DNA of 63,067 nt, the filler included, from Octopus bimaculoides (taxonomy: Eukaryota): assembly GCF_001194135.2 (NCBI RefSeq). It is 5 parts of 4 records of this genome, joined end to end, with 100 filler letters (N's around TTAATTAATTAA, not from the genome) between each part and the next. Parts side by side here need not be neighbours in the genome. Positions count along the whole stretch, not along the records: positions 1 to 10,088 come from NC_068984.1; positions 10,189 to 25,168 come from NC_068981.1; positions 25,269 to 47,175 come from NC_068983.1; positions 47,276 to 59,911 come from NC_068981.1; 1 more part is not named here. The stretch is one strand, 5' to 3'. The position numbers were made by a program, and so were the translations under genes. The notes beneath the pieces were generated by a model. The model ran no database searches and had not been told where the DNA came from. It was given only the letters and a program-made list of their open reading frames with translations. This document shows positions 1 to 63,067 of this stretch, in pieces. Each line of letters starts with the position of its first letter. Within the stretch, counting starts at the first letter, position 1.

Positions 1-3
1 ATA

Positions 4-37
<34 letters not shown>

Positions 38-162
38 GTAAATCTATGGTTCAGGTGTGCAGTTTGTATTCTTAGTAGCTAATTAAGGAAGAATTGACTT
101 CTGGCAAACACTTCATCTTATGTGTTATAAAACGGTACCTTTATTTTAATCTATTTAACATA

Positions 163-1067
163 CGTGGTCTGATCAATAAGTGTCTGGGCTGTTGCCATAG
201 TAACGAAACTAGAGCACGCAGAGTGATGCTGCTTGGTACAGATTGACCTTCAGCTCTGCTGTGCATGCACATTAAGTTTTATCATTCTATCTCACTTTCG
301 CTGTTTACAACAGTGCTTGGGAGGAAGGTGTGTAGCGTGTGATTGTTCCATTGACCATGACGGAGAAAGTTGAGCAGAAGGGCTGCATTAAATTTTGCCA
401 AATTTTGCCAAAAGTTTGGAGATACCTACTCAGAGATCTACGCAAAGTTTTCCAAAAGTTTTCATCGTTCTCGACACAATCAAGGAGATTTTGTGCAACT
501 GAAACTCGAGTGTCTTTTTGGACAGCTGAAAGCAGTTTAGGCACAAACTTGGTATACACGCGTCTCATAACCAAATCTTCAGTGATAATGGACTGAACTG
601 AACCATATCTAATCCGCACATCTTCTGATAACTCACGGATAGAGAATCGACGATTTCCCGTCACAGCTGCACCCACATCTGCGATGTTTTTCTCAGTTCT
701 GCTGGTTACAGGTCTCCCTGAACGTTCATCAATATCGACATTTTTTCGACCATCTTGGAAACGTCTGAACAATTCGTACATTTGCGTGTGGCTCATACAA
801 TCCACTCCATATACTTTCTGCAACTTTACGCAGGCCTCTGAACAGGTATTGCCATGACGACTTTCTCTGTCACGGTCAATGTGACGATCACACGCTACAC
901 GCCTTCCTTTCAAGCACTGTTTTAAACAGCGGAAGTGGGCTAGAACGCTTTAACTTAGTGCGCATGAACAACAGAGGGTAAGGTCAATCTTTGCCAAGCG
1001 GCTTTACCTTCCGTGCTTTAGCTTAGTTACTATGGCGACAGTTCTGATACTTATTGATCAGACCTCG
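163..1067 (-). mobile_element. Rearranged non-autonomous mariner (foldback derivative, transposase N-terminal HTH only)
   Basis: TA flanks at 161-162 and 1068-1069. Ends cgtggtctgatcaataag / cttattgatcagacctcg are inverted repeats. The minus-strand ORF carries mariner HTH motifs (ERSGRP, KFVPKLL). No DDD catalytic domain. Confidence 0.9.
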
Positions 1068-1290
1068 TATAGAAATTTCCAAAATTTTTGCAGATGTCTT
1101 GTGACTCTTCTAACTTTACACTCTTTTATAGCCTTAGTTTTTCTGACAGCTGTCTCACTTAATACATTGCCGCAAATATATTGTGCACTGATAGTTTATG
1201 CCTGACTTACACGCACGCACACGCACACACACACACAAATACACACGCATACATTATATATACACTTGTATATGTATGTATGTTATTATG

Positions 1291-1530
1291 TTATTATTCA
1301 GTTTGATTTCAAGATTTCTCGCCAATAGAGAAAGAACCGGTTTCTAACCTAGATCCAAGGCTCCTTCACTGGAATTTCAACATCAACAGGGTATTTTTGT
1401 ATGTATGTATGTATGTATGTATGTATGTTTTGTTTTATGTATGTATTCTCATACATATACTTGCATATATAGATATGTTCATATATACTTAAATGATAAT
1501 CTTCTGGAGAGTTTTACAGATTTTTACAGT
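1291..1530 (+). repeat. (GTAT)n-embedded interspersed repeat, copy 1
   Basis: ~105-bp core (ttcagtttgatttcaag...ccaatagagaaagaaccggtttctaacctag...ggaatttcaa) plus a second module (tatacttaaatgataa). Homologous to 2930-3240 (-) and 7236-7340 (+). Confidence 0.75.
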
Positions 1531-1756
1531 TCCATGTGTGGTTTGGATTTGTAGTCCTGGAATCAGCTTTCTCCTTTCTGGTTTTCAGAAGCCTAATTTC
1601 TCAAGATTGATATTTAAGTAGCATGTATGTAGGTACGTATGAATGTATGTAAGTATGCATGCATACACGGATGAGTGAACAAACGAAAGAAAGCAGCACT
1701 CCACACATTTAGTAACAACCAGATTCAGCTCTACAGCACTTAAAGTTTCGTTGCCG

Positions 1757-2150
1757 TGTTTCAGTCTTTTGACTGTGGCCATGCTGGAGCACCGCCTTTA
1801 GTCGAGCAAATCGACCCCAGGACTTATTCTTTGGAAACCTAGTACTTATTCTATCGGTCTCTTTTGCCGAACCGCTAAGTTACGGGGACATGAACACACC
1901 AGCATCGGTTGTCAAGCGATGTTGGGGGACAAACACAGACATACAAACACATACACACACACACATATATATATATACATATATACGACAGGCTTCTTTC
2001 AGTTTCCGTCTACCAAATCCACTCACAAGGCTTTGGTCGGCCCGAGGCTATAGTAGAAGACACTTGCCCAAGATGCCACGCAGTGGGACTGAACCCGGGA
2101 CCATGTGGTTGGTAAGCAAGCTACTTACCACACAGCCACTCCTACGCCTA
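1757..2150 (-). mobile_element. tRNA-derived SINE family A, full length
   Basis: Head ggagtggctgtgtggtaagtagc...gggttcagtccc with A/B-box-like motifs. Body and tail shared with about 12 other copies in the window. Confidence 0.9.
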
Positions 2151-2175
2151 TTATATATATAAATAATATATAAAT

Positions 2176-2565
2176 ATATGCATATATACATACATGTATG
2201 TACATTCCTACATATATATGTATATATACATGCATATATGGGTTACAGGACATCAAAAAACGTAGACAAAATGAGAAACGAGAACATGAAAAAACATAGA
2301 AAACGAACATTTTTTCGAACAACGAAAGAAACAAACAGAGAAACGAGACAGGCAACATAAAGAACATTCCCTTCAAAACAAGGGACAACTGATGAAGGGA
2401 ATGTTCTTTATGTTACCTGTCTCGTTTCTCTGTGTGTTTCTTTCGTTTTTGTTTTTTCATGTTCTCGTTTCTCATTTTGTCTACGTTTTTTTGATTCCTG
2501 TACCCATATATGCATGCATATATACATATATATGTAGGTATGTACATATATGTATATATGCATAT
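2176..2565. repeat. Foldback (inverted-repeat) element, ~190-bp arms, 17-nt loop
   Basis: Arm ending aagaacattcccttca (2375) is the reverse complement of the arm starting tgaagggaatgttctt (2393). The right arm is homologous to 9927-10082. Confidence 0.85.
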
Positions 2566-2683
2566 TTTTTTTATTTATGCGCCCTTTTAAAGACTAGCCA
2601 GGCTCATGGACCCGGTTTCCGGGTTTCTATGGCGTAGATCCTTCAAAACAATGCCTAAGTATGGCTGCAGTAAAGTGACTCAA

Positions 2684-2814
2684 AGAAAGAAAGAAACAAA
2701 CAAACAAACAAAGAAAGAAAGAAACAAAGAAAGAAAGAAAGAAGGATGGATGGATGGATGGATGGATGGATGGATGGATGGATAGGTAGGTAGGTAGGTA
2801 GGTAGGTATGTGGG

Positions 2815-2871
<57 letters not shown>

Positions 2872-2925
2872 GGACAGACGGACGGACGGACATAAGTAAA
2901 TACATACTTACATACATTCATACAT
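2684..2925. repeat. Compound tetranucleotide microsatellite (AAGA/AAAC/GGAT/GGTA/GATA/GGAC/TACA)
   Basis: Directly visible tandem blocks. Confidence 0.95.
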
Positions 2926-2929
2926 ACAC

Positions 2930-3096
2930 TGTAAAATTTTCCTGAAGTTTATCATTTAAGTATATACCAGTATGTCTAGATATGCAGTTATATGCATGAT
3001 AATACATACACATACATAAAACAGTCCATACAAATCTGCTCACATACATGCATGCATATATACATACATACATGGATGCATACATACATACATACA

Positions 3097-3128
<32 letters not shown>

Positions 3129-3240
3129 AAAATACACTCTCGATGTTGTTCAAATTCCAATGAAGGAGCCATGGCTCTAGGTTAGAAACCAGCTCTTTCT
3201 CTATTGGCAAAAAATCTTGAAATAAAACTGAATAATAACA
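2930..3240 (-). repeat. (GTAT)n-embedded interspersed repeat, copy 2
   Basis: Reverse-complement match to 1291-1530, including both modules separated by (ATAC)n. Confidence 0.75.
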
Positions 3241-4090
3241 TACATACGTACACACATGCATGCATACATACATACATATTTTCTACTTAAGATTACTTTC
3301 TTCTAATTTTCATGAGACCTTTGCATATTGTTTGTGACAATAATGTTCCTATATCCATCATCAACGTTTCTAGACTTTCACGTGCCATGTGTAACAACCG
3401 CCTTTTAAAAACGAGCGAATATAATTTGTGTAGACTTTAATGGCAGAATGTATTTTATACAGATTTTATTTGGAATTTTAAATTGGATTGTTACATTTAT
3501 GCGTTGTCTGTTTATTTTAACAATGTGATGTTAGAATATGGTTTCATTAATAATCTTGAATTATGCTTCCATTAATAATCTTGTATTTTTGTGGGAAATT
3601 CATTATAGTGGCGATGTATTGCACTCCTATGTTCCATCAACTTTGTTTTCTGGGTGGGGGGTTTCCGCAGTGTGCTGTAGTTGCTCCTTCTTGCAAGTGC
3701 AGGATTGAAGTAAAACGTATTTCCTTGTATAATAAACCACATATACATACTTATAAATGTATATGTATGTATGTATGTATTCAAAGTTATATAAAATAAA
3801 ACAAACGAAATGAATTTCCGAGTGTTGCTACAGTTGTTTCGTTAAAGTTTGCCTTTCGATGTAAGCATAATACACTTATTCAAGTTATGCATTACACTAT
3901 GCAACAACCAAGCTCGTCAAGCAACTTCTCGAAACGGAGTGACACAATGACTTGTTAAGTAATCCATTGATTCTGAGCAAGGAGAATTACAAATGAAAGT
4001 ACCGATATTTATGATGTACATAATTATATGATGTTCATAATTGTATGTGTGTGTGTGTGTGTGTCTAAAACCATATACGCACATACAAGC

Positions 4091-4131
<41 letters not shown>

Positions 4132-5539
4132 AAGATAATTGTGCGTAGAAATCCCGGATCAAGTCACTCTATTTATTTTTTTTTTTTTTACCAAAAAGGT
4201 GTCTCCCATTGTTCTTTAAGTGCATAGTGCAAAAGCTATTGGACAAAATCGATCCGAAAAGGTGGGGATCATAAATTTCCCAAAATATTTTCTTAAAATT
4301 CACTTCCAACTTACCCCGTCATTTGCATGTGTGTGGTGAAGAAAAAATTGAAAATTCACCGTCAAAACGGAGAAAATCCAACTTATGTGGGAGTGATATT
4401 CCGAAAGNNNNNNNNNNNNNNNNNNNNNNNNNNNNNNNNNNNNNNNNNNNNNNNNNNNNNNNNNNNNNNNNNNNNNNNNNNNNNNNNNNNNNNNNNNNNN
4501 NNNNNNNNNNNNNNNNNNNNNNNNNNNNNNNNNNNNNNNNNNNNNNNNNNNNNNNNNNNNNNNNNNNNNNNNNNNNNNNNNNNNNNNNNNNNNNNNNNNN
4601 NNNNNNNNNNNNNNNNNNNNNNNNNNNNNNNNNNNNNNNNNNNNNNNNNNNNNNNNNNNNNNNNNNNNNNNNNNNNNNNNNNNNNNNNNNNNNNNNNNNN
4701 NNNNNNNNNNNNNNNNNNNNNNNNNNNNNNNNNNNNNNNNNNNNNNNNNNNNNNNNNNNNNNNNNNNNNNNNNNNNNNNNNNNNNNNNNNNNNNNNNNNN
4801 NNNNNNNNNNNNNNNNNNNNNNNNNNNNNNNNNNNNNNNNNNNNNNNNNNNNNNNNNNNNNNNNNNNNNNNNNNNNNNNNNNNNNNNNNNNNNNNNNNNN
4901 NNNNNNNNNNNNCACCTCAATATTCATGCCAAGTCTAGTCAGGAAAGCCGAAGTTCCAGTAATTTACTTAACGGCAGCAGGCAAGTGTACGGGTCCTCTA
5001 AGGTCGTATACAGAGTACTGGAGAAGGTTCATATGAAGACGACCTGCACAAGGCCAGACCACCACTAGAGAGAGTATTATACTTAATACACTGTTGACAG
5101 GCAAGTTACTGTGGAGTTCTTTTTTTTTTTTTCCTCGAAATAAAATATCTTATGTGCGTGCCATGTTTAAAAACAAAATATATTGAAGGAGGACGAAAAA
5201 TCGTCCCAGCAGTAGTCAGCAAGAACACCAGATGCATTTCGGTTTATTGAGCTTCACCATGGACGTGTACTCACAGTCAACCACATGCCTAGATGTGAGT
5301 TATCGCCTCCGATATAGGAAACAGTAAATAAAACATTCACAGGCTTACAAACAAAAGGTTGTCAGTGTGAATTCGAAGCTTCGAATTAGAAGCCGCCACC
5401 AGACTGATGGCGACTGGTAAACCGAAACTTCAAAGTCATTTTCGACCATTTCTTTGAAAAGGTTAATACGTATTTTACTAAAAGGAATAAATAACCTTCC
5501 AATATACTGTTAACTTTTTTTTAGATTTGTTTCACAACC

Positions 5540-5660
5540 ACACTGGACCGTGTTCAGTCCCACTGCGTGTCACCTCAAGTGTTTTCTACTATAGGTTCGG
5601 ACCGACCAAAGCTTTGTAAGATGGAAACTAAAAGAAACCCGTCGTGTGTGTGTGTGTGTC
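5540..5660 (+). mobile_element. SINE family A fragment
   Basis: gttcagtcccactgcgtg...ggaaactaaaagaaacccgtcg matches the family A body. Confidence 0.75.
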
Positions 5661-5682
5661 TACTCACGATATATAAACAGAG

Positions 5683-5890
5683 AAGCTGGAGTGGAATGTT
5701 TCGCTCCTTTACTCACAGTATATCGGACACAGGTTATATATTGTGAGTAGGGACGATTGACTGCCATCTCTAGCAGGCAAGTATCCAGTACCGATGAAGG
5801 GTAAAGACCCAGAAACCATGGTCTACTGGTCTTGCCAAGCTGGAAGAGAGTCATTCGCTCTCTTACTCACAAGATATCGGACATAGGTTG
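5683..5890 (+). mobile_element. Retrozyme-like 154-nt repeat (1.35 units) containing a hammerhead fold
   Basis: Direct repeat aagctgg...tactcac...tatcggac...aggtt at 5683-5735 and 5837-5889, period 154, with a hammerhead between the copies. Confidence 0.6.
5776..5836 (+). ncRNA. Type I minimal hammerhead ribozyme-like fold (core variant CCGAUGA)
   Basis: Stem I GGCAAG..CCAGUA / UACUGG.CUUGCC. Core CCGAUGA at 5791-5797. Stem II GGGU-aaag-ACCC. GAAA at 5812-5815. Palindromic stem III ACCAUGGU. Predicted GUC cleavage after 5823. Confidence 0.75.
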
Positions 5891-6033
5891 TGTGTCGTTA
5901 ACCAGCTGAAAAAGACGTTTTCTTGGAGTTTAAATGTAGTAACATAATTCTTTATTGAACAACCATGTTATAGTGGCAAAAAAACGTTACCGTCTAGTAT
6001 TGTTACTACTTATATCTCGTTTGGAGATTTTAG

Positions 6034-6085
<52 letters not shown>

Positions 6086-6671
6086 NNNNNNNNNNNNNNN
6101 NNNNNNNNNNNNNNNNNNNNNNNNNNNNNNNNNNNNNNNNNNNNNNNNNNNNNNNNNNNNNNNNNNNNNNNNNNNNNNNNNNNNNNNNNNNNNNNNNNNN
6201 NNNNNNNNNNNNNNNNNNNNNNNNNNNNNNNNNNNNNNNNNNNNNNNNNNNNNNNNNNNNNNNNNNNNNNNNNNNNNNNNNNNNNNNNNNNNNNNNNNNN
6301 NNNNNNNNNNNNNNNNNNNNNNNNNNNNNNNNNNNNNNNNNNNNNNNNNNNNNNNNNNNNNNNNNNNNNNNNNNNNNNNNNNNNNNNNNNNNNNNNNNNN
6401 NNNNNNNNNNNNNNNNNNNNNNNNNNNNNNNNNNNNNNNNNNNNNNNNNNNNNNNNNNNNNNNNNNNNNNNNNNNNNNNNNNNNNNNNNNNNNNNNNNNN
6501 NNNNNNNNNNNNNNNNNNNNNNNNNNNNNNNNNNNNNNNNNNNNNNNNNNNNNNNNNNNNNNNNNNNNNNNNNNNNNNNNNNNNNNNNNNNNNNNNNNNN
6601 NNNNNNNNNNNNNNNNNNNNNNNNNNNNNNNNNNNNNNNNNNNNNNNNNNNNNNNNNNNNNNNNNNNNNNN

Positions 6672-6722
<51 letters not shown>

Positions 6723-7235
6723 ATATATATTATCTAATCATTTTTGCTAGTTTATTTTGTCTCTTTGTCTTCTCTCCTGGTGCTGTATGAACATTTAATG
6801 TGGTTTTAGAGTCAAGTTTTGGTTGCTATATCTAGCATGGTGGTATCTTTTAGATACCCTTAATTATAATTTTAATAATAATTATTACCTATGAGGTCTT
6901 TTATTCCCTGGTATTTTAAATAACGATCTTATCCTTATTTATATAAATTAACAGATTACGTGCTTAGAACCTCAAGATTGCTTCAAGAAACAAAGCGTGT
7001 TTTAAAACCAGCCTAGACGCATGCTTCCACAGAAAGAAACAATTAGTAACTTGTATCTTTATACTGCCTACATTAAATTATATTTATCTCTCACTGGATA
7101 GAGTACTTTTTTGTTGATCTTACCTTAATGGAACAGTATACTATATATGTGTATATGTATGTATCTATGTTTTGTATGTATGTATGTATGTATGTATGTA
7201 TGTATGTATGTATGTATGCATGATAATGTATGTTT

Positions 7236-7340
7236 GTCATTCAGTTTTATTTCAAGACTCCTTGCCAATAGAGAAAGAGTCGGTTTCTAACCTAAATTTA
7301 AAGTTCTTTCATTGGAATTTCAAGAACATCAACAGGGCTG
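7236..7340 (+). repeat. (GTAT)n-embedded interspersed repeat, copy 3
   Basis: Core matches 1291-1395 and is flanked on both sides by (GTAT)n. Confidence 0.75.
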
Positions 7341-7417
7341 ATGTATGTATGTCTGTCTGTCTGTCTGTCTGTATGTATGTATGTATGTGTGTGTGTGTAT
7401 GCATGTATGTATGTATG

Positions 7418-7451
<34 letters not shown>

Positions 7452-9165
7452 TGTATAAGGGTTTACCTCTACAGTCTGTCCCATCCATACAATACATTCT
7501 AAAATTCAATGTTCTTAGAATTGAATCAAGAGGTTTCTTCCGTTTAATCTGACTGACGAAATTCTTCACATGGTATATCGATGATATTCAGTGGTTTTGG
7601 AATTTAAAATACTAGTTTATTTGGGTGTCTATCTTTAAGAATTTGTAAATTAAATCATTCAAGGCAGTATGTCTTTTCCTGAAGAATTTCCAAGCACTGT
7701 TCTCGAACATTAATTGAGTGTACCTAAATGCAGAAACTTGCTTGCTAAAATTGCCAATTATGCAGATCGTATTAAAGTATCATTAAAAGTCAAATCAACA
7801 GTAATGAGAGATTTTAGTCGGCAATTAGATCAATGAGAGAAGTTGTTTTTTAGAGTAGGCAGTAGTATATTGCTTCGTATGGAGTGGATGTGTTCGTGGG
7901 AGAAGTTAACAAGTTTAGTAATGAATGTCGCCAGTTTTCATAGTGTAATAGGTTAAAAGACTTTAAATAATGCGCAATTAGTATTTGATTCAAAGATTAT
8001 AGTCTTTCATAAATAAGTATATAAATAAATATCAAAGCATTTAATAGTTACTTTCTATGTTGAGAAAAGAAAGGGTTTGTCATACTTCGCAACTATAGAC
8101 GCAGAGTTTATCGAAACAAATTTAATATTGAAGTGACTTTAAAAAGTAGATGGAAAATACGATAATAATTTTTTTATCTTTTACAGTGAAAGAGCTGCTG
8201 ACAAAATATATATAGTGATTGATTGCATAGTTCACCAAAATGATTTTCAAACATGTTTTCCAAATGCATCGTTAAGTATATAGCATTATTTAAAAACTTA
8301 CTGCAATATTTGAATAAACCATTTATTATCTTTAGAATTGTGGAACAATTGTAATGAACCGATCTCCCTTGAGCAACATTTGGCCTGCATTAAAATTTGA
8401 AATTGCTCTCCTATAAAATCTTTATTTAAAAAACCGTTTAAGCTTTAAAACAAAAAAGAAATAGTGCCATATAAATTGTATATCTATGTACGAATTTGTG
8501 AAATTAGAAAGTCATTACTTTTCTCAACAGTGGTGTGCTTCAAATTGCACAGATTCTCTAGCTACTTCCTGCAATTCCACACTCGTACAACAATAGTTCT
8601 TCAACTGTGGCGCCATATGTATACGATAATGTTGAAGTTGTTGAGTTTTTGGTATTTTTTGACGGATCAAGTTTTAAATACATATCTATAGTGGTTTTAA
8701 AATAATCATTAAAGAAGAGAAATACAATTAGTGCTTGGGAAATGGAAATTTTGCTTTGTTTTGCTTTTTTAAGAGAACTTTTAATTGTGGGAAAGAAATG
8801 TTTCGATGCAGAAAATAAAGCAAATCTCTTACCTTTTATCTTTTATTTGTTTCATTCATTGGACTGCGGCAATGCTAAGGTAATGCCTTGAAGGACTTAG
8901 AGGAACGAATCGACCCCCCGTTACANNNNNNNNNNNNNNNNNNNNNNNNNNNNNNNNNNNNNNNNNNNNNNNNNNNNNNNNNNNNNNNNNNNNNNNNNNN
9001 NNNNNNNNNNNNNNNNNNNNNNNNNNNNNNNNNNNNNNNNNNNNNNNNNNNNNNNNNNNNNNNNNNNNNNNNNNNNNNNNNNNNNNNNNNNNNNNNNNNN
9101 NNNNNNNNNNNNNNNNNNNNNNNNNNNNNNNNNNNNNNNNNNNNNNNNNNNNNNNNNNNNNNNNN

Positions 9166-9205
<40 letters not shown>

Positions 9206-9225
9206 GGCGATGTATGTGTGTGTGT

Positions 9226-9590
9226 GCATGGCTGTGTGGTAACAAGCTTGCTTCTCAATCACATAGGTCGAATTCAGTCCCACTGCGTGACACCTTGTGA
9301 GTGGATTTGGTAAACGGAAACAGAAAAGAAGCCCATCGTGTATATATATGTATATGTCTACATGTGTATGTCTTTGTATATGTTTGTCCCCCACCACCGC
9401 TTGACATTCGGTGATGATGTGTTTACGTCTCCGTAACTTAGCGACTCGGCAAAGAGAAATTGATGGAATAAGTACCAGGCTCAAAAAAAAACCAAATAAG
9501 TTCTGGGGTCGATTTGTTCGATTAAAACCCTTCAAGGCGGTGCCCCAGCATGACCACAGTCCAATGACTGAAACAAATAAAAGAATAAAG
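9226..9590 (+). mobile_element. SINE family A (internal deletion)
   Basis: Head, body and tail match family A, lacking the gggcaagtgtcttctactatagcc segment. Confidence 0.85.
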
Positions 9591-9926
9591 GAATATATAT
9601 ATATATAATAAATTAAATTAATAATTTTATATATACATATATATATATATATCTTATCTTAGCTATCGCCAAGCTTGCACACGAACATTCTTCGTCCCGC
9701 TTCCTTCCAGTTCGTTGCTCCACAGCGTTCAGTATACACATATTTTTTCCCGTCTGGCTGTATAACCTTTTTTGTTTATTTTCACTGTTTCGTTTTCCTG
9801 TCTTGTTTTCTGTCCGCCACTACATTCCTCATGGTACAAATTCAATTTGTGGTCCGTGGGAAGAGCCATTCTAACGATGCGTCCTGCCCTAACTCTTCGA
9901 AACGATTAATTTTAGAATGGTGGCAG

Positions 9927-10082
9927 CTGATGAAGGAAATGTTCTCTATGTGGCCTGTGTGTTTTCTGCACTCTGTTTATCATTTTGTCCACGTTTTTTT
10001 GCAACGTCCTGTACCCAGATATGCATCTATATATACATGTAGATGTAGGTATGTACATACATGTACGTATATATGCATATAC
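9927..10082 (+). repeat. Single-arm relative of the 2176-2565 foldback family
   Basis: ctgatgaagg.aatgttct.tatgt..cctgt...cctgtaccca.atatgcat shared with 2389-2565. Confidence 0.7.
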
Positions 10083-10088
10083 TCATTT

Positions 10089-10188
10089 NNNNNNNNNNNN
10101 NNNNNNNNNNNNNNNNNNNNNNNNNNNNNNNNTTAATTAATTAANNNNNNNNNNNNNNNNNNNNNNNNNNNNNNNNNNNNNNNNNNNN
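10089..10188. other. Artificial scaffold-join spacer N44-TTAATTAATTAA-N44
   Basis: Exactly 100 nt, with a linker carrying stops in all six frames. Identical to three other spacers. Confidence 0.95.
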
Positions 10189-10315
10189 ATATATATATAT
10201 ATATATGTAATGTATGTATTAGAACTCTACCACCTTCAAAGAATTTATGTGCAAGATGTATTCTTTGTGTGCGTGCGCACATGTGTGCATGTGTGTGTCT
10301 GTATGTTGTGTGTGT

Positions 10316-10359
<44 letters not shown>

Positions 10360-10491
10360 ATGTGCGTGCATATCTCCGCAAATGTTTCCTGACATTTAGT
10401 CCGTGGGCGGGGACCTATATCTAATTTGCTTAACGTTAGTGATTCGGTATCTAGGCAACGGATTAACGAGTTGTAGCAGTTAGACGAGACT

Positions 10492-10496
<5 letters not shown>

Positions 10497-10585
<89 letters not shown>
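10497..10585. repeat. (CT)n microsatellite
   Basis: Directly visible. Confidence 0.98.
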
Positions 10586-10590
<5 letters not shown>

Positions 10591-10649
10591 ATGAGTTGTT
10601 GACGACAGTGGAGAGGAAAGAGGAAAAATTATATATACGCTTCCGGATT

Positions 10650-11142
10650 ACCAGCCGAAGAATCAAGAAAGAGTCACATATAATATATATACAATAAATA
10701 TACATATGGAAAATCCTAGTATTAACTTTGGCATTGAGTATTATACAAATGCCAAACTGGCCGCCATTGCATCGTACCAAAGGCACCATCGGCTCCATCT
10801 GAATTCAGGACCAGATATTGCAATAGTCTAGGGTTCAAAGGTCCACAGCTCTTCAATGCTCTGCCACAAAAATTAAGAAATTTGCATACGATGGAAGTAG
10901 ATGTCTTCAAAAAGGAACTAGACATCCTCCTCTCCACGATACCGGGTGAACCAACAGCACAGCATTAGGTACAGACGAGGGCAGCGGTGTCAAACTCCCT
11001 TATACACCAAATGTACTAACAGCTGGGACAAAGGCACATACAGGAGTGGTGATGTGAAACACCCAGACTGAAGAAGTTAGAAAGACCATAGTGGTGCTCC
11101 AGTATGACCACGGTCGCATGGTGAACAGAGTAAAAGAGTAAA
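10650..11142 (+). mobile_element. CR1-type LINE 3' end (ORF2 C-terminus plus 3' UTR), degenerate
   Basis: Plus-strand translation WKIL...HCIVPKAPSAPSEFRTRYCNSLGFKGPQLFNALPQKLRNL...VDVFKKELDILLSTIPGEP resembles CR1-clade ORF2 C-termini. Ends in an agtaaaagagtaaa tail. Confidence 0.75.
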
Positions 11143-11157
11143 TATATATATATACAT

Positions 11158-11583
11158 TTACTCTTTTACTCTTTTACTTGTTTCAGTCATTTGACTGCAA
11201 CCATGCTGGAGCACCGCCTTTAGTCGAGCAAATCGACCCCAAGACTTATTCTTTGTTAGCCTAGTACTTATATATATATATATATATATATATATACTAT
11301 TTTGCCGAACCGCTAAGTTACGGGGACATAAACACACCAGCATCGGTTGTCAAGCGATGTTGGGGGGACAAACACAGACACATACACACACACACATACA
11401 TATATACATACATATATACGACGGGCTTCTTTCAGTTTCCGTCTACCAAATCCACTCACAAGGTTTTGGTCGGCCTGAGGCTATAGTAGAAGACACTTGC
11501 CCAAGGTGTCACGCAGTGGGACTAAACGCGGGACCATGTGGTTGGTAAGCAAGCTACTTACCACACAGCCACTCCTACGCCTA
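11158..11583 (-). mobile_element. SINE family A, full length
   Basis: Near-identical to 1757-2150, with an (AT)n insertion. Confidence 0.9.
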
Positions 11584-12219
11584 TATACGAGAAGAAAACC
11601 AACGTTTCCGCTGGTATGCCTTTAATTTAATTAGATAACAAAGAAGAAGCATTTACGATCGTTTCAGTTTACTTGTTTTAGTAAATCTCTTCAGAATGCT
11701 AAAAATAGATTGATACATCGGTCAGGATGCGAAAATATTTCATACATATGTGATGGTAATAGAGACAAAGTTAGTAAATCTTGCATTAAATTTTGCTCTT
11801 GAGCTGGTAACTTAATACACACGTGCGAAAAAAATGTGCTTAGTCAAACTCGGAAGACCACACCAAAATAATACGCACCCCGCTCTAATTGACCAACGAA
11901 ACTAACCAATCTACCACTATGAAACCTCTCCTCAGCGAAATCACCAGCTCAAGAACAAAATTTAATGTAAGATTTACTAATTTNNNNNNNNNNNNNNNNN
12001 NNNNNNNNNNNNNNNNNNNNNNNNNNNNNNNNNNNNNNNNNNNNNNNNNNNNNNNNNNNNNNNNNNNNNNNNNNNNNNNNNNNNNNNNNNNNNNNNNNNN
12101 NNNNNNNNNNNNNNNNNNNNNNNNNNNNNNNNNNNNNNNNNNNNNNNNNNNNNNNNNNNNNNNNNNNNNNNNNNNNNNNNNNNNNNNNNNNNNNNNNNNN
12201 NNNNNNNNNNNNNNNNNNN

Positions 12220-12252
<33 letters not shown>

Positions 12253-15200
12253 TAAAAATAAATACAAAAAAAAAACAAAGAGTTTTGTATGATCGTGTAT
12301 AGAGGAATATATTATTTCGTTTTATTTAAAAGAGTTCCAACTCTGTTTTTTTATGTTTTATTTATATTGTAAAATTAATGTGGGATATAGAATATGGAAT
12401 GTATAATATATAATATAAAAATGGATGGGACAATGAAATGAAGTATTGAATGTCTTACTGAATATATGAAATACTGAGTGTTCAATATAAAGAATTAAAT
12501 ATATAAAGGTGAATACGTATTTTCATACCTTGTGGTATTCCTCATGGCCTCCGTCTGACATAATATCAAAGTAAGCAACAAGGATATCTAGAGGTAATGC
12601 AGTGCGACCGTTTCATGCAACTCCATTTAATTGAACAATGCAATCATTGCATCAATTTAAAATGCAGAGCAATCTTCAGCAGCATAAAGACATAGAATTT
12701 AATTAAATTAGAATAGATGGATACATTAGTATAATAATACCTAAAATCTCCCAGAGGTTAGGGAGACAGACAGAGAACAACTTGCTTTAGCCACGCCATG
12801 GATTTAATCGACTAGCCCCTTCTCCCGAACGTACTGTCCTTGTGCCAAAATTTGAAAGCAATATTACACTTCACATATACTTGTAAAACAAAATACTAGT
12901 TAATCACTAGTTATCAGGGGATTGGGCTTACGTTCACAAAGTCAAGAGCTCGATTTGAACCGGAGCCACGCATTATGTCCTTCTACAAAAACATTTCACA
13001 TTATACCATTCTGCTCAATTGTGTACTAACCGGTTGCTGGTACATCTCTCTACCTTCCTCCAGCACTAACCCCATCGATGTTCCACTGAGGACCTTTATG
13101 TTTGCTCACGTCTATATAAACATATAAAACGAGTAGCAACTGCATGGTATAAGAGATCAGGTGATACTCCCTTGCGATTCACAGTTATGATTTTATGATC
13201 ACTGCTTCAACTAAGCCTTTGTCTCAATATCCCTCTTGGCACCATTTTAAAATACTGTATAGATATGAACACTCTTGCCTTCTACTTGATCGCTGAAATA
13301 GGTTTCCTTCCAATTTCAAACTGGAATCATTATACTTCACCTCGTATTATAGAAAAATAATAACGTTTTTTTTGCTTTGATATGTAGACAATATTGCTGG
13401 AATTACTTATCCGTTTGTTCTATTGGTGATTTTATCTGCTTGCTTCCACAATGGCAGTGATGCCATCCATAAAAGCACATATCAAGCCTTTTATTTTGTT
13501 ATTCTTTTACTTGTTTCATCCATTTTACTGCAGGCATACAAGAGCACCACTTGAAGGGTTTAGTCAATCATTTGACATCCGAGGAGATTTTTGACTCAAC
13601 ACAATCTCTATATCCATAACGAAGAGGACTAAAAGAATGGTGTTCTGCTCCCTATTAAATATCCGTCTTCAATGCTCGTCGGTTAGTTGTGGATTTCTTG
13701 ATAGTAAAGCACATGAATTCTTAATGTAAGGTACTATAGAAGAATTTCCTGCACACTCTTTGGATTGTAAAACAATCCCATGCTTTGTGCATCAATCAGC
13801 ATAAGGGGAGCTGATCCAACCTGAGGTTGTTTCCCCCCGTCTTATATGAATGCTGAATTAAGTTCCAAATCATTAAAACGGTCTAAGTCCTCCCAGTGCA
13901 AGAAATTTTACCAACCTTCTTCCCAATAAGCACTTTACAGAGAAAAAGGCTATTAGAGGGAACTTGTCATTTTTGATACCCGTTCGTTTTTAAACATCTG
14001 CAACTCATCTGCCAAATATAATGTCTCTATTGTTGATTCGTCTTTCCAAAATAATTGTATGCAGAAGTGTGTTGCCTAAGTTACCATAAGTGTGTATGTA
14101 TGTCTGTGTGTTTGTGTGGGCAAAGTGGAACAGGTAGATTCAAAGCTGTTCTTAGTAGCGTTACTGGCTCCGGGCAATTCAATGAGCTGAGCTTAAAAGT
14201 AGTTATTTATTGACAGCAAACCACAACATACATAGATTAGAATTGAGCCCCTAGACCCGTGAGGCTCTGCGCAGCTACCCAACAGGTCCACGCCTTAAGG
14301 CGGTATTTGGTAAATCTATGTGTGTGAAGGTATAAAACAGAAATCACGTGGCAGACATACACAACCATATGCTGCAAGCATTTGCCCCCTATTTCTATTC
14401 ATATCATTTTCTTCTCAAGGTTAACAGAAACGAACCAGTGAAATACGTGTGTTGCTATAGTTACAGTAGTGACTTAAATGCTACTAAATAACATATAACA
14501 TCTTCTGGTGGCAGTGATCATGTCATACAGCAGCTTGTTTACAATAACATCACGTGATTTTTCTTTTTTGTTTCATTTTTTTGTTATGCTTTTGCAATCT
14601 CACCATAACAGCTCAAGCCGAGAAAGCAAAATATATATGACATTATAAGATTAGATATAATAGCAGTAAGCTACCTAAACTGCCGTATTGTTTCACAAGC
14701 TTCTGCAATATGTATGTATATATGTATATATATATATGTATNNNNNNNNNNNNNNNNNNNNNNNNNNNNNNNNNNNNNNNNNNNNNNNNNNNNNNNNNNN
14801 NNNNNNNNNNNNNNNNNNNNNNNNNNNNNNNNNNNNNNNNNNNNNNNNNNNNNNNNNNNNNNNNNNNNNNNNNNNNNNNNNNNNNNNNNNNNNNNNNNNN
14901 NNNNNNNNNNNNNNNNNNNNNNNNNNNNNNNNNNNNNNNNNNNNNNNNNNNNNNNNNNNNNNNNNNNNNNNNNNNNNNNNNNNNNNNNNNNNNNNNNNNN
15001 NNNNNNNNNNNNNNNNNNNNNNNNNNNNNNNNNNNNNNNNNNNNNNNNNNNNNNNNNNNNNNNNNNNNNNNNNNNNNNNNNNNNNNNNNNNNNNNNNNNN
15101 NNNNNNNNNNNNNNNNNNNNNNNNNNNNNNNNNNNNNNNNNNNNNNNNNNNNNNNNNNNNNNNNNNNNNNNNNNNNNNNNNNNNNNNNNNNNNNNNNNNN

Positions 15201-15459
15201 NNNNNNNNNNNNNNNNNNNNNNNNNNNNNNNNNNNNNNNNNNNNNNNNNNNNNNNNNNNNNNNNNNNNNNNNNNNNNNNNNNNNNNNNNNNNNNNNNNNN
15301 NNNNNNNNNNNNNNNNNNNNNNNNNNNNNNNNNNNNNNNNNNNNNNNNNNNNNNNNNNNNNNNNNNNNNNNNNNNNNNNNNNNNNNNNNNNNNNNNNNNN
15401 NNNNNNNNNNNNNNNNNNNNNNNNNNNNNNNNNNNNNNNNNNNNNNNNNNNNNNNNNNN

Positions 15460-16016
15460 TTCATTTCGTGCGGCACCTATTTCTCAAGTATTTTTGTTTT
15501 TCCAATCTCTTTCAAGTGGTTGGAAATTGTCGTATACGTTATGTCTAATTCAGAAGCAAGCTGTCGAACGTGGATTGACTTCGTGCGTGGATTGGCTTCG
15601 ACTAAGGCTCTTAGTTGATCGTTGTCAACATCCGATGGCCGACCACTACGTTTATGATCTTCAAGACTCTCGTCACCGCTGCGAAATTTCTTGAACCACC
15701 ATTGTGCTGTGTGTTCCTTAGTGGTTCCTGGGCCAAACGCATCGTTGATATCGTGAGCTGTTTCAGCAGCTTTTTGGCTTAGCTTGAACTGGAATAAGAA
15801 AATTGTGCGAATTTGCCTTTTGTCCTTATTATATTCAACGTTCTGCAAACAATGGCCTAATTATTAAAAAAGAAAAAGAGTAATAGGATTAGATAGAGCG
15901 AAACACGGGCTTTAAAATGATATATGAATTCAAAGTAATTTACCTAAAATTAATTTGAAAAGACTTCATTTAAAACTAAAATTAAAAATTCCGCAAGAAT
16001 TTTCTTGTCAACCCAA
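15460..16016 (-). mobile_element. Mariner transposon 5' part (pseudogenised transposase), runs into gap
   Basis: TIR ttgggttgacaagaaa with TA at 16017-16018. ORF 15848-15477 has WFKKFRSGDESLED..RSGRP. The WVPHE motif is mutated to stop-VPHE. Confidence 0.9.
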
Positions 16017-16980
16017 TACAATACTATGCCTTGAATGCTGTGTGGTTTGAGATAGGCGTTGAGAGGTCAAAAGTATTTCATTGTAGCTGCTTAATTTACG
16101 TCTACTAATTTACGCGGTCAGTGGTCATGACGTTGCTCAGGTGAAGTTGTTAACATAGCTATACAGTTGACAGCAGAGGCAGCGTTCGAATCCTACAGAC
16201 GATGTCGTTAGAAATTAGATTATTATCATTAATGATTTCTACATTAGATACAAGGTCACGTGATTGCAATGGAACATTACTTCATTTGCATTTACTCTAC
16301 AGAATGTAGAAGGATGAACAGCAAAATCTCTCTGGATTGGAAACGAACTCAGAACTTTAAATGATACAACCAAACACTGTAAAAGTCACCGTAAGAGGTT
16401 CTACCTATTTTGTCAATCCAGCGACCTCAAACCTTGCTCATGTAACAAGATAGGAACCTTCTCTTTCGCTTCTTGAGAGACCCACCTCCAGCCTACACTC
16501 GCTGAGACAGAAAGGTTTTTCTTTAAATATTTATTATGTTTGTACTTTATAACTATTTGAAGTAATATTATTTTTTACCGGTTATTTTTTAGTCTAACAG
16601 TAGATATTTTATAATAATCTCTTTTTGTAGTTGCACAATGTTTCTACCTGTATTTGTGGCTAATATACAGTTCTCTATCATGTTATAAAGACTATATTCC
16701 ATCTGCTTATTTCGATAAGTGTTTATCGTCAAATTTTCTATGCAATTTATCTCTTTTCTCATAAGAAAATAGTTTGAAATCTTCAGGGAAATCTTTTATG
16801 CAATATTCGGATTTTCTAGACTGGTTCCGAAATCTAGTTAATTAAGAACACAACTATCACGCTAATTAAAAAAAAAAAACTCCGGGATAAGAAAATTTCG
16901 CCACTGACATGCAAATACTTATGAATCACTCAACTTGACATTGTAAAGCACTCACACAATTGAAAGAAGGAGGAGATATT

Positions 16981-17191
16981 CTTTTCTACTCTAGGTACAC
17001 GGCCCGAAATTTTGGGAGAGGGCCCAGTCGATTACATCGATCTCAATATGCAACTGGTACTTAATTTATCGACCTCGAAAGGATGAAAGACGAAGTCGAC
17101 CTCGGCGGAATTTGAACTCAAAACGTAGATAGACGAAATACTGATGAGTATTTCGCCCGGCGTGCTAACGTTTCTGCTATCTCACCGCCTT
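16981..17191 (-). mobile_element. tRNA-derived SINE family B (B1 tail)
   Basis: Head aaggcggtgag...gttagcacgccgggcg, B-box gagttcaaattcc, tail gggccgtgtacctagagtagaaaag. Confidence 0.9.
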
Positions 17192-17404
17192 GTTTATAGC
17201 TCAAATATTATTAACCAAAAGCGACTTAGTTGACAAATTATGGACTGGATGAACTTAGAAATTTTACTATTTATTTTCCAGCGAGAGGAAATTTGAACGC
17301 GTAAAAGTATTGTGTCCTACTCAACAATCACGTGCGTTCAGTCAACTACCTCACCTGAATATATTTGTACATCAGACGTCACAGAATCCCATTCAGTTAA
17401 TGCG

Positions 17405-17682
17405 ATCATCATCATCATACTCATCATCATCATCAACCCACTGAACATCACGGCCTCGAGTCACAGGACTCATGGGACCGGTTACCCGGTTTCCATGGCG
17501 TATGAGTAACTGAGATTACAACATTCCCGCAAGCTCGTCGTAGAGTGAGTCACTTACAGCTGAGTGGACTGGAGCTATGCGAAATGAAGTGATTTGCTCA
17601 AGAACACAACGCATTGCCAAGTCCGGGAATCGAAACCCTTACCTTTCGATCACAAATGCAACACCCTATACTCTAGACCACG
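17405..17682 (-). mobile_element. tRNA-derived SINE family C with (GAT)n tail
   Basis: Minus strand reads cgtggtctagagtatagggtg...ggtttcgattcccgg (A/B boxes). The tail segment is also present at 2578-2636. Confidence 0.75.
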
Positions 17683-20076
17683 CAGAAGAGTAAAATCTGT
17701 TTCTATGTTACTGTGTTAGGAACAATTCAAACTCATTGAATCAGTTATTTGAAAGTAGGTTGGCTTTAAGGACTGCCATGCCTTCAGTCAACACGAACGA
17801 CAGCAATAACAACAAAGTACCGTAACGAAAGGCCTCATCTACGCTGACTATGTTTTGCTTGGTAAGTAGATCTATCAAGCATAGACGCCCATAAAGAAAA
17901 GATTGACTTAATTCTTGTTGCAATTATCAAAGTTGTCCCATTTCTGATCATCTTATCTTTTTTGCTATCGCGGATTATATTTATCAATCATTTTGAAAGG
18001 AGTAGCGTATGATTTAAGAGAAATTTCGCTGTTAATTTTAGCAAGTTGAACGATAGAACAAAGCATCTCTCGTTAGCTTGGGATAAATTTAATAGTAACG
18101 GAGGTAATATTGTCGGTAAATGTAGATTGCCGTGACCTGTCACACAATACGGTTACGCGTCGCACAAACAACCGTGGAAGCAGTCGTACCAGTGAAACAA
18201 TGTCTGTGAACTCGTGATTACTGTGTCACGAATTAGTAAGGTTAGTTATTGAGCCTACAGTCATAGACACTCATCAATAACAAATATGTCAAAGATGACA
18301 GATTTATACCTCTAGCAAGTATTTGGGGATGTTTGTATAAAATGTGCAAAAGAAAACCACTGTATTGATTGATGACTCATTTGAAATAACTGACGCGTGA
18401 TATCAATCTTCAGGCACTTCACTGGTTTTCAATGTTCCATAGAGACAATAACAATATAACACACTTAAATTCGTTTTTTTTTTTTTATTGGTTTCGTCTG
18501 CAGATTTCAACTTCAGCAAATACAAATTCTTAGAATTTTGCCATTCAACCACAAAGTTACATACCACTGGTCGCTGGTCTTAATTTTTTCTAATACTTTA
18601 TTCAAGTGGTGGGGAAGTAACGATTCACTTTCTGAGGGACTTCGGGGCAAGTTATGGAAAATATACGTAATTCTTAAATTACTGAACTAAGAAGCAGCAA
18701 ATTAAGAAATATAGTCCGAATACTTGCAAGATAATGCACAAGACTAAGCTCAGCAAAAGTCTCTGTGAGAATGTTAAACTTGGTGTCAGATAAAGTTGCT
18801 AAACATAGCAGCCAAACCTTCCTCAGAACTCACCCTACGGCATTTCAAAAGGAAAAGATGCATTAGTTAATGTAGCTGTTCACTTAAGTTATTAATGTTA
18901 CGTAATAGAAGCGTAAGAAAGCAGGAGACACTCGTTCTAAACGAATACGTACAAACTAAAATCAGTTACGAAGGGTTTTCATTCAAAAACATCGAGTTAT
19001 TGGCAAAACGTAATCATTTTGACAGATGAAAGGACGTTATATTTAGAACATATTTCTAATATAGTACAGCGGTTTGCGCTAAAAATGCATCGTTGCTGGA
19101 TAGTCGGATTAAAAAGTGTGGAAGCCTAGCTATTCGTTTTTTAATACGCATGGTGAGAATATTGCAGAGTGTGCATTGCAAGAGTTTTATACAGAGGACA
19201 CAACAACAATCTGAAGACAATGAGATGTATATACATGCATATATANNNNNNNNNNNNNNNNNNNNNNNNNNNNNNNNNNNNNNNNNNNNNNNNNNNNNNN
19301 NNNNNNNNNNNNNNNNNNNNNNNNNNNNNNNNNNNNNNNNNNNNNNNNNNNNNNNNNNNNNNNNNNNNNNNNNNNNNNNNNNNNNNNNNNNNNNNNNNNN
19401 NNNNNNNNNNNNNNNNNNNNNNNNNNNNNNNNNNNNNNNNNNNNNNNNNNNNNNNNNNNNNNNNNNNNNNNNNNNNNNNNNNNNNNNNNNNNNNNNNNNN
19501 NNNNNNNNNNNNNNNNNNNNNNNNNNNNNNNNNNNNNNNNNNNNNNNNNNNNNNNNNNNNNNNNNNNNNNNNNNNNNNNNNNNNNNNNNNNNNNNNNNNN
19601 NNNNNNNNNNNNNNNNNNNNNNNNNNNNNNNNNNNNNNNNNNNNNNNNNNNNNNNNNNNNNNNNNNNNNNNNNNNNNNNNNNNNNNNNNNNNNNNNNNNN
19701 NNNNNNNNNNNNNNNNNNNNNNNNNNNNNNNNNNNNNNNNNNNNNNNNNNNNNNNNNNNNNNNNNNNNNNNNNNNNNNNNNNNNNNNNNNNNNNNNNNNN
19801 NNNNNNNNNNNNNNNNNNNNNNNNNNNNNNNNNNNNNNNNNNNNNNNNNNNNNNNNNNNNNNNNNNNNNNNNNNNNNNNNNNNNNNNNNNNNNNNNNNNN
19901 NNNNNNNNNNNNNNNNNNNNNNNNNNNNNNNNNNNNNNNNNNNNNNNNNNNNNNNNNNNNNNNNNNNNNNNNNNNNNNNNNNNNNNNNNNNNNNNNNNNN
20001 NNNNNNNNNNNNNNNNNNNNNNNNNNNNNNNNNNNNNNNNNNNNNNNNNNNNNNNNNNNNNNNNNNNNNNNNNNNN

Positions 20077-20149
<73 letters not shown>

Positions 20150-22122
20150 TTCCAGGTAGTGAACTGGTGATGGGTTCGTTGGAAATATGTAATCAATGTG
20201 TAACTGGTCATCTGGTACATTTTACTGTGCCCATTCTATTGCGAGCAATGAAATTGAGTCATGTGCCTTCAAATTACTTCATTGTTTCTTCTCACCAGTC
20301 TCAGTGGGTCTGGAAGCAACCATGAGCGCTGCACTTTATATAAAAAGAAACAATAAAATATGATCTGGTTAACTTTTGCCAGTTGTGGGTGAACGGAGTA
20401 AAGGTCACTGATTTGTATAATTTTACCGTCCCTATGTCATCTGAGTGGTTAACTCAGTAAACTCTCAGCAACCCAACTTCATTCTGCATTTAACATGTAT
20501 CATATGACCATGGAAAAGAAACCACAATAACCAATGAAAGCACAGCAATTGGATGAGATTTTTCTTTTTTTTTTTTGAGTTCTGGAAGAGATTTAGGTGC
20601 TGCATTTTCCATGCTAGCGGTACGGAAAATAATGAAACAAAAGAATGGATCGTGAAGAGTGATACATTTTTGACATGTTACAAATCGTTCTGTTTTTGCA
20701 ACTTAATTTGCATAGGAAATTACCTCAGCTTTATGTCTTAAACGAAAATGCATAACCGCACTTATCGATAATTTACATAGTAATAATTCACTGTAATCCT
20801 TCAAGTATTTATTTATAAGAAAATATCTCTGAATAATTGTTCTTTCAATCTTTACTTAATATATTTATGGTTCCCGTACTAATTAACTTGATCAAAAACA
20901 AACAAAAAAAAGCTCAAACAACTACATCAAAAATTTTTACTTGATTGAAGCAGTGCGTTCAAATCTTATCTGCAGAAGTTAAGAGAAACGTAGTGGATAA
21001 TTATACTAGTATTCAACTTTGCACTAACGGACTTAATCAATCAGCCACTTGCTCTTTGGTGTTGTAATTAATATGGTCCAATCTTGTTTGTTTCTTTTTC
21101 CAAGACCACATCCCTTTGGGACGTAATTTCTAATTATGTTTTCCGTTGTAGTATTAACTTCGCTCAATCCAAGCTGAGTATAAGCGGAATTAATATTGCT
21201 CTCACCCAACTATCCTTGTGTTACAATGTATACAAATATTATAATTAGTGGTTACTATCCTTAGTCCTTAGATTAAATTGGAGATAGAAATAAATAAATC
21301 ATAGAAGGCAAATCTGATGACAAAAATAATTGAAGAAATATAAAATAAGGTATTGAGAAATTACATATTCATCAGAGCACTCCGTCGGAACTAGTAGCGA
21401 TGTAATTGTAGAAGACAGTACTAGCACAACCGATAATGATTATTACATATACAACTCCAATATGTCGAAGGGGTTTATAACAAAGAGTAAGAGATACATG
21501 GTACCGAAGACATTCGAACGCGAAGCACAGCATCTTGGTATAAGTTCTTTTATGCTTAGTATTTTTTCTTGATATCATGTCTTTTGGCGTTGGGCTGGCA
21601 AGTCACTGTTGTAATTTATAGAAGAAAAGCTTATGAACCTACTTAACTAGGTCTACTCTGGTTGTTCAAACTTACAATCAAAGGTGTCTCCGCCGTCACA
21701 GTTGAGATCTTTTGTAAACCAGTAAATGTATTCTTCAAAGCCTCCTTGTTTTAAAGATAGATGTACTTTGAAGCTATACTTTAACGAGTTGCAGCAAAAC
21801 GAATGACCGTATGTAGATATTCTCGTTGTACAGGAGAATGTTGTAGGGCCGTGAGATGTGCTTTGACATGAAGTAAACCCCAAGGAACAACGGTTTGCGT
21901 CTCTTCTCTTTTTATTTCCTATGTAATAACCAGTTTACCAATATGATACTTCATCTACCAGTTTTTGAGATTATTATAATTATTTATGTCTTTTATTATA
22001 GATGTTTGTTTTCCCTGAAATCAACTCAGAGAAGAAGAATACTCATGCAGGTGTTTCCACCCCCTCTACAGTTATGGGCCAAGACACTTGCATGAGGGGA
22101 GTGTTACTTCTCCGAAGACCTT

Positions 22123-22558
22123 CTTTTCTACTCTAGGCACAAGGCCCGAAATTTTTGGGGAGGGGGCTAGTCGATTAGATCGACCCTCTCCCCAGTACGC
22201 AACTGGTACTTAATTTATTGATCCCGAAAGAACGAAAGGCAAAGTCGACCTCGGCGGAATTTGAACTCAAAACGTAAAGACAGACAAAATACGCTAGGCA
22301 TTTCACCCGGTGTGCTAATGTTTCTTATTTCTTTATTGCCCACAAGGGGCTAAACATAGAGGGAACAAACAAGGACAGACAAAGGGATTAAGTCGATTAC
22401 ATCGACCCCAGTACGTAACTGGTACTTAATTTATCGACCCCGAAAGGATGAAAGGCAAAGTCGACCTCGGCGGAATTTGAACTCAGAACGTAACGGCAGA
22501 CGAAATACCGCTAAGCATTTCGCCCGGCGTGCTAACGATTCTGCCAGCTCACCGCCTT
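22123..22558 (-). mobile_element. Two tandem SINE family B copies (B2 tail then B1 tail)
   Basis: Units at 22123-22320 and 22321-22558. gaagaccttct flanks the pair at 22114-22124 and 22565-22575. Confidence 0.9.
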
Positions 22559-23680
22559 TCCCCTGAAGACCTTCTGCTGTTGAATTCTCTCTGAAGATTC
22601 TTACTGCCTCATCCTCAGTTCAGCTCTAATTGAGCTGGCTTACAATCGAATACTTTCTACCTGTGACCATCTCTGCCTTGTTTTCGGGAATAGAATATCT
22701 AAGATAACCTTATTCAAGATTTTCATCCATTTTTTTTTCTCTTAAGATCACACTGTGTAATTATTAGTTTGAGTTTTGGCAGCATTTCTAGCTGAGACCT
22801 CCAGTAACTCGTTACTGAAACTGGTGTGTTTCTTTAAGTGAACAAGTGTTGGAACACTTGTAATTTTTGATACTAAATCAACTTCAAGTGTATTTGTTTT
22901 CGTATTGTTTTATTGCCTTTTACGCTTACAACGACATTTTCTCCAAAAAAAAAAAAAAGATACTAATAATAATAATAAATAAGCAAAACAGAAGAAAATG
23001 AATATAAAAAATGAAAATTATCTTCATAAAGTCATCAGTATCATCATAAGTTTTTGTCGTTGTGTTTTACACCACCTACTACAAATTAGTTCAAATTTTA
23101 AGAATATATAGACAAATACAAAGACTGGAATCATTTGGAAAAATTGAGGCGATATTATAGTAAACGAGGTTTCTTCGAGTTGTGGTTATCACTAGCTGAG
23201 AGCGATATATTATCACCGATAGATTTAATATCAAACTCTTGTTTACAAATACATAATGTTTTGTTCATTTGAAAAGAAAATGGCGATGGTTTTTGAGCTG
23301 ATAAAAAGAAACGCACACTTACATACGTGCACACCCACACACATATACATTTCGCTCAAATAAACATACAGATATGCATTCTGCGCGTGCGCACACACAC
23401 AAAATACATGCATTTCGGATACACACTCGCATACAATATCACATTCCTGTACATAAAACGCACTGCTCGCATACGACATAGATAAATGTAAACACAGCGG
23501 TGTACTTTGAAAATTCAAAACATCAAAAAGAAGAAACTACATGCGTGACTAAAAACCTTACAGCAAACCAAGTTTGTATTTTGCTATAATGGTTACTAAT
23601 TAGTTATAGACAACTATGATGTGTTCTTTGTTGTAAGTGATATACAAAGACTATCAATTTTCAAGTGCAGGGTATCTTTA

Positions 23681-23681
<1 letters not shown>

Positions 23682-23746
<65 letters not shown>

Positions 23747-23805
23747 TTATCTAGCTAGCTAGCTAGCTAGCTATCTGTCTGTCTCATTCTCTCTCTCTCT
23801 CTCTC
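23682..23805. repeat. (TATC)n/(TAGC)n/(TC)n compound microsatellite
   Basis: Directly visible. Confidence 0.95.
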
Positions 23806-24140
23806 TGTATATATATATATATANNNNNNNNNNNNNNNNNNNNNNNNNNNNNNNNNNNNNNNNNNNNNNNNNNNNNNNNNNNNNNNNNNNNNNNNNNNNN
23901 NNNNNNNNNNNNNNNNNNNNNNNNNNNNNNNNNNNNNNNNNNNNNNNNNNNNNNNNNNNNNNNNNNNNNNNNNNNNNNNNNNNNNNNNNNNNNNNNNNNN
24001 NNNNNNNNNNNNNNNNNNNNNNNNNNNNNNNNNNNNNNNNNNNNNNNNNNNNNNNNNNNNNNNNNNNNNNNNNNNNNNNNNNNNNNNNNNNNNNNNNNNN
24101 NNNNNNNNNNNNNNNNNNNNNNNNNNNNNNNNNNNNNNNN

Positions 24141-24188
<48 letters not shown>

Positions 24189-24689
24189 CATACATACATA
24201 CATACATACATACATACATACATGCATATATACATAAAAATATAGGTAGATAGATAATTAAATAGATGTGATATCAAACACCGGAAGGATATTGGCTAAT
24301 GAAGTCGAACGTTATTGGAAAGGCTATGAAGATCTATAACTCAGATATGAAAATACAACGATGTAAAATCAACAAATATTGTTGGTTTTGTTGTCAACAG
24401 AAGTGAGTAACCTAGTTAATAAAGAAAACGTGACTCGTTTATTGATGATAAACTAGTGCGCAGCTACATGTTTGGGGTTTCGAATTAAAGTCCGGGTCAA
24501 CAATGTGACTTCGCTTCAAGTAGATTCGGTGGGAGGTTCTTACAAAGAAAACCTTACAAGATCAACCTAATATAAGTTTTGTAAGATTTGCATTTTTTTA
24601 ACAAAGAGAAAATGTGATTTCTCTTTCATTCGTTTAATGCTTGTGAATTGGTATTTAGCAATATCTCAAAAGCGAAAAGCTTACGGAAC

Positions 24690-24860
24690 TGGCATGGCTG
24701 TCAGGTTAAGAAGCTCGTTTTGCAGCCGTGTGCTTTCGGGTTCATTTCAAATGCGCGGCACTTTGAGCAGATGCTTTCTATTATGGCCCCGGGTCGATCA
24801 ATGCATTGTGAGTGATTTTGGTACATTGAAACGTCATATATATGTATGTGTGCGTGTGTG
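24690..24860 (+). mobile_element. Old SINE family A-like 5' fragment
   Basis: ggcatggctgtcaggttaagaagc...cgggttcattt...ttgtgagtgattttggta. Confidence 0.6.
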
Positions 24861-25123
24861 TGTGTGCAGTGAAAACCATTCTAATTCTCGTACGTTATAA
24901 AATTATCCTTGTCGCTTTATAAGTTTGTTCAGAGTTGCCTCTCTTACGTACATCCTATTGACAAGAGTCAATAAAAACGAAACATCGATGTCTAGAATTC
25001 CTGACAGATGGCGATACTGAACAAACCGGGTGTCTTCACACCCATTTACCATAAGAGCAGCTGCAGTGAATTTGCCTTTTAGTAGTTGAAATACGTCACA
25101 TATTTTAACCAAGCTATATATAT

Positions 25124-25168
<45 letters not shown>

Positions 25169-25268
25169 NNNNNNNNNNNNNNNNNNNNNNNNNNNNNNNN
25201 NNNNNNNNNNNNTTAATTAATTAANNNNNNNNNNNNNNNNNNNNNNNNNNNNNNNNNNNNNNNNNNNN
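25169..25268. other. Artificial scaffold-join spacer
   Basis: N44-TTAATTAATTAA-N44. Confidence 0.95.
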
Positions 25269-25558
25269 AGAGTGCTAACAACATCAGAGGGGCAGGGATA
25301 GTGCTCTTCATCTTTGCAGGCCCTCTGAGACTGAGGGTTGATGTTCAATTTGAACATCTGTAGGTCAGTTTCTGTAGGAAAAATATGTGAGGAGGGAATC
25401 CCAGAGGGTTGGGATAAGTGCATAAAGCAAAGTCTTGCAGGGGAAGCACAACGAAGATGATAGGAGGAAAGATGAATGGAGTAGGTGTGCAATTAACTAT
25501 TTCGGAGAAGCAGAGAGTATTGCAATAATAATAATAGAAGAAGCAAGAAAGATAACGT

Positions 25559-25830
25559 GTGATCAAATGGTTGAAATAGAAGCAGTGTTGTAGTAGAAAT
25601 GGTGTGTCTGTGATCCAATGGTTGAAGTAGAAACAGTGTGTAGAAATGTGAGTTAATTGCTGAATCAGTAACAGTGTATCAAGTGATCTAGTGTTGAAGT
25701 AGAAGCTATGTGCCTGTGATCTAGTGATTGAAATAGCTTTGTGTCTCTAATCTAGTGATGGAAGTACAAACTTGTGTGTTTATGATCTGATGATTGAAGT
25801 AGAAACAGTGTATCTGTCAGCTAATGGTTA
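25559..25830 (+). repeat. Degenerate minisatellite, about 6 units of ~32-35 bp
   Basis: Recurrent gtgatc.a.tg.ttgaa.tagaa.cagtgt. Confidence 0.7.
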
Positions 25831-26944
25831 ATTGATATACATTTCATTCCTACTAACTTTTCTCTATTTTTTAAAAAAACATTTTTTTTTGTTTAATCTT
25901 CCATATTTATATTGAATTTAATTTTAGAAATACATTCAATAATATGTTTATGTATGTTTATCTTGTTATCCAATTGCAACAGTTGATTTTGCATAAACAT
26001 TAATTTTCTTCTTTGTTTTCAATTTCAACTCAATTCATTTATTTTGACTACAAAATTACAGAAAAACATTGCATGTACAGACAATGTAGAGAATAGAACA
26101 TTTATGTTTGAGATTCCTTGAATCCAAAATTGTTGGTAGGTTAGAGAAAAAAAATGATAAATGAGATAATTTATAAGAAGAAAATGTTAGAAAATACACT
26201 GATTTACAAAATAGGGATTTACACAAGACAGGAACTATGATATATTTGCAAATGATTGATACTTATGGAAATAACAGGTATTTCATGATTCAATAAATGT
26301 GTAGGAATTGGTTTGGAGTTAAAGACTCTTTATTGTGCTATATAGACTTTTTTATTACAAGTTTATTGAAACTTTTAGTGATTATGTATTTTTAAGTGAG
26401 TTTATTTTATTAGGAATAATATTTGAAAAAGATTGCAGATGTGCAATATGCATATATTCATATTTGGCTCCATCAGAGTTGTTTGATAACCTGAAAGCTA
26501 ACAAAATTTAGGCAGAATGCCAGATGAAAATCATCTTAGAATTTGATTTGTGCATGTGTAAAACTTCAAAACTTGAATACTATAGCAGGAACCAGTACAT
26601 GTATCTAAAGATCTATTATTTATTTAAAATAGCTGCAGAGCTCTGTAACTTTTCCACTTTACTAGAATGGTGATTTTACAGAAAATATCATAATTTAGAT
26701 AACTTAGAAGCATCAGATATGTTTAGTAACACTTGTCTAGGAAAATAATTTTTCATCTGAGATAAGATAACAATAACACTAAGCCTGCAGGCCAGATCAA
26801 TATGTAGTTTCCATTTATGATTTTTATCTACAATGCTTCTTAGAAATTTAAAATAATCAACATATTCTATTTTGTTGCTGTCAAGATGTAGCTGTAAAAT
26901 TGAGTACAGAAAATGTTAGCATGCCAGACAAAAAGCTTTGTGAT

Positions 26945-27097
26945 ACGTCTTCCAGCTTCGTGTTTTGAGTTCAAACTCTGCTGAGGCTGACTTTGCCTTT
27001 CATCCTTTCAGGGTTAATAAGATACCGGTTGAGCACTGGGGTCAATATAATTGGCTAGCTCCCTCCCCCCCAAATTTCAGGCCTTGTGCCTATAGTG
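26945..27097 (+). mobile_element. SINE family B (B1 tail), 5'-degenerate
   Basis: gagttcaaactctgctgaggctgactttgcctttcatcc...ggccttgtgcctatagt. Confidence 0.8.
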
Positions 27098-27320
27098 GCC
27101 GTTGCCAGTACCGTATGACTGGCCCTCGTGCCGGTGGCACATAAAAACACCCACTACACTCTCGGAGTGGTTGGCGTTAGGAATGGCATCCAGCTGTAGA
27201 AACTCTGCCAGATCAGATTGGAGCCTGGTGCAGCCTGCTGGCTTGCCAGTCCTCAGTCAAATCGTCCAACCCATGCTAGCATGGAAAGCAGACGTTAAAC
27301 GACAACGATGATGATGATTA
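27098..27320 (+). mobile_element. Retroposon family D 3' end with (GAT)n tail (RTE-type tail, inferred)
   Basis: cccactacactctcggagtggttggcgttagg...catgctagcatggaaagcagacgttaaacga(tga)n. Same family as 30888-31420 and 60338-60480. Confidence 0.75.
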
Positions 27321-28835
27321 TTATTATTATTATTATTATTATAGATGTTTTCGATCTAGTTTGAATTCTTTGCCATCAAATTTGATTGCAAAGAATTCAA
27401 ATTTGATGGCAAAGAATCCAAACTAGATCGCAAACATCTATATCATTATGATTAAGTGGCTATGTACTTAGTTTTTGAGATGTTGAGTGAGAGCTTATTC
27501 TATCATTCACTAAGCTTATTGCATTTAGATGCATAGTTTTAATTGTTTAATAAGTGTTATCTACTTAAAGTATATTAAGTACTTAAAATGAAATAGTTGT
27601 TGGATGACCATTTAAAATGTAGTTTTATAATAAATCTTATTGATGCTTACCATGTTTTGTTCATTCAGAATTTCTTACAATCTAGTTCTAAACAATTCCT
27701 GGATGTAGTTGCTGGAGAAAAATAAACAGGACTTGCTGCTGTTAAGTATTATTAATTAAAATAGCTAAAAGTACTTCAGCTATAGAAAACAACTTCTATT
27801 CTGAGGTACTTACGATGAAAGTAAATACTTTAAAGTTGGTGGTGTTAAGAATATTCATTCATAGAACTATTTTACACTTTATTGTAAAAATTTATACCCT
27901 GGCTTTCATTTCCAACATAAAATACATCCTTTATACAAAGATTCACTTCACATTATGTTCTCAGTCGCAGATACATTCTTTCATAAGTATAGCCTTCTAT
28001 CTTCAGAACTATAGGTATTACAAATCTACTTTATTTTCTGGAAGTCAATACATTTTCTATATATGCTTGGGATTTCCTTTGCGAAATCTTTTGTTGTGTT
28101 GTCTTTATTTCTGCAACTTCAAGAGACAAAAGAGGACAATCAGTGCATGTCTTAGCTATTTTTTTTTCTTTTTTCAAGGTTTGAGGCAGGAAGGCACTTT
28201 TTAATACAGTACTCTTAGGCCTGGAGGAGGGGCTTCTTAACCAGAGGTTTTATCTAGGTGCTTGAAATAAAGGAAAGTCAGTTGATGGCTTTCCTTGGGC
28301 AGCCTTTCATGTTGTTTGTGCGTTAGCTTTTCTACCTGGCACAATTTCTGATGATAAAAACCAAATTGTCAATGTCATCACTGCTTTTTCTCCCCCTTTG
28401 TATCATTCTTTTACTATTGCATAGTGACATCCTGGAGTTCTTTCTTGTTCTTCATCTTTTATTCTTTTAAAAAGTAGAGACAATTCATATTCATTATTCG
28501 TTATTCATACAAAATATTCCAGTGTGCAAGTAAAATATCCTCTCACCATGCACAGACATGTTTAAAAATCTGTTTCTCTTCAGTGTAGTTTGTTGTAAGA
28601 TACTCTTTTTTTGTTTTTACTAGTTTCAATTATTGTATTACAGCTATACTGAAACACCATCTGCATGGGGTTTAGTTGACTTTTAAGGACTCCAGTATTT
28701 ATTTCCATTTGGTGCTTCTTTTATTGATTTCTATTTTATCAAATGTACAAATCAAACTTCGACATAATAAATAAGATACCATTTGAACTCTTTTATATGC
28801 ATACACACACATACATATGGCAGATTTCTGTACAG

Positions 28836-29074
28836 TTTCTTATTTTCTTTTTTTTTTTTTATTGCCCACAAGGGGCTAAACATAGAGGGGACAGACAAAG
28901 GGATTAAGTCGATTACATCGACCCCAGTTCGTAACTGGAACTTAATTTATCGACCCCAAAAGGATGAAAGGCAAAGTTGACCTCGGCGGAATTTGAACTC
29001 AGAACGTAACTGCAGACGAAATACCGCTAAGCATTTCGCCCGGCGTGCTAACGTTTCTGCCAGCTCACCGCCTT
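28836..29074 (-). mobile_element. SINE family B (B2 tail)
   Basis: Near-identical to 22321-22558 and 41634-41871. Confidence 0.9.
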
Positions 29075-30887
29075 CATGTGAGTTTCTGTGCAGTTTCTGT
29101 CAACTAAATTCCATTCGCAAAGTATTGGTCAACCTGAGGCTTACATTTAGAAGATACATGCCGAAGGTGGGACCAGACTCGGGACCACGTGGTTGAGAAG
29201 CAAACTTCTAAATTCCATATTTTACTTGTTTAAAGTTTTTCTTTCTAGTTTACAAAATACTTTGAGAATGTTATCACCTACACTGAGGAACTGATAGGAT
29301 ATAGGTTTCAATCTTATTGCTTGAATTATTTTATCTGTCCTACTTTTGTGATATTACTTTGCTCCAGATTACATTAATCTCACTTTAAATAAATCTACAT
29401 CAACAATTCATTGCCTGGAGATCATTCACTGACCATTTGGTACAATTCAATAAATAATTATCGGGTTAATCTCTCTCAACATAAACATAGTACAGCTGTC
29501 AATAACTGGTGGCTCCGATAAATGAAGTATTTTAATTTTTTTAATTTCTAAGTAAGAGTGAGATAATTATGTCTTAGCAGACTACATGTGGGCCTCCCAA
29601 ACTTGAGCAAATAAACGGGCATATTCCTCTAATAAAAATTTTCTCTTTGAATATCTCTTTTTTCTCAGCCATTTATGTGAGTTATATTTAAGGCTTAAAT
29701 ACAATGAAGTCTAGAGTGGCTTTATAGTTTAACACCGAGTAATGTTAATTCAAAATGTGTATAGAGTTTCAGTAGTTTTTTTTTTTTTTTTTTAAATTGC
29801 CAAACTTTTTGTTAAGAATATTTTGTGATCTGCTGGATGATTGATGACTGCAAAACAAAGTTTCTAAATCAGAAATCTAAACCAGACAAATTTATTTATT
29901 GAAGTTGCTACAAATATTATTTACCATATTATTTAACTTTAAATAGAAGAGCTAACCATCTGGTTACTATGATTTAATTCTATATAAATACATTTTGTTT
30001 GGATACTCTATTTGAAAACTGGTAATTATCAAGCTATGGATTAAAAATTTAGAGTTGGTTAATTTTTCTTGCTTTTTTTAGTTATTGAAATTCTTTGAAT
30101 TTTTCATTTTCTTATGTCATAAGTTTCAAATGACATATTGCTGTGACTTTAGTATTATAGTAAATGGTTGTCATGGAAACATTGACTGTAAAAACTGCAT
30201 AATTGTTGCAATTGTGCATTTGACACATTTTCTTTCTTCATTTGTACTGTCTGTAGCATTATAATTGTCATGGCATTGCTAAGTTTAAAGTCACTTTCAT
30301 TGTTTTAGTCTACTGAACCAGTCTTTGGCTGAAACAGAGACATTTTAAATTTCAGACTTTTTAATTTAAGGAAATAATTATTGACAAAATTAATTCAAAT
30401 AGAAATAAAATATTTATATCTTCCACCAGGAGCATTAGTAATATGAAGTGAACTTAATCCTACTCATAAGTCACATACCATTAGTCACTTAAGCACTCCT
30501 CATGTTAAGAAATAAATACAGTATTTACCACACTCATCTTGGAAGATCTACATAGGTTCTAGTCAAAGCATAGAATTGGGAGATTCCTTTACCAGTGAGA
30601 GATTTTGTACTAATATAATAGTTACATACCCCTCAACAAGCTACCTACCATTCTTAAAATAACTAAGTATTTTATAAGGCATACGTTTCAGGACAGCAAG
30701 GTCTTAATGAAAAGTGAGATAGCTATACCTAGAATATTGGTCAAATGAGTGTACTGGACTCTAAACAACTAATCAGACTATTTATTCTGGGTGTAAAGTC
30801 TGTAGGTTACTTTTAAATAGGTGATTGGCTGCTCCTCTCGTCATAGTTTTCCTTCAGGAGAGTAAATTAGATTATGATTGAGTATTA

Positions 30888-31420
30888 TCATCATCATCAT
30901 CATCATCATCATCGTCTCACGTCTGCTTTCCATGCTGGCATGGGTTGGACGATTTGACTGAGGACTGGTGAACCAGATGGCTGCACTAGACTCCAATCTG
31001 ATTTGGCAGAGTTTCTACAGCTGGATGCCCTTCCTAACACCAACCACTCCGAGAGTGTAGTGGGTGCTTTTTATGTGCCACCAGCATGAAGGCCAGTCAG
31101 GCGGTACTGGCAGTGGCCACGCTCAAAATGGTGTATTTTACGTGCCACCTGCACAGTCCAGTGGCACTGGCAATGGTCTCGCTCGAATGTCTTTACACGT
31201 GCCACTGGCACAAGTGCCAGGAAGGCTACGCTGGGCACAGGTGCCATCACGATTTCGCTTTCGCTTGCCCCAACAGGTCTTTGCAAGCCGAGTTTCGTGT
31301 CCAATGAAGGAGACGACGTTGGCATGGGTGCCAGTCGTCGAATTTAGTTCAATTTTGATTTCACTTGCCTCAACAGGTCTTCGCAAGCAGAGTTTAGTGT
31401 CCAATGAAGGAGGGTACGCA
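30888..31420 (-). mobile_element. Retroposon family D, long copy with internal 100-bp-period duplication
   Basis: (CAT)n tail at 30888. Duplicated 52-mer at 31259-31310 and 31359-31410. Confidence 0.75.
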
Positions 31421-31794
31421 GCAATGCCAAATAAATAAATAATGCAAAACTTGTGTTATCTGAAAAATAAGACCTCTGCAATTATTTTTGTTATTAGCAT
31501 TGGAGACTAGAGCTTTAGATTTTCTTGTACCATATTCATGACAATAATTTTCTTTTTATTTGGTCATTGGCTCCTTAACTTCAATTAGAAAATATGAAGT
31601 AAAACTTATTTTTTTATTAATACCAGTTATCTAAAAAATATTGCAAGTGAGATGTGTCAGCCATCTAAGAATAATAATTTCCTCACCTAATTTTTTTTCT
31701 TCATTTCATACAATATTTTAATCTCATTCTTTAAGGGAGGTATGAAATCAAATGTATATACTTATTGTACTAATTGATCAATTTGTTTTGCTAT

Positions 31795-31956
31795 AAGCAC
31801 AAGAGTGGCTGTGTGGTAAGTAGCTTGCTTATGAACCACATGGTTCCGGGTTCAGTCCCACTTCGTGGCACCTTGGGCAAGTGTCTTCTACTATAGCCTC
31901 AGGCTGACCAAAGCATTGTGAGTGGATTTGGTGGAAACTGAAAGAAGCCTGTCGTA

Positions 31957-32009
<53 letters not shown>

Positions 32010-32202
32010 TCCCCAACATCTCTTGACAACCGATGCTGGTGTGTTTACATCCCCGTAACTTAGCGGTTCGGCAAAAGAGGCCGATAGAATAAGAACTAGG
32101 CTTATAAAGTATAAGTCCTGGGGTCGATTTGCTTAACTAAAGGCAGTGCTCCAGCATGGCCACAGTCATATGACTGAAGCAAGTAACAGAGTAATAGAGT
32201 AA
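31795..32202 (+). mobile_element. SINE family A, full length
   Basis: Matches the family A consensus along its whole length. Confidence 0.9.
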
Positions 32203-32443
32203 TTGAAACAAAATAATGCTTAAACATAGCCTTGGCCATGATAACTAAAGAACCTAGATTATAATAATTTTGGGAGCAGTTATTTTATGTTTAAATGAAC
32301 TTCAAATAGGAAATAGTACTCATTTACATATTCATTAGAGTAATGCAATTTGAGTAGTGTGTCTTGCCCAAGGACATCTCTTAAAAATATTGTCATCAGT
32401 TGAACTTATAACTAAACATGCTTTTTTTATGTACCTTCAATAG

Positions 32444-32832
32444 TTGTGGAGGCGCAATGGCCCATTGGTTAGGGCAGCAGACTCGCGGTCGTAGGATCAC
32501 GGTTTCGATTCCCAGACCGGGCGTTGTGAGTGTTTATTGAGTGAAAACACCTAAAGTTCCACGAAGCTCCGGCAGGGGATGGTGGCGAACCCTGCTGTAC
32601 TCTTTCACCACAACTTTCTCTCACTCTTTCTTCCTGTTTCTGTTGTACCTGTATTTCAAAGGGCCTGCCTTGTCACACTCTGTGTCACGCTGAATATCCC
32701 TGAGAACTACGTTAATGGTACACGTGTCTGTGGAGTGCTCAGCCACTTGCACGTTAATTTCACGTGCAGGTTGTTCCGTTGATCGGATCAACTGGAACCC
32801 TCGTCATCGAAACCGACGGAGTGCCAACAACA
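32444..32832 (+). mobile_element. tRNA-derived SINE family E
   Basis: Head ggaggcgcaatggcccattggttagggc...ggtttcgattccc (A/B boxes). CpG-rich relative to its flanks. Single copy here. Confidence 0.75.
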
Positions 32833-33964
32833 TTAGTTGTTGAACCCCCTAATCTGTTCTGATTGGGTAATGAACAAAGGTACTCTAGCTGTGAGCAATC
32901 AGTCTTATTTTTAGACAGTACTTCTAGGACCATGCTATATAATGTCCTGCCTTATTTAACACATTAGCATTTAAATCAGTCATATCCAGCCAAAATATTC
33001 TATTTTATGTTCAAACTGGCCAGATCCAGTCTCTCCCATTTACTGTACAATATCATTCTAAAAATAAACAATCATGTTACTGGAATTTCAAAGCTACAAG
33101 ATAATGCATGACCAATTCAAATCAATGTGAATAAATTAGCATTACATTTCACAGAGTAATCTGAATGCAAACGGGTTAAGATAGTATTGTATGGTTTGAA
33201 GGATATTTGGCTGATATTTCTTGTAGGATAAATGATTACTCAGAGGCCTATCTCTTCCTGTTTAATTGTTTGATACAAAAGCAAGTATATGAATTAATAG
33301 AAAATTAAACATTCCAAAATACTGTGCTCTTAGCATAAGCTAACATTCCAGAACATTCCCCTTTTTTTTTTTAAAGGAAAATAAGAAATAACATTGAAAC
33401 AAATGCTGTAACTTAAAATAGCACAAATTCTAGAGTAAAATAGAATTTAAAAATAAGTTTAAATTTTAAAAAATAAATTTTTTAAGAAATAAAAACAAAT
33501 TAAAAAATAGAAATATATTTTTTAAAAAATTAAAAATTAAAAAGACCTAATGAATAATTCAATAATTCATGTCTTGTTTTACATTTCCTTACAAAATAAA
33601 CTTGTATTTTGTTGCAAATTAGAGAGCTTTATACCATAATTTCAATAGATGGAGTGAAATCCAAGGAAAATATTGATATTTATATGTTTACACAACACCC
33701 TAGTTTTATAGAGGGAGGAAATTTAATTGTATGGCATCCACGCCTTTACCAAAACAGTGAGAAATGTAAGGGAAGTGACTAACAGCAGAATCAGTCAAGT
33801 TGTTCATTCAGCAAGCCGTATCCTAATGTTCATCCATTACTTACACTACTGTGAGCCAAAGAAGGAGATTCTTGCTGTTCAAGTTGCTTGAATAATAGCT
33901 AAATCTTCCCCAGACCACACCATACTACCTTAACCCTTTAGCGTTCAGAATAATTTGTCAAATG

Positions 33965-34120
33965 TAATCCACTCACAAGGCTTTGGTTGGCCCGAGGCTA
34001 TAGTAGAAAACACTTGCCCAAGGTGCCACGCAGTGGATCTGAACCCGGAACCATGTGGTTTGTAAGCAAGCTACTTACCACACAGCCACTCCTGCGCCTT
34101 TAAGCCACTCCTACGCCTAC
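33965..34120 (-). mobile_element. SINE family A 5' half
   Basis: ccactcacaaggctttgg...ccacacagccactcctgcgcc, followed by a short duplication of the head end. Confidence 0.85.
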
Positions 34121-35038
34121 CTGGTCATAAACTACATACAAGAGCTGGTGTGTGATAGTTATCCTATTTATACTCTTTACCCATGTACATCTGTCATTGG
34201 AAATACACTGACCTTAGTCACAAATCTGCCAAGTATCATCAACATTTTGCTATTCATTCAAACAGCTCTATCTCATCTCTTACAAATTGTTTAAAAACCC
34301 ATGTTAGCATGCGTCATTAATTTGAAAATAGAAGTAAAATAAAAAGTTTTAATTCTCATCTGTGATAATTATATTATTTAATATTTATTTGATATTGATT
34401 AGCTGATAATGAACAAGTTAATTAAATAATATTTACAATGTATTTTTATCTCCTAAATTTTACTTCCATACTACACATTTTCAGTGAACAAAATGATTTT
34501 TTAAATATCTTCAAAAAATTCAGTTCCCACTATCAATGTCAATATAACCTTGCAAATGTTAAATTAAGGCTTTTATGTAGCTGTTCTTGTCAAAATACCA
34601 AGATTTACTGTGCAGGACTACTAGCTGCTCACATGGTTTTCAGTTCAAACCTTATGGCAGCCTTTGTGGTGTGCTTCTGAGCAAAGTACCTAGTTCTATT
34701 AGCATCAAAGTAAAATAAATAAATGCATCAGCAAAAAAATATAAGTGGGGGTAAGGATAAGTGGGGTGAAGATGTTATGTGCCAAGAAGAGAGATGAGTT
34801 CTGACATTTGTAATAGCCTACCCTCATAGCACACAAGCTTATTTTACAGATTTTATTAATTACTCCAGATTTATCTGATTGAACATAAACAGGTTCCATT
34901 TTCTACTTCACAACTAAGTGATCAGCAATAAGTGGAGCATTACCTAGCTATATAAACAAAAATAATTGTTGCAAGAAGAAGCCGTTATACTTATAGAAAA
35001 AATGTAGATATTTATTAAATATAATTATCTATTATTTA

Positions 35039-35422
35039 TAGGTGCAGGATTGGCTGTGTGGTAAGTAGCTTGCTTACCAACCACATGGTTCCGGGTTCAG
35101 TCCCACTGCGTGGCACCTGGGGCAAGTGTCTTCTACTATAGCCTCAGGCTGACCAAAGCCTTGTGAGTGGATTTGGTAGACAGAAACTGAAAGAAGCCCG
35201 TTGTATATATATATATATGTTTGTGTGTCTGTGTTTGTCCCCCCACCATCGCTTGACAACCGATGCTGATGTTATGTCCCCGTAACTTAGCGGTTCGGCA
35301 AAAAGAGACCGATAGAATAAGTACTAGGCTTACAAAGAATAAGTCCTGGGGTCGATTTTCTCGACTAAAGGCGGTGCTCCAGCATGGCCGCAGTCAAATG
35401 ACTGAAACAAGTAAAGAGAGTA
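35039..35422 (+). mobile_element. SINE family A, full length
   Basis: Matches family A. Confidence 0.9.
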
Positions 35423-35564
35423 TTCTAAATATTGTTTTGGTGGTTCATGATTGGCTGAGATGGTTGATACTTCTCATTGCATTGTTCTTCATATCGTCCT
35501 AATTCCCAGTTTCTATTAAAGGAAGGTCTGGAGAGAAATTAAGGAACATTATTGTGAAAGGTGT

Positions 35565-35740
35565 GACAGGCATAGTTGTGTATTAAGTAGGTTGCTTCTC
35601 AACCATGTCGTCTTAGGTTCAGTCCCACCATGTGGCACCTTGGGCAAATATCTTCTACTGTAGTCCCAGGTCAATCAAAGCCTTCTGAGTGGATTTGATA
35701 GATGGAAACTGAAAGAAGCCCATTGTGTGTGTGTGTGTAC
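35565..35740 (+). mobile_element. Older SINE family A-like 5' half
   Basis: ggttcagtcccacca..tggcaccttgggcaaa...gatggaaactgaaagaagccc. Confidence 0.75.
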
Positions 35741-35813
35741 ATATATATATAACTGGTATTAAGGAAGGAAGGAAAATATTAGATTTTTAAGCCCTAAAAT
35801 TCACTCCATAATT

Positions 35814-35890
35814 GCCCATGGCATAGTGGTTAAGAGCACGGGCTACTAACCCCCAAGATTCCGAGTTCAATTCCAGGCAGTGACCTGAAC

Positions 35891-35921
<31 letters not shown>

Positions 35922-36079
35922 TCGAAAAATACCTTAGGAATGAAAAATCCCCAAGACACCTGATGAAGGCTGGAGGGTATATCAGCCGAAACATTGTGTT
36001 AACAACAAACAAGATGAGGACAAATATCCGTCAAATGTAAATAATGTACATAATTCCTCATCTCTTAAATATAGAACTG
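35814..36079 (+). mobile_element. tRNA-headed SINE family F with (AAT)n linker and hammerhead-containing tail
   Basis: A-box tggcatagtgg, B-box gagttcaattcc, (AAT)n, then gacacCTGATGAaggctg...cagccGAAA. Homologues at 52044-52219 and 55720-55830. Confidence 0.8.
35955..36000 (+). ncRNA. Minimal type I hammerhead-like fold in SINE F
   Basis: Stem I GACAC/GUGUU, core CUGAUGA at 35960-35966, stem II GGCUG/CAGCC, GAAA at 35988-35991. Family consensus stem III is ACGU (ACAU in this copy). Confidence 0.7.
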
Positions 36080-38439
36080 CAGAGGTTGAACTGTTTGACA
36101 AAACCCTTCAAGACAATGCCCTGGCATGGCAACAATTCAATGAATGAAATGAATAAAAGATAAAAGTAATAAAATCTAAAGACAGTTTTTGGTATGAGTA
36201 CATGATAGTGCTCATAATAATAGTAATAAACTTTTTGGAATCAGGCATTCTTTATAGATGAATATAATTAACATCTAATTTGACAACTCTTTGCATTCCT
36301 TCTGTATTAAGTTGTGATAATATCTGTAAACCTTTATGCCCCAGTTACATAAACTTGCACACCAAACTGTTATGGCACCCATCAGAGTGTAATTCATTTC
36401 ATGACTACATTAGATATGCCTTTCATATTATTAATATGGTTAACAACTGCTAACTGAAAACAGTGAAGGACTACACTTGAAATGAATCTAGCTATATTTG
36501 TAATACTATAACCTGTAAAATATAATAGATTCAGTAGTTCCTTTCATGCTATATGGACTTCACAATGAAGTTTTAATCATTTATACTAATTTTTATATTT
36601 TAGTCAATATATGGATCCATTTAGTAAAAAGCTCTAATCATCTTATATAGATTCATTCAGTATACAATAGTGATCAGTTTGTGCTTGGATTAGTTTTATT
36701 TTCTGTTCAGTTCACATTTATTATCATGAAAATCATGAAATATCAATAGCCATTGAGTGATTCCATATAGCAATGAGATTTCAGTGCATTTTCATAATTT
36801 TATTTTGAGCCTATTGTATTTATTTGAGCACAATGTGATCTCATATATAATGGGACTGCCTGCATTTTGTACCTAAAAGTCAGTAATATATTTTATCTGT
36901 GAATATAATGCTTTCCACCAATTTTGGCCATGGTGTTTTGTAAATTTCTTGCATTATGCATGAGTAAATACAATAATTCCTTTATAATAATTATCCTTAT
37001 AAACTAGGATAATATGGCTTAAATTCAATCGACCTGGTTATAATATGGCACCATTCTGACATTGCAATGCTATTTTGAGACATATTTTGTCTTTCCTTTT
37101 CTCATGCAGCTGGTCTTATGACATTTTGTATATCTGAATGTATTTCTTTTACTTAATAGAAAGCAAAACTACATTATCACCCAATCATTTGTATTGTTGC
37201 TAAGTGGAGCATTTAAAATACAATGCAGTGCTTGAAATATGTTTGATAGTTTATTGCTTTTGCCGCAATAAAACAGTTGTTAATCTCTTGCTTTTTCTAT
37301 ATACCTTGAGTAGCTCGAAGAGTTAGATGATATATCTTGAGTATGAGAGCCTGAGTTATTTATGTTTCCCAAGTTACTCCCTCTCTCTGTTCCAAATCCT
37401 TAGTAACATATTGTTCAAGAGGTTCTGTACAAAGGTTAATAGTACTATCTTAAAAGCATTCAATATAAGGAAATGTTGTGTTCCTTCAAGGAATTCAATT
37501 TACTCTGTAAAGAAAAGAGGGATTACATGTATAAACTACTTTGCACAACTGAGGATAATTGCAAGTTGTTATCTGTGTCTTTGTTAATACAAAACAAAAT
37601 ATCTTCTAAATAAGTTGTTTAACAAATAGCCTTACCTTAAAGCCTAGACAAGAATAGATTTATAACTTGAATTATTTTTGTAAGCTATTTTTATGTGGTT
37701 CTATTTTTAACCTGGCAAATTCTTTTATTTGGTCCAAATGGAAATATTGAATTCTTTTATATATATATACATATCTAGTTCATTATTTTACTAATTCTAT
37801 TTTCTCAAATTTAGCTGTCATGAAGAATAAATACAGATTGCTTAATAATAATGAAATAAATTTGATCTGATTGTTGTTATTGATTCCCTGTGTTTTGTAG
37901 GATCTTTCTAGAAATCAGTGTACTTTGGTTATTTCAGTCAATGTTATTTTGTTATAAATGCATTCACTAAAATAAAAGTCTAAAAGTTAGCAATAAAAAT
38001 ATAAAGACACGATGAATACTATTGTTTAATACATTTAATATTAGAAAGTATGGAAGTTTGTGTGTGTGTGTGTATGTAAGTGATAGCCCAGTTGTGGGTG
38101 AAATAATAATGTAAGTACATTCCTTTTATAGTTCTCATGTGCAGAAAATTGGAGAAAGAGTCACACGATAGATTCTTTGGGGGTTTGTTGATTGCTGTGC
38201 AGAAAATACATAGCCATTTCCCTTCCACAACCAATAGCAGAGAATATTCAGTTCCTATATAAAACAGTCATTCATTAGCTTTGCACTGCAGTGCTCAAGG
38301 AAGGAAAATTTGTATGTTTTCTCTAAGGATTAATCAACAAACCATGGAAAGGTTCATTAGGAAACTCCCCCATTTTTTTTCTTTTCCATACATCAACAGT
38401 ATACAAGAAATGTGTTTGCATTCTTATTTTACTTTCAAC

Positions 38440-38665
38440 CAGACTAATGTCGGCTTCACTTTCACATCCTGAATGATGTCCATATTGTTCGTGAAGCAGA
38501 GATCCAGAATGTTATTAGCCCTAGTTAGTCTGAGTACAGCTTGCTCCATGAATAGGGCATTGGTGAGGTTGAGCAGGGACTCCACTTGTGCTTGCTTGCA
38601 ATGAGTCATTCCTGAGAGCATGAGTCCTTCGGACCATTTGACGTCTGCTGCTTTTAAATACTCTG
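38440..38665 (-). mobile_element. LINE apurinic-endonuclease domain fragment (CR1-type)
   Basis: Translation DVKWSEG...FMEQAVLRLTRANNILDLCFTNNMDIIQDVKVKPT matches the PTR.NNILDL.FTN motif. Confidence 0.75.
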
Positions 38666-38715
38666 GTATTTGAATACTCTTTTTTCCACCTTGTTGCACA
38701 TTTATGTGCTTACTC

Positions 38716-38763
<48 letters not shown>

Positions 38764-38959
38764 CATGACATATATTTTAACCAAAATTATTTAGAAATAA
38801 ATTTGTGACTTCCCCCCCAAAAAACCTTGTTTCATATTGATACTAGCCAGATGAAGGTAAAACATTTATTTAAGCGTTATCAGTCTATGATATCAGCCAT
38901 TACTTTCCCACTGTCAGACAAAAATTGCTCTTTAAATTTGGGTATCTTGAATTTATATG

Positions 38960-39900
38960 TCCCAAATTCCACCTCGCATCTTGTTCATTGTTATCCTCTA
39001 TTTCTTTTATGCTCTCTCAGAAACCAGTCTGTTTATTTTTTCACAAACCTGTTGTCACTTATTCTCTGGATGTGTCCAGTTCAATACCATTTTGGGAATT
39101 TTTCAATGTCACTTAGTTATTTTGCTTGTTTTTTTTTTGTTTCCATGTCATTTCATTGCTTTATGATTTTTCCCTCTTGTAATCCCTTGCATAATTTGTT
39201 TGTGAGAATGTTGAACTGTCCTTAGTTTGCTTGTTAAGTTAGGTAATTTGCTCAGTTCCAAGTTTCTGCACTATAAAAAAATTCTTGCGGATGATGCACT
39301 GGTTGTAAGCTCATCTTTCGGGTAATTTGGTTTTAAAAGTAAAGCTTGCCTCTCCCTGGAGTTTAAGAAGTTTAAGTCAAGGTCATTTACATTTTTTTCC
39401 ACAGCTTTTGCTTTAGAAGTTGGCCAACATTTTACTATTTGAAGGTTGTTTCTTCATCTTTAATATCAGAAACATCAGCGATCAGTTAGTTGAACATTAT
39501 ATACTTTTCTGTGTTCAATCATAGTCTTTCTGCTTTGCATTCTATATTCAGTTGTTTTAATGTAGTTTCAAGTTCACTTGGAACACCTGACACGATCAAG
39601 TGTATGTGAGAAACTTCCCATTGATTTTAATAACCATTTCATCTTTCTTTCAGTGTAGTTTTTGGAACATTTCTTCAAAGAAGTTTATGAATAGCTTGGG
39701 AGAATAGAATCATCCTGTTTTATGCCCTTATTTTTTAGACAGAACTTATTTGAAGCTTTGTGTAGTTTGATAAAAAATGTTGCATGGTGGTAGATGTTTA
39801 AGATATTGAAGTATTCTGGTTCTACACCTTTGTTATGGCTGTCATCGCTACTGTTATTGTACAGAATTCAATATCTTTTAGTAGTCCATGAAGGCTATGC
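38960..39900 (-). mobile_element. Degenerate RTE-clade LINE reverse transcriptase and C-terminal region
   Basis: Minus-strand remnants KGIKQDD (GVRQGD-like), SAETW, KLRTVQ...MQGIT, KW..TGHIQRISDNRF...KR.RG, with many stops and frameshifts. Confidence 0.7.
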
Positions 39901-39911
39901 AAAACAGAATG

Positions 39912-39953
<42 letters not shown>

Positions 39954-41633
39954 ATAATAATATTAGGGATANNNNNNNNNNNNNNNNNNNNNNNNNNNNN
40001 NNNNNNNNNNNNNNNNNNNNNNNNNNNNNNNNNNNNNNNNNNNNNNNNNNNNNNNNNNNNNNNNNNNNNNNNNNNNNNNNNNNNNNNNNNNNNNNNNNNN
40101 NNNNNNNNNNNNNNNNNNNNNNNNNNNNNNNNNNNNNNNNNNNNNNNNNNNNNNNNNNNNNNNNNNNNNNNNNNNNNNNNNNNNNNNNNNNNNNNNNNNN
40201 NNNNNNNNNNNNNNNNNNNNNNNNNNNNNNNNNNNNNNNNNNNNNNNNNNNNNNNNNNNNNNNNNNNNNNNNNNNNNNNNNNNNNNNNNNNNNNNNNNNN
40301 NNNNNNNNNNNNNNNNNNNNNNNNNNNNNNNNNNNNNNNNNNNNNNNNNNNNNNNNNNNNNNNNNNNNNNNNNNNNNNNNNNNNNNNNNNNNNNNNNNNN
40401 TATATATATATATATTAATTAGTTGGTTCGTTGCATGTAGGTTATCAGTAGTTGAAAAACTGCATCAAATCCTGCTTGTCATACGACTGTTTTTTTTTTT
40501 TCCATTTGTTTGGAAATTCTGTTTGTTGTGATTTTTGTAGATGTCTTGTATGTGACACTTGATATGGTTTACAGCTCAGTAGTTTGTTAGGTCGTCTTTA
40601 TCTCCCTTTTTATACAGTAAAATGATTATTGCCTTGTCACAATTTTTAGGAATGTTGCTTTGTTTGTGGTATTCAGTGAAGAACTTGGTAATTTGCTTCA
40701 AGATAGTTTCTCTTGTATCTTTTAAGATTTGGGTGTTTAACAATGCTTTAACAATTCTCAGTAGTCATGCACCTCCTCTTAACCAAAATAACATAGCAGA
40801 AGATTACTCACTAAAAATGTAAACAAAAATTTTCCTGGTACAACTCATTTACATTACAGAACAGGGTTGACAGCTGACAGAGGCTACAGTATTGTCAATG
40901 CAGTGTGTGTTATAAATAATTAAATATATGAAATCATCTTTATGTATTTAGTCTTGTTGTGACATTAGGCTCACAAAACTGCTTGTGTGTTCCCCATCCC
41001 AATCTACCAGAAATGAACATGTGTGTCTAATTTTACTGCAAAGACTAACTACATATGGACCTGACTCAGCATATTTATTTGTTTATTACCAACACTATAC
41101 AGATACCCTAGTAATTCCTATTTATAGATACCTTCCTTTAGTAACATCTCCTCAAACCCTAGGCTTATTATTTCTAACTTGACCTGAAGTTGCAGTACTA
41201 GTTTTGCTAGCCATGTAAATATTACATTCATTGACTAATCTCTTATTAATTTTCTAGGATTTTTTGTTATTCTGACTCAATCTTAGTACTGCTGGAATAT
41301 TTTGAACCATTATCATCATGCCCTACATCAAACAACAAAAGATTTGCAACCGCTGTTTTTCCTGCTTTTGAATGCTTACTGAAGTTTCTGTTCTGGTACT
41401 TTAACCTGTTGACTTAAGAGTCCTAATTCTGTTATAAATGATTACAAAGCATGAAGGATACCCCACCCCACCTGCTCCACCATTGATTTTTGGAAGTTTG
41501 CTTTGTTTAAATTCAGTTCTTAGTTCTGTTCCACCTGCAATAAATTTGAGTTGTACAAAAACTAAAATTGGTTACAAACAAGAAGTATGAGCTGTAATAA
41601 GATTACACTCAGGTATATTTATAAGCAACACAA

Positions 41634-41871
41634 TTTCTTATTTCTTTATTGCCCACAAGGGGCTAAACATAGAAAGGACAAACAAGGACAGACAAAGGGA
41701 TTAAGTTGATTACATCGACCCCAGTGCGTAACTGGTACTTAATTTATCAACCGCGAAAGGATGAAAGGCAAAGTCGACCTCGGCGGAATTTGAACTCAGA
41801 ACGTAACAGCAGACAAAATACCGCTAAGCATTTCGCCCGGCGTGCTAACGTTTCTGCCAGCTCGCCGCCTT
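41634..41871 (-). mobile_element. SINE family B (B2 tail) with ~18-bp TSD
   Basis: taagcaacacaatttctt (41622-41639) versus taaacaacacgatttctt (41871-41888). Confidence 0.92.
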
Positions 41872-42467
41872 AAACAACACGATTTCTTTCAGATATTGAT
41901 ATCTATAATATTGTTTACTAGAGCAATTTAGACTAAAATACTTATCACATGCGTAGATATAAGTGTTAGTTCTGTAAAATACTGNNNNNNNNNNNNNNNN
42001 NNNNNNNNNNNNNNNNNNNNNNNNNNNNNNNNNNNNNNNNNNNNNNNNNNNNNNNNNNNNNNNNNNNNNNNNNNNNNNNNNNNNNNNNNNNNNNNNNNNN
42101 NNNNNNNNNNNNNNNNNNNNNNNNNNNNNNNNNNNNNNNNNNNNNNNNNNNNNNNNNNNNNNNNNNNNNNNNNNNNNNNNNNNNNNNNNNNNNNNNNNNN
42201 NNNNNNNNNNNNNNNNNNNNNNNNNNNNNNNNNNNNNNNNNNNNNNNNNNNNNNNNNNNNNNNNNNNNNNNNNNNNNNNNNNNNNNNNNNNNNNNNNNNN
42301 NNNNNNNNNNNNNNNNNNNNNNNNNNNNNNNNNNNNNNNNNNNNNNNNNNNNNNNNNNNNNNNNNNNNNNNNNNNNNNNNNNNNNNNNNNNNNNNNNNNN
42401 NNNNNNNNNNNNNNNNNNNNNNNNNNNNNNNNNNNNNNNNNNNNNNNNNNNNNNNNNNNNNNNNNNC

Positions 42468-42960
42468 TATAAATAATGCAGTTTTTTCATACTTCTTTTA
42501 TTTTTCAAAATTAAAATAAATAAAGTTCTTTTTTAATCTAAAATATACCCTCTTTCATTTTCTGCAATGCTTTTCCATCTATCTGGTAGACTTGCAAAGC
42601 CCCTCTTCCAAAATTCACTTGTCCATGATGAAAAAATACTCCTCCAGTACTGTTCTGACCTCATCTACAGAATTCATACTTTTCCCATCCAAATGATTTT
42701 GAAGACTGCAGAATAAATGATAATCAGACGGGGCAATGTCCAGCGAATATGGTGGGTGGGGCATCGTTTCCTAATGAAACTGCTCCAGCCTTTGGAATGT
42801 CATCCTCACTGTATGTGGCCAAGCATTATCCTGATGGAAGAATACCTTTCATCTTGAAATCAAAGTTGATTGTTTTTCTTCTAGCATTGACTTAAGCCGC
42901 TTAGAGCTGCTTGCAGTAGATCCCATTATGCAGCATTTTGGACAAGGTCTTTTACCATGG
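42468..42960 (-). mobile_element. Mariner (DD34D) transposase 3' fragment
   Basis: Minus-strand translation MPHPPYSLDIAPSDYHLFCSLQNHLDGK matches the YSPDLAPSDYHLF motif. Confidence 0.85.
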
Positions 42961-43224
42961 CTTCTGGTTAATTGATACTTTGTGAAAGAAATCCAATCGG
43001 CAAAACTGTATGGAGCCCCTCATTCATTTTCCATATTTGCATGGGTTAGATGAGTGTATTATTGAGGCATTGTTTCACAGCTAGATACCCTTCCTGTCAT
43101 CAAACCGTACCCATTTTTCAAGTAAGACATTTCTTATGTCTGCAGCCTACCGATTTGTTGATAGGAGAAAGGACAAACTGTCATTGCTTATAGCTTGTAA
43201 TATTTGGAGAATATGTGAACAAGA

Positions 43225-43385
43225 ACACATATATATGCTGAATTTCTTTCAGTTTCCACCTACCAAATTCATTCACAAAGCTCTGATCAGCCCAGGGTTA
43301 TAATAGAAGTCACTTGCCTAAGATACTACACAGTGGGACTGAACTCAAAATGCTGATGTTGGGAAGTGAATTTCTTAACTACACA
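43225..43385 (-). mobile_element. Old SINE family A-like 5' half
   Basis: ttctttcagtttccacctaccaaattcattcacaaagc...cagtgggactgaactc. Confidence 0.7.
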
Positions 43386-43540
43386 AGGTACAAGCAGTCT
43401 GAAATACCCTGTTTTATTCATGTCCTACTGAGTTATCTCTTCCCGGTTTGTCAATGTATACTTTTCATATCTTTCTAAGAATGATGAAATAAGCACCAAA
43501 GTACTGGGTCAATATAATCAATTAAAAAAAAGAAAAACAC

Positions 43541-43937
43541 AGGTGCAGGAGTGGCTGTGTGGTAAGTAGCTTGCTTACCAACCACATGGTCCCGGGTTCA
43601 GTCCCACTGCGTGACACCTTGGGCAAATGTCTTCTACTATAGCCTCGGGCTGACCAAAGCCTTGTGAGTGGATTTGGTAGACGGAAACTGGAAGAAGCCC
43701 GTCGTATATGTATATATGTATGTGTGTGTGTCTGTCTGTTTGTCCCCCCAGCATCGCTTGACAACCGATGCTGGTGTGTTTACGTTCCCTGTAACTTAGC
43801 AGTTCGGCAAAAGAGACCGATAGAATAAGTAATAGGTTTACAAAGAATAAGCTCTGGGGTCGATTTGCTCGACTATAAAGGCGGTGCTGCAGCATGGCCG
43901 CAGTCAAATGACTGAAACAAGTGAAAGAGTAAAAAGT
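43541..43937 (+). mobile_element. SINE family A, full length
   Basis: Matches family A and ends about 170 bp before the MsrB acceptor. Confidence 0.9.
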
Positions 43938-44135
43938 ATGAGCATAATCACCATCCAAAGACTTAAATAGTGAGAAAAAAAGAAAAAATTAAGTGATGAA
44001 CATTAAATGTAACTATATTTGTTGCTTTTATATCTGTTTATGTAATTATGTAATTCCAACTATGAAAATGATGATGATGATGATAAGTTGCTTTTTGTTT
44101 ATAGGTGCTAATGAAAATTGCTACTCCTTGGCTGC

Positions 44136-44314
44136 ATGAACTTGTTGCATACTATCACTGCTAAGCGGGAAAGTTCGCCTGCTCTCAAGAAACTACAGGC
44201 ATCATGTCAGGACTCTGCGAGTGGTACGTGCCCTGTCACATATTCCAAAGAAGAACTGAAGGAAAAACTTTCTTCTGTACAGTATCGGGTCACTCAGGAG
44301 AAGGGCACAGAGAG
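44136..44314 (+). CDS. MsrB: Methionine-R-sulfoxide reductase B (MSRB3-like), first coding exon
   Basis: ATG 44136 opens MNLLHTITAKRESSPALKKLQASCQDSASGTCPVTYSKEELKEKLSSVQYRVTQEKGTE(R), with the MsrB motif L..L...QY.VTQEKGTE. Acceptor tttttgtttatAG ends at 44104. Donor AG|GTATGT at 44314/44315 is phase 2. In-frame stops at 44109 and 44112 force the start to lie inside this exon. Confidence 0.9.
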
Positions 44315-44802
44315 GTATGTTTTGATATCTTAATTGTTTATATAGAATATTTGAATGTTATTTTTGTGGTGTTGGTGTAAATGTTGGTAAATCTAATAAT
44401 CCATAGCTGGTAGGAATAGCAACTAATGAAAACTTTGTTTTGACATCTCATATCAGAACCAGTTAGATTAGTGAAACCCACTTTATCCAACCTCAACACT
44501 GCAAACTAACAAGACATTGGTTTTACAATATTCCTGCTGTTTACAGCAGTCAGTTATTAGTATCTCACTGTACCCATTTACAACCAAGTAAACTTGGCCA
44601 TTTGATAGTTAAGTGTCTTAGCTATAGATACCTTACAGTAGCTATGACAGGATTCCTAGTCACTGTTTTGATTTGACTACTCATGTTTTCTGTGGAGGGG
44701 CAAAGGTTGCCATGTAGAATTAGAAAGAACTCAAAATGATCTATATCTTTGGCTTTGTTTCATAACTAATTAGCCAATCATGGTGTAAATAATGATGACA
44801 TA

Positions 44803-45010
44803 GTTATGTGTAGTAAGAAGATTGCTTCCCAACCACATGGTTCTGGGTCCAGTCCCACTGCATGGCATCTTGGGCAAGTGTCTTCTACTATAGCCTCAGG
44901 CCAACCAAAGCCTTGTGAGTGGATTTGGTAGGTGGAAACTGAAAGAAACCCGACAGGTATATCTATGTGTGTGTGTGTGTGTGCATCTTTGTGTCTATGT
45001 TTGTACCCCC
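44803..45010 (+). mobile_element. SINE family A-like 5' part in MsrB intron
   Basis: ccaaccacatggttctgggtccagtcccactgc...ggaaactgaaagaaacccg. Confidence 0.8.
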
Positions 45011-45303
45011 ATCTACCTTTCTATTTTTTTCTGTGATTTCAAGAAGATTTGATTGTTATTTCTAGCAGGTTTAGTGACCATATTTTTACTTTTTCATTGA
45101 CTTGACTACATGTTAGGTACAAAAGAAATGTAAAGGTTGGTTGAAGGCAAAGGGTACATTGGGTATAGATGGGTCCAAACAAGTTATGGAAATACGTAGA
45201 TAAGTCAGCATTGGGGTTTCAGAAATAACCAAGATATATGGAGAGATGTGGTATCAGAAATAATCAATATGTAGAGAGAGGTGTGTTTTTAGCAATAATC
45301 AAT

Positions 45304-45338
<35 letters not shown>

Positions 45339-46319
45339 ATAGATAGATATAAATATTTGAGATCAGAAATAATCAGGATATATAACGATATATGAAATCA
45401 GAAATATTCAACATATATTAGTGTTGTAGTATCAGAAATAAGATCATGATGTACAGAGAGATCTATCTCATCCATTGCTTACATAAAAAATTTGATGTTA
45501 AAGTGTAGATAATGTTGAATCCAGATATATTTCATTATTGAATATTTCTTTTATTTTTTGGGGGTTTTTTTTTCACTTAGTTCTTTAATTCAAAACAAAA
45601 ATGCTCTAAATGCTGTATCTATGATATTCCTACTTCTGAAATAGTGTTATAGTAGAAGCAACAAACTTATTCCTTTATCCTCTCAAAATATTCTCTGATT
45701 CTAAGTTAATTTGCTGCTGATATCAAGATATTGGATACAAGGAGATAGAGAAATATCAACTTGTTTTGGGGTTGACTTATACATGACTGAAGACATTTAA
45801 AAACTATATGAATTTTGTCCAATGTAGAACACATATAAACATCTCCCTTTTAACCAGAAAAGCTTCTTCCTAAGTCACTTCCTGATGACATTTCTAGATG
45901 ATTATTTGGGTGTGACAATCAATGAGTCAATAAGATGTAAATATCATCTTGAAGAGAAGGGGAAGATAACAAAAATTGACATTCAACATTCAGGATATGG
46001 GTAATGATTCTAGCTGGGATGTTATTGCTAATCTTTATAACTTACTTCTCTATTGTACTATGTACTCGCAAAGATATATAGATAAAACACCAAAGGATGC
46101 AAAATTGTTACTATAGACGGCAAAATGTTTAAGCTTTCATTGAGTTGAGAAACAGGCTGGACTGATCTTGAAGTTGACTTTGATACAAGAAATAAGGATA
46201 TGAAATATATTAAAAAATTGTAATGGATTTGGTAAAAAAAAAATGAAATTTTTTTTCATTAACATTTTGTTGTTCTGGTTACTAAGTATTTAAGTGTTGT
46301 ATTTCTTTCCTTTTACTAG

Positions 46320-46492
46320 GGCCTACTCTGGCAAATTTCTTAGTTGGAATGAAGAAGGAATATTCACATGTGTTGTGTGTGGGAATAAACTTTTTGCTTC
46401 TGATACCAAGTTTCACTCAGGGTGTGGTTGGCCGTCCTTTACTGACGTCATTGAAAAAGGCAATGTCACCTTCAAAGATGATTTCAATCATG
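46320..46492 (+). CDS. MsrB: MsrB second coding exon (gene incomplete, catalytic exon(s) absent from window)
   Basis: Acceptor tttccttttactAG ends at 46319, and phase 2 completes Arg. Translation AYSGKFLSWNEEGIFTCVVCGNKLFASDTKFHSGCGWPSFTDVIEKGNVTFKDDFNH(G) contains the first Zn-binding CxxC and the SGCGWPSF motif. Donor G|GTAAGT at 46492/46493 is phase 1. Confidence 0.95.
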
Positions 46493-46869
46493 GTAAGTCT
46501 AGTTTACAACTATAACTTGCATATATATATAAGGATATGTTTGTTCAGGAGAACAAAACCCATAAATATGAATTAAAGAATTCAATTTCAGCTTATAGCA
46601 TAGTAGAGAATATATATATATATATATTTACTATAGATGCTATAGAAAGTATCTTTGAGTACATGTCTGGACTACCAAGAGCAGATCTCTTCACTCAGCT
46701 GGGTTGCATTGTCTGCAAACTCAGCAGGAATATCAGGTGCAAACACTCATGCACAGAGTTTTGATATTCAATATTCAATTAATATTGTTTGGGTGTGCGG
46801 ATTATACCGACCCAACAAGGTGCCTCAATTTAAGTGCTTCATTCAACAAAATCTTAATTATATTTTATA

Positions 46870-46958
46870 CTAGCAGAAATACCCGGCGTTGCCCGGGTTA
46901 AAGAGAATAATGAAATCTAAAAACGCCGTCTAGACTACGCATCATCTTTATATATAGA
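46870..46958 (-). mobile_element. 89-bp non-autonomous Helitron-like element
   Basis: On the minus strand it starts TC and ends CTAG (46870-46873), with a GC hairpin acccgg/ccgggt (46881-46898) near the 3' end, inserted between A and T. Confidence 0.7.
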
Positions 46959-47175
46959 TATGTACATACACACACGCACCCAAACACACGTATATATATG
47001 TATATCAATATAAATATATGAAAGTCAATGAAGCTTCGTAAAAGAAGGTGATCATGTACATACTTTCTTGCTGTTGTGATTATAACACCTCGTTGTAAAC
47101 TATGTTCCTTGTTTTCCCTTGTGGAGCATATACAAATAGGTTTTTTTTGCTGCCCACTCTTGAGCAGCCAACATA

Positions 47176-47275
47176 NNNNNNNNNNNNNNNNNNNNNNNNN
47201 NNNNNNNNNNNNNNNNNNNTTAATTAATTAANNNNNNNNNNNNNNNNNNNNNNNNNNNNNNNNNNNNNNNNNNNN
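47176..47275. other. Artificial scaffold-join spacer (truncates MsrB)
   Basis: N44-TTAATTAATTAA-N44. Confidence 0.95.
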
Positions 47276-47283
47276 TATTACTG

Positions 47284-47640
47284 GAGAAGGCTGATTTATG
47301 GGATTAGCCTGGGTTCTGATCCATAAAGGGTTTAACTTTATGGCGTATCGTCAGAACCCAAAACCTGTTGGTCTAAGACCTCTTCAAAACATGGAAGGAG
47401 AAAGGCCTCCTTACGAATGTAAACAAGGGGATTAACTCTCTTTGCCATTGTCTATCGACTTCCGGCGGTACAGCTATCTTGCAAATTCCAAAACGTCAGC
47501 AGCAAATTTGGTATCCGCAAGATGGCGGCACAGCCGAAAATCGATAATCGGTAGCTAATGGCAAAGGAGATCATCTCCTTGTTTACATTCGTAACGAGGC
47601 TTTTCCCCCTCCGCTTTAATATCAATGACCTCCTGTCATC
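47284..47640 (-). mobile_element. Penelope-like element 3' terminus in head-to-head inverted arrangement, with hammerhead fold
   Basis: 47284-47482 is the reverse complement of 51286-51492, and 47517-47612 is a second partial copy on +. The minus strand has CTGACGA-tacg-ccataaag/ctttatgg-atca-GAAC at 47300-47359. Confidence 0.75.
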
Positions 47641-48068
47641 TGTTACCACAGGACTGAATTAATTTCTTGCAAAACGATGGAATAATATTGTTCCATTCGT
47701 TTTTCAATAATATAGGTTTCATGGTTTCATGTGAGAGCCTAACATACATAACGTTGGATCTAATCATCCGCCATCAATAATTAGGGGACTAATTAAGAAC
47801 ATTTCGGTCAGAATATCTAGATTGTCCACCAATGAGGATATCTTCAACAAATATCTTGATTCTTTGGATTTGTTGCGACAGTGCGACCAGGAGATGGTGA
47901 CAAAGGAACGGCTCCTTTAGCGCATCGCACGGTCGGCACAAAATATATAAAACAAAAGATGGAATGAGGTAAAACTGAGTTAAGTGCCAACAAGAAAAGA
48001 GAGAGACTCAACCGGTAAAATGTATAAAGTAAGGTTTTATTGGTAGTCAACTAGAATGTCTGTGTGAG

Positions 48069-48832
48069 TGTGAATGCGACATAATAAAACACAATATAAG
48101 ACAGGCCGTCGTGTAAACAAAGAGTGTGTGTATACAAATGTGTGCAAGTGAATGCAAGAGATACAGAGCATAGAAAACAGTCTATAATAAGGACGTTAAA
48201 AGTCCAGGCACAATGATGTGAGATACCAGTTCGTATTCATGGTACACTGTGGTAAAGGTGCTGTACAAGACGTCGTGGCCGAATAGCAGAGCCGGAGAAA
48301 AACACATGTCGTGTAAGAAGTTGAGGCTTCAATGCTGTGGCCGGTTACTTGGTATAGGAGTTCTCGCAGGTTGTACTCGCTGTTCTTCATGGTGAGGCAA
48401 TTCATACAAACAGTATTGAGAGAACCAGTGCGGGAGCTGTTGGCGGTGTGTACGTTGAGTAGACGCTGTCGACGAAGAAGCTGATGGTGGTGTCGAAGAT
48501 GGAGTTGCAACAAGGTGTTGAACGGTGGTGTGTCGTCACTGGAACTGGCTGGTGCTCTGTGGTCAGCGGCTAAACCTCAGAAGGTCTAAGGCCGCGACAA
48601 ACTTTAGTGCAGACAAGCTACCTATCTAAGAGAAATAATCGGCTCAAGCAGGGGTTCAGAAAACTGTTCCACGTGACTTTATCAGAAGGCTATGATTGGT
48701 TGGTTTGCACCCTGGCGCGAAATAGAACAAGATACAAAAATGCGTCAATACCAACCAGTCAGAGTGGTGGACACAACAGGGTCCAAAGATGCGGCCGAAG
48801 GCTAGATGTTATCTGCTACGTCCGCATTCACA
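48069..48832 (-). mobile_element. Putative solo LTR or MITE (TG...CA, ~12-bp imperfect terminal inverted repeats)
   Basis: Ends tgtgaatgcgac / gtccgcattcaca. GC-richer than its flanks. No TSD found. Confidence 0.45.
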
Positions 48833-48844
48833 TATATATAACTG

Positions 48845-49265
48845 AGAGAGGAGCTTCGCTACAGACTCCTCTTTCGCGCCCCATCTCTAATAATCCTCCA
48901 AACGTTTTCTATAGGGTTGAGATCGGGACATTGAGGTGGCCAGTCCATGAGATCAACTCCTTCATCACTCAAAGAATCTTTGACCCTCTTCGCAGTGTGG
49001 CAGGGAGCGTTGTCCTGCACGAAGATAGAAGGTGAAACTGACGAGGATCGGAGATGTGGAAGGGCATGTTGTCTAAGAATCTGCTTGTAGATTTCAGCAT
49101 CGCGACTCACTTTTAGGCGAATAAGTGAACCAGGACCAGCAGTAGAGATCACTCCCCATACCATTACACTGCCTCCTCCATATTTCACTGTTTTCTTTAT
49201 ACATACACATGATAACCTTTTGCCACTTCATCGTCGGACGTATATCCTGCCATCGGAACCAATCA
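48845..49265 (-). mobile_element. Tc1 (DD34E) transposase fragment
   Basis: GSDGRIYVRR*...TVKYGGGSVMVWG...QDNAPCH...WPPQCPDLNPIENVW. Confidence 0.92.
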
Positions 49266-49373
49266 CATATTTTCTAAGTTACCCTTAACTTTTCGCCGTT
49301 GCAATTTGGAAGATTGTTTGTTTATTTCCTCATAACTTACGAAATATTTATTCCATTCACTGGAAATTTTCGC

Positions 49374-49885
49374 AATAGATATTAGATATATCTATATATG
49401 TGTAAAATATCTAGTCTCAACGTTTTGTTAATCTTCTATAATAGCTATTTCAATACACTTGTTCTTAATGATTCTTATATTATGGCGCTGCTGTATATAT
49501 ATAGGAATGTGCCTGTGTATGGGTGTTTGTGCACGTGCGTGTGTGTGTGTGTGTGTGTGGTGGGGTGTCCGCATCTGTAGGAAGCTATATGTAGGCGTTA
49601 GGATGTATACGTATATGAATATCTGTTTTGGATATATACGACAGATATTCATACACATATACATCGTCTCACTTACATATAACTTCCTACAGACGCGGGC
49701 ACCCCCCACCCCCACACACGTACGTGCACAAACACCCACACACAGGCACTCTCCTATATATATACAGCAGCGGCCATAATATAAGAATCATTAAGAACAA
49801 GTATATTGAAATAGTTATTATAGAAGATTAACAAAACGTTGAGACTAGATATTTTACACATATTTAGATATATCTAATATCTATT
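49374..49885. repeat. Foldback element, ~245-bp arms, ~15-nt loop
   Basis: aatagatattagatata...gaatatctg is the reverse complement of cagatattc...tatatctaatatctatt. Confidence 0.9.
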
Positions 49886-49890
49886 TTTCG

Positions 49891-49925
<35 letters not shown>

Positions 49926-50262
49926 GTATGTATGTATGTATGTATGTATGTATGTATGTATGTGTATATGAGTATGAATATATATGTATGTGTGTGTATA
50001 TGTATATATATATATATGTATATGTATATATGTGTATATATGAGTGCGTCTGTGTGTCTGTTTGTATGTGTGAGTGTGTGTGTATGTCTGGATCTATGTA
50101 TGTACCTATGTATAAATCAATCCAAGGAAAGAAACAATTCCTTCAAAGGGTTGGAAAACATCCAATTTTCATTGGTACTTCAGTTAAGTACCACAAATAT
50201 ATTTGGTACTTCAGTTAAGTACCACAATATATTTGTCCGAATTTAAAATGGTATAATTTCAA

Positions 50263-50740
50263 CATACAAATATTAAAGGAAATAGAGAAATACAATCGAC
50301 ATATTAAAAAATTATTAATATAATAATATAATATAATTATACTACAAAAAGATATAATATTATATAATATAACAATTGAAACAAATATATATCTTACAAT
50401 TTGTTTCGACTCATATCCATTAGTGGATTTATAAAAATTCACATTTATGCATATGAGTCTCCACAGGAGCAGTCATTGCATGGAATTTTTGCCTATGTTT
50501 TAGACAAATATTACTCTGACGAGACTCATATGCATAAATGTGATGTTTTATAAATTCACTAGTATATATGAATCGAAACAAATTGTAGGATATATATTTG
50601 TTTTAATTATTTGTTATATTACATTATAATATATTGTATTATATTATATATCTTTTCATTGTATAATTATATTATATTATAATATTGATAAATTTTTAAT
50701 ATGTCAGTTGTATATCTCTATTTCCTTTAATATTTGTATG
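50263..50740. repeat. AT-rich foldback element, ~200-bp arms, 59-nt spacer, hammerhead fold in right arm
   Basis: Arms at 50263-50461 and 50521-50740. CTGACGA at 50516-50522 and GAAA at 50575-50578. Confidence 0.85.
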
Positions 50741-50851
50741 TATCTACATGTATGCGTATGTATATATATGTGTGTGTATATGTATACGTGTGTATTTATA
50801 TATATGTATTTGTGTGTATGTGTGTGTATGTGTATATGTATGTGTGTGTGT

Positions 50852-50896
<45 letters not shown>

Positions 50897-50978
50897 TATG
50901 TGTGTCTGTCTATCTGTCTGTATGTATATGAACATAAAAGTACTTAACGAAGAATTAGTTTTCTTTTTTCCTTTTATT

Positions 50979-51492
50979 AATATTATTGGATGTTCCGGGA
51001 ATTTTTACAAGGTCGTCCTTCAGAGTTCTGGAAAGGAGATACGTAACATCATTGGCCAGCCACGTCTGACAACTAAGAAACGATGGGATTCCATACTCGA
51101 TCATATGGAAATTCTTCGAGAACGCAGGCCCCTACATCAACGGGACGAAACGTTGCAATTTATGCATAGTTAAGCATGCGAGAATCCTAAAAGGATCATT
51201 CGAACCAGAGAACATCGTTAACTCCAGAACGGAAATTTTCGGGTGATGTTTACATTTCCGGGGGTTCCTGCTAGCCCTTTGGAGCCCGCAAGATGGCGGC
51301 ACAGCTGGAGGTCGATAGCCATTAGAAAAGGGAGATAATCCCCAATTGTTACCTTTGAGTAATGAGGCATTTCCCCCTCCATATTTTTAAGAGGTCATGG
51401 GCCAACAGGTTTTTGGGATCTGATGATACGCCATAAAGCTAAGCTCTTTATGGATGGGAAACCTAAGATAATCCCATAAACCAGTTTTTCCC
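50979..51492 (+). mobile_element. Penelope-like element: degenerate GIY-YIG C-terminus plus 3' UTR with hammerhead
   Basis: Remnants IIGCSG...SSFRVLERRYVTSLASHV*QLRNDGIPYSIIWKFFENAGPYINGTKRCNLCIVK...VNSRTEIFG*CLH..FLL match the PLE C-terminal pattern (W..L...A.PY.NG.KRCNLC...LN.R.E...CRH). Confidence 0.85.
51415..51475 (+). ncRNA. Type I hammerhead-like fold in the PLE 3' UTR
   Basis: Stem I GGGAU/AUCCC, extendable to 51408-51482. CUGAUGA at 51420-51426. 8-bp stem II CCAUAAAG/CUUUAUGG. GAAA at 51458-51461. Stem III is imperfect. Confidence 0.7.
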
Positions 51493-51500
51493 ATTTTTAA

Positions 51501-51543
<43 letters not shown>

Positions 51544-52043
51544 ATGTATATATNNNNNNNNNNNNNNNNNNNNNNNNNNNNNNNNNNNNNNNNNNNNNNN
51601 NNNNNNNNNNNNNNNNNNNNNNNNNNNNNNNNNNNNNNNNNNNNNNNNNNNNNNNNNNNNNNNNNNNNNNNNNNNNNNNNNNNNNNNNNNNNNNNNNNNN
51701 NNNNNNNNNNNNNNNNNNNNNNNNNNNNNNNNNNNNNNNNNNNNNNNNNNNNNNNNNNNNNNNNNNNNNNNNNNNNNNNNNNNNNNNNNNNNNNNNNNNN
51801 NNNNNNNNNNNNNNNNNNNNNNNNNNNNNNNNNNNNNNNNNNNNNNNNNNNNNNNNNNNNNNNNNNNNNNNNNNNNNNNNNNNNNNNNNNNNNNNNNNNN
51901 NNNNNNNNNNNNNNNNNNNNNNNNNATATATATATATATACATAACCGTTAAATGCATGACATTCGGAAACTGAACAACAAAATACTTTGATGTTTGATG
52001 ATGCAACGAGAAACGTGATTCATATCCAGATAAAAATATATAA

Positions 52044-52219
52044 CATTATTTACATTTGACAGATATTTGTCCTCATCTTGTTTGTTGTTAACACAACATT
52101 TCGGCTGATATACCATCCAGCCTTCATCAGGTGTCATGGAGAAATTTCGAACTTGGGTTCTCACTCCTAAGGTATTTTTCGATGTTATTATTATTGTTAT
52201 TATTCGAACTCGGAATCTT
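52044..52219 (-). mobile_element. SINE family F copy (partial head, AAT linker, hammerhead tail)
   Basis: Reverse complement reads gacacCTGATGAaggctggatggtatatcagccGAAAtgttgtgtt (52135-52090). Head remnant gaactcggaatctt at 52206-52219. Confidence 0.8.
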
Positions 52220-52516
52220 TGGATTATTTTAGGTTTGGTGATACAAACAAGAAAAATATAATTCAAAGATGCGTCAGTGTACTCACTTATATGAGGGAAT
52301 ATACATATATAGATATATAAATATATAGATATACATGCAAATACATATACGCGGATACACACACACGCACACATGCACACACACATACTCATATACAATA
52401 AACATCTTGTATATCGTCCTCTCCTATATTTATAACCGCCTGACACTTGTATATCTATACGTACCTATACATAAGTGCGCTAATGAGTGTGTGCATATGT
52501 AGGAGACCACCAGATG

Positions 52517-52805
52517 TAATTGGATTTGGTAGACGGAAACTGCGAAACGCCCGTCGTATATAAAAATGTATATGTCTATGTTTGTGTGTCTTTGTATTTG
52601 TGTTTGTCCCCTCATCACTGCTTGACAACCGGTGTTGGTATGTTTACGTCCCCGTAACTTAGCGGTTCGGCAAAAAGATGCCGATAGAATAAGGACTAAG
52701 CTTTAAAATATAAGTCCTGGAATCGATTTGTTCGACTAAAAACCTTCACAGCAGTTCCCCAGCATGGCCACAGTCAAATTACTGAAACAAGTAAATATAA
52801 AAGAT
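52517..52805 (+). mobile_element. SINE family A 3' half
   Basis: ggatttggtagacggaaactg...ccagcatggccacagtcaaattactgaaacaagtaaa. Confidence 0.85.
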
Positions 52806-53452
52806 ATATANNNNNNNNNNNNNNNNNNNNNNNNNNNNNNNNNNNNNNNNNNNNNNNNNNNNNNNNNNNNNNNNNNNNNNNNNNNNNNNNNNNNNNNNNN
52901 NNNNNNNNNNNNNNNNNNNNNNNNNNNNNNNNNNNNNNNNNNNNNNNNNNNNNNNNNNNNNNNNNNNNNNNNNNNNNNNNNNNNNNNNNNNNNNNNNNNN
53001 NNNNNNNNNNNNNNNNNNNNNNNNNNNNNNNNNNNNNNNNNNNNNNNNNNNNNNNNNNNNNNNNNNNNNNNNNNNNNNNNNNNNNNNNNNNNNNNNNNNN
53101 NNNNNNNNNNNNNNNNNNNNNNNNNNNNNNNNNNNNNNNNNNNNNNNNNNNNNNNNNNNNNNNNNNNNNNNNNNNNNNNNNNNNNNNNNNNNNNNNNNNN
53201 NNNNNNNAATATTAGATTAAAAATTTAATCCAGTTTAGTAAGTTTATAGAAAAGAAAGTGAATTTTAGACTACGCGCGTTTCGTGGCCACATAATAACAG
53301 AAAAAATCTGTACAATTCACAATAAATCTACTCAGATAAATTCTACTCAGAATGAAGTCACTCTTCAAGTCTTTATAAATTCAAATAACGTATCCTACTA
53401 TCCTACGTGTAGGAAAACTATTATTAGTACAATACATAAAATGTCAAGGTTT

Positions 53453-54277
53453 AATAATAATAATCATTCAAGTTAAAGGCCTAATTCCTCTAACGAAGAA
53501 AAGCTTTCTGTAGATTAAGAATAGGAAAACATATAAAAAGATAGTGTTATTAACTAATAAATAAATTCGGACGTTTAACAGTATTAATAAAATAAACATC
53601 ACTTATCTTATCGAAGATTCCTTGTTGACTGTAGTATTAACCTTAATGCATGGAATTTATACGTGTGTCACGTGACAATATGGCGTCCCTCCGTGAACTC
53701 AAATATCAAACTTACTATATGTAATTTAAAATATATAAATCACGTGATAATATGGCGTCATAAGGAGAAGAGAGAAGAACGTATTATAATGGATAAAATG
53801 ACGAAATATGTATAATAATCGGGAAACTAATCTGTAGTATGCTATTTAGTAGAAGAATAAAATTTTAATTATTATTGAAGTCTAAGTAATAAGAACTAAT
53901 AAATGTAAGAGGTATCTAAGGTACGTAAGTCATACTAAATTATGAGGAATAGAAATATTTCGGTGAACTTGTAGCTTATTTATACATCTCTTAGTAGCTT
54001 ATTTATTTTTATTCTATGTATTTTTCCCAAAACTTTCACAATCTAACTAAACTTTATTCTCTTCTACGAAGTCATTACTATAGCAATTTTTTTAAAAAAA
54101 TAAGGTTTGTATAAACATTATCTAAACTTATTATATGAAAATTTCAGTTTATGTCTACATTTAATTTTGCGTTCATCTTGGGAATTTATTAATTTTTTTA
54201 TTATTAGTTAATAATATCTCCTTGAACTCTTCATTAGAGGAATTAGGCCTTTAACTTGAATGAATATTATTATTATT
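53453..54277. mobile_element. AT-rich element with ~45-bp terminal inverted repeats (MITE-like)
   Basis: cattcaagttaaaggcctaattcctctaa (left) and ttagaggaattaggcctttaacttgaatg (right). Confidence 0.65.
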
Positions 54278-54299
54278 TCACTCGGGTAATTTTTTCTCT

Positions 54300-55209
54300 C
54301 GCAGATTCCCTTCAAGCTGGACGACCAAATTCTGTCAATAGTGAGCATCTGGAGAACGTAGTTGAGGAAGACCTGAAGTAAACGGCATGAGAATTAGGGA
54401 AACAGTTCAATGCAAGTCACATTTCAATCCTAAAACACCTCCATGAACAAAGAAAAGTATCTATACTTGGTCAGTGGGTCTCATCATCTGACTGCTTCTC
54501 AACCTAATCTAAGGGTTGCTTTCAGCTCGCCATTGAAGATTAGACTTGTTATCGTATTCTACTTTGATAGAATACTTACATGAGATTAAACCGGGTTCTC
54601 TATAATGATACTCAATGTTTAGTACCAATGGAGAAGGAGAATCCATCCCCAAACCAGGACTACACCCGAAAAAGTTATGCTCCGTGTTTGATAAGATATG
54701 AGGGGTGTCGTCTATTTTAAAGTGTTAAACCAAAATGAAACAGTTAATGTTGAAAAGTACCATCCTACGTTGGAAACGTTGCACAAGAAATTTTCAGAAA
54801 AGAGTCCACAAAAAACGCACATCGTTGATCAATCATTATGGTGTGTTGCTCTTATACGATAACACAAGACCACATATTACCCAAGTTACTCAGGATTAAG
54901 GCACTAAATATGGAAGTTTGTCCTTAATATCTTTACTCTCTTAACCTTCTTCTATCTGATAAGCATCTTTTCAGAACATTGCAAAATTATTTAGAGAGAA
55001 AACAGTTCAATAATTGTGAAGATATTGAGTATTTCTTTGCCTCAAAAACTGAAGAATTTTACGCCCTAGGGATCAACAATTTGCTAAATAGATGGAATTA
55101 TTTTATGTATAACGAGGGGAAATATCATCGTGATAAAATTTATCAATTAAAAACAATGAAGTATTTTTTCCTCATCTTGAAATGCGATAGGACTTTCTTT
55201 CCAACCTAA
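54300..55209 (+). mobile_element. Degenerate mariner, 5'-truncated, 3' TIR intact
   Basis: Remnants resembling WDMRGVVYF, DNTRPH and SDKHLFRTLQN. Ends tttctttccaacctaa followed by TA. Confidence 0.85.
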
Positions 55210-55719
55210 TATATATGTGTGTATGTACATATAATCAATTCTGCTTAACTGCATACCGGATAATGACAGTTTTTCAAAACAAACCGAACCGTTTAGCATT
55301 AAGTCTATGTAAAATTGATTGGTTAATTGCAAATGAAATTAATATCGATTATGTTTTTCCGACGAAAATGTGTTAAGCGAAATGGCATGTGAAAATTGAC
55401 ACATACAAATTCCATGAATGTCATCTAAATATGATCGCTTCATAAAATGTTTAATATACTGTAATTTATTTGCCTTGAAGTATGTCATGCTGAAGATATC
55501 AAATAAGATATCAAATGACTAGTTATGAAGAGAAAATTTAAGACCTTTGAATTCAGTAGAAAAAAAAAAAAAAATTTGAATTTATATATTCTGTGCATCT
55601 TCCTTGCTCTTCAATTTAACATTCAAACTTGTAACCTGGTCATGATTAAACTAGCACTTATAATAACTGCTGTCAAAGCACACCATGTATTCAAATACAC
55701 ATTTATTTAATATATTTTT

Positions 55720-55830
55720 CAGTTCAATATTTAAGAGATGAGGATTTATGTACATTATTTACATTTGACGGATATTTGTCCTCATCTTGTATGTTGTTAA
55801 CACAACGTTTCGGCTGATATACCATCAGCC
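55720..55830 (-). mobile_element. SINE family F tail fragment
   Basis: Reverse complement ggctgatggtatatcagccGAAACGTTgtgttaac...aactg keeps the ACGT palindrome but lacks CTGATGA. Confidence 0.8.
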
Positions 55831-55846
55831 AAATATTATTATTATT

Positions 55847-56080
55847 AAGGCGGCGAGCTGGCAGCATCGTTAACATGGACGAAATGCTTAGCGGTATTTC
55901 ACCCGTCGTTACGCTTTGAGTTCAAATTCCGCCGAGGTCGACTTTGCCTTTCATCCTTTCGGGGTCGAGAAATTAAGTACCATTTAAGTACTGGGGTCAA
56001 TGAAATCGACTTAGCCATCCCACAAATTCCAGGTCCTGTGCCTATAGTAGAAAGGATTATTGTTGTTGTTGTTGTTGTTG

Positions 56081-56127
<47 letters not shown>

Positions 56128-56345
56128 ATAAGGCGGCAAGCTGGCAGAAACGTTAGTACGCCGGGCGAAATGCTTAGTGGTATTTAATCTGTCTTTATGT
56201 TCTGAGTTCAAATTCTGCCGAAGTCGACTTTGCCTTTCATCTTTTCAGAATCGAGAAATTAAGTACCAGTTGCGTACTGGGGTCGATTTAATTGGCTGGC
56301 CTCTCCTCAACAATTTCGAGCTTTGTGCCTAGAGTAGAAAAGATT
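55847..56345 (+). mobile_element. Two SINE family B (B1 tail) copies separated by (TTG)n(TTA)n
   Basis: Copies at 55847-56055 and 56130-56342. Confidence 0.9.
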
Positions 56346-56360
56346 ATTATTATTATTATT

Positions 56361-57960
56361 GTTGTTGTTGTTGCTGCTGCCGCCGCTGCTGTTCGTGTTT
56401 TACATTCGGAATCAATATCCTTGATACCGGGTCACAACCAGCTTCCTTAGATATCGAGGACTTTTCTAACAATCTTTGCTGTTCCCAATAAGAGCAGATT
56501 TCTGAATTAACGCAAATCTCATAGTTACATCAATCTCAATAAGAAAATTGTTAAGTTTGTTGGTGACGTTACCTAAGACACCTATGGCAACTGGGCTTAC
56601 ATTTGTAGAAACCCTCCACGGTCTTCCTATTTCTCAAGCTAAATCCGGATATTTTCCTCTCTTCTCCTGTTCCTCTCGTGTCTGCGTCTATATTCTTTCT
56701 GTGCCAAAAGACTACAGAAACTTATGTGTGTAACGGATTTCTCTTCCTCGTTACATACTCTGCACTTTGCACTTTCGCGGATTTGTCTATTTTTGTCTTA
56801 ATGATATTTGTCCGCAATGACTGGCTTTGAGCAGCCATTACGAGTCATTCGGTTTCTTTCTTAAGGTATCCATTCTTCAGCTATAACCAAGACTCCTTTG
56901 CTGCGACGTCCTGCGTTTATCTGAGATACTGACCGTGTAGTTTTTTTCCCAGATGCTTCTTTCTCGCTCCTGTTTTCTTCACTCCTTGTATTCCGTTGCC
57001 GTGCTCACAATTTCTTTCTCCCCTCCTATGGCAACTGAAGTCAGTCTTCCTGAGTTGCTTAGCACATACTCTTCTATATCACGTTTTGCCATCGCTACAC
57101 TGTCTTCTATTGAAATTAGTTCTCTCCCCACTCCCTCCGTGGTAGGTATAAACTATCGACTCTGTCTCTGAGATGTAGCTACCTGTACATTAACTTCCCG
57201 GTCTTACAATCTATGTCCCTTAGTTTTTCCTTAGTCCAGTTCAGGAAATCAGCAGAATGTCTTATTAGAGAGACCGCCCATGTGTTTACTGCAAAGATGC
57301 TTTTTCCTCCTTCCAGTTTTGAGTTTAGCACACTTTTTACTCTCCAGAGACATTCGTTTCTCACCTTCTTTTCATTTCTTGACAGAGAGTTCTATCTGTC
57401 TCCAGTACATCTAGGTACTTGTAGCTGTCACCCTTATGCATTGCACGGATTACTGCCGCATCTGGGAGTTTAATCCCTCCTAAATTGGACATTTTCCATT
57501 TTATTATTACCGACTTCGTACATTTATTTATTCCAAACTCCATGCCAATCTCAACACTCACTACTCTAAAAGTCTAAACCGGTGAATCTAAAGCTTCTTT
57601 TACTTTTGGCAAATAATTTCAGGCCGTCCCATAAACATGTGGTAGTTTATATTTCCATCATGCTAAATTCGTAGCATGATTTAACCTCGCTCAGGATCAA
57701 TGCAAAAGAGATAAGAGCAACTACGAATAGCAGTAGTGAGAGTGTATCACTTTGGAATATTCCCCTACTTATGTTAACTTCACCTAACTTAACTTGACTT
57801 GACCTGATGTTAGTATACTTCTCTATTTTGGCATACAGTTTTTTAGGAGCTGAACAACATTCTCACCTATTGCAAATATATTAAGGCATTCTAGGATACA
57901 TGATTGTGGCACAATATAATCATTATCATCATCATTTAAAACAGTTTGACTCGACCCCAT
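56361..57960 (-). mobile_element. R4/Dong-type (RLE) non-LTR retrotransposon 3' fragment, degenerate
   Basis: Minus-strand remnants RGIFQSDTLS, IGMEFGINKC, SYKYL, NTWAVSLIR, AAQSQSLRTN, a CRVC...H zinc knuckle and PVAIGVLG...IQKSALIG, ending next to (AAC)n(AAT)n. Confidence 0.8.
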
Positions 57961-58049
57961 GTGATTGTCTCTCAAACTATTTTAAATAATATATGTAACT
58001 CCTACAAAATGCGTTGATCGCCTCTTTCTTTCGTTTGTCCACTCACTCC

Positions 58050-58080
<31 letters not shown>

Positions 58081-59683
58081 ATAAAATCTGGTAATTAATC
58101 ATATATTAATTAATATCGATTAATTATCAGGAGGCCAGCACATCTAAAGAATCAAAGAGATTCAGAAATATTATCTGCAATCTCAGGGGATTAAGGTACA
58201 TTTTAAAAAAATAACGTCGACCACTAACGTATACGATTCTGTATACGATTCTGATGATTACGGTTACATTACAAATCAGGCTGAAGAGGAATAGACAAAT
58301 GGTAAGAATTTGTTAAATCCGAAACCGGTTCCTGTTTAAGAATGCTTTTTTAGGTGATTTTAAATGTCTTGCCCGCTCACATTTTGGTATGCTGCTATAT
58401 TTCATGTNNNNNNNNNNNNNNNNNNNNNNNNNNNNNNNNNNNNNNNNNNNNNNNNNNNNNNNNNNNNNNNNNNNNNNNNNNNNNNNNNNNNNNNNNNNNN
58501 NNNNNNNNNNNNNNNNNNNNNNNNNNNNNNNNNNNNNNNNNNNNNNNNNNNNNNNNNNNNNNNNNNNNNNNNNNNNNNNNNNNNNNNNNNNNNNNNNNNN
58601 NNNNNNNNNNNNNNNNNNNNNNNNNNNNNNNNNNNNNNNNNNNNNNNNNNNNNNNNNNNNNNNNNNNNNNNNNNNNNNNNNNNNNNNNNNNNNNNNNNNN
58701 NNNNNNNNNNNNNNNNNNNNNNNNNNNNNNNNNNNNNNNNNNNNNNNNNNNNNNNNNNNNNNNNNNNNNNNNNNNNNNNNNNNNNNNNNNNNNNNNNNNN
58801 NNNNNNNNNNNNNNNNNNNNNNNNNNNNNNNNNNNNNNNNNNNNNNNNNNNNNNNNNNNNNNNNNNNNNNNNNNNNNNNNNNNNNNNNNNNNNNNNNNNN
58901 NNNNNNNNNNNNNNNNNNNNNNNNNNNNNNNNNNNNNNNNNNNNNNNNNNNNNNNNNNNNNNNNNNNNNNNNNNNNNNNNNNNNNNNNNNNNNNNNNNNN
59001 NNNNNNNNNNNNNNNNNNNNNNNNNNNNNNNNNNNNNNNNNNNNNNNNNNNNNNNNNNNNNNNNNNNNNNNNNNNNNNNNNNNNNNNNNNNNNNNNNNNN
59101 NNNNNNNNNNNNNNNNNNNNNNNNNNNNNNNNNNNNNNNNNNNNNNNNNNNNNNNNNNNNNNNNGTATGTATGTGTGAACTTAGATACATATTTTGTGCT
59201 TTTGCGTGTTCCATACTGAACACTAAGATAACCTTGGGGACGACTGATTGTGTTTGAGTGTGTGTGTTTGCGTGTGAGTGTGTATGTATGTGTGTGTATG
59301 TGCACAATTGTGTATCTGTGAATGCATGTGATTCTTAGCGTATATCTTGTTAATGCTGTTGTTGTTTTTGTTACTTTTGCAAGGTTTTACTCGACTCCGG
59401 CTGTAAACTAAAATCTCAGTAAGCCACGAACAGATCTAACCATACCACTGAAAAAGTTACACGTCCAGCCAATATCTCAAGCTAATGTTCCTTATCACAG
59501 GAATCCTAACGCAGTTAGCTTATTCGACGAAACAGATGCCACTCTCTCGGAGAATCGGAACCGAGCAACATTTCAGACTTAACGTTTTATTAACCAAATA
59601 TGTATATGTGAAAGGGTGTACGCTAATTATACGCATGATTACATATATTAGTAAAATATGTGTGAATCTTATGTGCCTGTGAA

Positions 59684-59716
<33 letters not shown>

Positions 59717-59911
59717 GTGCATGTGTTCATGTACGTATGTGTTTGTGTATACATACATGCACACACACATACACAAACGCGGGAGTACACACACACATAT
59801 TTATATTCTTTTATTCGTCTCAGTCATTTGACTGCGGCCAGGCTTGAGCACAGCCTTTAATACACACACATACATACATACATATATATATATATACATA
59901 CATACATATAT

Positions 59912-60011
59912 NNNNNNNNNNNNNNNNNNNNNNNNNNNNNNNNNNNNNNNNNNNNTTAATTAATTAANNNNNNNNNNNNNNNNNNNNNNNNNNNNNNNNN
60001 NNNNNNNNNNN
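59912..60011. other. Artificial scaffold-join spacer
   Basis: N44-TTAATTAATTAA-N44. Confidence 0.95.
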
Positions 60012-60068
<57 letters not shown>

Positions 60069-60337
60069 TGTGTTCCCTACCGTTCAGGCATTCTTATGTG
60101 ACTGTGTGACAGTATGTATTTTTGCGTGTACGATAGATAAATAGACAGATGGATACAAGGATAGATAGACAGATGCACACACACACACATATATATATAT
60201 GTATATATATGTACATATATATGTATACATATATATACACACACATACACATATATATATAGTTTTTGCATTTGGATTGCAAAATTCTTTATGTGAATTC
60301 GTGTGTTGAAACATATTTTATTGTGTCTGGGGAGGGC

Positions 60338-60480
60338 ATGAGTTGGACGATTTGACTGAGGACTGGTGAAACCAGATGGCTACACCAGGCTCCAATCTGA
60401 TTTGGCAGACTTTCTACAGCTGGATGCCCTTCCTGACGCCAACCACTCCGAGAGTGTAGTGGCTGCCTTTACGTGCCACC
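60338..60480 (-). mobile_element. Retroposon family D fragment
   Basis: ggacgatttgactgaggactgg...ccaaccactccgagagtgtagtgg, as at 30945-31075. Confidence 0.8.
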
Positions 60481-61442
60481 ACGGAAAACAAACTCATTTT
60501 ATTCCACGCGGGTAGGGATATGAGAAAAATAGAAGTTGAAATTGCAGTGAGAATGGTTAAAATATTTTTTATTAATATATTTAAAGCTTTCACCGGTTTC
60601 ACAGTTTACACTGATTTTCAAGACGTTCAAATAGAAAGACATGGCTTATCTTACAGCTGTTTCTGCTTCTGACTAGTGTTTGAAGCTTTCCCTATTTTTA
60701 TAGTGTGTTCATGGCACAAATTAGTATATGTTTTGGATAGGACCTGATTGGTAGGGGATAGTCACATGACTGGTAATAGAAATTCTTGTAGGTTCCCCGC
60801 TACGTCGGTGTGTTAGTATCAAGTGAAAATGTTTAATTTAAGGCGCCTAACATTGATACTAACACACACTCACTATCCTCCCTTCCCCTCTCTATACAAC
60901 TACAAATTTTCCTCTTCCATTTCACTTTTCTTCTAAATCAAACATTTTATCACGTTCCCTCTCATAAATATAATACGCCTCCAAACAGATTTTCGTTTTT
61001 GTTCCCGTCACATTGCCACGCAACTCAACATTATATTTATACATTTATTATACGTATGCTTTATTTATACATTCAGGTTATTATTTTATTTATTTATTTA
61101 TTTACGATTTCAAATACATTAAAATTTCAACATTAGAGATTTCGCTCTAATTTTATTTTACACAAATTTTTTTTTATTATACGAGTTCTGATTTTTTTTA
61201 TTTTGATTTTTATATCGCATTAGAAAACTTCTGGTCTTTGTTGTTGTTGTTGTCGTTGTTGTTGTTGTTGATGCTGTTGTTGCTGTTGTTGTTGTAGGCA
61301 CCGTTCCCTTTCTTGTCCCACCCCAGACCCCCACCTCCCTTCAGCCCTTACTTTCTCACTTTGTTTTGAAATTTTAAGACGATTTGGGGCTCCCTCAACA
61401 AGAATCAAAAGTTACATCACACACGCACACTAAACATATAAC

Positions 61443-61483
<41 letters not shown>

Positions 61484-61539
61484 AGACATATATACACATA
61501 TCCAAACTGAAATACAGATATATACACATGTAAGATGGC

Positions 61540-61880
61540 GTCATCATCATCACCATCATCTTTACCATCATCTTCATCATCGTCATCGTCGAAATTTTTG
61601 TCATTTCCATCATCATCATCATCATCGTCATCATCTTCATCATCATCATCATCATCACCATTATCGTCATCATCACCATCATCATCATTATCATCATCAT
61701 CATCATCCTCATCCTCATCGTAGTCGTCATCATCATCATCGTCGTCGTCGTCGTCGTCGTCTTCATCCTCATCATCAACTTCCTCATCATCATCATCATC
61801 ATCATCTTCGTCATCATCATCACCTTCAACACCACCGACATCATCACTACCTTAATAATTATTGCCACTAACATCATCCA
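61540..61880. repeat. Degenerate (CAT/CGT/CCT/CTT)n trinucleotide repeat
   Basis: Directly visible and flanked by (AT)n. Confidence 0.9.
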
Positions 61881-61900
61881 TTTTCATGTACGTCTACATA

Positions 61901-61952
<52 letters not shown>

Positions 61953-62091
61953 CATATATAAATATATGTGTGTGTGTGTGAGTGTATGCTTTTGTACACA
62001 TGTACACATGCACGTACGCATAAAGCTTATTTGCTTATAAAAATACCCTCATACACGCACACACATGTATGTATATGCATATATATATATA

Positions 62092-62136
<45 letters not shown>

Positions 62137-62269
62137 ATATATAATGTTTATATATTGATGTATAATTATGTGCGAATGACTACATAGCTTCCCCTGTAAC
62201 ACACAGATAGTTTACACAACGGAATTATTTCACGCAAAATGGCAATATAAAAAAAAATGAAGAAAGGAA

Positions 62270-62302
<33 letters not shown>

Positions 62303-63067
62303 GTAAATGATAACAATAATAAACAAATAAGCCATTATTACGATGTAAAAGGAACGACTTTATTAAGATTTCTCGTTGAAAGACATTAAAGCTCCGCTAT
62401 ATTTCGCTTTAAACTTGCAAAATAAATTCCATTTGTTCCTGATTGTTCGTATCTAATTGTATTTCGTGTTTTTATTTAATCTTTTAAGACACTCTTCGTG
62501 TGTAATGCGTTTTCTTTATGCATATTTGTGTGTGTATTTGTTTATAGTTGTTCGTTTTTGTGAGGGTATTATCAGGTGTGTGTGTATGCATATATATATA
62601 TATATTTATCGGTATGTATGTGTGTGTCATTATGTGCGTGTTTTAAAAGAGGTGGATGTTAAACTATGTATGAGCGTATGTGCATTTCAGAGTGTATGTG
62701 CTTGTATTTATATGCGCGTTTTTAAAGAAATGGCTGTTAGCCTCTATGTATTAGTGTATGTGAATACTGGTGTCTGTGCGTGCGTGCACGTGCGGGGATG
62801 TGTATTTATATGTGTGTATTGAAAGAGATGGATGTTAAACTCTATGTGTGACAAAGAGTGAGCCATCTTATTTTGGCAATTAAATTTTCTTTATATTTCC
62901 ATGTGTGTATTAATGCATGTACCAGGGGTGCATGAAAAATTTTGAGCGTTCAAGGCATTTGAGCCTCGAAGTCTTGCGAAGGGTCAAAGCTGGTAGCAAA
63001 AACAGGACATACAATAAATCAAACGAAATGAAACACATATATGCTGATATTCATATATGCCTATATA

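Follow-up and report, generated by a model that had tools for sequence, protein, structure and literature searches.

Penelope-type hammerhead motifs in several unrelated repeats of a 63-kb stretch of octopus DNA

Sequences resembling hammerhead ribozymes recur in a stretch of 63,067 nucleotides from Octopus bimaculoides that was analysed as a whole (hereafter the window), which raises the question whether these motifs are real and what kind of repeats carry them. With a descriptor that places no demand on stem III pairing, seven hammerheads are found in the whole window at both stem thresholds, i.e. about one per 8 kb of the 56,845 called bases, as compared to means of 0.15 (maximum 2) and 0.48 (maximum 4) in block dinucleotide shuffles, with seven reached in 0 of 300 shuffles per threshold and with descriptor thresholds that were chosen once the candidates were already known. 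The comparison with shuffled sequence proposed in the first-pass annotation thus comes out in favour of the motifs, and the reversed and complemented window gave no descriptor match. In addition, 13 of 16 stem III inner pairs are palindromic, in contrast to 27.5% of the null matches (39/142 and 105/381), and three motifs (F, H and D) combine an exact core with a full stem III palindrome, as compared to 0.04 in the null. The loosest descriptor (one mismatch each in core and palindrome, stems of at least 2.5) yields eight motifs against a null mean of 4.2, at least eight being found in 9 of 100 shuffles, and a strict descriptor without the extra nucleotide discussed below finds none in the window. 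The hammerhead motifs in the window are confirmed as real.

They reside in seven unrelated sequence contexts (A, B, C, D, F, G and H), and neither blastn nor nhmmer matched any family to the hammerhead of another, which bears out the earlier claim of at least four unrelated families. All positions listed in that annotation contain hammerhead-like sequence, and F (11694, minus strand), G (53368, minus strand) and H (58281, plus strand) are additional to them. Several copies are seen for A, B (three) and C (two), while D, F, G and H are single loci in the window. The features are as follows.

5683..5733, plus strand: fragment of a preceding family A unit, matching 5837-5889 at 76-79% identity; supported by joints
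5734..6036, plus strand: family A repeat unit, based on aligned DNA records and joints; fold z -3.26
5776..5836, plus strand: type I hammerhead of family A, core CCGATGA at 5791, stem III ACCATGGT; fold z -3.41
11648..11700, minus strand: motif F hammerhead, core at 11694, stem III ACGATCGT; fold z -0.13
11768..11983, no strand: inverted repeat upstream of F (11768-11808 and 11938-11983), the second arm entering an N gap
35815..35890, plus strand: tRNA-like head of B1, A box 35819-35829, B box 35865-35873
35891..36082, plus strand: (AAT)n linker and tail of B1, minimal hammerhead 35955-36000, core at 35960, H17 at 35995
47276..47612, no strand: copy C1 (47276-47505, minus strand) with inverted arm (47507-47612)
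50262..50741, no strand: foldback D, right-arm hammerhead 50504-50603, core at 50516, H17 at 50587; left arm 50262-50468, minus strand
51265..51500, plus strand: copy C2, hammerhead 51415-51476, core at 51420, H17 at 51470
52043..52222, minus strand: copy B2, hammerhead 52090-52135, 14-nt head remnant 52206-52219
53267..53372, minus strand: motif G with an extended stem II region; core TTGAAGA at 53368, stem III ACGCGCGT
55720..55830, minus strand: copy B3, 5'-truncated at stem II, palindrome ACGT intact
58277..58334, plus strand: motif H hammerhead, core at 58281, stem III ACCGGT

B1, B2, C2, D, F and H combine stems I and II with an exact CUGANGA(H)/GAAA-UH core; A and G carry the variants U4C and U3, respectively, the cores of C1 and B3 are incomplete, and most of the hammerhead motifs seen in the window are damaged. 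The earlier description needs correction for the decayed hammerhead of C1 (47299-47359), where GAAA is lost (AGAA-CC), every descriptor failed and an alternative hairpin is predicted, and for D, where stem I is imperfect beside the core; in both C copies, pairing is also poor where stem II leaves the core. An extra nucleotide after A9 together with a G10.1-C11.1 pair is present in B, D and H have the pair without the extra nucleotide, A has an extra A on both sides, and C and F fit this feature poorly. The supplement of PMC4209133 offers precedents for extended palindromes, for U3 cores and for a single additional A in front of GAAA. Predicted stem III self-duplexes are strongest in G (-13.3 kcal/mol), A (-11.2), F (-10.0) and H (-8.3) and weaker in D (-3.4), B3 (-1.7) and C2 (-1.2), and none is predicted for B1 or B2, whose broken palindromes qualify the earlier description of stem III as mostly palindromic. 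The folds of F, G, H, C2 and D are not significantly more stable than those of shuffles (z -0.13 to -1.75), G being the weakest motif (fold z -0.33; core beginning with T). The hammerheads of the window escape the Rfam models: an Rfam search matched no hammerhead family in any of 146 matches at E <= 5, nor in further scans (0/2 and 0/7).

Several unrelated repeats are thus supported as carriers of type I hammerheads of the kind known from Penelope-like elements (PLEs), with a stem III palindrome, as had been suggested. The motifs are probably the 3' (pseudo-LTR) ends of several PLE families together with short non-autonomous derivatives, mostly decayed; C, D, F, G and H may be 5'-truncated ends of autonomous PLEs or non-autonomous families. 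The reverse transcriptase (RT)/endonuclease of a PLE encoded elsewhere would copy the RNA starting at its 3' end, and frequent early stops would leave short hammerhead-bearing tails as well as inverted partners that are truncated at the 5' end (C1, D, F, G), insertions at microsatellites being part of the same copying. In a master element, the stem III palindromes would join two hammerheads, which would then cleave a tandem transcript into monomeric units; A would be a retrozyme-like tandem derivative and B likely a tRNA-headed one. PLE origin, trans-mobilisation and dimer cleavage are predictions, and mobilisation of retrozymes by PLE RT has already been proposed (PMC7229834; bioRxiv 10.64898/2026.07.22.740005). 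In Xenopus, cleavage was seen in only one of nine dimers tested. The motif enrichment, and the palindromes that the descriptor did not require, count in favour of the PLE reading. Against it counts that no RT or GIY-YIG Pfam match was found when 97 of the 121 open stretches were scanned (the remaining 24 lie in SINEs or simple repeats), a scan in which an RT could still be hidden in N gaps (6,222 bases) or in short remnants with frameshifts; therefore, no hammerhead motif is tied to a PLE open reading frame (ORF).

Family B is the least ordinary piece of the window. The A and B boxes in the head of B1 (35-nt spacing) are the sole match in the window to the box patterns used, as compared to a null mean of 0.025. 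The head aligns with the heads of other SINEs in the window, and neither ARAGORN (0 genes) nor Rfam reports a tRNA there; 163 calls from a relaxed ARAGORN run were dismissed as noise. Among the three copies, one has a full head, one a 14-nt remnant and one is truncated. The tail fits the published minimal hammerhead consensus CUGANGAH-G..C-GAAA-palindrome-UH (PMC4209133), the palindrome being broken in B1 and B2 (ACAT and ATGT) by opposite CpG changes, while B3, the only copy with ACGT, lacks the core. A terminal stretch of about 36 nt, present in B1 and B3 and absent from B2, and the position of B at AAT-type runs resemble PLE insertions, for which inverted 5'-truncated copies, an optional tail of 30-40 bp and a bias for microsatellites have been described (PMC8557442).

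Because one copy has the full tRNA-like head and a second retains 14 nt of it, the arrangement suggests that B is likely a tRNA-headed, PLE-dependent SINE. An alternative hypothesis, which is less than probable and has to be kept in mind, assumes a PLE tail fragment that was inserted into (AAT)n and came to lie twice behind a tRNA-like SINE head, with no chimeric SINE involved. In line with this, B3 adjoins a (TAA)n run next to a different SINE, PLEs favour microsatellites (PMC8557442), and in B2 the head is reduced to 14 nt and about 20 nt are missing between head and linker. However, the window contains the head 14-mer at exactly two places, both directly preceding a B tail, although a total of 11 AAT-type runs could have served as targets; moreover, the tail starts at the identical position in B1 and B2, and the head was never found in the window without a tail. 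The SINE chimera claimed by the first-pass annotation is supported by the Pol III boxes in B1 and the head remnant in B2, with the insertion hypothesis standing beside it. The head or the tail of B may already be catalogued in Repbase, Dfam or SINEBase, or described in the 1994 octopus SINE paper.

For family A, 656 DNA records align to the unit, and nine contigs contain a head-to-tail joint from 6030 to 5734, in addition to other joints of 249 and 289 bp. Most contigs are without tandem joints, and in 43 contigs sequence other than the end of A itself precedes 5734. A unit of about 155 bp, as suggested by the match between 5683 and 5837, was rejected in view of the aligned DNA records; the unit measures at least 320 bp (5734 to past 6030), with an extension upstream in other copies. 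The A stretch of the window contains one hammerhead, with a predicted cleavage site after 5823 and an A facing A where stem II begins; two complete hammerheads in consecutive units are found in none of the contigs listed. Most copies carry the U4C core. Among the changes listed, none at 5784-5844 is a majority change, and changes private to the window are found at 0 of 61 positions inside the hammerhead and 17 of 236 outside (p = 0.028), a contrast with post-hoc bounds and 12 unlisted rows to which we attach little weight. Exact patterns of A and of B each had no occurrence in metagenome contigs.

A retrozyme-like tandem derivative is the best explanation for family A, its multicopy and head-to-tail state in DNA being observed directly. 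In three RNA runs from one study (about 6% of each, library selection method unstated, family A only), 29, 34 and 19 reads of family A were found among 12.9, 12.0 and 11.5 million records, i.e. 1.7-2.8 reads per million records in each run. None was at least 95% alike to the window locus, 84-93% continue into unlike sequence, both strands are represented, and there are neither end pile-ups nor listed back-joints; at 5823/5824, each run has a coverage of about 10 reads, too shallow to judge the lack of a pile-up. For 4920-6030, no RNA data set was listed as containing the sequence, and seven runs from four other organisms, which share 9-11% of its words, are left out of the analysis. Therefore, abundant circular RNA from family A is not supported in these libraries, and of the self-cleaving tandem retrozyme formerly proposed, with circular RNAs as a possible product, the tandem DNA repeat is supported. 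It is improbable that every family consists of dedicated non-autonomous self-cleaving RNAs with present-day expression and circularisation: the retrozyme-like size, the tandem joints and the self-paired unit of A, and the abundant circular RNA made by mussel, coral and axolotl retrozymes, speak for it, but the sparse RNA reads just described and the core or palindrome damage in the window copies of B, C and D speak against it.

With respect to the PLE reading, four motifs (C1, D, F and G) lie within outward-pointing inverted repeats, as in PLE insertions. The partner in D fits the PLE type, its left arm starting within the core and having no intact one, and the partner of F enters a gap. The arms of C1 and G (53452-53499 and 54228-54275, upstream of the motif) stop before the hammerhead, unlike the usual shared 3' end, and count against this reading. 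Foldbacks without hammerheads also exist in the window (2172-2569, 49374-49885 and 27340-27442). A reading of the foldbacks as MITE-like DNA elements or as artefacts of the assembly, with chance matches behind the weaker motifs F, G, H and D, would suit these hammerhead-free examples and the several null matches of relaxed descriptors, but is very unlikely given the excess of exact cores with full palindromes in F, H and D and a 13% difference in aligned-column identity between the arms of D, unlike a read-duplication artefact.

Hammerhead repeats of this kind are already known in animals; no cephalopod report was found in the literature searched. The molluscs Lottia and Crassostrea are among the species with minimal hammerheads (Cervera & de la Pena 2014, PMC4209133), octopus is absent from the supplementary files searched, and the available parts of PMC7229834 and bioRxiv 10.64898/2026.07.22.740005 do not cover cephalopods. 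PLE hammerheads and retrozyme-like repeats thus reach a lineage for which no report was found. If the density of one per about 8 kb held genome-wide, the 2.8-Gb genome would contain 10^5 or more motifs. On the PLE-dependent reading, B would be a SINE whose 3' end, minimal hammerhead included, was acquired from Penelope and which is mobilised by a PLE instead of a LINE; this would extend the SINE-partner rule past LINEs and provide a small substrate with which to study recognition by PLE RT. The combination of a very high-copy PLE-mobilised SINE, a genome among those with the densest hammerhead loads and a spread of CCGA-core retrozymes is rather doubtful. Family A, whose majority core carries a change known to reduce the rate of cleavage, lends itself to testing in a natural setting whether spread requires cleavage, a point raised in PMC8557442.

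Compared with known systems, the window motifs share with the minimal hammerheads of metazoan PLEs (PMC4209133) the type I topology, the palindromic stem III, in B the extra nucleotide after A9 with G10.1-C11.1, and the many single truncated motifs and opposite-strand pairs described there. They differ in that no PLE ORF is seen beside any motif, in the longer stem II of D, G and H, and in several palindromes of 6-9 nt. B1 resembles the schistosome SM-alpha/Sj-alpha repeats (PMC6765202, PMC8490949) in the order of its parts, a type I hammerhead lying downstream of a Pol III promoter; however, the schistosome repeats frequently occur in tandem and show in vitro cleavage, whereas the B copies in the window are solitary, with (AAT)n between head and tail and a PLE-type minimal hammerhead that lies about 85 nt before the 3' end. 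Family A is similar to non-LTR retrozymes (PMC7229834; bioRxiv 10.64898/2026.07.22.740005) in being non-coding, in its unit of at least 320 bp within their range of 150-450 bp, in a 6-bp stem I and a 2-bp stem III with palindromic tetraloop, and in its head-to-tail copies, but differs in the majority U4C core, the A opposite A at the stem II base, the absence of abundant RNA from the runs searched and the absence of tandem joints from most contigs. The same U4C change occurs in a natural viroid hammerhead variant (PMC3088659) with lower in vitro activity and retained infectivity, whereas in family A it is the majority state of a genomic repeat.

With respect to the hammerhead ribozyme motifs, the first-pass annotation had proposed at least four unrelated repeat families, and a hammerhead-like sequence is indeed present at each stretch it listed. 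A descriptor requiring a C[T/C]GANGA core, GAAA, UH and stems I and II, and ignoring stem III pairing, gave seven matches in the window at both thresholds, which were set once candidates had been seen (5791+, 11694-, 35960+, 50516+, 51420+, 52130- and 58281+). The two sets of 300 block dinucleotide shuffles averaged 0.15 and 0.48 matches, none of the 300 in either set reaching seven, and the reversed or complemented window gave no match. The strongest evidence for the motifs is the self-complementarity of stem III, which this descriptor does not demand: among the window matches, the inner stem III pairs are self-complementary in 13 of 16 cases as compared to 27.5% in null matches, and the complete palindrome is found in four of seven versus 1 of 46 and 16 of 144. 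Speaking against them, a strict descriptor matched nowhere in the window, the loosest gave 8 matches versus 4.2 in the null, and an Rfam search of the window returned no hammerhead family; permitting one core mismatch added motif G (53368-). Since the sequence contexts do not match one another, there are seven of them: the retrozyme-like family A (5734-6036), B (first copy 35815-36082), C (47276-47612 and 51265-51500), the foldback D, and the single motifs F (11694-), G and H (58281+). The motifs are real and the four proposed families stand, their tally being too small.

As regards preservation, comparison with shuffles supports the predicted fold strongly for A (z -3.41), moderately for B (z -2.25 and -2.56) and weakly, short of significance, for C2, D, F, G and H. 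Of the three B copies in the window, two retain core and stems, B1 with ACAT and B2 with ATGT in stem III, whereas B3 keeps ACGT and begins at stem II; because B1 and B2 changed oppositely at one CG, the ancestral stem III was probably ACGT. At its truncation point (55812-55830) B3 opens with a perfect hairpin, possibly a template switch inside stem II. C1 has lost GAAA, and the palindrome of C2 is imperfect. In D, a 480-bp foldback, the left arm starts within the hammerhead core; upstream inverted partners also accompany F, G and C1, those of C1 and G ending short of the hammerhead and that of F extending into an N gap.

Copy B1 consists of a tRNA-like head, (AAT)9 and a 165-nt tail with the hammerhead about 85 nt before its end. 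The head carries an A box at 35819 and a B box 35 nt on, the only pair in the window fitting the box patterns used (null 0.025); it is not called as a tRNA by ARAGORN or Rfam, and aligns loosely to the heads of two abundant SINE families of the window.

Other repeats and genes in the window
1757-2151, 11155-11585, 31792-32205, 35000-35422, 43541-43938 and others: tRNA-like SINE family 1
16976-17191, 22121-22558, 28848-29077, 41634-41873, 55844-56372: tRNA-like SINE family 2, located in ATT/TAA runs
308-949, 15480-15860, 48862-49227, minus strand: Tc1/mariner transposase remnants (HTH_48, DDE_3; Pfam)
about 44247-44314 and 46321-46493, plus strand: two msrB exons (methionine sulfoxide reductase B, SelR)
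2172-2569, 49374-49885, 27340-27442: long foldbacks, no hammerhead match
27095-27330, 30884-31120, 60335-60481: third dispersed family, with a hairpin behind CTGAGGA

Family B may have arisen when the tail of a Penelope-like element (PLE) inserted into AAT runs, in line with B3 adjoining a (TAA)n run beside a different SINE. However, the window has exactly two occurrences of a 14-mer from the B1 head, one before the B1 tail and one directly upstream of B2, which favours a unit of head and tail, possibly a PLE-dependent SINE.

For family A, contigs from one DNA run and reads from three raw RNA runs were mapped to 5662-6030 at 80% likeness. The DNA run yielded 656 records, 509 of them less than 95% alike. 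Across most of 5753-6012 the summed depth reaches about 7,000-12,000 (dip to about 3,700 at 5857-5869), as against 31-48 for single contigs among those listed; this would correspond to roughly a few hundred copies of A, summed depth not itself being a copy number. Since 6030 is joined to 5734 in 9 contigs and different sequence precedes 5734 in 43, the unit measures at least about 320 bp, and 5683-5733 represents a fragment of an earlier unit. Among the changes listed, no majority change falls within 5784-5844, which makes the CCGA core, the A at 5811, the palindrome and the stems majority states. Minority letters in the core (T at 5792, 23%; A at 5793, 22%) show symmetry and occur at rates close to those at another CG (5991/5992; 17% and 25%), which suggests CpG decay from a CCGA rather than a CUGA master, although a more divergent CUGA subfamily would escape mapping. 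U4C is a known natural variant of lower in vitro activity (PMC3088659). A long outer stem (5734-5765/5845-5880) encloses the hammerhead, and the majority letter at 5873 would convert its A-G mismatch to a pair.

The RNA runs (library selection unknown) gave 29, 34 and 19 reads of A among 12.9, 12.0 and 11.5 million records, in both directions; none is at least 95% alike to the window locus, and 84-93% continue into unlike sequence. With T at 5792 in 18 of 20 reads and A at 5793 in 14 of 20, they represent mostly damaged cores that stem from a few loci. The three runs showed no read-end pile-ups and, among the joints listed, none for A. In this single study, sampled at 6% of each run, the pattern fits read-through of dispersed copies and not plentiful retrozyme RNA.

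Pfam, covering 97 of 121 open stretches of the window, matched mariner-type HTH/DDE remnants and one MsrB (SelR) exon, with no reverse transcriptase or GIY-YIG match among these 97. Because later msrB exons were not found in the window, motifs past 47 kb may be intronic, and the hammerheads of D, C2 and H could lie in sense-strand introns of msrB. The hammerhead-free foldbacks are possible MITEs or PLE-type inversions, and the third dispersed family fails at GAAA and stem I and matches no descriptor.

The motifs most probably represent 3' ends of PLE families and their derivatives, copied by a PLE reverse transcriptase/endonuclease encoded elsewhere. Frequent 5' truncation would leave hammerhead-bearing tails and inverted partners, and a master element would cut its tandem transcripts through two hammerheads joined at stem III; predicted stem III duplexes of A, F, G and H reach -8 to -13 kcal/mol. 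Motifs, palindromes, inverted partners, the multicopy, tandem-capable nature of A and its low RNA level are directly established; the genomic copies are probably mostly inert.

The hammerheads are mostly what a PLE-rich animal genome should show. Testable points beyond this expectation are B as a possible PLE-dependent SINE, the CCGA core of A and local motif density (about 1 per 8 kb, by a relaxed descriptor in a window picked for hammerheads). No cephalopod hammerhead report was found among the papers listed by literature searches, though subscription papers, repeat libraries and supplements may contain some; in a 2026 repeat annotation of Octopus vulgaris, which does not use the word 'ribozyme', 31 Penelope-like families are given as recently active. 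Retrozymes of 150-450 bp have been described, numbering about 5,000 in mussel and 126,247 in axolotl; one coral has 16 families of hammerheads, and mobilisation of retrozymes by PLEs was already proposed (PMC7229834); a 2026 preprint supports a PLE origin, 1 of 9 dimers being cleaved (bioRxiv 10.64898/2026.07.22.740005). Schistosome SINE-like elements are known to combine a Pol III promoter with a hammerhead (PMC6765202; PMC8490949), and inverted copies, a tail and microsatellites form the PLE pattern (PMC8557442). A single genome can hold thousands of solitary motifs, with about 2,000 in Schistosoma, 4,000 in coelacanth and 9,000 in Xenopus, and PLEs carry the same hammerhead consensus, with opposite-strand motif pairs and low dimer activity (PMC4209133).
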